From Paragordius varius (taxonomy: Eukaryota > Animalia > Nematomorpha), in NCBI GenBank assembly GCA_964247055.1, contig OZ176051.1, positions 12,276,001 to 12,340,000 of the forward strand: DNA of 64,000 nt. The letters run 5' to 3'. A model generated the notes under the pieces. That model was not told where the DNA came from, did not search any database, and worked only from the letters and a program-made list of their open reading frames with translations. Both the position numbers and the translations under genes were made by a program. The first letter of the stretch is position 1, and each line of letters begins with the position of its first letter. Positions 1 through 64,000 of this stretch are shown here, in pieces.

Positions 1-609
1 CTTATCTCCATCACCTCTATTTAATGCAAAGTATTAAAAATTATTATCGGTGAGACTACCTCACAGCGAGGCGTGACAGGGCCAGCTAGTAGACTATAAA
101 ATGTTTTATCAACCATATATTGTAAAAAAATATTTTTACGCTTTATTTCTACTTTAATTGAACCATTAAAAAATAGCGTATTGCAATACAAACGGTTAAA
201 AACAATTTATTGTTAAAAATTAATTTACATATAATTCAGGACGAACTTTTATTTGTTGATTCTCTGCATATTAAGCATAATGCTTTGTTGTAAGTTTTAA
301 TGAAACAATAATCATATACCCAATTCGCATTAAATTCGCGGTTTCCTTCCTTAATTTTTCTTTTCTTTGACATTTTTTTAATAGAAAATATATAAAAATG
401 ATGGCCTACTTTTTTTAGTAAACAAGTAAAGGGTGTAGCGTCGGAAGATCGTCGGCCACCTGCCGTCAAGGCAATCTCTACCCACCCGTAACGCATTGAG
501 CTTCAGAGCGGGGAGACACATACGAGGTTGGGTTTGACGTTAGTATCTACATACATAAATAAATGCCTTCATGTTACATGTGTTAATGGGAGTTAGTATA
601 GTTAAAAAG

Positions 610-658
<49 letters not shown>

Positions 659-1854
659 GAAATGTTAATTTTGCCTTGTTAGGTAGGTAAAAGCAATATT
701 TGAGTTTAAATAATCGTACAGACAGGGTTTGATCCTTACTCCAGAAAGTAATGTCAAAGGTCTATGTCGGGTCAAATGTAGAGCTACTTTTAAGCTCTTA
801 TCTTTGTGGAATGGGGTTTTCTTTTGCTTCTAAATGAGTGTGGCCTTTAAGGTAGACCAATTTTGGAGATATAGACATTACAAGCGTCAACGTTACCCCT
901 TCGTGCGACCATGTTTCAGTCATACCTTCAACTGGGACGCTAACCCGGGATAAGTGGTCGTTGACCTTGCTCTGAGCTAAGTCTCAACGCCGACCAACAG
1001 AGATGTCGGAGATTGGTAACCAGCCCTGCTCAAATATCAGCGGCTCCAAAATTGCTTCCCAGGACGTCGTCACCAATGATTCATTCAGTGGTACATTTTG
1101 TTCGTGGGATATCTGTGGGAAGCAGTATATATTATAAACTAACTGTAATATTGGTGTTTACCATTATCAGATTTAGTTGTAAATATTACATCAATACTAA
1201 CTGACTTTAACAGAGCGTTGTAAAATAAAAATTTATACCTTATCCAGCAGTGGGAATTAACCTTAAAATACTACCGACTTCGCAATAGTACCATTCAATC
1301 TGGAGCAAAGTAGTATTGGTAATCAGCCTTCAAATATCAGCGGTTCCGATGTCATCGTCATGGGGAAGTTTTGTATTGGTCTCCAACGGGATAGGATTAG
1401 TAACTCTGGTGCGTTTCCTCGTTGTCAGGAGCTTAAAAATGATAGAGGTGCATAATCCTAATAGCGTTCATTAGCTCAGCTTCAAGAGCCCAGTTGGCCA
1501 CAGTTACTGAAGTTCTTTCGGTAAGTTTTAAAGATCGGGGTCATTGCGGTTGTACAGTCATTCGATTCTAGCCTGGAATGGATTTCGTCATTGTTGCGTC
1601 AGCCGGTGCCACACATCAAAAAGTCGTACTTTTTTTAGTATTCATTCGTGTGTTTATGAGAGCAAAACATCAGCAAACGGTCAAATGAAAGAATGCGTTT
1701 TGATCAACCCTTTATACAAAAGGTAATGTTTATTAAATTTGTGTAACAAAATAAGATTTTTGCACATTCAGCAAAAAATTTATTAGTATTTTAAGACTTT
1801 TTGACTATTGGGCCGCATAAAGGTTTCAATTGGGCCGTATATTGGCCACCCCTG
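1..1854 (-). mobile_element. hAT (Buster/SPIN-like) DNA transposon remnant; 5' end at 1854, transposase N-terminus near 250-373
   Basis: Terminus reads CAGGGGTGGCCAA on the minus strand (ttggccacccctg, 1842-1854) with subterminal CGGCCC motifs. It is flanked by ctcTAgtg, an NNNTANNN Buster-type target. Minus-strand MSKKRKIKEGNREFNANWVYDYCFIKTYNKALCLICRE resembles the BED-finger N-terminus of GTF2IRD2/Buster-type transposases. Linking the TIR to this ORF is inferred. Confidence 0.6.
611..652. repeat. (TA)n microsatellite
   Basis: Direct reading. Similar TA tracts occur near 2417-2470, 45886-45916, 47441-47460 and 48626-48652. Confidence 0.95.
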
Positions 1855-2424
1855 CTCTAGTGCAAGGGTGTGCAACACAAATGGTTAAATTTGCATTAAA
1901 AAATAAACAAATAAGCATCAATAATATTTTATCATAAAATCATGATAATGAAAAAATATACATAATTTTTTTTTTCATTGACAAAATTTGGAATTGCCTA
2001 ACTTTTTAAATATCAAAAATAAGTTTATCTTCAAGTGACAATGTTTAGCATAATCGAATTTTAAATATAATATCTTTTGTTTTTACACTTAAATGCCTCA
2101 ACAATATTTTGCTATAAATTAAATTAAGTTTTTCTTTAGAGATTTTTTGGATTCATAATTTTTCATATTATTGTTAAATATCTACCCTTTCGTCTTTATT
2201 TAAAGAGTACTTGATCATTGAAAATTTAGACTTTCCTGAATTCAAGATTTATTGTTTTTATATGTAATTAGTGATATACGATATTTTTAACAATGAATCT
2301 TTCACCAAAATTCTTTTATTCAACGAATGAACAAATTTTGTTTTACTATTAAGCACCACAAAAGCGCAAACATCGAAAACACCACTTGATATATTTAATT
2401 ATCAGAATATAAATTTATATATAT

Positions 2425-2472
<48 letters not shown>

Positions 2473-3470
2473 CATAAGAAAATTTTTATACTCCCGATTT
2501 TGAACGCTTAGTATATATCACTTCTTAAACTATGGGTCATGACCCCATTTGGGGTCGCGTATGAAAATTATGGGGTCGCGAGTGATAAAAATACAAAACA
2601 AAATTTTTTTAACTTATAATATTATTGATATAAAGAAAAATAGCAATCATCGTAGATAAATATATTAAAAAATCTTCTGGTTCGGAAAGATTGTTTATAT
2701 TAGATTTTCTATTACGAACATAGCTATGTTATTTCAAATGTTTTAATTAAGGTTGAAGAAAATGACGGGAACGTCTTTTGTAAAAAAACAATTAGTGGTA
2801 AAGTTGATGCTCTTCTAGAGTTGTAATTTGTCAGTGTCCCCTGTAACAAGATTTTAGTTTTCTTTTATTTATTCGGTAATTTATAAAATCAAATATAATC
2901 TTCAATATGTTTTTTTATATTTATTGTATTTTAGGACAAAAATATTTTTGCCAATGGATAAATGTATGAACTTAAATAAGAATGGTAATGGCGCAGTTGA
3001 TAAGCCAACAAACTCTTCTTAGACAGGACAAAGTAATGGAAAAGAGTCATCTAATGTGCGAAAATGAAAATATGATGAGTCTTTTCTTTAATTTGGCTTT
3101 AAATTTCAAAATTATAAGGTAATGAACAACCTCTTTGTTTGTTATGCAATGATTCGGAGAGTATGAAACCATAATTAAAAATACATCTTGAATCAAAGCC
3201 TGTTTCGTATGTAAATAAACCCAAAGAATATTTTTAAAGACTGTGTATATCTATAAATAAAGAAAAGAACATTGAAAAATTTATAACTGGTAATAAAAAA
3301 TATTTACTAGCATCATATGAAGCTTCATACTGTATTGCTAAAAATAAAAAGCCGTTCACCATTGGAGAAGATCTTGTGTTTGCTGCTATTTAAATGGTAG
3401 AGATACTACATGGAAGAAAATATGGCGATGATATTCAAAAATTTCTTTGTCGAACGACACCTCGAATAGA

Positions 3471-4687
3471 ATAACGTTTTCCTAGTCAATCGAAACATTT
3501 TCCCAGTCAATCGAAAGGTTTTCCCAATCAATCGAAACATTTTCCCAGTCAATAAAAACATTTTCCCAATCAATAAAAACGTTTTCCCAGTCAATAAAAA
3601 CGGTTTTATTTTTACGATAAATATCAAAACAAGATATAAAAACAACTTTTAATCATTATCAGCGAAATATTAGGAAATTTTTTTATAAAAACAAAATATT
3701 GGAAAATTTCCAATTCTATTCCAGTGCACAATCATTAATGACCTAATTTTTAAAAGTTATGTTTTTTGAATTTGAGATATTTTATCGAAGGTTCGCATTA
3801 ATATTTGCGGCTAACTTATAAAATCTAAAGTTACGGATGAAATAATACAATTTACGAAAATATAACATTTTTATCTCAAAGGTCTAAATCATATTGGATC
3901 TTAAACATATACCCTAATTTATTTATCATTTGGTCAAAGGTGGTTAAACGCGGCCCTACGAGATTCGTGCTGCCCGCGAAAATTTTGGAAATCCTATGCA
4001 AAAATATGTCCACAAAATTTTGGTAAAATTCATATTTCTGACGCAATGATACTGAGTGAGTCTATCAAATTGGCAACGAATTTAAAAAAAATTGTTATAT
4101 TGTGTTTAAGTTTTACAGTCATATGTCTAAAATCGAATAAATTATTTATGAATGCCCGTATATATTCCGATTGCGGAACGCCATGCTTTTTGAGTTAAAA
4201 ATGCGGCCGGCGAAGCCATTTGGTTGGACACCCTCGTTTTAGAAATATCGTTCTTTTATAAAATATATTTAAATCAAAAACATTTTTGTCTAAAAAAAAA
4301 TTTTTAGATAAAATTTTCCGACAGTATTTTTATCAAACTTGTCATGTTTAAAAACTGTTTTGTGGCGTTTCGCAAATATTAATGCGAACCATCGATAAAA
4401 CAAAAACTATTATCCTTAAAAATATCTCCCAAAAATATAACTTTTGAAGAATAAGTCATTAATGATTGGGCGCTGGATAATAATTGGAAAAATTTTCATT
4501 CAATAATTTTGTTTTAATAAAAAATAATATCCTACTATTACGCTGATAATGATTAAAAGTTAATTTTATAACTTGTTTTGATATTTATCATCAAAAACCG
4601 TTTTATTGACTGGGTAAATGTTTTGATTGATTGGGACAACCTTTCGATCGACTGGGAAAATGTTTCGATTGGCTGGAAAAATGTTTT
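3471..4687. mobile_element. Foldback-type element: long inverted arms ending in 21-bp tandem repeats
   Basis: About 6 copies of AAACATTTTCCCAGTCAATCG at 3472-3600 and about 4 inverted copies at 4597-4687. Region 3600-3830 is the reverse complement of about 4370-4600. It splits the hAT transposase after SNDT.NRI. Confidence 0.8.
3935..4236. mobile_element. Small hAT-like MITE in the loop of the foldback element
   Basis: Ends caaaggtggttaaacgcggccc and gcggccggc...ttggttggacaccctcg resemble the CAGGGGTG(T/G)CCAA-type termini seen elsewhere in the window. No TSD found. Confidence 0.5.
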
Positions 4688-6779
4688 GTTTTAAAGAAAG
4701 CGTGGAGGAAGAAGTGTTAATTTATTGTACTATGGAAGGTCATATTACAGGGAAAGATATACGTAAAGTTGACGATTTTTAAAAGCAGAAGGTTTAGAAT
4801 GAAATAATTGCTGTGGAATATGCACAGATGTTGCAAGAGCGATGACGGGCAAAAATATTGGTTTTAAATAATTTTTTCAGACTGCTCATTATGATCATAT
4901 AACTTTTACTCATTGCCTAATTCACCGAGAGACTCTTGCAGCAAAAAAAATTAGCACCAGAATTGAACGATGTGCTTCAGGATGCTGTTAAAGTCATTGG
5001 ATATATTTACTTCAAACGCTAAAATTGAAAGTTATATCAAAAAGATCAGCATTTGGAAAAGTAGGGTCAAAAAAATTCGTTCGAAATGTTTTCCAGTGTC
5101 GACAAATTGGGAAAATTCATTGTAAAATTTTTATTGCAAAACTATTGTAGATCACTTAAAAGCGCTAGAAATACAGTTCCTGACATATTTTATATGAAAT
5201 ATTGATTTACAAAAAATAGTTTGGATTCAAAAGCCGTTTTGGATTGGCTTAAGTGAGATTGATCATCTGCCACTTTAAAGCTCACGGGGAATTTGCTGAG
5301 TTTTCGTGTGACTCAAACTTAAAACTATAATTCCCAAAAAAGCTCTTGACTAAATTTTGGATCGGAACTTGAACTGAATTCCCCACAATTGCCGATATGG
5401 CGTTAAATGTACTTCTGCCATTCAACACCACATATTTATGTGCAGTTACTTTTTCAGCTTAACGCACATTAAATCCCAATATCGTTCAGCAATGTTGAGT
5501 TCAGCAATGTTGAAGAGGTCTTAGGCACAGCAGTTCAAACATTAAAAGATTTGATTTGTTATGCAATAAAAACAAGCACATCCATCTTATTAAATTTTTA
5601 ACCTAAACTTTAATTTAATATTTACCACGCAACTGCTTGGATATATTCCAGAAAATTAAGACTGTCAGAATCCACTTTTGTTTTTAACACTATAATAAAA
5701 ACATTTCTTTAACATTTTGTGCAAATTTAAATTTTTTTTATGTATCAAAAGGAATTTTAAATTTATATATTTTCATATGCATATGTATATTGTTACCTAA
5801 TAAATATATCATCAAAAAATATTAATTTATTTTTCTTATATTTGTTAGGGTCGTTAAGAAACTCGCAAACATAAATGGGGTTGCGAATTACAAAAGTTTA
5901 AGAAGCCCTGTTCTAAGTGGAATTAAAATTAACATTTGTCAAAAATTATTCAAGGTCAAATATAATTAAGTGTTTTTATGGTAAAGCAAATTAACTGAAT
6001 GTCTAAGGCTGCCAAAATTTTAAAACAGTCTATTGATATTTATACACACGGTGCGAGTTTACCATAATAACCATTCTCAAAATTATTCAAAATTAAAGTT
6101 TATGTAGTTATTGCATTTTTGTAAAAAAAATTGACAGATAATTGTTATAATGCCAGTTTACATCCTATTTCAAGGTCAATATAGAAAAGACGTGATAGTT
6201 GTAAACTATTTGAAAATATTAAAAAATAAAATATAGAGCTAACCATATATAACTATCTATATTGGATATAAACAAAAAGCCAAAAATACACAAGGTGCAC
6301 TAAAAATACTGGATAATCAAATACTCTAAAACTAAGGCTTTCTAATTTATGTATATATAATATCGTAGAGTCGTATTTAATCATAGTAAAAAGTAAAAGA
6401 TATGTTTTACAAAAATTTATTTAATGAAAACTTAATCAACTTTAAACCTTGTTGAGTAGGTAATAAAAAATAAGGAAATATTATTTTTAACTAATAACCA
6501 TTCATATGCTAATATAATATTAGTCTTAAAAAATCAAAATTGATTTACCTTTTTGTATAGATATAGGCAAATAACTTGCTAAAAATATGTTATATAATCC
6601 TTATAGAAGATATAAGACATTGTAATAAATGGACTTTCGGTTACAAACGGTCAGTCTATGGTAGATATTAGTCAAACATAAACGAAAATAATAGTTTTAT
6701 TTTGGTTTCATGCCAGAAAAGTAAACAGTAGACCCTACACATGTGGTAAGGAGGTTGATTGAAAAACACATTGAAAAAA

Positions 6780-7835
6780 AGAATGAATTACACTGGGTTT
6801 TAAATGACATAAAGAAGGCGTTTGACAGGATTCCTAGAAAACTATTTGGTGGAGTCTCCGTCGTAAAAAAGTGCCAGAAAGTTATATTAGATTATTACAA
6901 ATAATGTATGAATCCCACACCTCCAGGATTAAAACCCCACAAGGTTTATCATAGCCCTTTTCAATACATGGAGTCTACCAAGGCTCATCACTTAGCCCCC
7001 TATTGTTTATAATTTGTATGGACGAGGTAGCCAAGGTCGTTAATGTGAGTTCAGGTTGGTACTTAATGTATGCAGATGACATAATCATCTTGTCTGATTC
7101 ATTAACTGAGTTAAAGCGAACGGTAAACAGATGGGTTATTATACTGGATCCATACGGTCTGAACATAAACAAAGCAAACACCGAACTTATTACTTTTGGG
7201 GGATCCACAACATGAAATGGTTGATGATAGTTGGGTTGTGAAGGGTAAAGAAAGTTGAAAATATTTGGGGCGTTAAGTTCAGATGGATCGTTGACCGATG
7301 ATATTAATATAAGAATAAAGAGCAGTTGGGTAAATTGGAAGAAAATTTTAAGCTTGTTATGCGATCGAAATATTGATGTTAGAGTGAAAGGTAAGATATA
7401 CGTTCAGTTGTTCAGCCCACAATGATGTATAATTCACAGACGTGGGGTATCAAAAAATCATAAGAAAGACATTTTAACGTGACTTAAATGAAAATGCTTA
7501 GAATGATGTGTGGGGTAACAAGAAAGGACAGAATTGAGAATAGATTTATTCGTATGAGCACAGATATTAAACCAATAGTGGAAAGAATGTCAAAAAATAG
7601 ACTACGTTGGTTCGGGCACATTGAAAGGAGAGATTCTAATTATATTGCAAAAATAATAGATTCATATAGATGAGGGAAACGAGGACGTGGGCCGCCTAAA
7701 ACGAAATGGATAGATACAGTAAAAAGAGAGCTAGCAGAATACGAGCTTAATGCAGATGACGCCATAATAGAGCTGTATGACGAGACAGGTTGTATAACAT
7801 GACCGCTCTCACGAGTGAAAACATGTAATGTAATA
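6780..7835 (+). mobile_element. 5'-truncated RTE-clade LINE, reverse transcriptase and C-terminus (degenerate)
   Basis: KKAFDRIPR, QGSSLSPLLF, YADD, KYLG-like, and MKMLRMMCGVTRKDRIEN...RLRWFGHIERR motifs. Confidence 0.9.
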
Positions 7836-9614
7836 GTAATTTAGACAAAAAATGTGCACAAATATATTTATTATTAAAAATATCTACTAAAACATGATAT
7901 TATTCATGTTATTGTATTTAAAATATAATCATTTGGTGAAACAATTAAGTAAGAATTTAATTATCTCCGTTTTTTATCTTATAAAATCCAAAATTATATA
8001 GTACTTACCAAAAGAATCTCTAGAATATTTGGTGTCAAAACATGCAATATAATGAAAATTTAAATAAGTATACAATGCAAAATGGAATTATTGTGAAATG
8101 GTTAAATATCCGAAGAAATGAAATGTTTGAGGTAAGAATTTATTTTTTGATTTAAAAAAATTTTTTACGGTTATAAGCAAAACAAACTATAAATTGCTTA
8201 TTTTAATTTTTGTATATATTTTTTATAAAATGTTATATGAATAAAAAACTTGCATAAGGGCAATAGTTTTTATTATGTTTGGGATTATTATTTTAGAGCT
8301 GCTTTTCTATTCCATTATGCTATCCAAGTTTTAGAGGAAAAGTTTTGAGTTTTATAAACTATTTATGTCTTAAGGGCAGTGCACCATATAACACAGCAAT
8401 CATTGCATAAAATCGAGATTTCATACATAAGCACACCAGATTAAATATTAATTCAGGACTATAAGTACTTTTAGTGGCATAGAGCCTCCGTGGAAAGCAG
8501 TATACCCTCTATACAGATTAATTGTTAAATTTATATATATATATATATATATATAGAAATATATAACACAAATCTTGAAGTGTAAAAACTACTGATAATG
8601 GATTTTTATTCTTTTAAATTTGTATCCAGATTTTTATGACTTTAGTGTGACCTTAATAATGAGAGAAAGTTTTTGTCACTTTGTTGAAATTGCTCCGCCT
8701 AGCAGATTTTGCTAGATCAATTTTTTTTGGTCTAAATGCTTTATTTGAAAATCTTAATTAAACTAACATTCATTTAAAAAGCACAATATGTATTTAAATT
8801 TCGTTTAGATGAGGGCTGTCAAAGTCTAATTATTGTTTAGGAAGAAACGGTTAAATTTTTAGCGCTAAAATCCCAAGATTGCATGATATTTAATATATGT
8901 TAAAATATGACATCGAAAAAATTAATTCTGAAATGTATACATTGCACAAATTTAATTTTTAAGAAAATTTTGTTCAAGCGTAATAGATATATTATTATTC
9001 TTATTCAATGATGCTAATTCCCAATACCTCATTTGTTCCAAGTTATTAAGATTTAAGTTAAGACAATTTGGCATTAGTTATTGTAAAAAATGAACTTTTA
9101 TTTTCATATTTTTTTAAATATTACACACTATATATTTTATAGATGATATTGGGAATAAAGTACTTCATCACCTATTTTTGAATTGTTGATTACTGAATTT
9201 TGTGGTAGAAACGCAATTTAACGATTGTTTGAAATTTTTTGAAACTTAAATGAGCTGTATGCGACCATAAAAGTGTTTTTTATACTCCAATCATTTACAT
9301 TTTTTGATGTACTTGCTTGTCATATAAAAATCCATGTATCAAACAATGAGATATTTATCAGTATTATGGCTTATGAAGCAAAAAAAATATTTTTGCTCCT
9401 TCTAATTATTTTTGGATAAGAATGGTGATTGGAAAAAAGGTTGGAAATCATGAGTACGACACGATAGTGGAAGAACACAAAGGAACGAAGCTGGTAAAGT
9501 TAAACGATTGATAGAATGTATAATTAATCAAATGTTTGTTGTGAATACATGGTATAAACATAAAGATGGTTATACAACCTCCCCTTGTGGCAAAATTGAA
9601 AACCAAATAGATTA

Positions 9615-10741
9615 CACTAGTCGACAAATTTGGACATTTTTGAGCACCACCACTCAAACTTTTAAATTATGACCAATTTTAGTGTTTTAAAACCGAATGT
9701 GAAAGAATTTATGATCCCGCCAATCAGAATTTCGAAATATTATAGGTTTTTCAATTTTTCAAAAACAAGAGAAAATCGAGAGAAAATTAAATATAACTTT
9801 ATAATAAAATGTTATTATATTATAAACTTAATATCATTTAATAAAGCGTTTTAAACTCTATCTTTTGAATATAAATATGTCATTTAAATATCAGAGCGAA
9901 AAAAATAGTGCGGACTTAAAAGTCAAAATTTAGTCTTTTTCTTTCAAGTGAATTTTTAATACGTATAAAAAAATTTTAAAAAAATACTAAAAAAGGCATT
10001 CTCAAAAAGCCTAATAAGTACTCGCAAGAACAAAAACTAACAAAAAAAATATAGCCTATGTAAAAGCCGAAGGTTTTGAGTTGGTTCTTACAAAAAATCC
10101 TTTATTTATACCTAGTTGATATACTTTATTTTTTAAAATTATTGGTTGTTTTGTATTTTTAATTTCAGATGGATGTTGTGTGGTCACTTTTAGTAGAATT
10201 TACTATTATGGGATTGGACCATTTGTATTTACCTAATCTTTTTATTCAATTTAATTGTAGAATTTATCTAACTTTATTCTGTGAATTGGTTAATTTGACA
10301 TGTCAATTTGCCTGGATTTTGCTTGCAAGTCTCTCTTATCGGGCTTTAGGATTACTTATTCTTATCTTTGCCATATCTGGCATAATTGGATCGCTTGGGG
10401 GATATGCAGAGCTTGTGCAGCCGCCCGGATCTACACTATACATAAGCCCCTTTTAGATTTTTAATACTTTGGCTCTTAGTTTGTTTAGTATCTTAATTAA
10501 TGCCTAAAATTTTGTTATTCATGCATGGAATATTACTTGTATCGACTTGTTCGTTTGAATATTTAAACATATATACACGAGGAATGATTGTTATTTTTAA
10601 ATTAAATACAAATTTAAAAATTAAATTTCGGAAAAATCCTATTGGTGGCCTCAGTTTTCTTTTGTGTTTTGACCTTTCCATGCCATTAGGTATCAGAAAA
10701 TGCAAAAATAATGGGGTGGTGCAAAACCTTGTTGAGCAGTG
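9615..10741. mobile_element. DNA transposon derivative with CACT(A/G) termini inserted in LINE copy A
   Basis: Imperfect TIRs cactagtcgacaa / ttgttgagcagtg, with TTA on both sides. LINE copy B shows the empty site (aaccaaatagattattttatagg). Weak Tc1-like transposase traces on the minus strand at ~10030-10470. Superfamily uncertain. Confidence 0.7.
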
Positions 10742-12282
10742 TTATATTATAGGACAACAAAGGAAAAAGTTCTTCATAGCTAAAACCAAGAAGAGTTGTG
10801 ACTGATCAAGCGATCACCAACTATTATAAACAACAATTAAAACTCACATCCCTGGAAGATGGAAAAATAATGCAAATACAACGGAGAACAAAGCCCTTTA
10901 GAATTTAAGATAGAAATAAACAATAGATTTGAATTACTATAAGTCAGACAATAATTCACGAGACAGCACAAAAACATTTACCGAAGAAAAAACATATATA
11001 AAGGTTATCAGAGGACTATATCTAAGAAAGGGAAATAGATATATTCAAAAAATTAAATTCCAAACTTCAGAGACAGGAAGAACCTGGAAGAATACTGTAA
11101 TGAACAATGCATTGAGGAAGCAAACAGAAAAGGCTTGAGTAAATATTTGTTCCAAACCATCAGATAGGTAAGAAATCAAGGAAAGATTTTGACGACGGAA
11201 ATGGAAAAAGAAAGATGTGAAAGTTACACCAATTAGCTATATAGTGCGCACCCAGGTGCAAACTGACAATTATATGGGAATGGAAATGATAAGTTATGTA
11301 TACTGGAAGTAGAGGTAGTAAATAATATTGATACCTAGGAAAGCCTCGGGAATAGATAATATTCCCTTGTAATTAATAAGAGATGTACCGATATCAGTTA
11401 TACATAGATTGTACCAGGAAGTATGGGAGTCAGGTATTTGGACAAAAGACTGGCAAACTTCACTGTTTATCCCAGTTATTAAAAAGGGAAATATATCAAA
11501 TTGCGAGAAGTATAGAAACATAGCTATCATTAGTCATGCAAGCAAAATTTTATTGAAAATTATCCAGAACAGATTACATCAACTGATAGACAGAGAGATT
11601 CCAGATGTTCAAGCAGTATTTATGAAGGGCGTGGCACAAGAGATCACAACTCTTACGTGAGAAACATAATTGAAACATGTAAAGAATATCAAGTGGAGTT
11701 AGTTATATATTGTGTTGAATATATCCAAACCATGTACATTTATGGCAAAGTTCGGAATCAATGGGAGTTACAGCAAAGCTATAACCTTGTTCAAAAATTT
11801 GTATGAACACCAAGAAGCCATAATACGAACCCCGGTGGGAGGAACCAACGAAATTACAATACAAAAGGGTGTTAGACAAGGATTTTACCACTTAGCATTT
11901 TTAATATTTGCACAGAAATGATCATGGGAAAAGTAAATGAAGCTACTGAAAGCATAAGGATAGGAGGGAGTAGTATTAACAATCTAAGATTGGATGACAC
12001 GACGCTGATCGCAGATAATATAAATAATATGATAAGGTTAGTAAGAGAAGAAAGTAAAAGATATGGATTGAACCTCAATCCTAAAAAAATCAAAGTTTGA
12101 GTTTATCAAAAAACAAACCTAATATAACTATAAAAGATAGCCAAGTAGAAGTAGTAAATGAAATCCCATTCTTAGGCTCTCTTATAGATATCCACGATTC
12201 CACGCCAGATATTAAACGCCGCATAGCATTAGGGAAGACAGTTGCGAAAGTGGACTAAATTATGGAAAAGTAAAGATATCAC

Positions 12283-14041
12283 TAGGGTTGTGCATTTGAC
12301 TCCTTTTTCAAAAAAGTCCGGTCAGACTATGGTCATGACCACTTTTTACTTAAGTAAATATCATGCGATATTGGAGATTGTGAAAATAATGCTGAAACTT
12401 GCGTTTCACTAATAATGTCATTTTTTTTCTTAAAAGTTTGTAATATACATTTTTTTAAATTTATTATTTACAATTATATACAATCAAATTTAATCAAGAT
12501 TTTGTTTTCTAATTATTTTTGCCACATGTTTGTGGCCTTTTAAATTTTTAAATACATAACTTTAAATACTTGATATTTCAAAAAAAATTTACCACGTTGG
12601 TTTTACACTTTCTTTTATCAATGAATTAATAATTAAATATAAGATGTTTTTCATTTTATTGATTCACATATATGCAATTGCATATTTTGACTAGGCTGAT
12701 TGTTTTGTTATTTGAAATAACTGGATATGCTTAAATGCTAATGTTATAAGGATGCATTAAGAATTTTTAATACATTGTTAAATAAGCATATTTTCATATC
12801 GATTATTTAATATATTTAAATATTTAATTTATATAAAATATACTGGCGTAAATCTCGTGCTGCGTAGCAGCACGAGGAAGTCCTTCGGACTTCTGGGGGG
12901 GGGGGGGGGGGGCTATTTCAAATAAGGTACAATAAAATGATCCACATATGTGGATTATTTCGAAACATTATTTAAATATGATTTTATGGAAATTTAAAAC
13001 TGTGCATTCATACTAATATATTGTTTACTTGGGGGAAAAATAGATTTAAAAAATTATTTTTGTGGATTGGCATTTTACGGGGGGACGGGTAAAAAGAGGG
13101 CCTAAATCAAAAAAGTGAGTCGACTATATTCGGCGCGGCCAAAAATAAGTAAACAAAAATCTACTTGAAATTGAATGGTCCAATACGTTCTCCGGAAAAT
13201 TGCCTCAACCTGTTTTTTACACGGGGTAGGCCCGAACTGGGGACCTAATTCCAAAAAAGGGCGAAGCTATTGTCGGGGAATTTATTAATGATTATATTTT
13301 TGTTTGGATTTGAATGGGTCTACCGGTTTTCCGGTACCAGATCAAAGCCAGCATTTTCCATTTTTAGAAATATATAGACTACCATAAATAATGTTTTATT
13401 ATCCATATATTTTTTAACATCCTATACATATGATAGATACTCCTTACTCAGCAACTAGCTATCATCAAAGAAACGCTTGACTAAAATTTTTGCCTTTTAA
13501 CAGGAAATACGAAAAATCCTTATTGAATTTTTACAGTCTCATACCTTGGGCAAAAAAATACAATCAAAAAATTATTTTTGTGGACTTTTTTTTTGAAAAA
13601 ATGGCATTTTACGGGGGGAGCGGGTAAAAAGAGGGCCTAAATTAAAAAGCGAGACGACTATGTTCGGCGCAATCGAAAATAAGTAAACAAAAATCATATT
13701 AGAAATTGAATGGTCCAACACGTTCTTCAGAAAATTGTCTCAAAGACACGATTTTTGTGGACTTTTGTTTTCAAAAAAACCCGTTTTTCATACGGGGTGG
13801 GCCCGAACTGGGGGTTTATTTCAAAAAAAGGGCGAAGCTATTGTCGGGGCATTCATTAATGATTATAATTTTTCGATGTTTGGATTGAATGGGTCTACCG
13901 ATTTTCCGGTCCCAGATCACAAAGCCATCATTTTCCATTTTTATAAATATTTAGATTAAAAAACAATAAAATCTTACTATTTCTCCTTCAAAAAAGATTT
14001 ACTAGCAATTTCCAAAAAAACAGCTGGTCAGCACAACCCTA
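12283..14041. mobile_element. Non-autonomous hAT element inserted in LINE copy A
   Basis: Perfect 11-bp TIR TAGGGTTGTGC/GCACAACCCTA and 8-bp TSD GATATCAC (12275-12282, 14042-14049). LINE copy B has a single GATATCAC at the equivalent site. Confidence 0.92.
12843..13955 (-). mobile_element. Non-autonomous Helitron-like element with internal ~570-bp tandem units (copy 1)
   Basis: Perfect 10-bp-stem hairpin CTCGTGCTGC-GTA-GCAGCACGAG a few nt from a CCAG|T end on the minus strand, and A|TC at the other end (13955). The internal units match 15006-16185. Confidence 0.65.
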
Positions 14042-15005
14042 GATATCACTATGATAACTAAAGTGAGAGTAATGAAATGCATGGTTTTTCAGATAGCAAC
14101 TTATGCTGCAGAAAGTTGGACACTAAAACTGAATGATAAAAAAGGATTGTAGCATTTGAAATGTGATGTTGGAGGAGATTGTTGATATAAGATGGTCTAA
14201 CAAGGTCAAGAATGAAACAATGAGAGAAAAATAAAATATTGAAAGTCACCTAATGGGTGCTATAATTAAAAGAAAGTTCACGTACAATGAGCAAATTTTA
14301 AGGAGTATATCCCTTAAGAATGATTTTTGGGAAAGTTGAAGGGAAAAGAAAAAAAGGAAGACCGATGTTAAGATGGCTGGACACTGTAAAGAAGGAATGT
14401 GGTAGATGTATAAGGGAATCGAATAACATGGAAAAGAGACAAGTAGAGAGAACTGGTCATTTTAATTTCCAAGGGGTCGAATTCGACCTAAGGAATTCCC
14501 TACCTAATTACTCAACTGATTTTAAATTTATTATACAAATAATTTTATTTAATATTTACCAATTATACAAAATCCAATTTTGATAATAATATTTTTTGAC
14601 GGGAATTATATTAAGTTTAAGTAGTTTAACTAAATAATTATTGTTTTTTTTTCATTATATTTGTCTTTTACCAATTTTACAAACGTCTAGTCATCTTATA
14701 TAAAAGATAAGTTCATAAAAATAAATGTAACCTAAAAATTTATTTTATATTTAAGAACAAATTTTCAATGCCGATAAGGCAGTTCATGAAATTATGGATT
14801 AATTTTTTGGTGAGAGATTAATATCACAATGATTGGGTCAATATTAACAAATTATTTTTCCTGTAATGGGCTAAATTAGAAAATCGTTCGCATTTTAAAG
14901 GTAAAATAATTATAGAGAGAACATTAAATAGCTAAATTTTTATTATCATCCTAAACTCCAATTAGGAAAGACATGGAAAAGCCCTTGTAAATTTATATAG
15001 ATATA

Positions 15006-16185
15006 CTAGCGTAAATCTCGTGCTGCTACGCAGCCCGAGGAAGTCCTTCGGACTTCTAGGGGGGGGGGGGGGTTCGAAGTTTGGATTTGAATGGGTCTAC
15101 CGGTTTTCCGGTACCAGATCACAAAGTTACATGAGGAATAAGTTTTTAGCGGGTAGCTCCTTACCCAGCAGCTATCATCAAAAAAACGTCTGACTAAAAT
15201 TTTTCCCTTTTAACAGGGAATACGTGGAATCCTTATTGAATTTTTACAGTTTCATACCTGGGGAAAAAATCCAATCAAAAAAATATTTTTGTGGACTTTG
15301 TTTTTTTTGAAAAAAATGGCATTTTACGGGGGTAGCGGTTAAAAAGAGGGCCTAAATTAAAAAAGTGACTCGACTATGTTCAGCGCGATCGAAAATAAGT
15401 ATACAAAAATCATATTTGAAATTGAATGGTCCAACACGTTTTCCGGAAAATTGTCTCAAAGACACGATTTTTGTGGACTTCAGTTTTAAAAAAAACGTTT
15501 TTCATACGGGGTGGGCCCGAACTAGGGGCCTATTTCAAAAAAAGGGTGAAGCTATTGTCGGGGCATTCATTGATAATTATATTTTTTCGATGTTTGGATT
15601 AGATTGGGTCTACCGGTTTTCCTGTACCAGATTTCAAAGCCAGCATTTTCCATTTTTATAAATATATAGATTACCATAAATAATGTTTTAATATCCATAT
15701 ATCTTTTAACATGCTATACATATGATAGATACTCCTTACTCAGCAGCTATCATCAAAGAAACGCTTGACTAAAATGTTTCCCTTTTAACAGGGAATACGT
15801 GGAATCCCTATTGAATTTTTACAGTTTCATACCTGGGAAAAAATCCAATCAAAAAAATTTTTTTATGGACTTTGTTTTTTTTGAAAAAAATGGCATTTTA
15901 CGGGGGTAGCGGTTAAAAAGAGGGCCTAATTCAAAAAAGTGACTCGACTATGTTCAGCGCGATCGAAAATAAGTAAACTAAAATCATATTTGAAATTGAA
16001 GGGTCCAACACGTTCTCCGGAAAATTGTCTCAACCCGTTTTTCACACGGGGTGGGCCCGAACTGGTAATCTAATTCCAAAAAAGGGCGAAGTTATTGTCG
16101 GGGCATTCATTGATGATTATATTTTTTCGATGTTTGGATTTGATTGGGTTCACCGGTTTTCCGGAAACAGATCACAAAGCCAACA
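15006..16185 (-). mobile_element. Non-autonomous Helitron-like element with internal ~570-bp tandem units (copy 2)
   Basis: CTAG|T terminus (15006-15009) next to the same hairpin (one mismatch). Direct repeat units start near 15315 and 15890. The 5' end is not resolved. Confidence 0.65.
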
Positions 16186-16218
16186 TTTATTATATTAAAA
16201 TTTTTATCACTATAATTA

Positions 16219-16988
16219 CACTAGACAACAAATTTTTCTGCCCCTCGAGTTTTTTGCATTTTCTGATATACTATCATTTTAACAGTAAATATGAATTATA
16301 ATTCCACCTAAGAATTTTGTATAATTTAATTTTTTTTGTTGAAAACATTTATTGCTTTTATGTCACTCAAAACAGCCATTTTTAAGTTTTTTATTTTTAA
16401 TAAATTATTTCATCAATATTAATTTAATTTTCTTTAGAGGCTTATAATTTAAAAATTTTGAAAACAAAGTCTAAGGTATTTTTGATCGTTTATAGCCATT
16501 AAGTATAAATTTACAATTATCTCTACGCATTTTAGTATCCAAATAATTTTCATTAAAAAAGCAAACCAAAAGCCTTTTCAAAGATTTTTTTAAATTAATT
16601 ACTAATGTAACCCTAATATTATTAAATAATCTACATGATTTTTAATTTAGTTTGTCTGTGAAAATTTTTGACTTATTTAAGGGTTAAAAATTTTGACCAT
16701 ATAAAGCCATATAACATTTACAGGTTGAGTTAAATGGCTTACTACCATTCAAAAGATTCAGTTTTTTTCCGCTCTTTCGAATGATATAAAATACCTGGCT
16801 CTACTAAAACTTTAAATTTTGAAAATTTTTAGTTTAATGATATATCGGGGCCAAAAATTTTCAATTAATATTAGTGATAAAAAATTTTCGGTATTAGACT
16901 AAATTTTTTTTAGAACTATTTAAGTGCCTTGATATAACAAATTTTAAATTTACAAGAATGGCAAAAAGTCAAAATTTGTTGTCTAGTG
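16219..16988. mobile_element. MITE with CACTAG termini
   Basis: TIR cactagacaacaaatttt / aaaatttgttgtctagtg; flanks tta and tca. The end resembles that of the 9615 element. Confidence 0.75.
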
Positions 16989-18691
16989 TCATTTTAGCTA
17001 AGAGGCGTTTAATTACTGTAAAAACTATTAAAAATAGTTAACAACACTAAATATTTATGAGAAAAAATTTTTCTTCTACAGAGTTTTGAAGTGGAAACAT
17101 TTTTATCCAATTTAATATTAATATAGGAATAATTATTTTTTGCAAAAAGTGAATCTAATTTTCCATTTTCGGGTACATATAAATATTTATTTCTGAAAAT
17201 GATATATATAAAATTGGCCTGTTATTATTGTTTAAATTTTATATTTTGATGACAGACAAATCATATGTTGATTTATTTCATTTTTTTTAAATCGGTTACA
17301 AAGGCATATTCCTTGAAACTTAATAATTGATAGACAAAAACTTGTGTCAATAAAACTTAGTTTACAATTCATGTTCTGACGTGCTAAACTACCATAAAAG
17401 CGCTATTTTTTATTCTTTTTATGAAGTGTTTGAAATTTTAGGAATCTTTGAGAATATATACACAATTATTTTTAATAAAAAAAATTGGAAAGGGAAATAC
17501 ATAACGGTTGCTTGTTAACATTATGCACCTTTTATTTATTGTTAGTTTTTATAATATTTACAACATTTTGGGTATATGTAGGACAAATAAATGCATTGAT
17601 CCCAACTGTGACAGCTTAACCATTTTTTATAATTTTTTCATTCACTAATAATGCTATTAGAGCTGTTTATAGTTGAGAGATATATTACCTATTGCAGTAG
17701 GTGAATATACCCATAAATAATTCTTTTTTAAGCATTCGCACCTGTTATGGGCAAAATTAAATAATTTTTTCAAGGGCCATGTGTCATAAAAAATTTATAA
17801 CTGTTTTATAATAAATTAGCACATCGATGATCGCATATAATTCGCCGCTAAAAGTGTCATCTGCCATTTAATTTACAAATAAGTAATTTGACAGAAGGTA
17901 GATTTTAATTTGTATTATGATATTTATGAATAAAAGAATGCAACTTGAGGGGCTATGAACATAGATTTTTTCTGCTATGTATGCTTAATCTTGCCATATT
18001 TTTCATTTCTTTTTAACTCCTAAATCTTTACCAGAAAATTGCTTAGAGCCTATCAATTCTATTTTGTAGGGTCTGGGCTGAGTAGAAGGTGCATTTTAAT
18101 AATAACTTTTACATAAAAATTTATTTTATGAAATTGTGTAAATTTAAAAATTCAATATAAATCACAATCTGAATATATTTCGATATAAATTTTATCATTT
18201 TCAGCGGTGTTGGTAATAATGAAACATCATTAATTTTCAAAAATAAATATTGCATGTTTAAACTATCATAAAATTACATTATATTAATAAGCTTTTCCAC
18301 TAATTATTTAATTTTTGAAAAAAAGAACTATCAACAATAAGATTAGTAAATTATATTTGTAAAAAATTACAATGTTCAGACTTTAATATTTATTGATGCA
18401 AATGTATTTATATATATTTTTTGTTGGTCCGGATTTTTTTTTTCAATTTAAGTTGTGTACGCCTGATTTGAATGATAAAGATAAATAATCCATTTTAAGT
18501 TATGTGAATTTTAATTTAATTATGCGATTTTAAATTTATAATTTTTTTTATTAAAATAAAATTGCCAATGAAAATATAATTTAAATTAGTTTTAACACAT
18601 AATATTATAATCCTCATTAATGGAGAAGGCTTAAGATTAGATTAATAATAATTAAAAAACAGTCTTTTTATATATTTTTTGGCATAGCATA

Positions 18692-19011
18692 TCATTTGGC
18701 ACGTCTCGGTATCCGGGTTCGTCTAATACGCGGCGTTCTTCTGCTAATTGTTCGGGGGGTTCTTGATCGCATTCTTGCAGTTCTTGAAGTGAATTTTCTA
18801 GTTACTCTTCTTGTTCTAGCTCTTGTTCTGAAAAACTTAGTGAACCGCGTATTTTTGGTCCGTCTACTTCTTGGCGTTCGCCTACGAGTAAAGCGTCTGG
18901 GCGTTCTTGATCTTCGACGATTTGTTCGAATAGTAGTCCTCCTACTAGCTCTATTAGTACGACCACGTGTGAATAATCTCGTGAAACGTGTTCTTTTAAT
19001 CATCCTCGTGG
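18692..19011 (-). CDS. Gene A exon 4: Arg/Thr-rich cationic tail (105 codons plus stop)
   Basis: Acceptor ttcttttag|CC ACG AGG ATG. Reads (A)TRMIKRTRFTRLFTRGRTNRASRR...TPRIRRTRIPRRAK*, about 42 Arg and no D/E. Homologous to gene C exon 4. Confidence 0.85.
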
Positions 19012-19095
19012 CTAAAAGAATAAATACAGTATAATCTTTAATATTAATATAAATATGTTGACACCACATGAAAAGGGTTACATTTATCTTAAAAC

Positions 19096-19425
19096 CTCTT
19101 GTCACAACAGTAGAAGTAATGGGTGTCATTGCATCTGTGACAGCACTACCTGTAGATTGAGTAGTCTCCAAAGTGGTAATTAACGGAATAATATTAGAAG
19201 CTGGGGAAGTTATGGAAGTAGATGCTGTTGTTATCAAAGTTCTTGATGTTGTAGCTGTGGTAGGCGTAGTTAACCTAATTGTTGTCGTAGGAGTGGTTGG
19301 AGTGGTTGGAGTGGTTGGTGTCGTAGGTGTCGTAGGCGTTGTGGGTGTCGTAGGTGTCGTGGGTGTCGTAGGCGTTGTGGGTGTTGTAGGCGTTGTGGGT
19401 GTCGTAGGTGTAGTTGAATTTCCAC
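19096..19425 (-). CDS. Gene A exon 3: Thr/Pro mucin-like stalk, about 14 PTT triplets
   Basis: Acceptor catag|GT GGA AAT TCA ACT; donor ACA AGA G|gtttta. 330 nt, phase 1-1, open frame, NST sequon at the start. An 84-nt intron follows. Confidence 0.85.
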
Positions 19426-20269
19426 CTATGCATATGTAAAGTTAATATTATCACTTACACAGTAAACAAAATCCAGAGCGGGATGGAGGGGGGGCAAATT
19501 ATAATGAAATATATATAAATATAAGTATTCAATATTATCTTAGCGTTTTTGGGCCATACGACTGATAGAAAAAAAATTTAATACTTCCTTTGTGTTAATT
19601 GCTGCATAAATATCGCAAAATTTATCACATTTATCATAAACATAATCTCAAGTTATAATTTAGTACTGATTTATCACAGGCCCGAGTATGCGATTACTAT
19701 TGTTTAAACCTCCAATATAAAATCCCTTTCATGTTAAGTCCATTTTATTATATAGATTTATATATAATATCCAATTACAGGTTGTAATATCTTAGTTCAA
19801 ATAGCAAAACAAATGGTTTAGCGGGCCGAAACAATTGGCATTCGCATATATGGGCATTGACAAATATTTTGTTAAAAACTGTAAACTAGTATTTATATTA
19901 AATATCTTTGTTGGTTCATTGCCGAGGAAGTTTAAGAAAATCAATTTTACTTAGGTTTTCTAAAGCGTCTTAATTTAACAAAACCGCTATCCCGCCTTCC
20001 ACTAGAGACAACTAATGTAGAGAGTGAAGTGTTAATCAGAAAAAAGACTTATCCGTGGCGAAAATATAAAAATAAATAGGAAAATACTAAAAGTAGCTAC
20101 CAAAAATGAAAAAACTCTGAAAAGAGGTTAATAAAAGCTTTTTTTGACAAATCATTAGTCACATTGCGAATCGAAATTTAGAAATATTAGCAAAGAATTA
20201 GAAAATTCTTATGGGCCTCTATATTTCAGAACAGGCAAATGTATTAAAAAGATTACACGTATGATATGG

Positions 20270-20520
20270 ATAGTAATAGTATGAAGGAAAAAGCAAATGA
20301 ATTGATTTGGCCGCGTATAAATAACTACACCGAGGAATGGGTTAAATCTTGCCAAAATTGCCAACTCAAACCGCCCCAATATCAACCCAAGCATTTTAAT
20401 GGAGTTAAAATAGAATTTGGGTATACTGCATTTAGGTATCGTATTACTCGTCGGCGACTGATATTGGATCGTTGTAATAGATATCTATACCTGATGTATT
20501 TAGGTAAAATAACGAAAACG
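20270..20520 (+). mobile_element. Gypsy integrase zinc-binding remnant in gene A intron 2
   Basis: MKEKANELIWPRINNYTEEWVKSCQNCQL matches the pattern MK..AR..VWWP.I..DIE..VK.C..CQ of Gypsy integrase H2C2 regions. Confidence 0.6.
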
Positions 20521-22199
20521 GTAACTTCTTTATTGTCAATTTTTCAGAAAAAGGGTTCGTACATTTCGAGTTTCCAACAAAACAATAGATAATGCGTCTG
20601 GGAGAATCGAACTTATGTAGTATTTAGGACACAAAAATTTGTCTCTAAAACTCCATCCTAATACAACATAGCCAGATGCTGAGACAGCCCATGCCAAATC
20701 TTCAGATGTCAGTAGCGAGTACCGTTTGGAAAAACCGGTTACAGCGCAAGGGACGAAGGAAATAAAAGAACAAGAGCAAAGGTACCCAACACGAATGCGA
20801 AGGCCTCGCCATAAATTCAGAGAGGAGATGATGATAGAATATGCAAAGTATATATATATATATATATGCAATGATAATGCCGTTTCGATTTGTTCGCATG
20901 AAAAATATTTATACTTTCATAATATTATATTGTATAAATTGCACACTGTGAACATGCAAACAATGTATGGATATATATGCAAATGTGTTTCAACATTCAA
21001 GTATAGTACAAGATAATGATATTTTAGTTGTTTAATAAATTCACTCTTTTTACTTCTCAGTTTAGAATCTAATGAATTATTTATGAATGCCCATATATAT
21101 TTCAAAGCGGCCGTCGTTTTTTGAGTTGAAGCTGTTGCCCGCGAGCCATTATTGAGGGACAACTTTTTGTTTAAAAGAAATGAATGACGGTTTTTTGGAA
21201 GTATATTAAATTTGATAAAATACCAGGTGCATAAGTTATTACGGTTTAACTAAGAGATGACGTCATGGAAAGGATGCAAACGATTATTTTAAAATAGCCC
21301 GCATTGTATCTGATAGTTAACCAAAAAATTAGCTTGTTATATTCAATAAACGTGTCGAATTTTGTGCCTAAAAACATTTATGGCAGGCATTGTCATCAGT
21401 AGAATAAAGCTTTTAAAAGTTTTTGTTTGCGGGTATAAACATATGGTGATGCTTTCGATTACACATGTGAAACATGATTTCGAAATATTAACAGTTGTGA
21501 GTGCGGGACCTCTGGTGGACAATACTAGGAAGCGACTATATTGCAGGAATTATGGGACGGTGACCCAGGTCCAATTTAACAAAAAATGGCAGACGCATTA
21601 CATATATGCTAGTAGTAGTTGTTTTGGAGCAATGTGAAACATTCGAATGATATCAAATTGAAAATCGCAAAGCTTGTGAAATCCTGTCCAACGTCATGAA
21701 AATTTTTTATTATTGTATCGAATTAGGATGGGTGTTGTAAATCCAAAGGGGAAAAATTGAGGCTTTCATCTTGTCAAGCCGTTCTTTATACAATCAGGTA
21801 AAATCACTTCAGCAAGAAAAGCAAGCTCTATATATGCGAAACTAAACTAGGGCAGTTTGGTATATCAACTTTTAAGGTCATCTGAAGTTAATATATAACA
21901 CTATCACTAACATAGCCAATTAAAACATGAATAGAAAACAACCGCAATGACCAGAAAGCATGACAAAACGATTTTGCTACATTTCAATACTTTGTTTTGC
22001 TGACAATTAGTGAAAGATACCTTGAAAGCGCTTCTATGGGAATTTTTTACGACCTGTTGTACTCTAATCGGCACACCCTCGCCGAGCAGCTTTTCAATAA
22101 TTAAGAAGACGTTGGAAAATTGGTTTTCCGCAAAAGTAAATCAATATTAGTAATTAATTAAAAAAATTATTTTAATATATATCATAAAAATATTTTGTG

Positions 22200-23600
22200 T
22201 TTTAAGTATGTTAACGAAAAACATTTTTTTATAATCTAAATTCTAATGAAAACCCTAATTATATAATTTTAGGCTATTTATTAATTGTAAATATCTGAAA
22301 AAATGATGATAACTCTTAACATATCAAGTTTTATTATATTATTTTTTTAATTATCCATAATTTTCACTTTTTTCCCAATTTCGATTTTTCCTCAGTCGTC
22401 AACAAATTAAATTTTTTGCAGCAAATAAATTAGTTGTTTAGAACCTATCGCATGAAAAAAAAATTTTGTTAAATTTTTTTTGCAAATGTTAGCTCATAGG
22501 TAAAAAAAGGGGAATCCGATAAATTTATCCATAATGTTTTACTATAATTTTAAATATTTTGATTATTTATTTATATTTTGGGAATTTACCGCGATCCAAG
22601 TGTAGGTACAAATAGATTATTCTGAGAAAAATATGAAATTTTTATTATACTATCCTAAGTTAAAAAACACAATATGAAAAACAATTCTTATGAAAATTAT
22701 TTTACAACGGCTTCTACACATTTGGCTCATTCCTTATAACATTCTTATTTAGAGTAAAAATAGCTTATATATCAAAATAAAATTGAAAAAATATTGTTTT
22801 TTATTTTTTCACCTTTTGTCATCCGGTTTATGAGTCTATAATAAATTTACTGCTTTATTTAATTTACATGAGCCGGATATACAATGTATATAGTTTATTA
22901 ACTAATGGAATATCGGACAAGAAATTAACATAAATAACTATAAAACCGAAAATCCATATAAACGCCAGTAATATATTAATTTGTCTTAAAACGAACTTGT
23001 TACTGGGATTTGTACGGATTTTCGGTTGATATTCTACTACTTGTAAATCCTATCTTGCATTAAAATATACACTTTGTAAATCCTGGTCATGTAGAATTCA
23101 AAAATAAAATAATAAATTTATTATAGACTCATAAACCAGATGATAAAATGAAAAAATAAAAAATAATATTATATTAATTTATTTGGATAAATAATTTATT
23201 TTAATAAATTAAGAATAAGATTTTAATATGAGTTAAGCTAATAAATATTTTTAAAAAATATTTTAATATATTTTTAAAAAGAATTTTTACGATAGGTATG
23301 TTTACGAAAAAACATGATTTTTTAATCTGAAATTTTATGAAAACCCTAATATAATTTTAGGCCTTTTATAAATTGTAAATATCTGTAGAATGATAATAAA
23401 TCTTAATATATTAAGTTATATCATTATTTTTTAATATCCTTAATTATCCAATTTTCACTTTTTGCCCAATTTCGATTTTCTTCTAATATTTCAAAAACCA
23501 GGTTGCCAACAAATTAATTATCCGGCAAATGAATTTATGTAAGCTATCTCATGAAAAAAAATTTTTTGTTAAAAAAATTGATCCTCTTTTTTTGCACGTG
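22200..23600. repeat. Fragments of the palindromic MITE family seen intact at 47461-48625
   Basis: Direct duplicate blocks (aaaccctaat...ttttcactttt..ccaatttcgatttt) at ~22240-22400 and ~23340-23480. Inverted pair atgagtctat/atagactcat at ~22830/23125. Confidence 0.6.
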
Positions 23601-24487
23601 TAATATATAGATTATTTTATTTTACCAAATAATTCAATATAAATGTTCTTAATCTATATTTATGTAAATAATTATGTCTTTTCTTTAGCGTTAAAGGTAG
23701 ATATATATACATAAAAGTCAAGGTGGTAAATATATTTTAATCGAATACGAGAAAAAAATATTATTAATATATTTAATGATGATACAACAAATTAGAGTCA
23801 TTCTATTTTGAAAAATTGAATAATAAATTAAACAATAAACCTTATTTTAAAAAATAAAAGCATATCGGAACCAGTTATCTTGGAAATGAGATCGGAACCG
23901 TGCCGGTTCCTAACAATTTAAAAATGGAAGGGTGGATCCTTAGTAAATGGAACCAAAACCTGATCTGGTTTCAACCTAACGGAACGGTTCTCGAAATATC
24001 TTCAGGTACAAAGCCCTGTGTTTAACATACCATTAGTTCTAATTTTAAATAGTCACGTATAAACGTAGTAGCAGTCACGGTCAAAAATGCATTCACAAAT
24101 CATTTAGACCCCGCCCTACTTTATATATTGCCAAGTGCATTATTTAAGAGTTTTTTTGGGTTCGAATTTTTATTTTAACTAATTATAATATCAATAATTT
24201 ATCATGTTTATTAAATAATTTTGGGCCTTATCCTTGTGTTTATTAACGTAGTACATTGATTAATTTTGCTTCTAGACCATACATATATTTATCAGCTATG
24301 ATATCTTGCCAAATCTTTTGAAGGTTGGACTAAATTGCAATATGTATACGTATCGAAGAAGCGGGAACTGCTAATAGGTCTATCACAGAAATGCGGTTGA
24401 GGTTTTTATTTTATAGCATGGCCTCATAATTTCTCTATTTTATTCCCATAATTTATAATAATTGATATAATGTTGAGTGAACAATAC

Positions 24488-24646
24488 CTTCGCAAGTATA
24501 ACATCCAGTTGCAGCAATAATTCTGTAAACGAAACCAGGGGGACAACGAGGTCCACCGCAATAAGCTACTACAAAGCATGAACAATCGCATTTTGCAATT
24601 AAAAAGGTATCACAATAATTTGTGCATGTTCTTGTACATTGAAGCG
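24488..24646 (-). CDS. Gene A exon 2: 10-Cys domain
   Basis: Acceptor ttattttag|CG CTT CAA TGT; donor GAA G|gtattg. Reads (T)LQCTRTCTNYCDTFLIAKCDCSCFVVAYCGGPRCPPGFVYRIIAATGCYTCE; Cys spacing is identical in all three copies. Confidence 0.9.
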
Positions 24647-24790
24647 CTAAAATAAATTTATAATAAGGATATTTCGAAACCCTTAAAATGGGATTTTTTA
24701 TATAAATTATATGATGTCAAAATGTCTAAAAATTAATTGATCATAATGGTTAAAATAATAGTTATACAAATAGCAACAATACAAATTTAC

Positions 24791-24878
24791 TTTTTCTCCC
24801 AAACATAGAACCATATTCATTGGTATCCACTGGCAAATTATAACATAGAAATAATAAAAAATATTGTTTAAAAATCAT
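24791..24878 (-). CDS. Gene A exon 1: putative signal peptide and short propeptide
   Basis: MIFKQYFLLFLCYNLPVDTNEYGSMFGRK, then A|gtaaat (phase 1). Same frame and donor position as gene C exon 1. Confidence 0.8.
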
Positions 24879-25011
24879 TTAATAAAAACTTTAATATAAT
24901 AAATTGTGAATTTTATTATGATAGTATCAGGCAATTACATTTGGCACAATGGCCGTCTTTAATAATTTATATTCGGTTAATCAGATATTGTTATCTTATG
25001 AAAATGACAAA

Positions 25012-25020
25012 CCAAGGTCA
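25012..25020 (+). promoter_or_regulatory. CCAAGGTCA extended nuclear-receptor half-site upstream of gene A
   Basis: Matches YCAAGGTCA (FTZ-F1/NR5A, ERR-type consensus) and has the same orientation relative to the gene in all three copies. Confidence 0.45.
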
Positions 25021-26584
25021 AAAGTTACTAACCTCTGACAATCCAACAATAGAGTCAATAAATTTAATAATATCGTAGCGTGATGATAATTTTTAAAATA
25101 CCACTATAAGGCAATTTTTATACCAATGACCTTTTATTATTGGAAAATATTTGTGTCTTCTCTTAATTCAAAACATTTTTAATGTTTATTATTAACACTT
25201 CTCACCTTAAGCATTAATATCATATTTCATATTCATAGACAATGCTTAATAAATTGGGAAATAATATCCTGATGAAATAATATTCTGATACAGAAATGTA
25301 GTAGGATTATTATGGTGTTTGCCCTTACGTAGTGATCTAAGAAAGTTATTTATACTATTATGGTAGCTGCTCCCTTTAAAAAAATGTCAAAATTGCGCAT
25401 TTTGTTAAATAAGTTAATTTGCTGAAAGCCAAATGCTTCATTCAATGAATATTCACTAAAATATATAATATAGACTGCACATAGTAAAATTTTAATTTTA
25501 GGTGTGGACCCAAAAGACTCAATTTTTTTACCCTTCTAAAATGGGGTAGTTCTTTTAAAACAAACGCAAAAATGGTGATATTTTGTGATAAAGCTTGTAA
25601 ATGTATGCGATGATTTTGACATCAAATAAGTTTTTTTGAAAAATGGATATTTTGCTAAAATCTAATTTTAACAAAATTTTGCGGAAGCGCACATACTATT
25701 TTGGAGATGGAAATATTATAAATAACTTTAAGCTATTATAAAAGTATTTTTTATTGATTCGAAACATTTCTATCCCATCAGAATTTTATTCAAGGGTTTG
25801 TTTGCTTTTAAATTTATTATTCAATTCTAAGGTTAAAGAGATGTTCAGCATCCTCAAATTGTGTAGACAAAGTGTTTTTATATATCATAAAGCGTTTTTA
25901 TATCGTTTCTAATTTAGATCTTTTTGAGAAATAATTAATACAAAAATTACATTTACCCATGTATAATAACACTCATGTAAAATATAAAATAGTCGAGAAA
26001 TGATAAATCGTTCTTATTATTCAATATCATAGGCGTTTCAAGTACCCTACAAAATATCTAAGATTATATCTATCTTATTAAAGTAAATTTATTTTTCAAT
26101 AATATATTTAATGAATTGATGTGCAAACACTTTTAATTTTGGTTATAGCAGGGGCAACACAGCTATCTTCGCAACTGATAATTTTTGGTTTGTTTATTTA
26201 TTTTGAGTATATTTTCTATATAATCGTAAATTTTTAATCAAAACCCAATTTTTTGTTTTTTAACATTTTTTAGAGCGCTTTTACGTACTGAAAAAATCGT
26301 GTACACCCCTGGCTTAAAGCATATACAAAGGACTTTCTAGTATTTTAAAGCATTATCAAATAATGATATTTATTTTGCTACCTTTTGAATAATATTATAA
26401 TACTAGGTGCCAATTCTATTCGTCGAAACAAAATATTAGACAAAATAGTAATACTAATTCAGTAGAATAATTTCTTTTTCAAAAAATGCCTTAAAGCATT
26501 TTTATTTTTAGTCATTGCTTTAAATAAAAAATCCTACTATTTATTGATTCCATAAAAAAAGTTAGTCATGAGATAGGCTATGGT

Positions 26585-26611
26585 TGACCTTGAATTAAGG
26601 CCAATAAATTG
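26585..26611 (+). promoter_or_regulatory. TGACCTTGA site plus GGCCAATAAATTG block upstream of copy B
   Basis: Both motifs are also upstream of gene C (53011-53019, 53062-53074). Confidence 0.45.
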
Positions 26612-26685
26612 AGTTAACATTACTTACTAAATAGAAAAAATTTGATATATTTGAAAATAAAATATTAAATACTAGTTTTTATTAA

Positions 26686-27072
26686 ATGACGATTTTTATA
26701 TATTACCTATTCTTGTTGCTTGCCTTTGGGGTCCAAAAATGGTTCAATGTTTGGAGAAAAATATATAGGATAAGTGCTATAATATTTTTGTGAATGTTAT
26801 AATTAAACTTTTAACAATTAAATATATTTAAGAGAGCTTATAAGAAGTTTGCTAAAAAATTTTAGCAAAACATTTTTTGAATACCTCACTAAATTACACT
26901 TATTCTAGCGCTTCAGTGTACAAGAACATGCACAAATTATTGTGATAGATATCTGCTTGCGAGATGCGATTGTAAATGTTATCCATTTCCTTATTGCTTT
27001 GGGGCCCGTTGTCTCACTGGTTTTGTTTATAGAGTAATTTCTACTGGTAGATGCTATACTTGTGAAGTTTAA
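26686..27072 (+). pseudogene. Copy B: truncated paralogue (exon-1-like 26686-~26773, Cys exon 26909-27072); pseudogene or Cys-only isoform
   Basis: Exon 1 reads MTIFIYYLFLLLAFGVQKWFNVWRK, with the homologous donor GT replaced by TA. Exon 2 is ttattctag|CG LQCTRTCTNYCDRYLLARCDCKCYPFPYCFGARCLTGFVYRVISTGRCYTCEV*, with all 10 Cys intact. No mucin or Arg exons were seen before gene C. Confidence 0.7.
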
Positions 27073-27341
27073 ACATTTATCTTTTAGTAATTCAAAATAA
27101 TAATAATATAGGTATTCCATAATATAAATTTTTAAAAATTTCTGCTTTGTTACGTAAGAGATAGAAGCGATTGATGGTTCGTCATTTTGTAGAACAATTA
27201 AAATTGAATGTCAATAGGTGGATCGATGAAAAATGGTTAACCATATATTCTGACTAAATATTTATGGTAGATGGTGACCTGATGCAGAGTTGTTTAACAC
27301 TGTACATAAATTTATAAACTAACGTTTAAATTTATTAAATA

Positions 27342-29258
27342 CACTGTGCAACACGATTTTTAGACCAGAGTGAAAATTACTACATCTTATAGAGAATTTT
27401 TTTCTGAAAATAATGATATATTTAATATTTTCCTAGCACATTTTCGCGAGCCGCTAAAAGGTTTCAAAAATCCAAAAACCATCAAAAATGCCTGTTTTTG
27501 TAACCCTATAATTTTTTGAATTTTATAGCTTATTAATTATTTTTTGGAGGATATTACAAATTATATTTTAAAATTCATGTAACATTTTAAAATTTTTAAA
27601 AGTCTCGACTACTTTTTGATTTATTTAGAAAAAACGAAACTTAGCTCCAAAAAAATAGCGTTTCAAAACAATGAAAAATTAAGAGACGTGCAGGCACCAT
27701 ACCATTTTTTATACACAACAAAATGGAAAAATTTCATGTTTAATTAAAAAATGTAAATATTAATTTTAGGAATAAATTAGTATATTTATAGTATAATTAA
27801 TAAAATAATAAATATATAATATTAATTTGATATATATTATTTATAAATAAGAAATACTTTTAAACATGCAAATTTATTTATATTATGTATTGTACGTGAT
27901 TATATGAATCATGATATTTTGTTTTTTAATATACGAAAGTTTTTTTCAACAAATAAAAATATAAACATGCAAATAAATATAAACTGAAATGTTGAACTAA
28001 CAGAGCAAAAAAGGCATTCATTTGTTTTTTTCTTTCATAATAAATATATTCGTATATTGTGTCTTAATTAAAAATATTTTAATATATTTATAATTTTGAA
28101 ATCATTTCTGTATTAAATTTTTTAAAACCTTAGTAGTTTATAAATAAATTTACTTTAAAATAATAACAAAAATATATAATAACATAATTGAAATATTACT
28201 AAAAATCATATAATATTAATTTAAATACAGAGTTTATTATCCATTAACATTAATAAATTTAAAAATATTATCATTTTATTAAATTTATTATTATAACATT
28301 AACACTTCGATTCAAATTGGGGTATCTAAATACCCCAGACTAAATTTAAATTAATATTTTTAAAAAATACAGAAGGAAACGGTCCCAATTTAAATTTATG
28401 CTTCTATCTTGATAAAAATTATATAAATATGCCAAAATATCTTGATAAAACTTTGTTTTGAAAAAAAAGTTCCATCTCAAACTACTTCGACGCCATTTTT
28501 ATTTTGCAAAATATCGTCTTCATTTGATTTTAAAGGTAAAACTAAAGCTAATTTTTTATATAATTTACATCTAACATTGATTGAAATAGAAAAGCGGTTT
28601 ATTTTGTATTATTTTTTAATTTTACAATTTGACACATGTCACGTTGACGAAATTTTTACCTTTGGGTTTAGCTTAAAATAAGTAATATCAAGTATTTTTG
28701 AAAATTTTTTATATATAAGTATTTGTTTTTAAAAAGGCCTGGGGTATCCAACTACCCCAATTTGAATCGAAGGACTAAAATGAGTGTGTTGTATCCAAGT
28801 GTTAAATATATATACTATTTTTCATATTTATAAAAAAGCAATTAAATTTTATTATTTTAGTAATGTATAATGAAAAGCTGTCAATCAAATGATGCCAGTA
28901 TGTCTCTTAATTTTTCATTGTTTTGAAACGCTATTTTTTTGGAGCTAAGTTTCGTTTTTTCCAAATAAATCAAAAAGTAGTAGAGACTTTTAAAAATTTT
29001 AAAATGTTACATGAATTTTAAAATATAATTTGTAATATCCTCCAAAAAATAATTAATAAGCTATAAAATTCAAAAAATTATAGGGTTACAAAAACAGGCA
29101 TTTTTGATGGTTTTTGGATTTTTGAAACCTTTTAGCGGCTCGCGAAAATGTGCTAGGAAAATATTAAATATATCATTATTTTCAGAAAAAAATTCTCTAT
29201 AAGATGTCGTAATTTTCACTTTGGTCTAAAAGAAAAGGATAAAATTTGTTGCACAGTG
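27342..29258. mobile_element. Non-autonomous DNA transposon with ~350-bp TIRs and TA TSD
   Basis: TA|CACTGTGCAAC...GTTGCACAGTG|TA. 27342-27700 is a near-perfect reverse complement of ~28905-29258. Confidence 0.85.
28303..28801. mobile_element. TTAA-flanked (piggyBac-like) MITE nested in the 27342-29258 element
   Basis: TTAA|CACTT...AAGTG|TTAA with subterminal inverted TTCGATTCAAATTGGGGTA. A second copy lies at 51245-51819. Confidence 0.8.
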
Positions 29259-29451
29259 TAATTAGAGCTATCAATTTCATCTCTAATTTAATATATATAT
29301 AATTAATTTTATGATGATTAACAATGAAAATTGTGCTAAAGAAGTACATTTAACCGTGGCAAATTCGACCATTATATCTGAGGTGTATACTCATGGTTCG
29401 TCGGCTAATAGATTTATGGGGCTCATTTATTTTTAATATGTCATTTTTGTA

Positions 29452-31615
29452 TTAGGTAGGTAATTTAGGTCGAGTTTGACCCCTTGGAAATTAAACTGAC
29501 GAGTTCTCTCCACTTATCTCTTTCCCATGCTATTTCTTTCGATTCCTTTATACATCTACCAGATTCCTTCTTTACAGTATCCAGTCATCTTAACATCAGT
29601 CTTCCTTTTTTGTTTTCCCTTCAACTTTTCCAAAAATCAAATCCTTCTCCAGAAATGTACTTTTTAAAATAAGACCAATGCACGTGGACTTTCCTATTAT
29701 AGCTTCCATCAAGTGACTCAATATTAATTTTTCTCTTATTGTTTCATTTTTAACCTTAGACCATCTATTACACAATATTCTCCTCCAACACCACATTTCA
29801 AATGCTGCAATCCTTTTTTATCATTCCATAAGTTGCTACCGGAAAAACCATGCATTTCATTCTCTCTTTTTGGTTTTCATAGTGATATCTTTACTTTTCC
29901 ATAATTTAGTCAACTTGTTCGCAGCTGACTTCCCTAATGCTATGCGGCGTTAAATAACTGGTGTGGAGGAGGCATTTATATCTATTAGAGAGCCTAAAAA
30001 TAGGAATTTATTTACTAGTTCTACTGGGGTGTCGTCTATGGTTATTTTCGGTTTATTTTCTCATAAACTCATATTGGTTTTCTTAGAATTTAGGTTCAAT
30101 CCATATCTTTTGCTTTCTTCTCTTACTAGCCTTATCATATTCTTTAAACTTTCTACATTATCTGCGATCAACGTTGTGTCATCTGCGAACCTTGTGATTC
30201 CTTCTCCCTCCTATCTTTTGGCTTTCATACAAATATTAAACAAGTATGGTGAGAGGCAACATCCATGTCTAACACCTTTTTGTATTAAAATTTCGTTGGT
30301 TCTGCCCACCGGGGTTTGTATTATTTTTGGTCTTCATACAAATTTTTGAGCAAGGTTATAAGCTTTGCTGTAACTCCCATTGCTTCGAACCTTCGCTATA
30401 AATGGACATGGTTAATCAAGTCAAGATATAATCAATACAACATATTATTAACACTACTTGAAATTCTTTGCAAGTTTCAATTATGCGTCTCACGTTAGAG
30501 ATGTGATCTCTTGTGCTACGCCATTTCATAAATCCTGCTTGAACATGTGAAATCTCCCTGGCTATAACTTGGTGTAGTCTGTTCTGGATAATCATCAATA
30601 AAATTTTGTTTGCATGACTAATGAGAGCTATGTTTCTATAGTTCTCGCAATTTGATTTATATCCCTTTTTAAAGAGTGGGATAACCAGGAAGTTTGCCAT
30701 TTTGGCCAAATGTTTGACTCCCACACTTCCTGACACAATCTATGTATAACTGATATCGGTATATCTCTATTAATTCCAAAGGAATATTATCTATTCCCGA
30801 GGCTTTCCTTGTATCGATTTTATTTACTACCTCTGCTTCCAGTATACATAACTTATCATCACCATTCCTATATAATTGTCCGTTTGCACCTGGGTGCGCA
30901 CTATATAGCTGTTTGGTGTAAGTTTTCCATATTTAATTTCTATTTCCGTCATCAAGATCTTTCCATCATTATCCTTAATTTTAATGTTTGGAAGTTGGTA
31001 TTGATTTGTTACTTTTCTGATGGTTTGGAACAGAGGCTTACTTATTTTTCTATTTGCTTCCTCAATAATCGTGCATTGTTCGTTCCATATTCATCAAGGT
31101 CCTTCCTTTTCAATCTCTGGATTCTTGAGTTTAATTTCCTGACCATATATATTAATCCTCTTTTCTTAGCTCTTCTTCTTTCTTCAATTATTTTTATGCA
31201 GTCATCTGATAACCCTTTTTTATATATGTTTTTTTCTTTGGTAAATACTTTTGTGCTGTCTCGTATTGTTTTTATATTATTTCTTTGGTTTTCTGAGTTA
31301 TTATCTGTCTTAGCTAGTAATACAAATCTATTGTTTACTTATATCTTATATAGGAATTTGTGCAACGTTGTATTTGTGTTCTTTTTTATTCTTCAGGTTT
31401 TATTATGTGCGTTTTAATTGTTGTTATTTATAGTTGGTAATCGCTTGAGCAGTCACAACTTTTCTTAATTTTAGCATTTATGAAAAACTTTTTCCATTTT
31501 GTTGTCCTATAAAATAATCTATTTGGTTTTTAATTTTGCCACAAGGGGAAGTCCAGGTGTATTCTTTTATATACCATGTATTCACAACAAACATTTGGTT
31601 AATCATTGTTACATA
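29452..31615 (-). mobile_element. RTE/BovB-like LINE copy B (uninterrupted, degenerate)
   Basis: IPLFKKGYKSNCENYRNIALISHANKILL, GVRHGCCL-like and RFADDTTLI motifs. Colinear with copy A and carries its empty insertion sites. Confidence 0.9.
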
Positions 31616-31919
31616 TGCAAATTTTAATTATATTTTTTTATGTATGATATAATTTTTAGTGATATTTGCATAGTCTATATTTTTATATTTTTGTATTATG
31701 TAAATAACATATCCATTAGTTACTCAAAATTTTATTAGCTTTATTTAATATCATGCAATTTATGTTCACACAAAAATATTATATAAATATTATAAAAAGA
31801 GAATAAATATCTTCAAGTTTTACGACTTATACTTTTGTTACCTTTTTACATCTGGTGGCCAATCGAATTTCGAACTAAGCTAGTGTTAGTGGAGGTCTTA
31901 CCGATATTCGAACGAACAT

Positions 31920-32670
31920 GACAACGCCAATTGCCAATCTCGCTAACTTATTCGAAAAATAAAATGATAATATCAAGTTTGAGGTGATTATATAACAAAT
32001 GTTATGGAGGCGAAAGATATCCCTGTAACAGAACAAGCTCTCAGAATAACCTTGCTTGCCTATGGTGGTCTATTAATTGTACTTAAAATAAAACAATTGT
32101 ATCCCAAAAAAATAAAAGATGTATCATGAAGCGAGATAATGACAACAGGCCTAAAAGTATTTAATCCCACAAAATCAAAATTTCAAACAAAATTTAAATT
32201 TTTCAACTTGTGCGGAGCAACGCTGAATCTTTCACCCAATTTATATAACGGTTTAAGATCGCAGCTGAAGATTTTAAATTCAATGATTCGATTGAGGAAC
32301 GTATTCGGGATGCTTTAGTCATTGTTGAAACCTCAATTGGAAATCGATATACATTAAAGGTATCCCGATGCCAAGATCAACGGATAACCCGTGCATCTAG
32401 GAACGATAGTGGATCTCGCACTAGTACACGAGGCTGCTAGGGCTGGACTTTATAACAATTATGATAATACCAATTATAACAATGGTAATAATTAAATCGA
32501 TTACAACACACCAATCATAATGATAAGGCCATGCGTTCGCGACAGCCAGCAGCAAAACCCCTAACACATCCGTGCAATCGTTGTGGGAGTAGCCATGGAC
32601 CAAACAAATGTCCTGCCTTGAACCGCAATTGGAATAAATGTGGAAAACCCAACCACCATTCGTATTTTAA
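31920..32670 (+). mobile_element. Gypsy gag remnant (different family from the copies at 34.7k and 41.8k)
   Basis: KFKFFNL..ESFTQFI.RFKIAAEDFKFNDSIEERIRDALV and the knuckle CNRCGSSHGPNKCPALNRNWNKCGKPNH. A possible PBS (tggtggcc) lies at ~31854. Confidence 0.7.
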
Positions 32671-33879
32671 ATTATTATTGCTACTTCGATTGCAGATAAT
32701 TTGTCACATCTAATAAGTTTAATCGTTATGAAAAAGAGCAGCTTAATTGTAGAAACTTTAGCCATATTTTTGAAAACTTACTTTCAAAAAACTTTTCTAA
32801 AATTGTAGGACATTTGTCTTGCGATAGATAGTAGGATTTTAAGGGATCATATATTTTAACAATATTCTTTAAGCATTTCAACGCGTAGAGTGTTTATATA
32901 TAGAAATAAGAATATATTTTAACAATATTTTCTACATTTACTGGTAATACAAGTCATCACCTGTTTGAATAGCGTTGTGTATTATGTGCGCTGCACACCC
33001 AACACCAAAAATATTTTGATTCAGATCTTTTGCTAATTTATAAAAATATGATTTGGGCCTCTTCTCGCTTTTCCTCCGAAATTAGTATTCGTGATGTCTG
33101 CAAAGTATACGATAATTTTTTGTTTTGAATTATTTTTTCCCATATCAATAAATAGAACTAAAAATTATTTTAGATTTTTCAGCGGGTGAAGAAATAAAAT
33201 CTAAAAAACCCAAGTATATGAATCAAAATATCTTATGATGGTTGGAAATTTTATTACTTTATGATTAGATGCGTCACAATATATGGATATAAAATTAATT
33301 TTTTGTAAATTATTTTTTATTTCTGAAAATGCATATGGGGAAGCACATTATACACTATTGCTTTGGCTGCTGTTCCAGCACAGGTAAATTTTAAAGAGCT
33401 TTCTGATAACTTCTAATGTACAATCCATAGATCTGAAGGAATGATTGTGATTATTAGCGTGAAATGATATAATCCTTTTGTTAAATTAAATTATTTTCTT
33501 CATCTCCATAAGTTGTTCAAAAAAATCTGGTAGTTTGGAAGATGATGCAGCAGTATTTAAACATCTTTATTCTGTGTCTCCGAATGTTTTGATATATCAT
33601 TTTTTTCCGCCGCGCAAAATACTTAATTCGCCGTTGCATGTCTGACATTTAACTTGTCATTTATAGATATTTTAATAATAGAGAATTTACTTCATAAATC
33701 ATCGGTGAGTCATTTTTTCATGCTCATTTTAAAATCTAAAATAAATTATCAATATAAATGAATTGCTTATTATAATTCTCTATGGTAAGCGTAAGTAGCA
33801 GACTGGATTGGACTGTTCTGTTAGCAGTACGAACACAAAAAAGCGCAAAACAATGAGTTTAAAATAAAATTTATCTGGA

Positions 33880-33965
33880 GTCTAAAAGTCGGGACTTTAA
33901 AAAGTAACGGGACACGAAATGGTAAAAAATCGGGACTGTCCTGCTAAAAGCGTCTGGTCACCCTA
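33880..33965. mobile_element. Isolated hAT-type terminus
   Basis: gtctggtcacccta (reverse complement TAGGGTGACCAGAC) preceded by repeated CGGGAC subterminal motifs. The partner end was not found. Confidence 0.5.
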
Positions 33966-34680
33966 GTTCGTAAGTTGTCATTAAATATAAAATCATTTAA
34001 ATTCTAACACTTTAAATCAAATGCTGATGTAATGGAAATGGGCATCACCCTATATAGAAAAAGTGTTTTATACCATAAAATTCGCCTCATTAAACCTTTG
34101 ATGTCGAATTTCAGTTTAAATTTATGATCTTCGGGCATAATAGAATTTTTTCCAAAAAACTTCCTAATTTAAATGGTCCAAAAATTTAAACTTTCGATGA
34201 CATTAGTAATATAAACTTTTATAAAAATTTGTATAGCTTTTATTATTGTTAATTATATGTATATATATTATATATAAATTTTTTGGATCTTACTTAGACC
34301 AAAAAAATATTTTATGTAAATTTTCGCCTTTGCTATGAGCCATTTCAAAATATTTTAAGGTAGTGTGCATTGAGCTAAGTCTTAATATTCTTTGGAACTG
34401 AAAATATAATTATTTGAGTTAAATTGTTAATTCGGAACTTATTAACAAAAATAAGAAAATCGCCATTAATTATTGGGAAGTTTTCACATTGAAGTGGTGA
34501 GCATTTGAAAATAAATTCGTCGAATTTGTTTATAATCCAAGGCCATTGGCGACAATTAAGTTTTACTGAAGCTCGGTTAAATTATAAATTGACATCAAAG
34601 ACGCTTTATGTTTATATTAGACCTTGGCTCCAATTAAAGTTATGTGGACAATAGTCTGTGATCAGATCCAACTATCCTTT

Positions 34681-37600
34681 TGTAGTAAATCGAGAAAGCG
34701 TAAAACTAATATTTATTGAGATACAAAAACTAAATTATATTAAGTTTGCGATGCTTATATACTTTTTGTGAATATAATATTTAAATCTTAAATAACATGT
34801 GCAGGTTAAATACAAAATTGATACAATTGTTTAACTCAAATATATAAGGTCATCAAAAATGTATTCAAATCTAATTTATAAATTTGTCCAATCTAAGGTT
34901 TGCTAACTTGATGTATTCAAATCTATCATATCTCCTTATCCAAATCCGAGCCGATCTGGTGCTTTTCTTTCCCTGAGAGGATATCTTCTTTCTCAGTTGT
35001 CTTTTCCGTTCTTATTTCAACCTGGGTGTCTTCTCGTTTTCTTTTTCTTTGATTTGGTCTTCCCCCACCTCCCGATTCTTGGTTGTAATACCTTCATCTG
35101 TTCGGTTTATCGTTAAATTTTCATCCTCCTCTCTGTCGCTCTCGAGTCCGGTCGGCCGTAATTGATCCGCATGCTTGCGAAGGTTCGATTTCCATTAACC
35201 GTGCACGAGAGTCCCTGTTCTCTCCAAAATTGAACCTTTTCTCCACCCTGAATTGATTTCATCTTTATGTACACTTCTTCGTCCGGTCTTAAAACTTGAT
35301 TGCGTATTATGTCGTCCTCTAATAGGTGTGAGGGTGTTTCTCTAACCCAAGAGAAGGGGGTATTAATAGTTCTTTTCAGAAATAAGTAATACGGGCATTC
35401 TTTTGTGGCGCTATGTACGGCGGAGCGATAACCCCATAACACTTGATTTATTTTTTTGTCAGGAGTCAGCTTAGAATCCGTTAGCGATTTATAGTGTGCT
35501 TTTAAGGTGTAAAGGACACGTTCCACCAGCCCATTTGTTCGTGGATGATAGGGGGCACTAGTGACATGTTTGATGTTTGCTCGTTGCAAGGAATCTGTAA
35601 AATCCTTCGATGCAAAAAATGATGCATTATCGGTAACTATTATTCGGGGAAACCCGTACCATACACACCAAATTTCTAACCAATGTAATATGTTTGCGGA
35701 ATTAACAGTTCTTAGCAATTCGGCTTCAACTCATCTGGAGCTACTATCGATAGCTACTAACCGATAAAACCCATCAATAGGACCGGCAATATCAAGATGT
35801 ATCCTTTCCCAGATACCCGTATTAAATTCCATTTGTACGTGGGATTGCTTTTTATGTTACTCCGGTTTAACTGACACCCCATACAAGATCTCACATAACT
35901 TTCGATGTCTTGGTTTATACCTGGTCAATAAACCCTTGCCTTGGCAGACTCTTTCATTACATTAGCCCCCAAATGTCCAACATGCAAAAATTTTAACTTT
36001 CGCAACGCCCTGGGAATAAACAGACGATCGCCCCAATACAACAAACCACATGATTCTTGTATTTTTCTTATACTCAATATCGAATTTATAATTGGAGCTG
36101 ACCAATCATTATGATGTAGGCCGCTTTTAATGTCATCAAAAACTCATCCCGTAATGTATTTTTTTTAATTCGCTCGTTTAAGTTGTCTGTTGTTAAAAGG
36201 GTGATTTGCCTGGGTGCTTGCTCCTCAACCTCCTCAGTCGGTTCTTCATATGATAGACGAGATAACCAATCCGCTTAATTTTCCGAACCATTAATATATT
36301 GTATATTAAAATTATAATCGGCTGTTCTGAGTATCCATCTTACTAATCTACTATTGTTAATATTACTTAGATCTCTCTTAAAGCCAAACTTGATTAGGGG
36401 TTTATGATCGGTTAAAAATACGAACTTTCTGCCATACACAAACATTTTAAATTTTTCTAGCGCATATAAAATTGCCCTTGCTTCTTTTTCAATCACCGAG
36501 AGATTTTGTTCTGCCTTCGCACATTTTCGAGACGCAAAAGCTATCGGCCGTTTTCCATCACTTGTCATATGTGATAAGACTGCTCCGAATCAATCATTCG
36601 ATGCGTCTGTTTCCAACACTAACGGAAGGTTCGGGTTAAACGGTATTAGACATAATGCATTACTGACCAACAGTTTAGCTTTATCAAAAACCATCTCTTC
36701 TTTTGTCGACCAACACCATTTCTTAGAGCCTGTAAGCGCACGTAAATCCGCGATCGTAGCATGCAAAGATGGAATAAAACTAGCGTGAAAATTTAATCCC
36801 AAAAAAGACCGGTGTGATGTTTTATTGGTGGGTGTCGGACAATTCAAAATTGCTTTTGCCTTTTCGTTAGTTTAATTCCTTTGTCTGAAATTATATATCC
36901 TAAGTATGTCACTGAGGAACGAGCTAATTGGATTTTATCCTTCTTTAATTTCAAACCTACAGCAGCTAATTTGTTCAACACTTTTTCTAAGTTATCCTTA
37001 TGCTCCATTACCGTTGTTCCACTAACAACTACATCATTTAAGTAAACCACCGTACCTGGACAATCTTTTAATAACCCATCCATAATTTGTTGAAATATCG
37101 TGGGTGCACTAGATATTCCAAATGGCAGTCTCTTAAATCGAAAAAGACCTATATGTGAACTAAACGTGAGTAAATGTTGATAATCTTGGTGTATCGGCAT
37201 TTGCCACTATGCTTCTTTTAGATCTAGGGTCGTAAAAACTTTTCCCTGCCCGATTTTGAACACTAACTGATCAAATGTAGGAATCAAATGATCGACAGAA
37301 AGACTTGGGTTAACAGTAACTCTAAAATCACCACATATGCGAATATCATTATCATTCTTTTTAACTATAACCAACGGAGTTACCCAGTCAATTCGTGTTT
37401 GCGAGGGGTTAATGGATTCTATGATACCCAGACTTTCAAGCCTATTTAATTCACTCACTGAAGCGGGATAGGTACCCTCCTGGCTGCAAATCTTTTAGGG
37501 AAATCCCTTTTTTGAGAAACAATTTGATGGGTGGTCCCGTCTAACACCTAATACTCTCACAGAACAATTCCTTAAATTTATTTAAATCCACGTAACTAAC

Positions 37601-38927
37601 ATTTTTTACATATGCAGCCTCAGGAAATCTACATTGAAAGCTTTTCATCCACGGTAAACCAAAAATGTTACCTCAATCCCCCCTGGTAACCATACATTCC
37701 AACTGTTTGACCATACCTTTCCATTTCACATCTACCATACATTGTCCCATCACCTCTACACCTTGCTGGTTGAACCCAACTATTGGACCCGCGGGAGCTA
37801 AGATCGGCCTCCCAATCTCCATCCACGTGCTCTTCCCAATCAATGATATTTGGGCTCCGGTATCGTACAACATACTCACCCAATGGCCATTCAGACTTGC
37901 TTGCGTTCGGGCTTCATTATTATTATTGTTACCATGAAGTCTATTAACGCGCCGGCAACACCTGCCAAAATGACCACGTCCTTTGCATCGATAACACTCC
38001 TTGTTTGAAGCGGGACACCAGTTGATCGCATGCACGTATCCACATTTTCCACACTTTTTTCTTATTATCATAACCTGCCTATTGTCGGGACCCTGATCCA
38101 GCAAACAACTGTCCACCTTTTCGTACGCCATTGTTATTTCTAGCAACATCTCCAACGTAACCGGTTTCCCATCAAACATTGCATCTGGAAATTTTGTGAA
38201 CAGATCTATTTCCAATCTTTTGAGTTGTAACCCTCCCACAAACCCATCTCTGATTCTTAGTATTGCATCTTGCCCAATGTTGCACCGGGCAACACATTCC
38301 TTTACTCGAATCAAATAATCCATCACTGATTCCGTGGCTTCCCTCCGGAGTTGCGTAAACTGGAACCTGCAAACACATTGTATGTCGGAGCAAATATTTT
38401 TTTCCAGCTGCTACCAAAGCATCCCACCCCACATCCTCTAACAGTACGGATAAAAGATTTTCTTCAACTTTGTATGGGATAGACCGATGTAGGCCAATAA
38501 TAAGTTTTTTTGTTTTGTCATCTCCTTGAATTAATTTCACTTTCAACATTTTATTTATATAATCGATATAATCATCAAAGCTAGTTGCGGGATCATATGC
38601 TTCCAGACTTAATTTCTCTATGCGCGAATGTAATGAGGTAAAAAAATCGACCGCGCCAAATGTAGTAAATCGAGAAACCGTAAAACAATAATATTTATTG
38701 AGGTATAATACAAAAACTAAGCTATATAAAGTTTGCGATGTTTATATACTTTTTGTGAATATAATATTTACATTTTAAACCAAAGTAAAATAACGTTGCA
38801 GGTTAAATGCAAAATTGATACAATTGTTTAACTCAAATATAAAAGGTCATCAAAAATGTATTCAAATCTAATATATAAATTTGTCCAATCTAAGGTTAGC
38901 TAACTTGATGTATTCAAATTTATCACA
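34681..38927 (-). mobile_element. Ty3/Gypsy (Mag-like) LTR retrotransposon copy 1, full-length but frameshifted
   Basis: LTRs at 34681-34930 and 38661-38927 (TG...CA; TA at the left copy). PBS TGGCGCGGTCG and PPT GGATAAGGAGA. Order gag (CGKCGYVHAINWC + CYRCKGRGHFGRC), PR (LYDTGA), RT (YLND), RNase H (LETDASN), IN (VTDNA). No matching TSD seen. Confidence 0.93.
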
Positions 38928-41398
38928 TTTATGGGAGGTTTTTCCCCCCATAAAATAAATGCCTTTAGCTATTTTTTGCGTAATAATGAAGCTAATTTGT
39001 GGTCAGGTGTTTTTTGGAGATAACAATTATTATTAAATAAGCGATTGGTAATAGCAATTTTGTGATCTATACAAAATTATATTAATTTCTCTGCAAGAAA
39101 ACCTTTTCCGATAACAATAAAGTATAATAAACCAGAATATGTCATTAGCTACGATAGTCGTTTTCATATATAATGCAGTCTGATATATGGCCCTTGATTG
39201 TTTTTTTGTATAATAAAGAGCTGTTTTAATACAAATAACCTTTTAAAATTCTAAAGTTTTCAAAGGCACCTATAGGTTCAAATTATTTGGCGTAAACCAC
39301 GGTTTTTATGTTAATTTCATGGTCAGGGTGCATCTAGCCTGTATTTTTGATGGTTATATAAAAAATTACGATCAACATTAATATATTAAAATAATTAATG
39401 GTTTTTTCAAATTCATAACCTTCTGAAAATATTTAATATAATGTGTATGGCGTAGCTATATATCGCCATATTTTTTTATCCCTTTAAAATCTGCATTTAA
39501 TATATAAAACCTTTTATTTTATTTATACACAAACTTATGATATTTTCGGATTTATTTTAAGACAATTTTATAGATGGGCATAATAACAAATGTTTGAACT
39601 GAGCTCATGATAATTTTTTATATTTGTTGATGCAAGAGTTATAAATTAAAATAATTAATAATTTTTTTATCGAAACATAAATCTACAATCTATGTAAAAA
39701 ATATTTCTGAATAAAAATTATGAAATTTCTTACAATAAAAATAATAAATTAAAACTTAAGGTTCATTGCAATAATAAGAAAATATCACGATATAAAAATT
39801 ATTCAAAAAATACCGTTCCTTCCAAACCACAATTGGGTACTTCCCTTAGAAAGCCTAAACTTAAAATTATCAATAAGTGCAGTAAAAACATCAAATAAGT
39901 TTATGATTAAACGAGTTGAGTCGAAAAGAATTAATCAGAAAATAGATAAAATGCATATTTTAATACACTTATAACCATAACTATCATTCATCAAACTCAA
40001 TACATTTAGGTCTATTTAAAAAATTAGTAAAATTCGATAAATTTTTGCGACAATTTTGTTACAAAGATAGTTTTTGATATATTGTCCTTTTAACAACATT
40101 GATTTTTTAAATAAAAAATATATTATTATAAATTAACGGCTTTAGCATATTTGCTTTGAAAATTTTATTTTACTACTTATATTAGTAGAATATAGTCAAA
40201 TTATGGATATTAAATCAATCATTACAGTTTTTACATCGGATCCAAATAGATAATATTGATAGTGCCATCTTTTCTAACCTGTAAAATGGTTTATATCCTA
40301 AATTCATTAATTAGGTTGATCATTTATAAATATTTATAACATATTTGCCAAAATATAATTGTTTATTTATGCTTAAACAATAAAAAGGTTATTCAATGAG
40401 AGCTAAATTACTTGGCTATAAGCGTTTTTATCAAATAATAATATTATTATCCTTTGACATAGCAAAAATTATATTTTACATTTTATTGTTGAATTTTTTT
40501 AAGTATGCGTTACATCACAAAATCACGAGCCTTCTTGACAGCACCATTTTGTTTTTAGGCTATTTTGCATAACCTCTCTTATAAACGGCTTTAATAAAAT
40601 ATTTAAGTTATATAAAAGAACGATTAATAAAAATTTTAATTTGAATGCCTGACGAAAGTTTAGGCTGTGTTAGTGAAACCTAAAAACCGACATAAGCAAT
40701 AACTAGTCATAATCATAAACACAGAACAACTCGATTAAAATTGAGTCCAATAACAAGAATTTTACAAATATTTTTGGAATTTAAGTCATAACATTAGTAT
40801 AGATCATGGTACTCAAAAAAATTTTGAATGGCCAAATAAATATCTCTTTGTATCTTAAGGGCTGTGCACCATATAATACCGCCTAATATCGCATATCTGT
40901 TTGACACATATACAATTTATAATCCATATACACCCAGATTTTTCGCTCGGTATTTAAATGACCCTAATGCCATTTCGATAAAAAAAATATATGCTACTTT
41001 AACAATTAGATAATATAATTTTAAAATAAACCAACAATTTTAATGGTTGTTTCTTATTCCTTATTAATCCATGACCTTTGGTGTAGTTTGATATCTCCAG
41101 AGTGATTTGAAATTTGAATATCTTAAAAAGTATTTAAGTCATTGAGCACAATTTAAAAATATGCCTCCTTAGACTCATTATACAAGATTTATTTTATGTA
41201 AAATTAGAAAAATCCTCAATTCAAATTTTTTCTCTGCCATTTTTTATTATAATTTTTTTAAATCCCTAATGTAACGGGCAAAATATTGTATAGTTAGAAA
41301 CTGTAAATAATCAATCTTAAAAAGCTTTTAGCTACAATTCAGCAAAAAGTTGATATATTTTAATTTTAACATCAGCTGTTCGTTTGGATCGTCTTTTA

Positions 41399-41726
41399 GA
41401 GCTATCCCAATTTAGACAACTGGTAATTATGAGCTTTTTATCTGCACGAAAAAATATGTTTGATAATTAAACTTTAACTAAATAAACTTAACAGTTAGAG
41501 GATTGAGACCTGGGATATAAAACTACCCCAATATGTCATCGCGGACAAAAAGTGAAAAGGTCATGGAGTTTTAACATTTCAATAATCTCTCATTTTAAAT
41601 AGAAAACTATAGTTTTAAAAAAAATTTTGGTTAAAATTTAGTTATCAAAAAACGTTCTTCCATATATTAGTTAAAAAACTCACATTTTTTCCATTTTAAC
41701 TTCTTAAGGCAAAAATGGGATAGCTC
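41399..41726. mobile_element. Small MITE-like element
   Basis: Inverted ends gagctatcccaattt / aaatgggatagctc. The internal block ctgggatataaaactaccccaatatgtcatc recurs near 60895. Confidence 0.45.
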
Positions 41727-41825
41727 AAACCCCCCTTAGATTAAATACCAAAATTTGCTGCTAAAATGTGTGCTTAGATTTCTAAAGAGATATTTTTACC
41801 ATAATACATATATATGCCTGTTGTG

Positions 41826-44800
41826 CCAAGGTTAGCTAACTGATGTATTCAAATCTATCATATCTCCTTATACGAATCCGAGTCGATCTGGTGCTTTTCT
41901 TTCCCTAAGAGGATATCTTCTTTCAGGTTCTTTCTCAGTTGTTATTTCCATTTTCATTTCAACCAATGTATCTTTCTCGTTTTCCTTTTTTGCTTCCCCC
42001 CACTTCCCGATTATTGGTTGTAATATTACATTCATCAGTTTGGTTTATCGTTGAACCACCATCATCTCCCTCTTCGCCCCTCTCGACGCCGGTGCGTAAT
42101 TGATCCGCATGTTTGCGAAGGGTTCGACTTCCATCTTTTACCGTGTAAGAGAGTACCCCTGTTTTCTTCAAAAATGAACCTTTCTCCACCCTGTATTGAT
42201 TTTATTCCTTATGTACACCTCTTCGTCCGGGGTGAAAACTTAATTGGGTATGATATCGTCATCTAATTGTTGCGAGGGTGTTTCCATAACTTAGGAGAAA
42301 GGGGTATTAAAATTTTTTTGAGGAATAAGATATACGGGAACTCCTTTGTGGCTCTATGTACGGTGGGGCGATAATCCCATAGCACTTGATTTATTTTTTT
42401 GTCAGATGGCAGCTTAGAATCCTTTAGCGATTTATAGTGTGCTTATAAGGTTAAATAGCACGTTCCACCAGCCCATTTGTTCGTGGATGATAGGGGGCAC
42501 TGGTGACATATTAAATGTTTGCTCGTTGCAAGGTGTCTTTAAAATCTTTTGATGCAAAATATGACGCATCATCGGTAACCATCATTCGGTGAAGCCCGTA
42601 CAAAACACCAAATTTCTAATCAATGTAATATGTTTGCGGAATTAACATTTCTTAGCAACTCGACTTCAACCCATCTGAAGCTATTATCGATAGCCACTAA
42701 CCAAAAAAACCCATCTATAGACCGGCAATATCCAGATGTATCCGTTTCCAGATACCCGTATTAAAATTCCATTTGTACGTGGGATTGTTTTTTATGTTAC
42801 TCCGGTTTAACTGACACCCCATAGAATATCTCACATAACTTTCAATGTCTTGCTTTATACCTGGCCAATAAACCATAGCCTTTAACAGACTCTTTCATCA
42901 CATTTGCCCCCGAATGTCCAACATGGAAAAATTTTAACGTTTTATTGCACAAAGCCCTGGGAATAATAAGACGATCGCCCCAATACAACAACCCATATGA
43001 TTCTTGTATTTTGTTTCATATAATCAATATTTTAAAAATTAGTGCTGACTAATCATTATATAGAGCCGCTTTTAATGTCATCCAAAACTCATCCCGCAAA
43101 GTAAATTCTTTAATTCGCTGTACATTTTAGTTGTCTGTTGTTAAAATGTTGATCTGCCTACTGGTTGTTTGCTCCTCAACCTCCTCAGTCGGTTCTTCAT
43201 ACGGTAGACAGATAACCAATCCGCCAAATTTTCTGAACCATTAATATATTGTATATTAAAATTATAATCGGCTGTTCTAAATATCCATCTTAATAATCTA
43301 CTATTGTTAATATTACTCAGACTCTTAAAGCCAAACAACTTGTTTAGGGGTTTATGATCGTTTAATAATATGAACTTGCCATACCCAAACATTTTAAACT
43401 TTTCTAGAGCATGTAAAATTATCCTTGCTTCTTTTTCAATCACCGGAAAATGTTTGTATGCCTTCTCACATTTTCGAGACGCAAAAGCCATCGGCCGTTT
43501 TCCATCACTTGTCATATGTAATAAGGCTCCGAATCCGTCATTCGATGCGTCTGTTTCCAGCACCAATGGAAGGTTCGGGTTAAACCGTATTAGACATAAT
43601 GCCCTACTCGTTAACAGTTTAGCTTTATCGAAAACCATCTCTTCTTTTGTCGATAAACACCATTTATTATTGTAAATCCGCGATCGTAGCATGCAAAGAT
43701 GGAATAAAACGAGCGTGAAAATTAATATTCCTAAGAAAGACCGGAGTGATGTCTTATTGGTAGGTGTAGGACAATTTAAATTTGCTTTTACTTTTCGTTA
43801 TCAGGTTTAATTCCTTTGTCTGAAATTATATATCCTAAGTATGACACTGAGGAACGAGCTAATTGGATTTTATCCTTCTTTAATTTCAAACCCACAGCAG
43901 CTAATTTGTTCAACACTTTTTCTAAGTTATCCTTATGCTCCATTACCGTTGTTCCACTAACAATTACATCATTTAAGTAAACCACCGTACCTGGACAATC
44001 TTTTAATAACCCATCCATAATTTGTTAAAATATCGTGGGTGCAGTAGAAATTTGAAAGAGTCTCTTAAATCGAAAAAGACCTATATGCGAACGTTAATAA
44101 ATGTTGATAATCTTGGTGGATGGGCATTTGCCATTACGTTTAGATCTAGTGTGGTAAAACCTTTCCCTCCCCGATTTTGAACACTAACTGATCAAACGTT
44201 GGAATCAAATGATCGACAGGTACCAAACTCGGTTTAACGGTAACTCTAAAATCCCCCATGCGAATATCGTTATCATTCTTCTTAACTATCACCAACGGTA
44301 CCCAGTCGATTCATGTTTGCGAGGGGTTTATGGCCTCAATCATACCCAGACTTTCAATTTTAATTCCCTCTCCACCTTAGACTGAAGGGGGATAGGAACC
44401 TTCCTACCTCAAAATTTGGCGATGCTACCTTTTTTGAGAAACAACTTGATGGGTGGTCCCGTTAATACCCAATACCCTCACAAAACAAATCCTTAAATTT
44501 ATTTAAATCCACACAATTAATATTTTTTACACAGACAGCATCTGGAAATCTAAATTAAAAACTTTTCATCTATGGTAACCCAAAAATGTTACCCCCCTGG
44601 TAACCATACATTCCAGCTGCTTGACCAAACCATTCCATTTAACATCTACCTCGCATTGACCCATCACCTCCACACCTTGATGGTTGAACCCAACTATTGG
44701 ACCCGCGGGTGCTAAGGTTGGACTTCCAATCTCCAGCCACGTGATTTTCCTAATCAATGATATTTAAGCTCTGGTTTCATACACCATCCTACCCAATGGC

Positions 44801-45722
44801 CATCAGACTTGCTGTTCGGGCTTCATTATTATTATTATTGTTACCACTCCTTATATTAACTCGCCGGACAACACCTGCCAAAATGACCTCGTTTACATCG
44901 GTAACACTCTTTGTTTGAAGAGGGGCACCAGTTGATCGCATGCAAGTACCCACATTTTCCACACTTCTTTTTTAATATAATCACCTGCCTATTGTCACCC
45001 TGTTCAATCAAACAACTATACGCCTTTTCGTACGCCATTGCCATTTCTACCACCATTGTGTCTAAATTTCAAGAACAGATCTATTTCCAACCTCTCTTGA
45101 GTTGTAACCCTCCATCAAACCCATCTCTGATTCTTAGCATTGCATCTTGCACAAAGTGCCGGGCCGCACATTCCTTTACCCGAATCAAATGTGGCTTCCC
45201 TGCGGAGTTGGGTAAACTGGAACCTGGCTGTAAACTCATTGTATGTCGGAGCAAATATATTTTTCCAGCTACTACCAAAGCATCCCACCCCACTTCCTCT
45301 AACAGTACGGGATAAAAGAATCTCTTCAACTTTGGAATATGGGATGGGCCGATGTAGGCCAATAACAACTTTTTTTGTTTCATCATTTCCTTCAATTAAT
45401 TTGGCTTTTAACATTTAATTTAAATGATCTATATAATCATCAAAACTAATTGGGGGATCATGTGCTTACAGACTTAATTTCCCCATGTGCGAATGTAATG
45501 GGATAAAAAACCGCGCAAAATGCGGTCAAGAAACAATAAAAATAAGATTTATTGAGATAAATTACATCTAAACTATATAAAATTTTCGATGTTTATATAC
45601 TTTTTGTGTATATAATATTACATGTTTAAGCCAATGTAAAATAACGTGTGCATGTTAAATGCAAAAGTGATACAATAGTTTAATTCAAATATAGTCATCC
45701 AAAATGCATTCAAATCTATCAG
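41826..45722 (-). mobile_element. Ty3/Gypsy (Mag-like) copy 2, more decayed, both LTRs truncated
   Basis: Colinear with copy 1 across IN, RH, RT, PR and gag. The 3' LTR is reduced to about 35 bp (41826-41860); the 5' LTR runs ~45521-45722. Confidence 0.9.
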
Positions 45723-45726
45723 ACCT

Positions 45727-45881
45727 CAGTGGCCTACCGAGCATTTGCGGCGCCCGGGGCAAAAAACTTTTATGACGCCCCTCCCCCCTTTTTTAAAAAG
45801 CCAATAAAACAATTTAGTAAAAAAAATACTAACGTTGTAACCTAAACACCATAGATAAGACATCACAATAAATAAATCTAT

Positions 45882-45924
<43 letters not shown>

Positions 45925-46141
45925 GATACTAAATTTATTCAATGGTACTAATTAGGTAATAATAGAGTATATATTATAGGGATTATTACCTAAATTGCTG
46001 AAAAATCTCATTTGAAAGTTCTTATTATTTTTGCATAATTAAAATTTTATTTTAAAAAATTATTTAGGCGCCTCTAAATAACGGCCGGGGCATGATGCAA
46101 CCCCTTGCCCCCCCCCCCCCCCCCCCCTCGGTACGCCCCTG
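45727..46141. mobile_element. hAT MITE
   Basis: TIR CAGTGGCCTACCG / CGGTACGCCCCTG with 8-bp TSD TCAGACCT (45719-45726, 46142-46149). A partial copy lies at ~47295-47460. Confidence 0.88.
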
Positions 46142-46532
46142 TCAGACCTTTAAAAAATTAAAAGATAAAATAGAATTCAGAGATAAGTAGCGGTGAAAAA
46201 GTTTGAGATAGGATTTTATTTTCAAAAATAAATTTAGATCAAGTCTCCAAAGAACTAAAACAGTCGTTTCCAAAAGGAAGGCAATGATCTAACTCAAATA
46301 CTCAAGGCTGGCAAAATGAAGCGATATTCAATTGTTCAAACATTATTTTGATATATTTATTGTATATTTATGAATAAATATGTATTAATAATTGCATTAT
46401 TTAAAAAAATGGGTAGATTTCCAAAAGTTAGACTCTCTATTTTCATTATGAATTTTTAAAACGCATTTTATGAATAAAATCGAAAACAAACAAAAAAACA
46501 AAATGAAAATAAACATTTTACACATACTAAAG

Positions 46533-46600
46533 CAGGGGTGTCCAACACAAATGGCTTGAAGAGCCACCTTTTCGACCTCAAAATTCCAAAGAGCCACTTT
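46533..46600 (+). mobile_element. hAT/Buster left terminus
   Basis: tacTAaag|CAGGGGTGTCCAACACAAATGG. A similar truncated end starts at 1863. Confidence 0.55.
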
Positions 46601-47460
46601 TTATTTATATATATCAAGACATTGGTAACAAATAAACGAGTTTTGTCTAGATGTAATTTCTGGTGCATGCACTGCTAAACTATTTTCCTTATTTTATTGT
46701 GCTAATCAGAATAAAGAATGATTTATATGATAAAATTTGTAAAAATTGGTTTTTTATACAAATTCGGAGTTTGGAATATAAAAATTCTGTAATTAAATAT
46801 TTTCACTTTCATTTAAAGGATTCACCCCAAAACTCCCATGTAGGAAAGGAACATAAGCAGTTGTCATATTCCAATCGTTGCATATAAAGTGGTTCTAACA
46901 TAATTTATGAATAACTATAGTTAATTCCAAACGATATTTCTTATTATAAGAGGTAGGCAGAATAAATGACCAGATTGAGTAAATATTGATTTCTATTTCA
47001 ATTTAAATCATAAAGATAATTTTTATTCACTGTGTTTGTTTTATTATTAAAAGATAGTTCTGGAATCACAGAGCCAACATCCTTTTGCGAGGATGTTCCC
47101 GAAAACTTCCCTGCAATTTAATATACACATGAGATGAGCTTGCAGAGCGCAAATGTGTATATTCTTATCTTGAATTCATCAATAAAAACTTAAATTATCC
47201 AAAGGGTAAAACATTAATTACTCTAGTGTTTTAAAAATTGTAAAATCCAGCAGATTTTTAGAAAATAAACAATCTAAGCTAGCAATCAATGCCAAAGGCT
47301 TACCGGGCATTTGCGGTGCCCGGGGCATAAAACTCTTATGGCGCACCCGCCTCCTCTAAAAGCCAATAAAAAAATACAAACGTTGCACCTAAACACCTAG
47401 ATAACACCAACTAGGATAGCAAGATACATTTAAATTCTATTATATATATATATATATATA

Positions 47461-48625
47461 CTATGTGCAAAAAACGGGTTAATTTTTTAACAAAAAAATT
47501 TTTTTTTAGATAGCTTATGACCTACGAATTCATTTGCCGCAAAAATTATTATTTGTTGACAACCTAGTTTTGAAATATTGAGAGAAAATCGAAATCGGCC
47601 AAAAAGTGAAAATTAAGGATAATTCAAAAATAATGATAAAATTTGAGATATTATGGTTTATTATCATTTTAGGATATATTTTCAATATATAAATAGCCTA
47701 AAAGCATATAGTTAGGGTATCTATTAAATTTCAGCTCAAAAGATGGCGTTTTTCTATTAACACACTCACAAGACAAAATTTTTTTTATAAAACTATAAAA
47801 TATTTTTTAATTACTTACTATCTAAACTCACTATTAAAATCTTAACATTCATATTTTTTTCAGTAAAAAAAATTTATATATAAAAATAAAACCAAAAATT
47901 ATGAGGGTATAAAATTTATACTGTTTTATTTTGGAATCTTACATGAGTGGAAATTATTGAGTATTCTAATGCAAAATTGGATTTAAAATTAGTGATATAT
48001 CAACCAACAATCCTTACGAATCCCTGTAACAAGTGTGTTTTAAGAAAAATTAATATTTTTATTGGGATTTGTACGGATTGTTGGTTGATATTCCACTACT
48101 TTTAAATCCGATTTTGCATAAATTACATACTTAATTTCCCATGTAAGATTCCAAAATAAAACAGTATATATTTTTATACATTCATTAACCTGATGACAAA
48201 AAAATGCAAAAATAAAAACAATATTTTTAGTTTTATTTTGATATATAAGTTTCATTGAATAAAATATTAATATTAAGATTTTATAGTGAGTTTAGATAGT
48301 GAATAATTAAAAAAAATTTCTTTGAGTATTAATAGAAAAACATCTGAGCTGAAATTTTATAGAAACCCTAACTATATGATTTTAGGCTATTTATATATTG
48401 AAAATATATCCTAAAATGATAATAAACCATAATATCTCAATTTTAATCATTATTTTTTGAATTATCTTTAATTATTCTTAATCTTCACTTTTTGGCCGAT
48501 TTCGATTTTCTCTCAATATATTAAAAACTGGGTTGTCAACAAATAATAATTTTTGCGGCAAACAATTACCTGGTCATAGGCTGTCCCATTAAAAAAAGTT
48601 TTCGTAAAATATTTTTTGCACAGAG
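47461..48625. mobile_element. Nearly fully palindromic MITE flanked by (TA)n
   Basis: Ends ctatgtgcaaaaaa / ttttttgcacagag. Arms of about 500 bp are reverse complements (e.g. gagaaaatcgaaatcggccaaaaagtgaa vs ttcactttttggccgatttcgattttctc). Confidence 0.85.
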
Positions 48626-48929
48626 TATAATATATATATATATATATATATAATCATTTAAAATCTATTTTAATAGCTTTTTTGATATGAGATTATCTGA
48701 ATTGTATTTTTGATAATTCATGAAGCAGAGTAAAAAGTCTTTGGACATTTGCTAGGCAAAGTCACGGGGAACTTACAAATCTAACAAATACATATATCGG
48801 TATATTTATAATTATTATATATCGTTTATAGTAATATAGACTTCTTCAGATAAAAAATGAGATAAAAATTAAATAAAAACTAAATAAAATAACTAAGAAA
48901 TAAATGAAATTATAAATGTTTAAACCAAC

Positions 48930-50750
48930 CCGCAGATAGAACTTATCAATCTTTCAATCTCAAAAAGCCGAGAGAGTTTGATCAGCTAACAAAAGACTTC
49001 CTGTAATGAAATCTATTCTTAGTACCAACAACCATAGCAACAAAACTGTCATTAGCCTTACACAGCAACCACTAAACGAAAACCTAGTATCGCTCTAAGT
49101 CGCGGACTAATGTACTGACTCCAACTATGCCACCAACAAAAACCATTATCCGAAATTGAAAACAGTATAAGTCAACTACCACACAGTGATAAAATAAGAA
49201 TTGCCACCACAAAAATCCAAGAAAAAATTACCCGCCCCAAATTATACGATAATAGAAAGAAAAGCCTTTGAAGTCATTGGTGAACCCTCAATTGTAATTC
49301 TCCCGGCAGATAAAATTAATGCCGCAGTAAACATGGTCAGCAAAATTTAAGCTGAAAAAATGAATGATATAATACATAATAATAAAGACTATACTACAAT
49401 CCGAAAAGACTCCACCCAAAGAATCACAAACTTGGTAGAGAAAGCGGTAAAAAAGACTAGATTACTCAATAATTTTAAAACAGCATGCATACCAAAATTC
49501 ACCATACCCCGTATTTATGGGGCCCTAAAACTCACAAACCTGAAATACCCCTCCGATTAATTGTCGATAATATTAACACACCTAGAGACAGGCTTTCGAA
49601 ACAAAAGCCCTTTGCACATAATTTCATCCATCACATTAAAATTAGTAAAGATTTTGTGAATATTATTAAAACAATACGTCATACTAGGCACCTTAGACAT
49701 ACATTCCCTTTACACAAACATCCCGACTAATGAAGTAATATATATCATCGAAAAATTGGACACTCATGGCCTACATCATGACATTTCAAAGTTAGTGAAA
49801 ATGTGCCTTTACAATGATTATTTTTTGTACAATAAGCAATATTATTTACAAAATACTGATACCCCCATGTTATCCAGTTTCTCCCCAATACTAGCTGATG
49901 TTTACATGGAATTTTTCGAAAAACTTCTGTTCCTCGACACTATCCCCTAGATGCTGATAGCGATATTTAGATGATATATTCATATGGCAACACGGAGAAG
50001 AAAAGTATCTACTTTTCTATATTCTATTAATGACATAAATCCCAATATACGTTTCACCATGGAACAAAACCCCCAAGAAATACACTTTCTAGATGTCCAA
50101 TTAAAAATCAAGTATGGTATAGTTCATACTGTCTTTAGAAAACCATCACACTAACTTATACTTAAATGCAAATTCCCATCATCATCCAGCCCATAAAGCT
50201 TTAAAAACTCTCTACACCCAATATTCTTTGTGATGAATATAATCTAAAATCCGAAATGAAAACTCTTACGGTTATTCAGTTAAGGTTTTAAAATAAAGAA
50301 CCATAAATCAACTGAAACTCAATCTCTTTTGTGGGTCTACCATACATTAAGGATGTCACAACCAAAATTGGACATATTCTTAACAAATATAAAGTAAAAG
50401 CTATATATTAGCTTTTCAATAAATGATCTCTCATATCAGTTGTAAAGACAAAATTCCAAAAGAAAGCCTTGTTTATCAAATTACCTGCTCCTACATACAT
50501 AGGAGAGTCTGGACGCTCAATATTATCCCGATGGAATGAATATGACCAATACATTCATATCCGCAAACCTTTTACTGGATTAGCAGAGTATAATCCACAA
50601 TGATCACCACATTATAACCTGTAAAGTAATCATTAATATAGCTCAATACAATAAGCGCCGGATACGTGTCTATCGAGATCAAGTAGTCTAATGATAGACT
50701 TAATCGTGAAGACTGCCTAGTCATGTCGTCAAATTGGAACCTCCTTCTTC
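48930..50750 (+). mobile_element. Penelope-like element (RT plus GIY-YIG), degenerate
   Basis: KTHKPEIPLRLIV, FTNIP, SPILADVYMEFFE, YLDDIF, FLDV, FRKPSH, and VYQI.C..YIGESGRS. Confidence 0.88.
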
Positions 50751-51244
50751 ACCCACAACATTATAAAGGCTACTATTGTTGGATTTTTAAATTACATTAC
50801 ACCTCCAACTATATACATTAATCAATTACCTCCATTAAAACAATTATAAGCAATATAACCTTTATATTCTCATTCATTTCTTAGTTTTTATTTAATTTTT
50901 ATTTTTTATTTAATTTATATTCTTTTTATCTAAAGAAGTTTATACCACTATCAACGAAACATAATATATAATTTAATTATATCAATCTCGCTTTTAAGCC
51001 CTTGAATTTATTTTATAAAATTAAGATGCGAATCGATTATTCAATAAAAATATTGTTTTTTTATATATTGTGTATTTATTTTAAATGAAGCATTATTTTC
51101 ATAAAGGCATAACATAAAATTTTTAATCATGGGATCGTGTGGCAGAAGCGTATTTGATATTTAATAAATTTTAAATTAAAATTAACTTGATTTATAATTC
51201 GTGTAGGTGTTTTAGAATATAATTTATTAATCATAGAATATTAA

Positions 51245-51819
51245 CACTTCGATATTGGGGTATCTAAATACCCCAGACTAAATTTGAATTAGGATTTTTA
51301 AAAAACTACTGATGAAAACGGTCTTGATTTAAATTTATGCTTCTATCCTAATAAAAGTTATATAAATATGCCAAAATATCTAAAAATTTTGTTTTGAAAA
51401 AAAAGTTCCATGTCAAACTACTTCGACGCCATTTTGATTTTACAAAATTTTTGCAAAATATCGTCTTCTTTTAATTTTAAGGGCAAAATTAAAACTAATT
51501 TTTTATGTAAATTACATCTAACATGGATAGAAATGGTAAAAGCTGTTTATTTTGTATTATTTTTCAATTTTACCATTGCACGCATGTCACGTTGACTAAA
51601 TTTTTACCTTTCGGTTTTAGCTTAAAATAAGTAATATCAAGTATTTTTGAATAAAATTTTTTATATATTTCGATTTATTAATGTTATATAGGTGCAAGAT
51701 TTTGCCATGTTTTTGATTCTTTCCATATTTTTTGAAGAATTTAATTTTAAACAGGTCTGGGGTATTGAACTACCCCAATTTGAATCGAAGGACTAAAATG
51801 AATGTGTTGTATCCAAGTG
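51245..51819. mobile_element. TTAA-flanked (piggyBac-like) MITE, second copy
   Basis: TTAA|CACTT...AAGTG|TTAA; colinear with 28303-28801. Confidence 0.8.
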
Positions 51820-53010
51820 TTAAATTTATTTGCTATTGGAAGGAAAAAATATCACAATTCGATTGACAAAACAAAATACTTTGACTTCATTATATTTTAT
51901 GTTCTTCATTTTTAATTTTACGAAAAAAATTTGTTTTTCTAGCAATTGGAATTCAACAATCGTTCGCAAATTATCTCCTTGCAGAGAGAAAATCTTACAT
52001 CCAAATTTTATTACTATTCATAATTTTAATTAAAATTAATATTATATACCTGAAGTCCCTGATATTCAATAAGCGACAGAAAAAATAGCTATTTTTTAAT
52101 TTTTTTTATTAACATAGTCCAAGTTTTAACCATTTTATTATTTGAAAAAGGAGGCATTTTTAGATACTCAACCTAGTAAAAAGGTCAACAACAGTAAATA
52201 TTTATAAAAATTCTTCCACAGAATTAGATGTGAAAAATAATGCAATATAATTTTATAATAATAAGGATAGATATTTTTGCGTTTGAGTGAATCTAATTCG
52301 AGTTATGAGTTGTTATACCTTGATCGAAATTGGTTAGCCAAAAAAAATACCTAAATAAATAGTTTAAGAATTGAAATTTTCGCACAATAGGATTTATATA
52401 CTCCAATTTGTACGAAAGTGTCATTTAGATTAACCATCATGATGTCTCAAATCTCTTCAAATTATATGATCCTACTCAATTACACTAAATTACAAAATGC
52501 GGATAAAACATAAATATAAAAAGACAAATACTTCTAAATAGTCATACTTTTTAATCTTAAATTAAAAATATAACTTTGCGAAATAGGAATTAGAGATGTA
52601 AATGCTAATGCGCTCAATTATATAATTTATTGTAAAATCTAGGTTAAATTTAGTTCTTTCATAGTTAATTACTATGTGTTAATATTATGAAACCTGCAAA
52701 AAAGTTTTTTATTTTGGTCTATAGTCAAAATCTAGTATTTTGAAGCATATTTTAATATTAATTAATCTACCTCAGTTATCCAATATGCATAGGATAATAT
52801 ATTATTTTGAGCCAAATATTGTTCAACACTTTATTATTAGAAATGGATTACAAAATACTGTTATTATAGTGTCATACATCAAATGAAAGGTAATTTTTTG
52901 GTAAAAAACTGCCTTAAGGCGTTACCTTTGTCATCAAGCTTTAAATAAATAATATTCTATTAATTTTTGACCTATAAAATAGAGTTAGGTGTCATGAGAT
53001 AGACAAAATT

Positions 53011-53074
53011 TGACCTTGAATCGTCATTTATTCGACATTGTTAAAAAAAATATCAATCTATGGCCAATAAATTG
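53011..53074 (+). promoter_or_regulatory. TGACCTTGA site and GGCCAATAAATTG block upstream of gene C
   Basis: Conserved with copy B, and the NR site also with gene A. Confidence 0.45.
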
Positions 53075-53144
53075 TGATAGTCGATTAATAAACTAAAATG
53101 GCTGTGTTTGAATCATAAATTTTTTCCAAATTTTATTTTTTATA

Positions 53145-53226
53145 ATGACGATTAAACGATACCTATTCTTATTGCTGTGTTTACCTTTGGGGTCCATGGA
53201 GTACGGTTTAATGTTTGGGAGAAAAA
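53145..53226 (+). CDS. Gene C exon 1: putative signal peptide and short propeptide
   Basis: MTIKRYLFLLLCLPLGSMEYGLMFGRK, then A|gtaatt (phase 1). Confidence 0.8.
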
Positions 53227-54149
53227 GTAATTACATATATATAATGAATACTATGATATTTTTTCAGATGTTAACATAATTTAAAAGTTTTCACAATTAA
53301 AAATTTCATAAGATATCCCATAAGACAGTGGCAATCTTTATATCCAGGCCGCACTAAATTGTGCTTCCTCCCCTCTCTTTTTAAAAAAACAAGGATATAA
53401 ATGCAAAAAATATTATATTATTATTATGTTATAAAAATATTATAACTCTAATATATATATCTGTACTTCCATTGGAAGAGTGTTTACATAAACTGTAAAT
53501 AGATTAATTGTCAAGTTAAATGACCATTCAAATAAAGGATCTAGAAGTTAATTAGCAAATTTTTAAGAAACTATTGAATTAATAATGATTGTATGGATAT
53601 AATAGGCTTGTAAGTCGAATTAAAGGTCGGAAACTGAGCATTTCATTATTTTTCGCTCCAATCCATAAACGGCTTTTAGAAATCCGTCGCATCCTGGAAA
53701 AATATAATATATGATGATCCAATTTTAATTAAATTATTTAGATTTCAAAAAATCAACTAAATAAGTGAATCCTAGTTTTAAATCTCCATTTGACAAATTA
53801 CGATTGACTTCCAATTTACCATGAACGTCCACAAAAATTAATATGTGTTTTCATATAGACGCCCTATATTCCCCTTAAATTAAATAATTTAAAATAAACT
53901 AATTATAAAATAATAAAAAATAAAATTTATATATTGTCAAAGAGAACGAATATTTTATGTTAAAATAATAATTTGAATTATCGATGAATATTTATTAGAA
54001 TGAAAATAGATTCAATAAACAATATATAAGCTCAAGAGAAAAGCGAAATCCGCCCGTGTGTGTGTCTGACTAATAACAACACATCTAAAAAATTTAAAAA
54101 CGATGTGCGTGTTTATTACATACCACCAAAGAGTTTATTAAGTTTATTA

Positions 54150-54470
54150 AGACCACGATAGGAATGTACCGTCTACCCCGAGAAATGTAATAATTTTCCA
54201 GCGCACTTTGGACAATTTAAACGCCTTTTAAGTATGAGAAAAAAGAACACAATAGAAAAAGTTCGGCCGTCTACGACCATTGCAAAAATACAGGACATAC
54301 CGCCCCAGCATCCATTATAGCCCAAGCTGACAAATTATCCGAAAGGTTAATTTGGAGGCTTGTTTCATCCATTCAAATACCTTATCAACAGAAGAAGGAA
54401 AGAAAGGAACAACAATGTCACTAAAGACTACTACAAAGGAACGGATTATTTTAAAATATTTAAAACTCCA
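54150..54470 (+). mobile_element. Penelope-like GIY-YIG 3' fragment in gene C intron 1
   Basis: SSAVYDHCKNTGH and EACFI..F...INR motifs, typical of the PLE endonuclease C-terminus. Confidence 0.6.
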
Positions 54471-54800
54471 AAAAAAAAACAGTAAAGAATAACCACATGG
54501 ACATCATATTTTATATTTTTTTGTTTTATCATATTTTATAATTATTTTTTTCAAATTTAGTTTTTAATTATATTTTAATATTATTATTCTTTTGTTATTT
54601 GTTAATCCATTGATAAAAATACTACCATTTCGAAAACTTTGGATATAGTTCAATTTAAATTTTACGAGACTTCATAATATTATTTTAAAATATGTGAGGT
54701 CCAATCTCCAATTTTGCCGCCTCCCCCCCCTTTTTAGGCGGTATAAGAGAATTCTTAACATAAATATTAAAAACCCTTTAGATTTTAAAACTTAATATAG

Positions 54801-54962
54801 CGCTTCAATGTTCAAGAACATGCACGACTTATTGTGATACCTATCTCCTTGCAAAATGCGATTGTTCATGTTATCCATTCCCTTATTGCGGGGCGGCCCA
54901 GTGTCCCACTGGCTTTGTTTATAGAATAAATTCTGTGTCCGGATGCTATACTTGTGAAGGAG
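54801..54962 (+). CDS. Gene C exon 2: 10-Cys domain
   Basis: cttaatatag|CG CTT CAA TGT ... GAA GGA G|gttaat. Reads (T)LQCSRTCTTYCDTYLLAKCDCSCYPFPYCGAAQCPTGFVYRINSVSGCYTCEG. Confidence 0.9.
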
Positions 54963-56676
54963 GTTAATATTCATTTATTTTTTATTTTATAAATTTTAAA
55001 GATAATAATCAATTGTACTAATAATAATTAAATATATAAAATTCCTTGTACTATAAACGAACTGTAATAGAAAAATAATGTCCCACATAATAAAATATTT
55101 AATATAAATAAAAAGTTAAAAGGGAATCAATTTGCCTATAGAGTCTACAGAGAACCGATCCACGAGGTGGCCAGCTTTAAAATGTTATTGACATATTAAT
55201 CGTTATTTAAGCGTTGGATATGATACGTAGATACACGACATGGTATATTTTTTATTAGTACTACCTTATCACGGTGAATTCATTAGCGATCAAAGCTGTA
55301 TTCAGTTGTATAAGACTCAGTTTCTGATTATTATATGAAATGAAAAAAAAACAAACGAATGTATTTAATCCTCAAATGGGGTTTAATTAGCTGGGTATTA
55401 AAAGATTTATATTATTAGTAGGTGCATTATTCGATTACATCGTTATTATATAACGAAAAAGATATTTAATAAAAATATTGTCGTAGATCGAGATTGTAAA
55501 TTGTAAATAGATTGGAGAGACAACTTTTGATTCAAACATCTCTTAAAATAATGCATTGTGGAAAGAACCAGGGGAGCCCTAACAATTTATGTAAATCGAT
55601 TACCGAAATATTGTATTTTTATCCAACTTAATATTTTTATCGATAGAGTCTTTAATCATCTAAAATCTTGGATACTGAAAATGTATGCAAGAGTTTAAAT
55701 ATGTTTAATGTATAATATTTTGATTGAACCTTTTAAATTGGATATAATTTTTTGTTTAAATTATTAAATCTCATAATATCACTTCATTTATGTCCATTAC
55801 CATATTGGAAATGTTTCGAATCTCATTTTTTATATAATGCGCAGTCACGCCATGGTTTAATTTAGAATTTAACCGATCACTACGTTTACAATATATAGAG
55901 GATAAATTTAAATTATATGTGTGTTAAGCCGATTTAAATTGAGTTCGACTTGTGAGTATGAACCATACTCTCAATCCAATCATAACGGTTTTATACAATT
56001 TGTTTTGGTTCTTAGATATTTTAGTTCCATATTTTTATATACTCGTCCATCTGATCTAAGTCATTGACCAGGCATTGTTGATATTTTTGCGAAGTCTTCC
56101 GGCCTAGTTAGACTGAAGTAAGAGGTATCCCGTGAATTAAGTGCAGTTAGGGTGGGTTTAAAATATTAATGTTAGCATATCCTAATTACTCCATATAAAA
56201 TTAACTTCTCCAAACCAAGGTCTCAATTTTATTGGTTTTTGCAGCGACCATGAGCCGCAGCTGGTTTTAGCAAATATATTACGATTTCTTGATTTTAGTC
56301 CTAAAAATGGCCCAAAAAAGTTGATATTTATATATTTTTATCTATATTTAATATTTTATCGCTATAAATTTTAAAATCACAACCCTACTTTTAATTAAAT
56401 TATTTTCTAATAATTTGATTAATTCTTAAATAACAGCAAGTATATTTCTTATTGCTCTTAGGAAATAGTATTAATATCATATAAAAGGTGTGAGTGAATT
56501 TGCACTTTAGTTTTTATATCTAATCTATTAAAGAGCAAGGAGGGTACAAACCTATAAAGACTTGGGGATCCCCTCATCTACCATAATGCAGTCATAAAAA
56601 TAAGGCAATATCAAGTTTGTTAGTGTACGAATAGTCCTAATCAATATTTTTATGTTTTTAAAAATAATAATTATAG

Positions 56677-57006
56677 CCCCAACTACTCCGACTATACCTA
56701 CCACACCATCTACGCCCTCACCCACTACGCCTACGCCAACGACACCTTCAACGCCTAGCCCTACTACGCCTACACCTACGACACCATCTACGCCCTCACC
56801 CACTACGCCTAGAGCCACAACTCTAAGTCCTACTACTCCGGTTCCTACTACACCAACACCTACAACTCCTGCACCTACTACTTCTGCAACAACTTTAAGG
56901 ACTTTGATAACAACACCGTCGAGTACACCAATTCCTATTGTTACTGTTCCTATAGTAACGACTCAATCGACAAGTGCTATTGATACTACTACTGCTGTGA
57001 CAAGAG
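56677..57006 (+). CDS. Gene C exon 3: Thr/Pro/Ser mucin-like stalk
   Basis: ttatag|CC CCA ACT ... ACA AGA G|gtttct. 330 nt, phase 1-1, with TTPSTPSPTTPTP-type repeats. Shares RTLITT and VTR with gene A exon 3. Confidence 0.85.
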
Positions 57007-57751
57007 GTTTCTTTTTTATTTTAAGAATTAATAAATGTGATTTGATCTGTATATATTACTATTAAAATTTACTAAGAAAACGGTCATGTGAGACAACCTC
57101 TCTCGCCATAGTATTCTGCTTATGGCATCTGACATTATATTTTAGCTCTCGCTTTATTGTGTTCTTTCACTTCGTTTTAGGGCACGTCTTTGTTTACAAC
57201 TTAACTGTCTATAGTTTTGGTAGACAATTTTACCGTTTTGCTTCAAAGCTTGAAGAACGATTAACTTATCAGCATACATAGAACACCAAACTTTTAATAT
57301 TTTGACCACATCATCCACACACGATAAATGACAACGGACTAATTAAGCGATGAACCACAAGGCATTTTGCAAAGGGTTTTGACATTAGTTTAGGAGTTTC
57401 AATTTAGGAGGTGTAATTATGCATAATTTATAATAATTTTACATAGTTTTTTACCACATATTTACGACGGTAAAATTGATATTTTCTAGAATCCTGTCGC
57501 GCGCTTTTCTATGTCAGTTAATATCTTGGTTATTAATTCTCTTGCTGTGAATCAATCATGCTAGTAACTTGTATAGTGTATATTCAGTTTCCTGGCATAA
57601 AATCAAATTGCTTAATATAGCTAATTTTTTAATGTTTTTTTAAATTATGTCCAACAATTTTATCGTGTACAAAAGCATTGATTCCTAACTAGAAAACTCA
57701 TTTATACCCCGAGAAGTTTATCTCTCATTACTATCTAAGTTCTATTTACTA

Positions 57752-58808
57752 CCGCGTCTTATAAAAAGTAACCCAATGAAAGATATATACTCTAATAGGA
57801 AAATTTATCACGATTATTATGGCGCTTTTGGTGTTGGCCCTTACGTGACTTAAGCAAGTTATTTATACATTTGTGGTAAGTGCTCCATATCAGAAAAGGC
57901 CAAAATTTGCGCACATCTTGAAAAAATTTTTTCGTAGAGGCTTTACCAATTACCAAAATATATTATAAAGCCAAACATTATTTCCAAAAATTTTAATTTT
58001 TAGATCTGAGAAAGTCCAAATTTTTGCAATATGCTAGTCCATATTAAATAAACCCAAAATTGTACGATATAAATTTTTATGAACGAAAAATTTACAAAAT
58101 GAATACTTCTTTTCAAAATCTAATTTTAGTGAAATTTTGTTAAAGCGTATATCTAGTCTTTTGAGTCATGATAACGGATAATGTCCTTTAAAATATCATC
58201 AAAACATTTTTTTCGATAATGCTGAACATTTTTTATCATCTCAGAATTATGATTATATTATTCGTTCTTCTTCATTATGTTAAATCAACAATGTGTAACC
58301 AAATTTTTAAGCCAACGAACCTTTAAATAAAAATCCTAAAATAATAGAAATATTTAGCATCTCTAATAATATAGAAATGATTTTATAAAACCTCAAAGCC
58401 TAAAAATTATATTTTTGAAAAAAGTTTGCATATTTTAAATAATGTAAGTGGATATACAAAAGCGTATATTTAAAGAAATTTGGCGCAATCCCGGCATTTT
58501 ATATTCTAACTCATTTTAGAAGCACAAAAAAATTTTGGAATTTTTGGAGCCCACATCTAAAAATTATTTTTTTGAAGTTTCGCTTTTTATATGTAGTTAA
58601 TGATATATTTTAGTGAAAGTTTTAGGAATGAATCCTCTAGCTTTTTATAAAAAATATGCGCAATTTTGCCATTTTCTGATATGGACCACTTGCCACAGTG
58701 TAAATATCTTTCTTTAAATATTTGTTAGGGTAAAAACCAAAAGCACCATGATAATCCTGATACATTCTCCTATCAGATGTATTTCATCATGTTTTTTTGT
58801 GGACACTG
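57752..58808. mobile_element. TA-flanked Tc1/mariner-like MITE with long imperfect TIRs in gene C intron 3
   Basis: Right end GGACACTG|TA, left end TA|CCGCGTC. About 160 bp of inverted similarity (gattattatggcgcttttgg / ccaaaagcaccatgataatc). Related sequence lies at ~25260-25400. Confidence 0.7.
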
Positions 58809-59377
58809 TATATCTATCATCTTTCTTACAACGTGTTTATTTGTCAAAGGCCTTAACTTTCAGGATTTTATTGTTTTCTGTATACATTAAAAATGAAACT
58901 TACCGCCATTCAGTAATTAAGATGGTTTAGACTTAAGATTATCCACACTTGATAGGCTTTTAGATAAGATAATAGGTTTAAGCGGGATTAATAGGTTATT
59001 TTTTTATCTCAAAAAACGTGTCTGCTATAGCGAGATATATTCCATTTCTTTTTCCATAGGAATACTTTGCCATATTTTAAATTATTATTCACTTGAACTA
59101 AAAGGAATATTAAATTTCAAAAGAATGCCTTCATGCGCTGAGGTAGGCTTTCTTATTTTTTTTCATGTCCTTGCAAACCTTTATTGCTGCTTTCATTTTT
59201 GAATATGATTACAATTTAGGATTTATAAGTTAAGTTAGGTCAGTTGTTAACAGAGTTTATTTTTTAATCTTTTAAAGACGTAATTAAGGTATTTTCAGTA
59301 AATTTTACCTTTAATTTTCAAATTTATTGACATAATTTTATTCTTACAAGATTATTTTGATATAATTTATTTTATAG

Positions 59378-59727
59378 CCACAACGGTAATTAGAAGAACA
59401 CGTTTTACAAGATTATTTACGCGAGCTAGAACTAGCCGAGTTTCTAGGAGAAGGAGAACTACTAGAAATCGTCGACGATCAAGAACACCTGGGTTATTCA
59501 CTCGTAGGCGAACACCAAGAGTTAGACGGACCAGAAATACACGTTTTACAAGAATATCTAGAACCAGAGCCCGAACTAGAAGAATAACTAGAAAAATGAC
59601 TAGAAGAGTTACGCTAAGAACTCCAAGACTGCGATCAAGAACAACTCGCTTAATCAGGAGAACCCCTCGTGTGATAAGCAAGAGAACGACTCGTGTCAGA
59701 CGAACTTTGCCGAGACGTGTGAAATAA
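59378..59727 (+). CDS. Gene C exon 4: Arg/Thr-rich cationic tail
   Basis: ttttatag|CC ACA ACG GTA. Reads (A)TTVIRRTRFTRLFTRARTSRVSRRRRTTRNRRRSRTPG...RVRRTLPRRVK*, about 47 Arg in 116 aa and no D/E. Confidence 0.85.
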
Positions 59728-62700
59728 TACTATGGCAAAAATACCATTTTTGATCTTTTATTAGTACGCCCTCTTTTTCCTAATTTAATCGTAAGTATAA
59801 ATAAATTGTAAATATTTTTAGTATTAACCACTTCTATTATATTTTTAATAGGCATAGATTTCATAGAAATAGAATTAATCCTAAAGTTACAAAATATATA
59901 AATATCACGTTGGCAGCAAAGAATAAAAAATATCATCACTTAACTAAAAGCTTGGAATGAATATCAAAATGAATGCGATAAAAATGCTGGAAAAAAGTAT
60001 TATTCTGTCAATAATGAATCGCATTATGGCACATTTGATCAAAATTATTTTTTTCTAGTCTTTTAACCGCAGTTATCATTTCGATATTCATTATCCTTAA
60101 GTTTTAGCGATCGAATGATATATGATTTATAAATTGAACGCCATTGCCGATTGTTTTGTATTGTTTGAATAGCTGATGTTAACTTCACAACTAAAATAAT
60201 TTATATTTGTGGGATATTTTTTTAAGTTTCCATTTTCTATATAAAATCCTTGAGCATTTCATGTCTGACTATAATTTTAATTAATCTATTTATTCATCTA
60301 TCTATCCAATTTTTAAATTTTTATCTAAGCATAAATACGTTTAAGTATAATATCATATAATTTTTTATATTAGTTTTAATTTACAAATATACTGGATTAC
60401 TATTTTTTCCTTAAATTCAAGATTAAAAACGCTAATAATGAGATTTTATCTCAAAATATATATGTTTCAAAAAAATATTGCATATAAATAGAAAGTTTGA
60501 ATGAAGTAATGTTACTTTCGGAAAAGGTGTGCCTTTTGAATGAAAGATGGTAGATGTTGAAAACTTATGCGCAGGCTTAGGACATCTAATTACTAATATA
60601 AATTATGTTTACACCAAAAACATCGAGGAGATTTAGTATGCCGGAAAACAGTTTCTCTAATTTTCTCAGCTTTGGATATAAATCACAAGTAGAAATTAAA
60701 AAAATGATTTACATTGCATATACACTGCGTACAAAATTGGGGGATAATTACAATTAGCAGCAAAATTAGATTATTTTGACATTAATATTCGTATTAATCG
60801 TGTCGAACTGTCTCAATTTCAGACCATACATGAGAACAATGTTTGATATAATTTTAACTAAAACAACTTTCAAAACAGCTGAAAAATTTAGCTCTGGGAC
60901 ATAAAACTACCCCAATATGTCATCACCGACAAAATAGTGAATTCGGCCAACTAAGTTTAAATAATATTTTAAATTCTATATTATTTGATAGTAGTGCATA
61001 AAGAAAATATAATTAGCTACCTTTTGTTTACCTCTTAGAATTATGAATTTTTTTAATTAAGCCTTCGGCTCATTTTCTTAAATCAAAAAATACTACAATA
61101 CCTTGATTCTTGTTTTTATCAACTTGAAATTAACAACAACACGTCACAAGGCGCCATCTTATTATTTAGAAATTGATAGTACTCACTGATTATAGGTTTT
61201 ATATGGTCTTAATCGTTATATAATTTCTTAACTGATAACAATGTTTACCCAGTTCATTCTGTGTTACTGATGATTTGACAATACGTATGAAACGCGTCTC
61301 ACACTATGACACTTGGTAAACAATCTCAACGAATTTGGTTTAATGGTTTTTTTTGCTAACTTAGATCTAATATATCGAATAGGCTACTGATAATCAGCAA
61401 TTTCTACACTTATTTTTATCTTAGAAGAAACATTCCATGTAGATATACGGTCAGAGTCATTTGAACGTCACAGGGTATCTTTTTTGAGGCAATCAATTGA
61501 ATTAAGAATTTTGGAGATATTAATGAGAGATTATTCATAAATGTTGTGCCATAAATATTATGCACAATAAATTCTGGTAGATATTATTAATGAGTGGCGC
61601 ATAAAATCCTGTAAAGCCCCTATTGTAGCACCCATATGTCAATTTACTATTTTTTTCTTCAGCTCCTAATAATTTAATCAATTATGTTACACGAAAAAAA
61701 TGAAATCTTTTAATGATGAAACTTAAAATTTCATTTATAATTTATGATGACTTAAAAATTGGTTAATATTGGCCTAGATTAGTTAATATTTGACTATCTT
61801 ACTAATAATTTATTATCCTACAAAATTTGAAGCCGATTATTACTATTAAAACACTAATAAAGGATATATTTAATTTATAAATTATTACAATAATATTATA
61901 TAAAGCAGATAATTTACTATACCCCTAATATTGCCCGTGGGGCTTGCTTCATATATGTCATAATTAATACATTTTAGATAGGTTTATTCGAAAAGAAAAT
62001 GGGAAATAAATGTATAAGGTTTAATCATAAGTTGCAGGTTTTTGGGTAAAAAGCATTTTGAAAGAAAATTAATAATTTATTTCATTAAAATATTTTCCAC
62101 AGTCACTCTCCAAACTCTCAGATATGCCAGCAAAACTGATTGTCTTTGGCGACAAACTATTCGTCAAGCTATTATAAAAAGGTCTTATTGAAGTGCTGCT
62201 CTGCGTATGCCCATTGATACAACTCCGAAATTATGTTAACAATGCAATGTCTATATCAGTACTAATATAAAGAAAATCACCAGCTTTTAAAGAACAAAAT
62301 ATAGGATATACGTTGCTCATAAAAAAATCTACCCAAACTGATTAAGGATTAACTGCTTTTAGATTTTGAATAATTGTTTGAATTAGGAATCAAAATGGCG
62401 TGGAAATCCTTCTGTGTTAAGCAAATGTTCAAAATAATATCCAAATTTATAGGAGTTTGTTGATTTAATTTTATAAAATTTTAAATTTTAAACACCGGCT
62501 CCTAATATTTTTGAAATAATATACGATTAGTTCGGTCGGTACCTGAAATAAAGAGAAGTATTTAACTTTATTGAAAATAATCCAAAACATATTTTAAATT
62601 AATTAAAAACAGGGTGTTAACGCAAACCACATGGAGCCGGTACAGGTTCCTAAAATTTTAGCAAAACAAACCCGGAACCACCGTTCAGAGAACCATTTTG

Positions 62701-64000
62701 GTTCCGGTTCCACACCCAAAATAAGTGTTCTAATATGTTTTTAATTTTAAAAAATAAAATTATTGTATTAAATCATATTGGTGCCCATCAAAATAGAACA
62801 ACCATCCTAATTTTACAATTTGTTGTTTTAAATATTGTTTTTAAATCACATTTTAATAGGACACCATAATTATCATATAATTTTTTAATTTATTGATAAA
62901 GAATCACCTTATTTTAATGAAAAAAACTTTTGGTAAAGCAAACTATATTAAGAATCTCAGAGCCTAGGTAAAGAGAAAACACGATAAATTGATCCTGGTT
63001 ATGCCTTCAAACGAAAAATCAAGAACCCAAATGGAATTGTTTTTATTTGCAAAGAACGTTCCGGTTGCGGATTCGATATATAAAGAAGCCAACACAGTTA
63101 CGACTTCAGTAACTCGGGAGGGTTTAACATTTTTCGACCCAGTTCAAAGACTATTAAACTTTACATTTTCAGAATAAGTGTTTTAGTATTTGGCTATGAA
63201 ATATACCTAAAAAAGCCCATTAGTTCCATCTCAGGTACCAAAGGCATATTTAAGATTAGTATGGGTTAACAAAAGGATTTATATTAATATACGTATTATT
63301 AAACGTTTCATAACTATATAATTATTCAGATGGCTAAATATTTACCACATATAATTGAGCTTTAAATCAATGTTTGAGAGCGCAAAATTAGTGGGCTGAA
63401 ACGTTCACTATTAATGGCAAACATATGCAGAGTAGATTTGCCTAAGTTTAATGGAAAACAATCAAAAGGGAAATTTTCTTAAAAACAGTTTATGCAAAAA
63501 TGAATTAATAAAAGCAATAGGGATCACCTCATACCAGAATTATTTACATTGAAAGTCTAATTACTAAAATCTTAATTTGCTGCATAATTTTGGATGTAAC
63601 CAATAAAAGATGTAAGTTTGTAATAACTATTGTTCGAAGAGCAAACTTGATTAAGAAAAATTACAAAATGCTATGGTAAAATAAACGAAACTGGGGATAC
63701 ATTTGTGTTATTTATCCAGACAACTAAATGAAAATCACAAATCCCGACGACAGTCATTTAATAATAAATATATCAAGAATAAATATAATATGTTAACAAA
63801 AATGGAGAAGCTCTGAATCGGATATTATAAAGAGCAAAACCAGTTGAAAATAAAATAGTATTATATTCAGCTGTTTGTTTATATGCTTTGAAGCTATCCC
63901 TCGGAACTCTATAATTTAGAAAATACAAGTAAATGTTTGATAATAAAATTTTAACCCAAAATTTACAAATATAAGCCCTGGAACAGAAAATTCAAAAATG

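Follow-up and report, generated by a model that had tools for sequence, protein, structure and literature searches.

The TES-120 mucins of Toxocara canis (MUC-1 to MUC-5) form a labile charged surface coat and consist of mucin domains that vary, flanked by Cys motifs that are conserved (PMC3611597). The basic-tail secreted proteins of ticks (BTSP; Salp14, Ixonnexin and their relatives) join a Cys head to a basic Lys/Arg tail and are anticoagulants and complement inhibitors found in secretions (PMC6607933). Here, we analysed a 64-kb stretch of DNA from the horsehair worm Paragordius varius (hereafter the window), which holds two related genes, named A and C, and a truncated copy, B, whose predicted products share traits with both systems. 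Few animal phyla have been studied as little as the horsehair worms and, to our knowledge, there is hardly any molecular information on their cuticle, egg strings, larval cyst wall or host-facing secretions.

Like TES-120, the A and C products are proteins of a parasitic worm, predicted to be secreted, with a Ser/Thr/Pro mucin domain that varies between paralogues and a small conserved Cys-rich domain. However, each Toxocara Cys module is a ShKT/SXC domain with six cysteines, whereas the A/C head has 10 Cys and no Pfam match, ShK included; the poly-Arg tail of A and C has no equivalent in the Toxocara mucins, and a sequence relationship between the two is not detectable. With the tick proteins they share the pairing of a Cys-containing head with a C-terminal basic tail. 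The basic tails of ticks are short and mostly made of Lys, whereas those of A and C extend over 106-116 aa, contain 40% Arg and are built on a duplicated unit; in addition, the tick proteins lack a mucin stalk, and a profile search of 1.84 billion proteins revealed no homology between the head and tick BTSP.

Gene models and the truncated copy

An earlier note on this DNA had claimed two complete four-exon genes and a truncated copy. Genes A and C both assemble exactly at the predicted junctions, and all their introns are of the GT..AG type and in phase 1. The features are as follows, with positions given in the window:

24878-24791, 24646-24488, 19425-19096, 19011-18692, minus strand: gene A, 4 exons, 897 nt, 298 aa plus stop
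24791-24878, minus strand: gene A exon 1, with ATG, signal-peptide-like segment and NEYGSMFGRK; phase-1 donor GTAAAT
24488-24646, minus strand: gene A exon 2, 10-Cys domain; symmetric 1-1 exon
19096-19425, minus strand: gene A exon 3, Thr/Pro stalk with 47% Thr and 16% Pro; 9/18-nt (TTP)n tandem array
19012-19095, minus strand: gene A intron 3, 84 nt, GT..AG, in frame and stop-free
18692-19011, minus strand: gene A exon 4, Arg/Thr tail of 106 aa with 42 Arg, no Asp/Glu and a net charge of +47; ends with the stop
18547-18552, minus strand: candidate poly(A) signal of gene A, the first of AATAAA/ATTAAA type 3' of the stop
53145-53226, 54801-54962, 56677-57006, 59378-59727, plus strand: gene C, 4 exons, 924 nt, 307 aa plus stop
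53145-53226, plus strand: gene C exon 1, with ATG, signal-peptide-like segment and MEYGLMFGRK; phase-1 donor
54801-54962, plus strand: gene C exon 2, 10-Cys domain
56677-57006, plus strand: gene C exon 3, Thr/Pro/Ser stalk with 41% Thr and 25% Pro; 39-nt tandem unit
59378-59727, plus strand: gene C exon 4, Arg/Thr tail of 116 aa with 47 Arg, no Asp/Glu and a net charge of +50; ends with the stop
59800-59805, plus strand: candidate poly(A) signal of gene C, AATAAA, 73 nt past the stop
26687-~26763, plus strand: copy B exon-1 remnant, with ATG and hydrophobic start kept; indels break the EYGxMFGRK frame; no GT donor
26909-27066, plus strand: copy B exon 2, open, with all 10 Cys, without a phase-1 donor; a stop lies two codons further on

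Intron positions and phases had been described as identical in A and C. The phases are, but exon 2 is one codon longer in C (162 nt vs 159 nt in A), which moves intron 2 one codon on, so the positions are equivalent rather than strictly identical. Intron 3 measures 2371 nt in gene C vs 84 nt in gene A, where it is in frame and without stops, so that its retention would insert 28 aa. As the earlier note had pointed out, the frames of A and C stay open amid transposable elements riddled with stops: the rest of the window consists of decayed LTR-retroelement debris and short ORFs.

Exon 2 of copy B is closer to gene C (dS 0.34, dN/dS 0.53), and exons 3 and 4, looked for throughout the 64-kb window, were not found, in agreement with a truncated copy. 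Copy B may well have arisen by partial duplication of gene C, from its 5' end, and have decayed since.

Conservation and modular architecture of the proteins

The A and C proteins share 58% identity over their full length. A dN/dS comparison, advised in the earlier note, yielded 0.29 overall at dS ~0.95, a value not near 1, with 0.26 for the Cys domain, 0.24 for the tail and 0.38 for the stalk; the coding sequence of A and C is under purifying selection. Indels in the aligned coding sequences are whole codons and the protein alignment runs through both full lengths, while at the DNA level (blastn) the alignment of the two loci is essentially confined to the exons, plus a few dispersed repeats. 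All 10 Cys, including those of copy B exon 2, are invariant across the three copies, while 23 of the 52 domain columns vary; by a hypergeometric estimate, such invariance would arise by chance with a probability of ~0.001.

The succession of modules proposed earlier (a signal-peptide-like start, the EYGxMFGRK motif, a 10-Cys head, a Thr/Pro stalk and a tail with about 40% Arg) agrees with the composition of both proteins. Inspected by eye and by script, their N-termini show a basic n-region, a hydrophobic core and small residues at -1/-3 right before the conserved motif. The Kyte-Doolittle maximum at the gene C N-terminus is 1.58 (19-residue window), and the hydrophobic core of gene A is short, which counts against secretion of its product; neither protein has a second hydrophobic segment of transmembrane strength. 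The Cys domain is 52-53 aa long. Both stalks (110 aa; 41-47% Thr, 16-25% Pro, 8-11% Ser) are long Pro/Thr/Ser-rich tandem-repeat domains, one of the features by which mucin-type secreted glycoproteins are recognized, and they derive from tandem units that differ between A (9/18-nt) and C (39-nt), which would resemble the behaviour of fast-evolving mucin domains.

The tails, with 40-41% Arg, 22% Thr and no acidic residue, have basic residues seldom separated by gaps of more than four; within each tail, a ~47-aa unit is present in duplicate (z = 8.1 in A and 3.7 in C). They also carry 3-5 furin-type R-x-[KR]-R sites and 13-16 dibasic pairs, hence the tail might be cut in the secretory pathway and not survive as an anchor. 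AlphaFold, recommended for both proteins in the earlier note, was run as AlphaFold2 on the head and the tail and delivered models but no confident fold for either: that of the head, obtained from a three-sequence alignment, has a mean pLDDT of 46 and a pTM of 0.26 with only a C-terminal beta-hairpin predicted, and that of the tail has a pLDDT of 53 with one low-confidence helix per repeat unit.

Search for relatives and possible functions

The earlier note had recognized no known family with this combination of modules, and the searches bear this out. A Pfam-A hmmscan of the three Cys-domain copies and all exon translations returned no family at E <= 10, and the Cys-rich extracellular families TIL, VWC, ShK/SXC, EGF, antistasin, granulin, IGFBP-N, WAP, chitin-binding peritrophin-A, PTN/MK and lustrin Cys repeat were all unmatched. 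Word-indexed protein searches using the C tail, the C Cys domain and a stop-free read-through ORF of 243 aa from gene A (exons 3 and 4 with intron 3 between them; scoring was on the tail, with a length range admitting relatives of ~300 aa) retrieved no relative. The same holds for metagenome contigs scanned with the Cys-domain profile and for viral contigs scanned with head and tail profiles as a test of a viral arginine-rich-motif or cys-motif origin. Of the ORFs that gene calling of the prokaryotic kind could produce on contigs of this species, three were looked up by exact product and none is on record, and the protein collections searched yielded no product matching A or C. Since nothing similar was found in any database searched, the family looks lineage-specific. 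Genes A and C also illustrate why annotation pipelines overlook such families, the genes being small, with exons of low complexity and long intervening introns filled with transposable elements.

Two matches were discarded. In the PDB sequence search, performed with a single sequence and with a profile, the lone match was the RuBisCO small subunit, over 14 residues with an E value of 0.81, as expected by chance. The profile of the three Cys domains had a single match among 1.84 billion representatives, P0001, rejected because it is a translated tandem repeat that holds the chance motif CTIYCDTF 29 times.

With moderate confidence, we favour a lineage-restricted family in which A and C are both functional, as paralogues, and B is a decayed partial duplicate. 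The family would encode a predicted secreted, modular glycoprotein of mucin-like type whose tail holds it to polyanions. A hydrophobic segment at the N-terminus would send the protein into the secretory pathway, the 52-53-residue head would fold around five disulfides, and the 110-residue Thr/Pro segment, probably densely O-glycosylated, would make a stiff extended stalk. The acid-free Arg/Thr tail, with its charge of +47 to +50 spread over two ~47-aa units, would bind polyanions electrostatically, candidate partners being sulfated glycans, an acidic epicuticle, surface coat or eggshell layer, and anionic lipids. We propose that the molecule is held in place by this binding, with its stalk and head pointing outwards. 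The most likely setting would be an extracellular coat or matrix of the worm, such as the surface coat or cuticle, the eggshell or the egg-string adhesive. In the interpretation offered by the earlier note, the architecture, the purifying selection and the lack of a known family hold, while the tethering model and the roles listed (cuticle, eggshell, cement, defence, effector) can reasonably be inferred.

A conserved, duplicated, putatively secreted family with an unrecognized 10-Cys domain and an unusually long acid-free Arg tail is a concrete candidate for one of the poorly known structures of horsehair worms. If the favoured explanation is right, it would represent an unusual case of an extracellular protamine-like polycation; should the tail serve as an anchor or as a cell-entry module, it would be of interest to parasitology, biomaterials and adhesion research.

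The same architecture, of secreted type with an extreme acid-free cationic tail, could also suit a host-directed effector or antimicrobial, in which the poly-Arg tail would be a membrane-binding or cell-penetrating polycation with which the disulfide head reaches host cells or the membranes of microbes, much as tick salivary proteins use their basic tails to target anionic surfaces. Tick basic-tail secreted proteins offer a precedent for a Cys-rich head with a basic tail (PMC6607933), and an orphan, duplicated family with one decaying copy follows a pattern typical of parasite effector families. We nevertheless consider this role unlikely: dN/dS values of 0.24-0.29 denote purifying selection and not the diversifying selection usual in effectors, the amphipathic periodicity of the tail, as helix or strand, does not exceed that of shuffled controls, and a 110-aa mucin stalk is unexpected on a protein entering cells. 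Somewhat less probable still is an undescribed secreted class in a behaviour-manipulating parasite, with a novel five-disulfide head, a glycosylated stalk and a duplicated, protamine-like 110-residue poly-Arg module that would act extracellularly, either as the polyanion-binding anchor of a novel type of surface coat or as a domain that penetrates cells and delivers the head into host tissue.

A G-R-K sequence after a peptide motif is a classical signal for amidation and dibasic processing, a reading of EYGxMFGRK that the earlier note had not considered and that we grade as a minor rival. Signal cleavage, a cut at R-K and amidation through the Gly would free the heptapeptide xEYGxMF-amide, in which the Tyr next to the Glu is possibly sulfated, from a prohormone-like precursor in which the Cys domain and the glycosylated stalk act as carrier, in a layout reminiscent of hormone, neurophysin and copeptin. 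The motif is identical at 8 of 9 positions between A and C despite the diverged signal segment that precedes it, begins one residue past the likely signal cleavage site and ends with Gly and a dibasic pair. As in the gastrin/CCK/sulfakinin precursors, an acidic residue is followed by Tyr, a hydrophobic end in M-F, then Gly and a dibasic pair, yielding a potentially sulfated, amidated peptide; Y-G-x-M-F-amide is superficially like the C-terminus of these hormones. A C-terminal Phe followed by Gly and a basic cleavage site, which serves as a criterion for SK/CCK peptides, is present in A and C and disrupted in B. However, Tyr and the amide are separated by four residues (G, L/S, M, F) vs 5-7 in SK/CCK (PMC8428848), and membership of the SK/CCK/gastrin type was rejected on this spacing. 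Unlike in those precursors, the peptide would directly follow the signal peptide, and the 10-Cys domain, the mucin stalk and the poly-Arg tail have no counterpart there; no neuropeptide precursor is known to have a poly-Arg tail of 110 aa or a mucin stalk evolving under purifying selection. R-K is also a less common processing pair, and the likeness concerns a five-residue motif spotted post hoc. A prohormone is in our judgement improbable.

S/T-P-R-x motifs and a protamine-like composition are more typical of nuclear DNA-binding proteins than of a secreted anchor, and the tail, very rich in Arg, devoid of acidic residues and carrying repeated RTPR and RSRTP motifs, resembles protamines, sperm nuclear basic proteins and viral arginine-rich motifs in this respect. 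It could then condense DNA or RNA, for instance in sperm, with the N-terminal hydrophobic segment not working as a signal peptide. Those proteins, however, are nuclear or virion-internal and have no signal peptide, disulfide domain or mucin stalk, whereas three features of A and C speak for the secretory pathway: the hydrophobic N-terminus, the mucin-type stalk and a 10-Cys domain that requires an oxidising compartment. Neither Pfam nor the viral contigs offered a relative in support of such a relationship, and no start codon lies close to the 5' end of the gene C tail exon, which cannot therefore be a separate gene; a nucleic-acid binder is therefore very improbable.

Finally, non-functional genes, whether chance open frames in low-complexity DNA or two dead copies, can be dismissed as hardly credible: the low-complexity exons have open antisense frames too and no protein or transcript match was found in the databases searched, but the four exons are open in both copies with matching phases and GT..AG borders, the substitution and indel patterns are those of coding sequence, the exons are the sole conserved islands between the loci, the Cys are invariant, and with ~8% stop codons expected at this base composition a 110-codon open frame would arise by chance with an estimated probability of ~1e-4.

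Upstream block and sequence context

A nine-nucleotide block is invariant at an equivalent place upstream of the three copies:

25013-25021, minus strand: TTGACCTTG, ~135 nt 5' of the gene A ATG
26584-26592, plus strand: TTGACCTTG, preceding copy B
53010-53018, plus strand: TTGACCTTG, ~130 nt 5' of the gene C ATG

The complement of TTGACCTTG, [TC]CAAGGTCA, is the Ftz-F1 consensus used for assaying NHR-25 (PMC3861103). Although just a 9-mer matched to a consensus, this putative FTZ-F1/NHR-25-type half-site common to the three promoters hints at control linked to the moulting cycle or the epidermis. Four further TTGACCTTG sites occur in the window in unrelated contexts, two of them in a local repeat.

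Rfam and tRNA scans of the window found nothing. Its GC content is 30% and its repeat load is heavy, in line with a horsehair worm; for comparison, 26.9% GC and 64% repeats have been reported for Gordionus montsenyensis.

Gene structure and conservation of A and C

The two four-exon genes with canonical GT-AG introns proposed in the earlier note, A and C, both assemble cleanly with the boundaries first given, in a window of 30% G+C and zero N:

Gene A, minus strand: exons 24878-24791, 24646-24488, 19425-19096 and 19011-18692; 897 nt encoding 298 aa plus stop
Gene C, plus strand: exons 53145-53226, 54801-54962, 56677-57006 and 59378-59727; 924 nt encoding 307 aa plus stop

All six introns start with GT, end in a (T/A)TAG-type acceptor and are in phase 1, which makes exons 2 and 3 symmetric (1-1), as is classically seen in extracellular modules spread by shuffling. 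The identical phases claimed in the note stand; in position the introns correspond but are not strictly identical, since intron 2 of C lies one codon later than that of A. Intron 2 of A spans 5 kb and houses one LTR-retroelement piece. Candidate AATAAA-type signals lie 3' of both stops, at 73 nt in C and about 140 nt in A. Intron 3 of A (19012-19095, minus strand) is 84 nt long, in frame and stop-free, the homologous C intron measuring 2371 nt; its retention would add 28 residues (GFKINVTLFMWCQ...) rather than truncate the protein. Long open frames also run antisense to the tail and stalk exons (18696-19034, plus strand; 59367-59681 and 56552-56818, minus strand); these are a by-product of Arg/Thr/Pro codon composition and no evidence for antisense genes.

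The A and C proteins share 58% identity over their whole length. Their dN/dS (Nei-Gojobori), a check that the note had asked for, is 0.29 overall with dS about 0.95, indicating purifying selection; by part, it is 0.27 for exon 1, 0.26 for the Cys domain, 0.38 for the stalk and 0.24 for the tail. When the two loci are compared by blastn, the four exons align and, beyond these, no more than a few dispersed repeats. The exons stand as islands of conservation in DNA that is otherwise diverged and TE-filled. When the Cys domains of A, C and the truncated copy B are aligned, 29 of 52 columns do not vary, all 10 Cys among them, which would occur by chance with a probability of about 0.001 according to our hypergeometric estimate.

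Copy B and the surrounding DNA

Copy B is arranged head-to-head with A, 1.8 kb apart, and retains the following parts:

Copy B, plus strand: promoter region, exon-1 remnant (26687-~26763), short intron and exon 2 (26909-27066)

Its exon 2 is still open and keeps 10/10 Cys, without a phase-1 donor downstream; exon 1 has lost its GT donor, and indels interrupt the reading frame of its EYGxMFGRK motif. No exon 3 or 4 of this copy was found within the 64-kb window. Copy B is closer to C than to A, as judged from its lower exon-2 dS (0.34 to C vs 0.59-0.65) and from the alignment of its upstream region with that of C. Its dN/dS against C is raised at 0.53, and substitutions hit otherwise conserved Gly and Pro positions, a pattern that would fit relaxed constraint. 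We thus read copy B as a decaying partial duplicate. A stretch of ~270 nt downstream of copy B (28553-28819, plus strand) is 89% identical to one upstream of gene C (51500-51837, plus strand); it represents a dispersed repeat or, alternatively, a leftover of the duplication that gave copy B.

As had been observed, the exons of A and C are open amid stop-ridden transposable elements. Elsewhere, the window contains nothing but decayed pieces of LTR retroelements, with fragments of RT, RNase H, integrase and aspartyl protease and no ORF longer than 217 aa. The following LTR-retrotransposon remains, all of short broken ORFs, carry fragments of an integrase core, RT, aspartyl protease, RT-RNase H and an integrase zinc-binding domain:

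35113-38549, minus strand: LTR-retrotransposon remains
43141-43692, minus strand: LTR-retrotransposon remains
20266-21637, plus strand: LTR-retrotransposon remains within intron 2 of A
11409-11660, plus strand: LTR-retrotransposon remains

The G+C content and heavy TE load of the window are consistent with what has been reported for the genome of Gordionus montsenyensis, namely 26.9% G+C and 64% repeats (10.1101/2023.06.26.546503).

Protein layout, relatives and possible function

The layout described in the note (signal-peptide-like start, EYGxMFGRK, 10-Cys head, Thr/Pro stalk and ~40% Arg tail) holds by sequence and composition. By inspection, both proteins begin with a putative signal peptide, in which a hydrophobic core follows a basic n-region and the residues at -1/-3 are small (...PLGS|M in C, ...PVDT|N in A), and no later segment of A or C reaches transmembrane-strength hydrophobicity. 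The EYGxMFGRK motif, conserved at 8 of 9 positions, starts one residue past the likely cleavage site. The head, with spacing C-x3-C-x3-C-x7-C-x-C-x-C-x5-C-x4-C-x13-C-x2-C, was modeled by AlphaFold with a pLDDT of 46, yielding a C-terminal hairpin only. The stalk (110 aa, 41-47% Thr, 16-25% Pro) derives from different repeats in the two genes, a 9/18-nt (TTP)n array for A and a 39-nt unit for C; the repeats have therefore turned over, with length and composition kept. The tail, of 106 or 116 aa, is 40-41% Arg and 22% Thr with zero Asp/Glu, its net charge being +47 or +50. It is an internally duplicated unit of ~47 aa (half-versus-half local alignment compared with shuffled sequence, z = 8.1 for A and 3.7 for C), each unit running from a TRFT(R/K) start through an Arg-rich stretch to an RSRTP...RRTPR end. 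AlphaFold places one low-confidence helix in each unit (pLDDT 53), and hydrophobic-moment profiles are not above those of shuffled tails, so that nothing points to an amphipathic, membrane-active helix. The tail further holds 3-5 furin-type R-x-[KR]-R sites.

The orphan status put forward in the note was borne out. Pfam returned no family for any exon at E <= 10, PDB sequences gave no meaningful match, and a three-head profile found no relative among 1.84 billion representative proteins, its sole match being rejected as a translated tandem repeat whose common ground was an 8-residue word. Three word-indexed protein searches were empty, one of them using the stop-free exon 3-intron 3-exon 4 ORF of A (243 aa), which brings relatives of ~300 aa into length range. 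Scans of metagenomic and viral contigs were equally empty, and none of three plausible ORF products had a record when looked up exactly. These negatives refer to single-exon queries and to collections that are uneven in eukaryotes and blind to orthologues from hairworms whose genomes lack annotation. Parasites commonly have orphan families of secreted proteins, but this one is clearly delimited, constrained and easy to test.

The function of the A and C proteins is one that we infer. The reading we prefer, to which we give about an even chance, is that the family is a lineage-restricted secreted mucin-like glycoprotein, in which a five-disulfide head would be displayed on an O-glycosylated stalk and the polycationic tail would attach to the polyanions of a coat or matrix outside the cell. 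The family is a variant within the general kind of modular secreted mucins with a Cys-rich domain; its long, duplicated, acid-free arginine tail is unusual. Two groups are its nearest functional analogues, and it belongs to neither: the TES-120 surface-coat mucins of Toxocara, where small conserved Cys modules accompany variable mucin domains (PMC3611597), and the basic-tail secreted proteins of ticks (PMC6607933).

A host-directed or antimicrobial polycationic effector is an unlikely alternative, against which speak the purifying selection on A and C and the presence of a mucin stalk. Less probable still is a prohormone releasing xEYGxMF-amide: suggestive features are the G-R-K signal and its position, but the Tyr-to-amide spacing is four, outside the five to seven that define SK/CCK peptides (PMC8428848), and the remaining protein resembles no neuropeptide precursor. 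We consider a protamine-like nucleic-acid binder very improbable, and that A and C are not functional hardly credible.

Shared upstream blocks

Upstream of their ATGs, A, B and C have two blocks in common within otherwise diverged flanking sequence:

25013-25021 (minus strand, A), 26584-26592 (plus, B), 53010-53018 (plus, C): invariant TTGACCTTG block, about -100 to -135 from the ATG
25107-25117 (minus strand, A), 26483-26493 (plus, B), 52906-52916 (plus, C): AAAnTGCCTTA block at about -240, about 100 nt upstream of TTGACCTTG

In ecdysozoans, NR5A receptors act as drivers of moulting and of epidermal programmes. The complement of the TTGACCTTG block fits the FTZ-F1/NHR-25 consensus [TC]CAAGGTCA: the base that follows the block is A in B and C and G in A, so the opposite strand reads TCAAGGTCA or CCAAGGTCA, the former being one Ftz-F1 consensus site used for assaying C. 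elegans NHR-25 (PMC3861103). We take this candidate NR5A (FTZ-F1/NHR-25) site in the three promoters, proposed from motif similarity, as a lead and not as evidence. TTGACCTTG is a 9-mer with four further unrelated copies elsewhere in the window, two of which (5951-5959 and 6171-6179, minus strand) lie ~220 nt apart, each within one copy of a local repeat that is unrelated to the A, B and C promoters.
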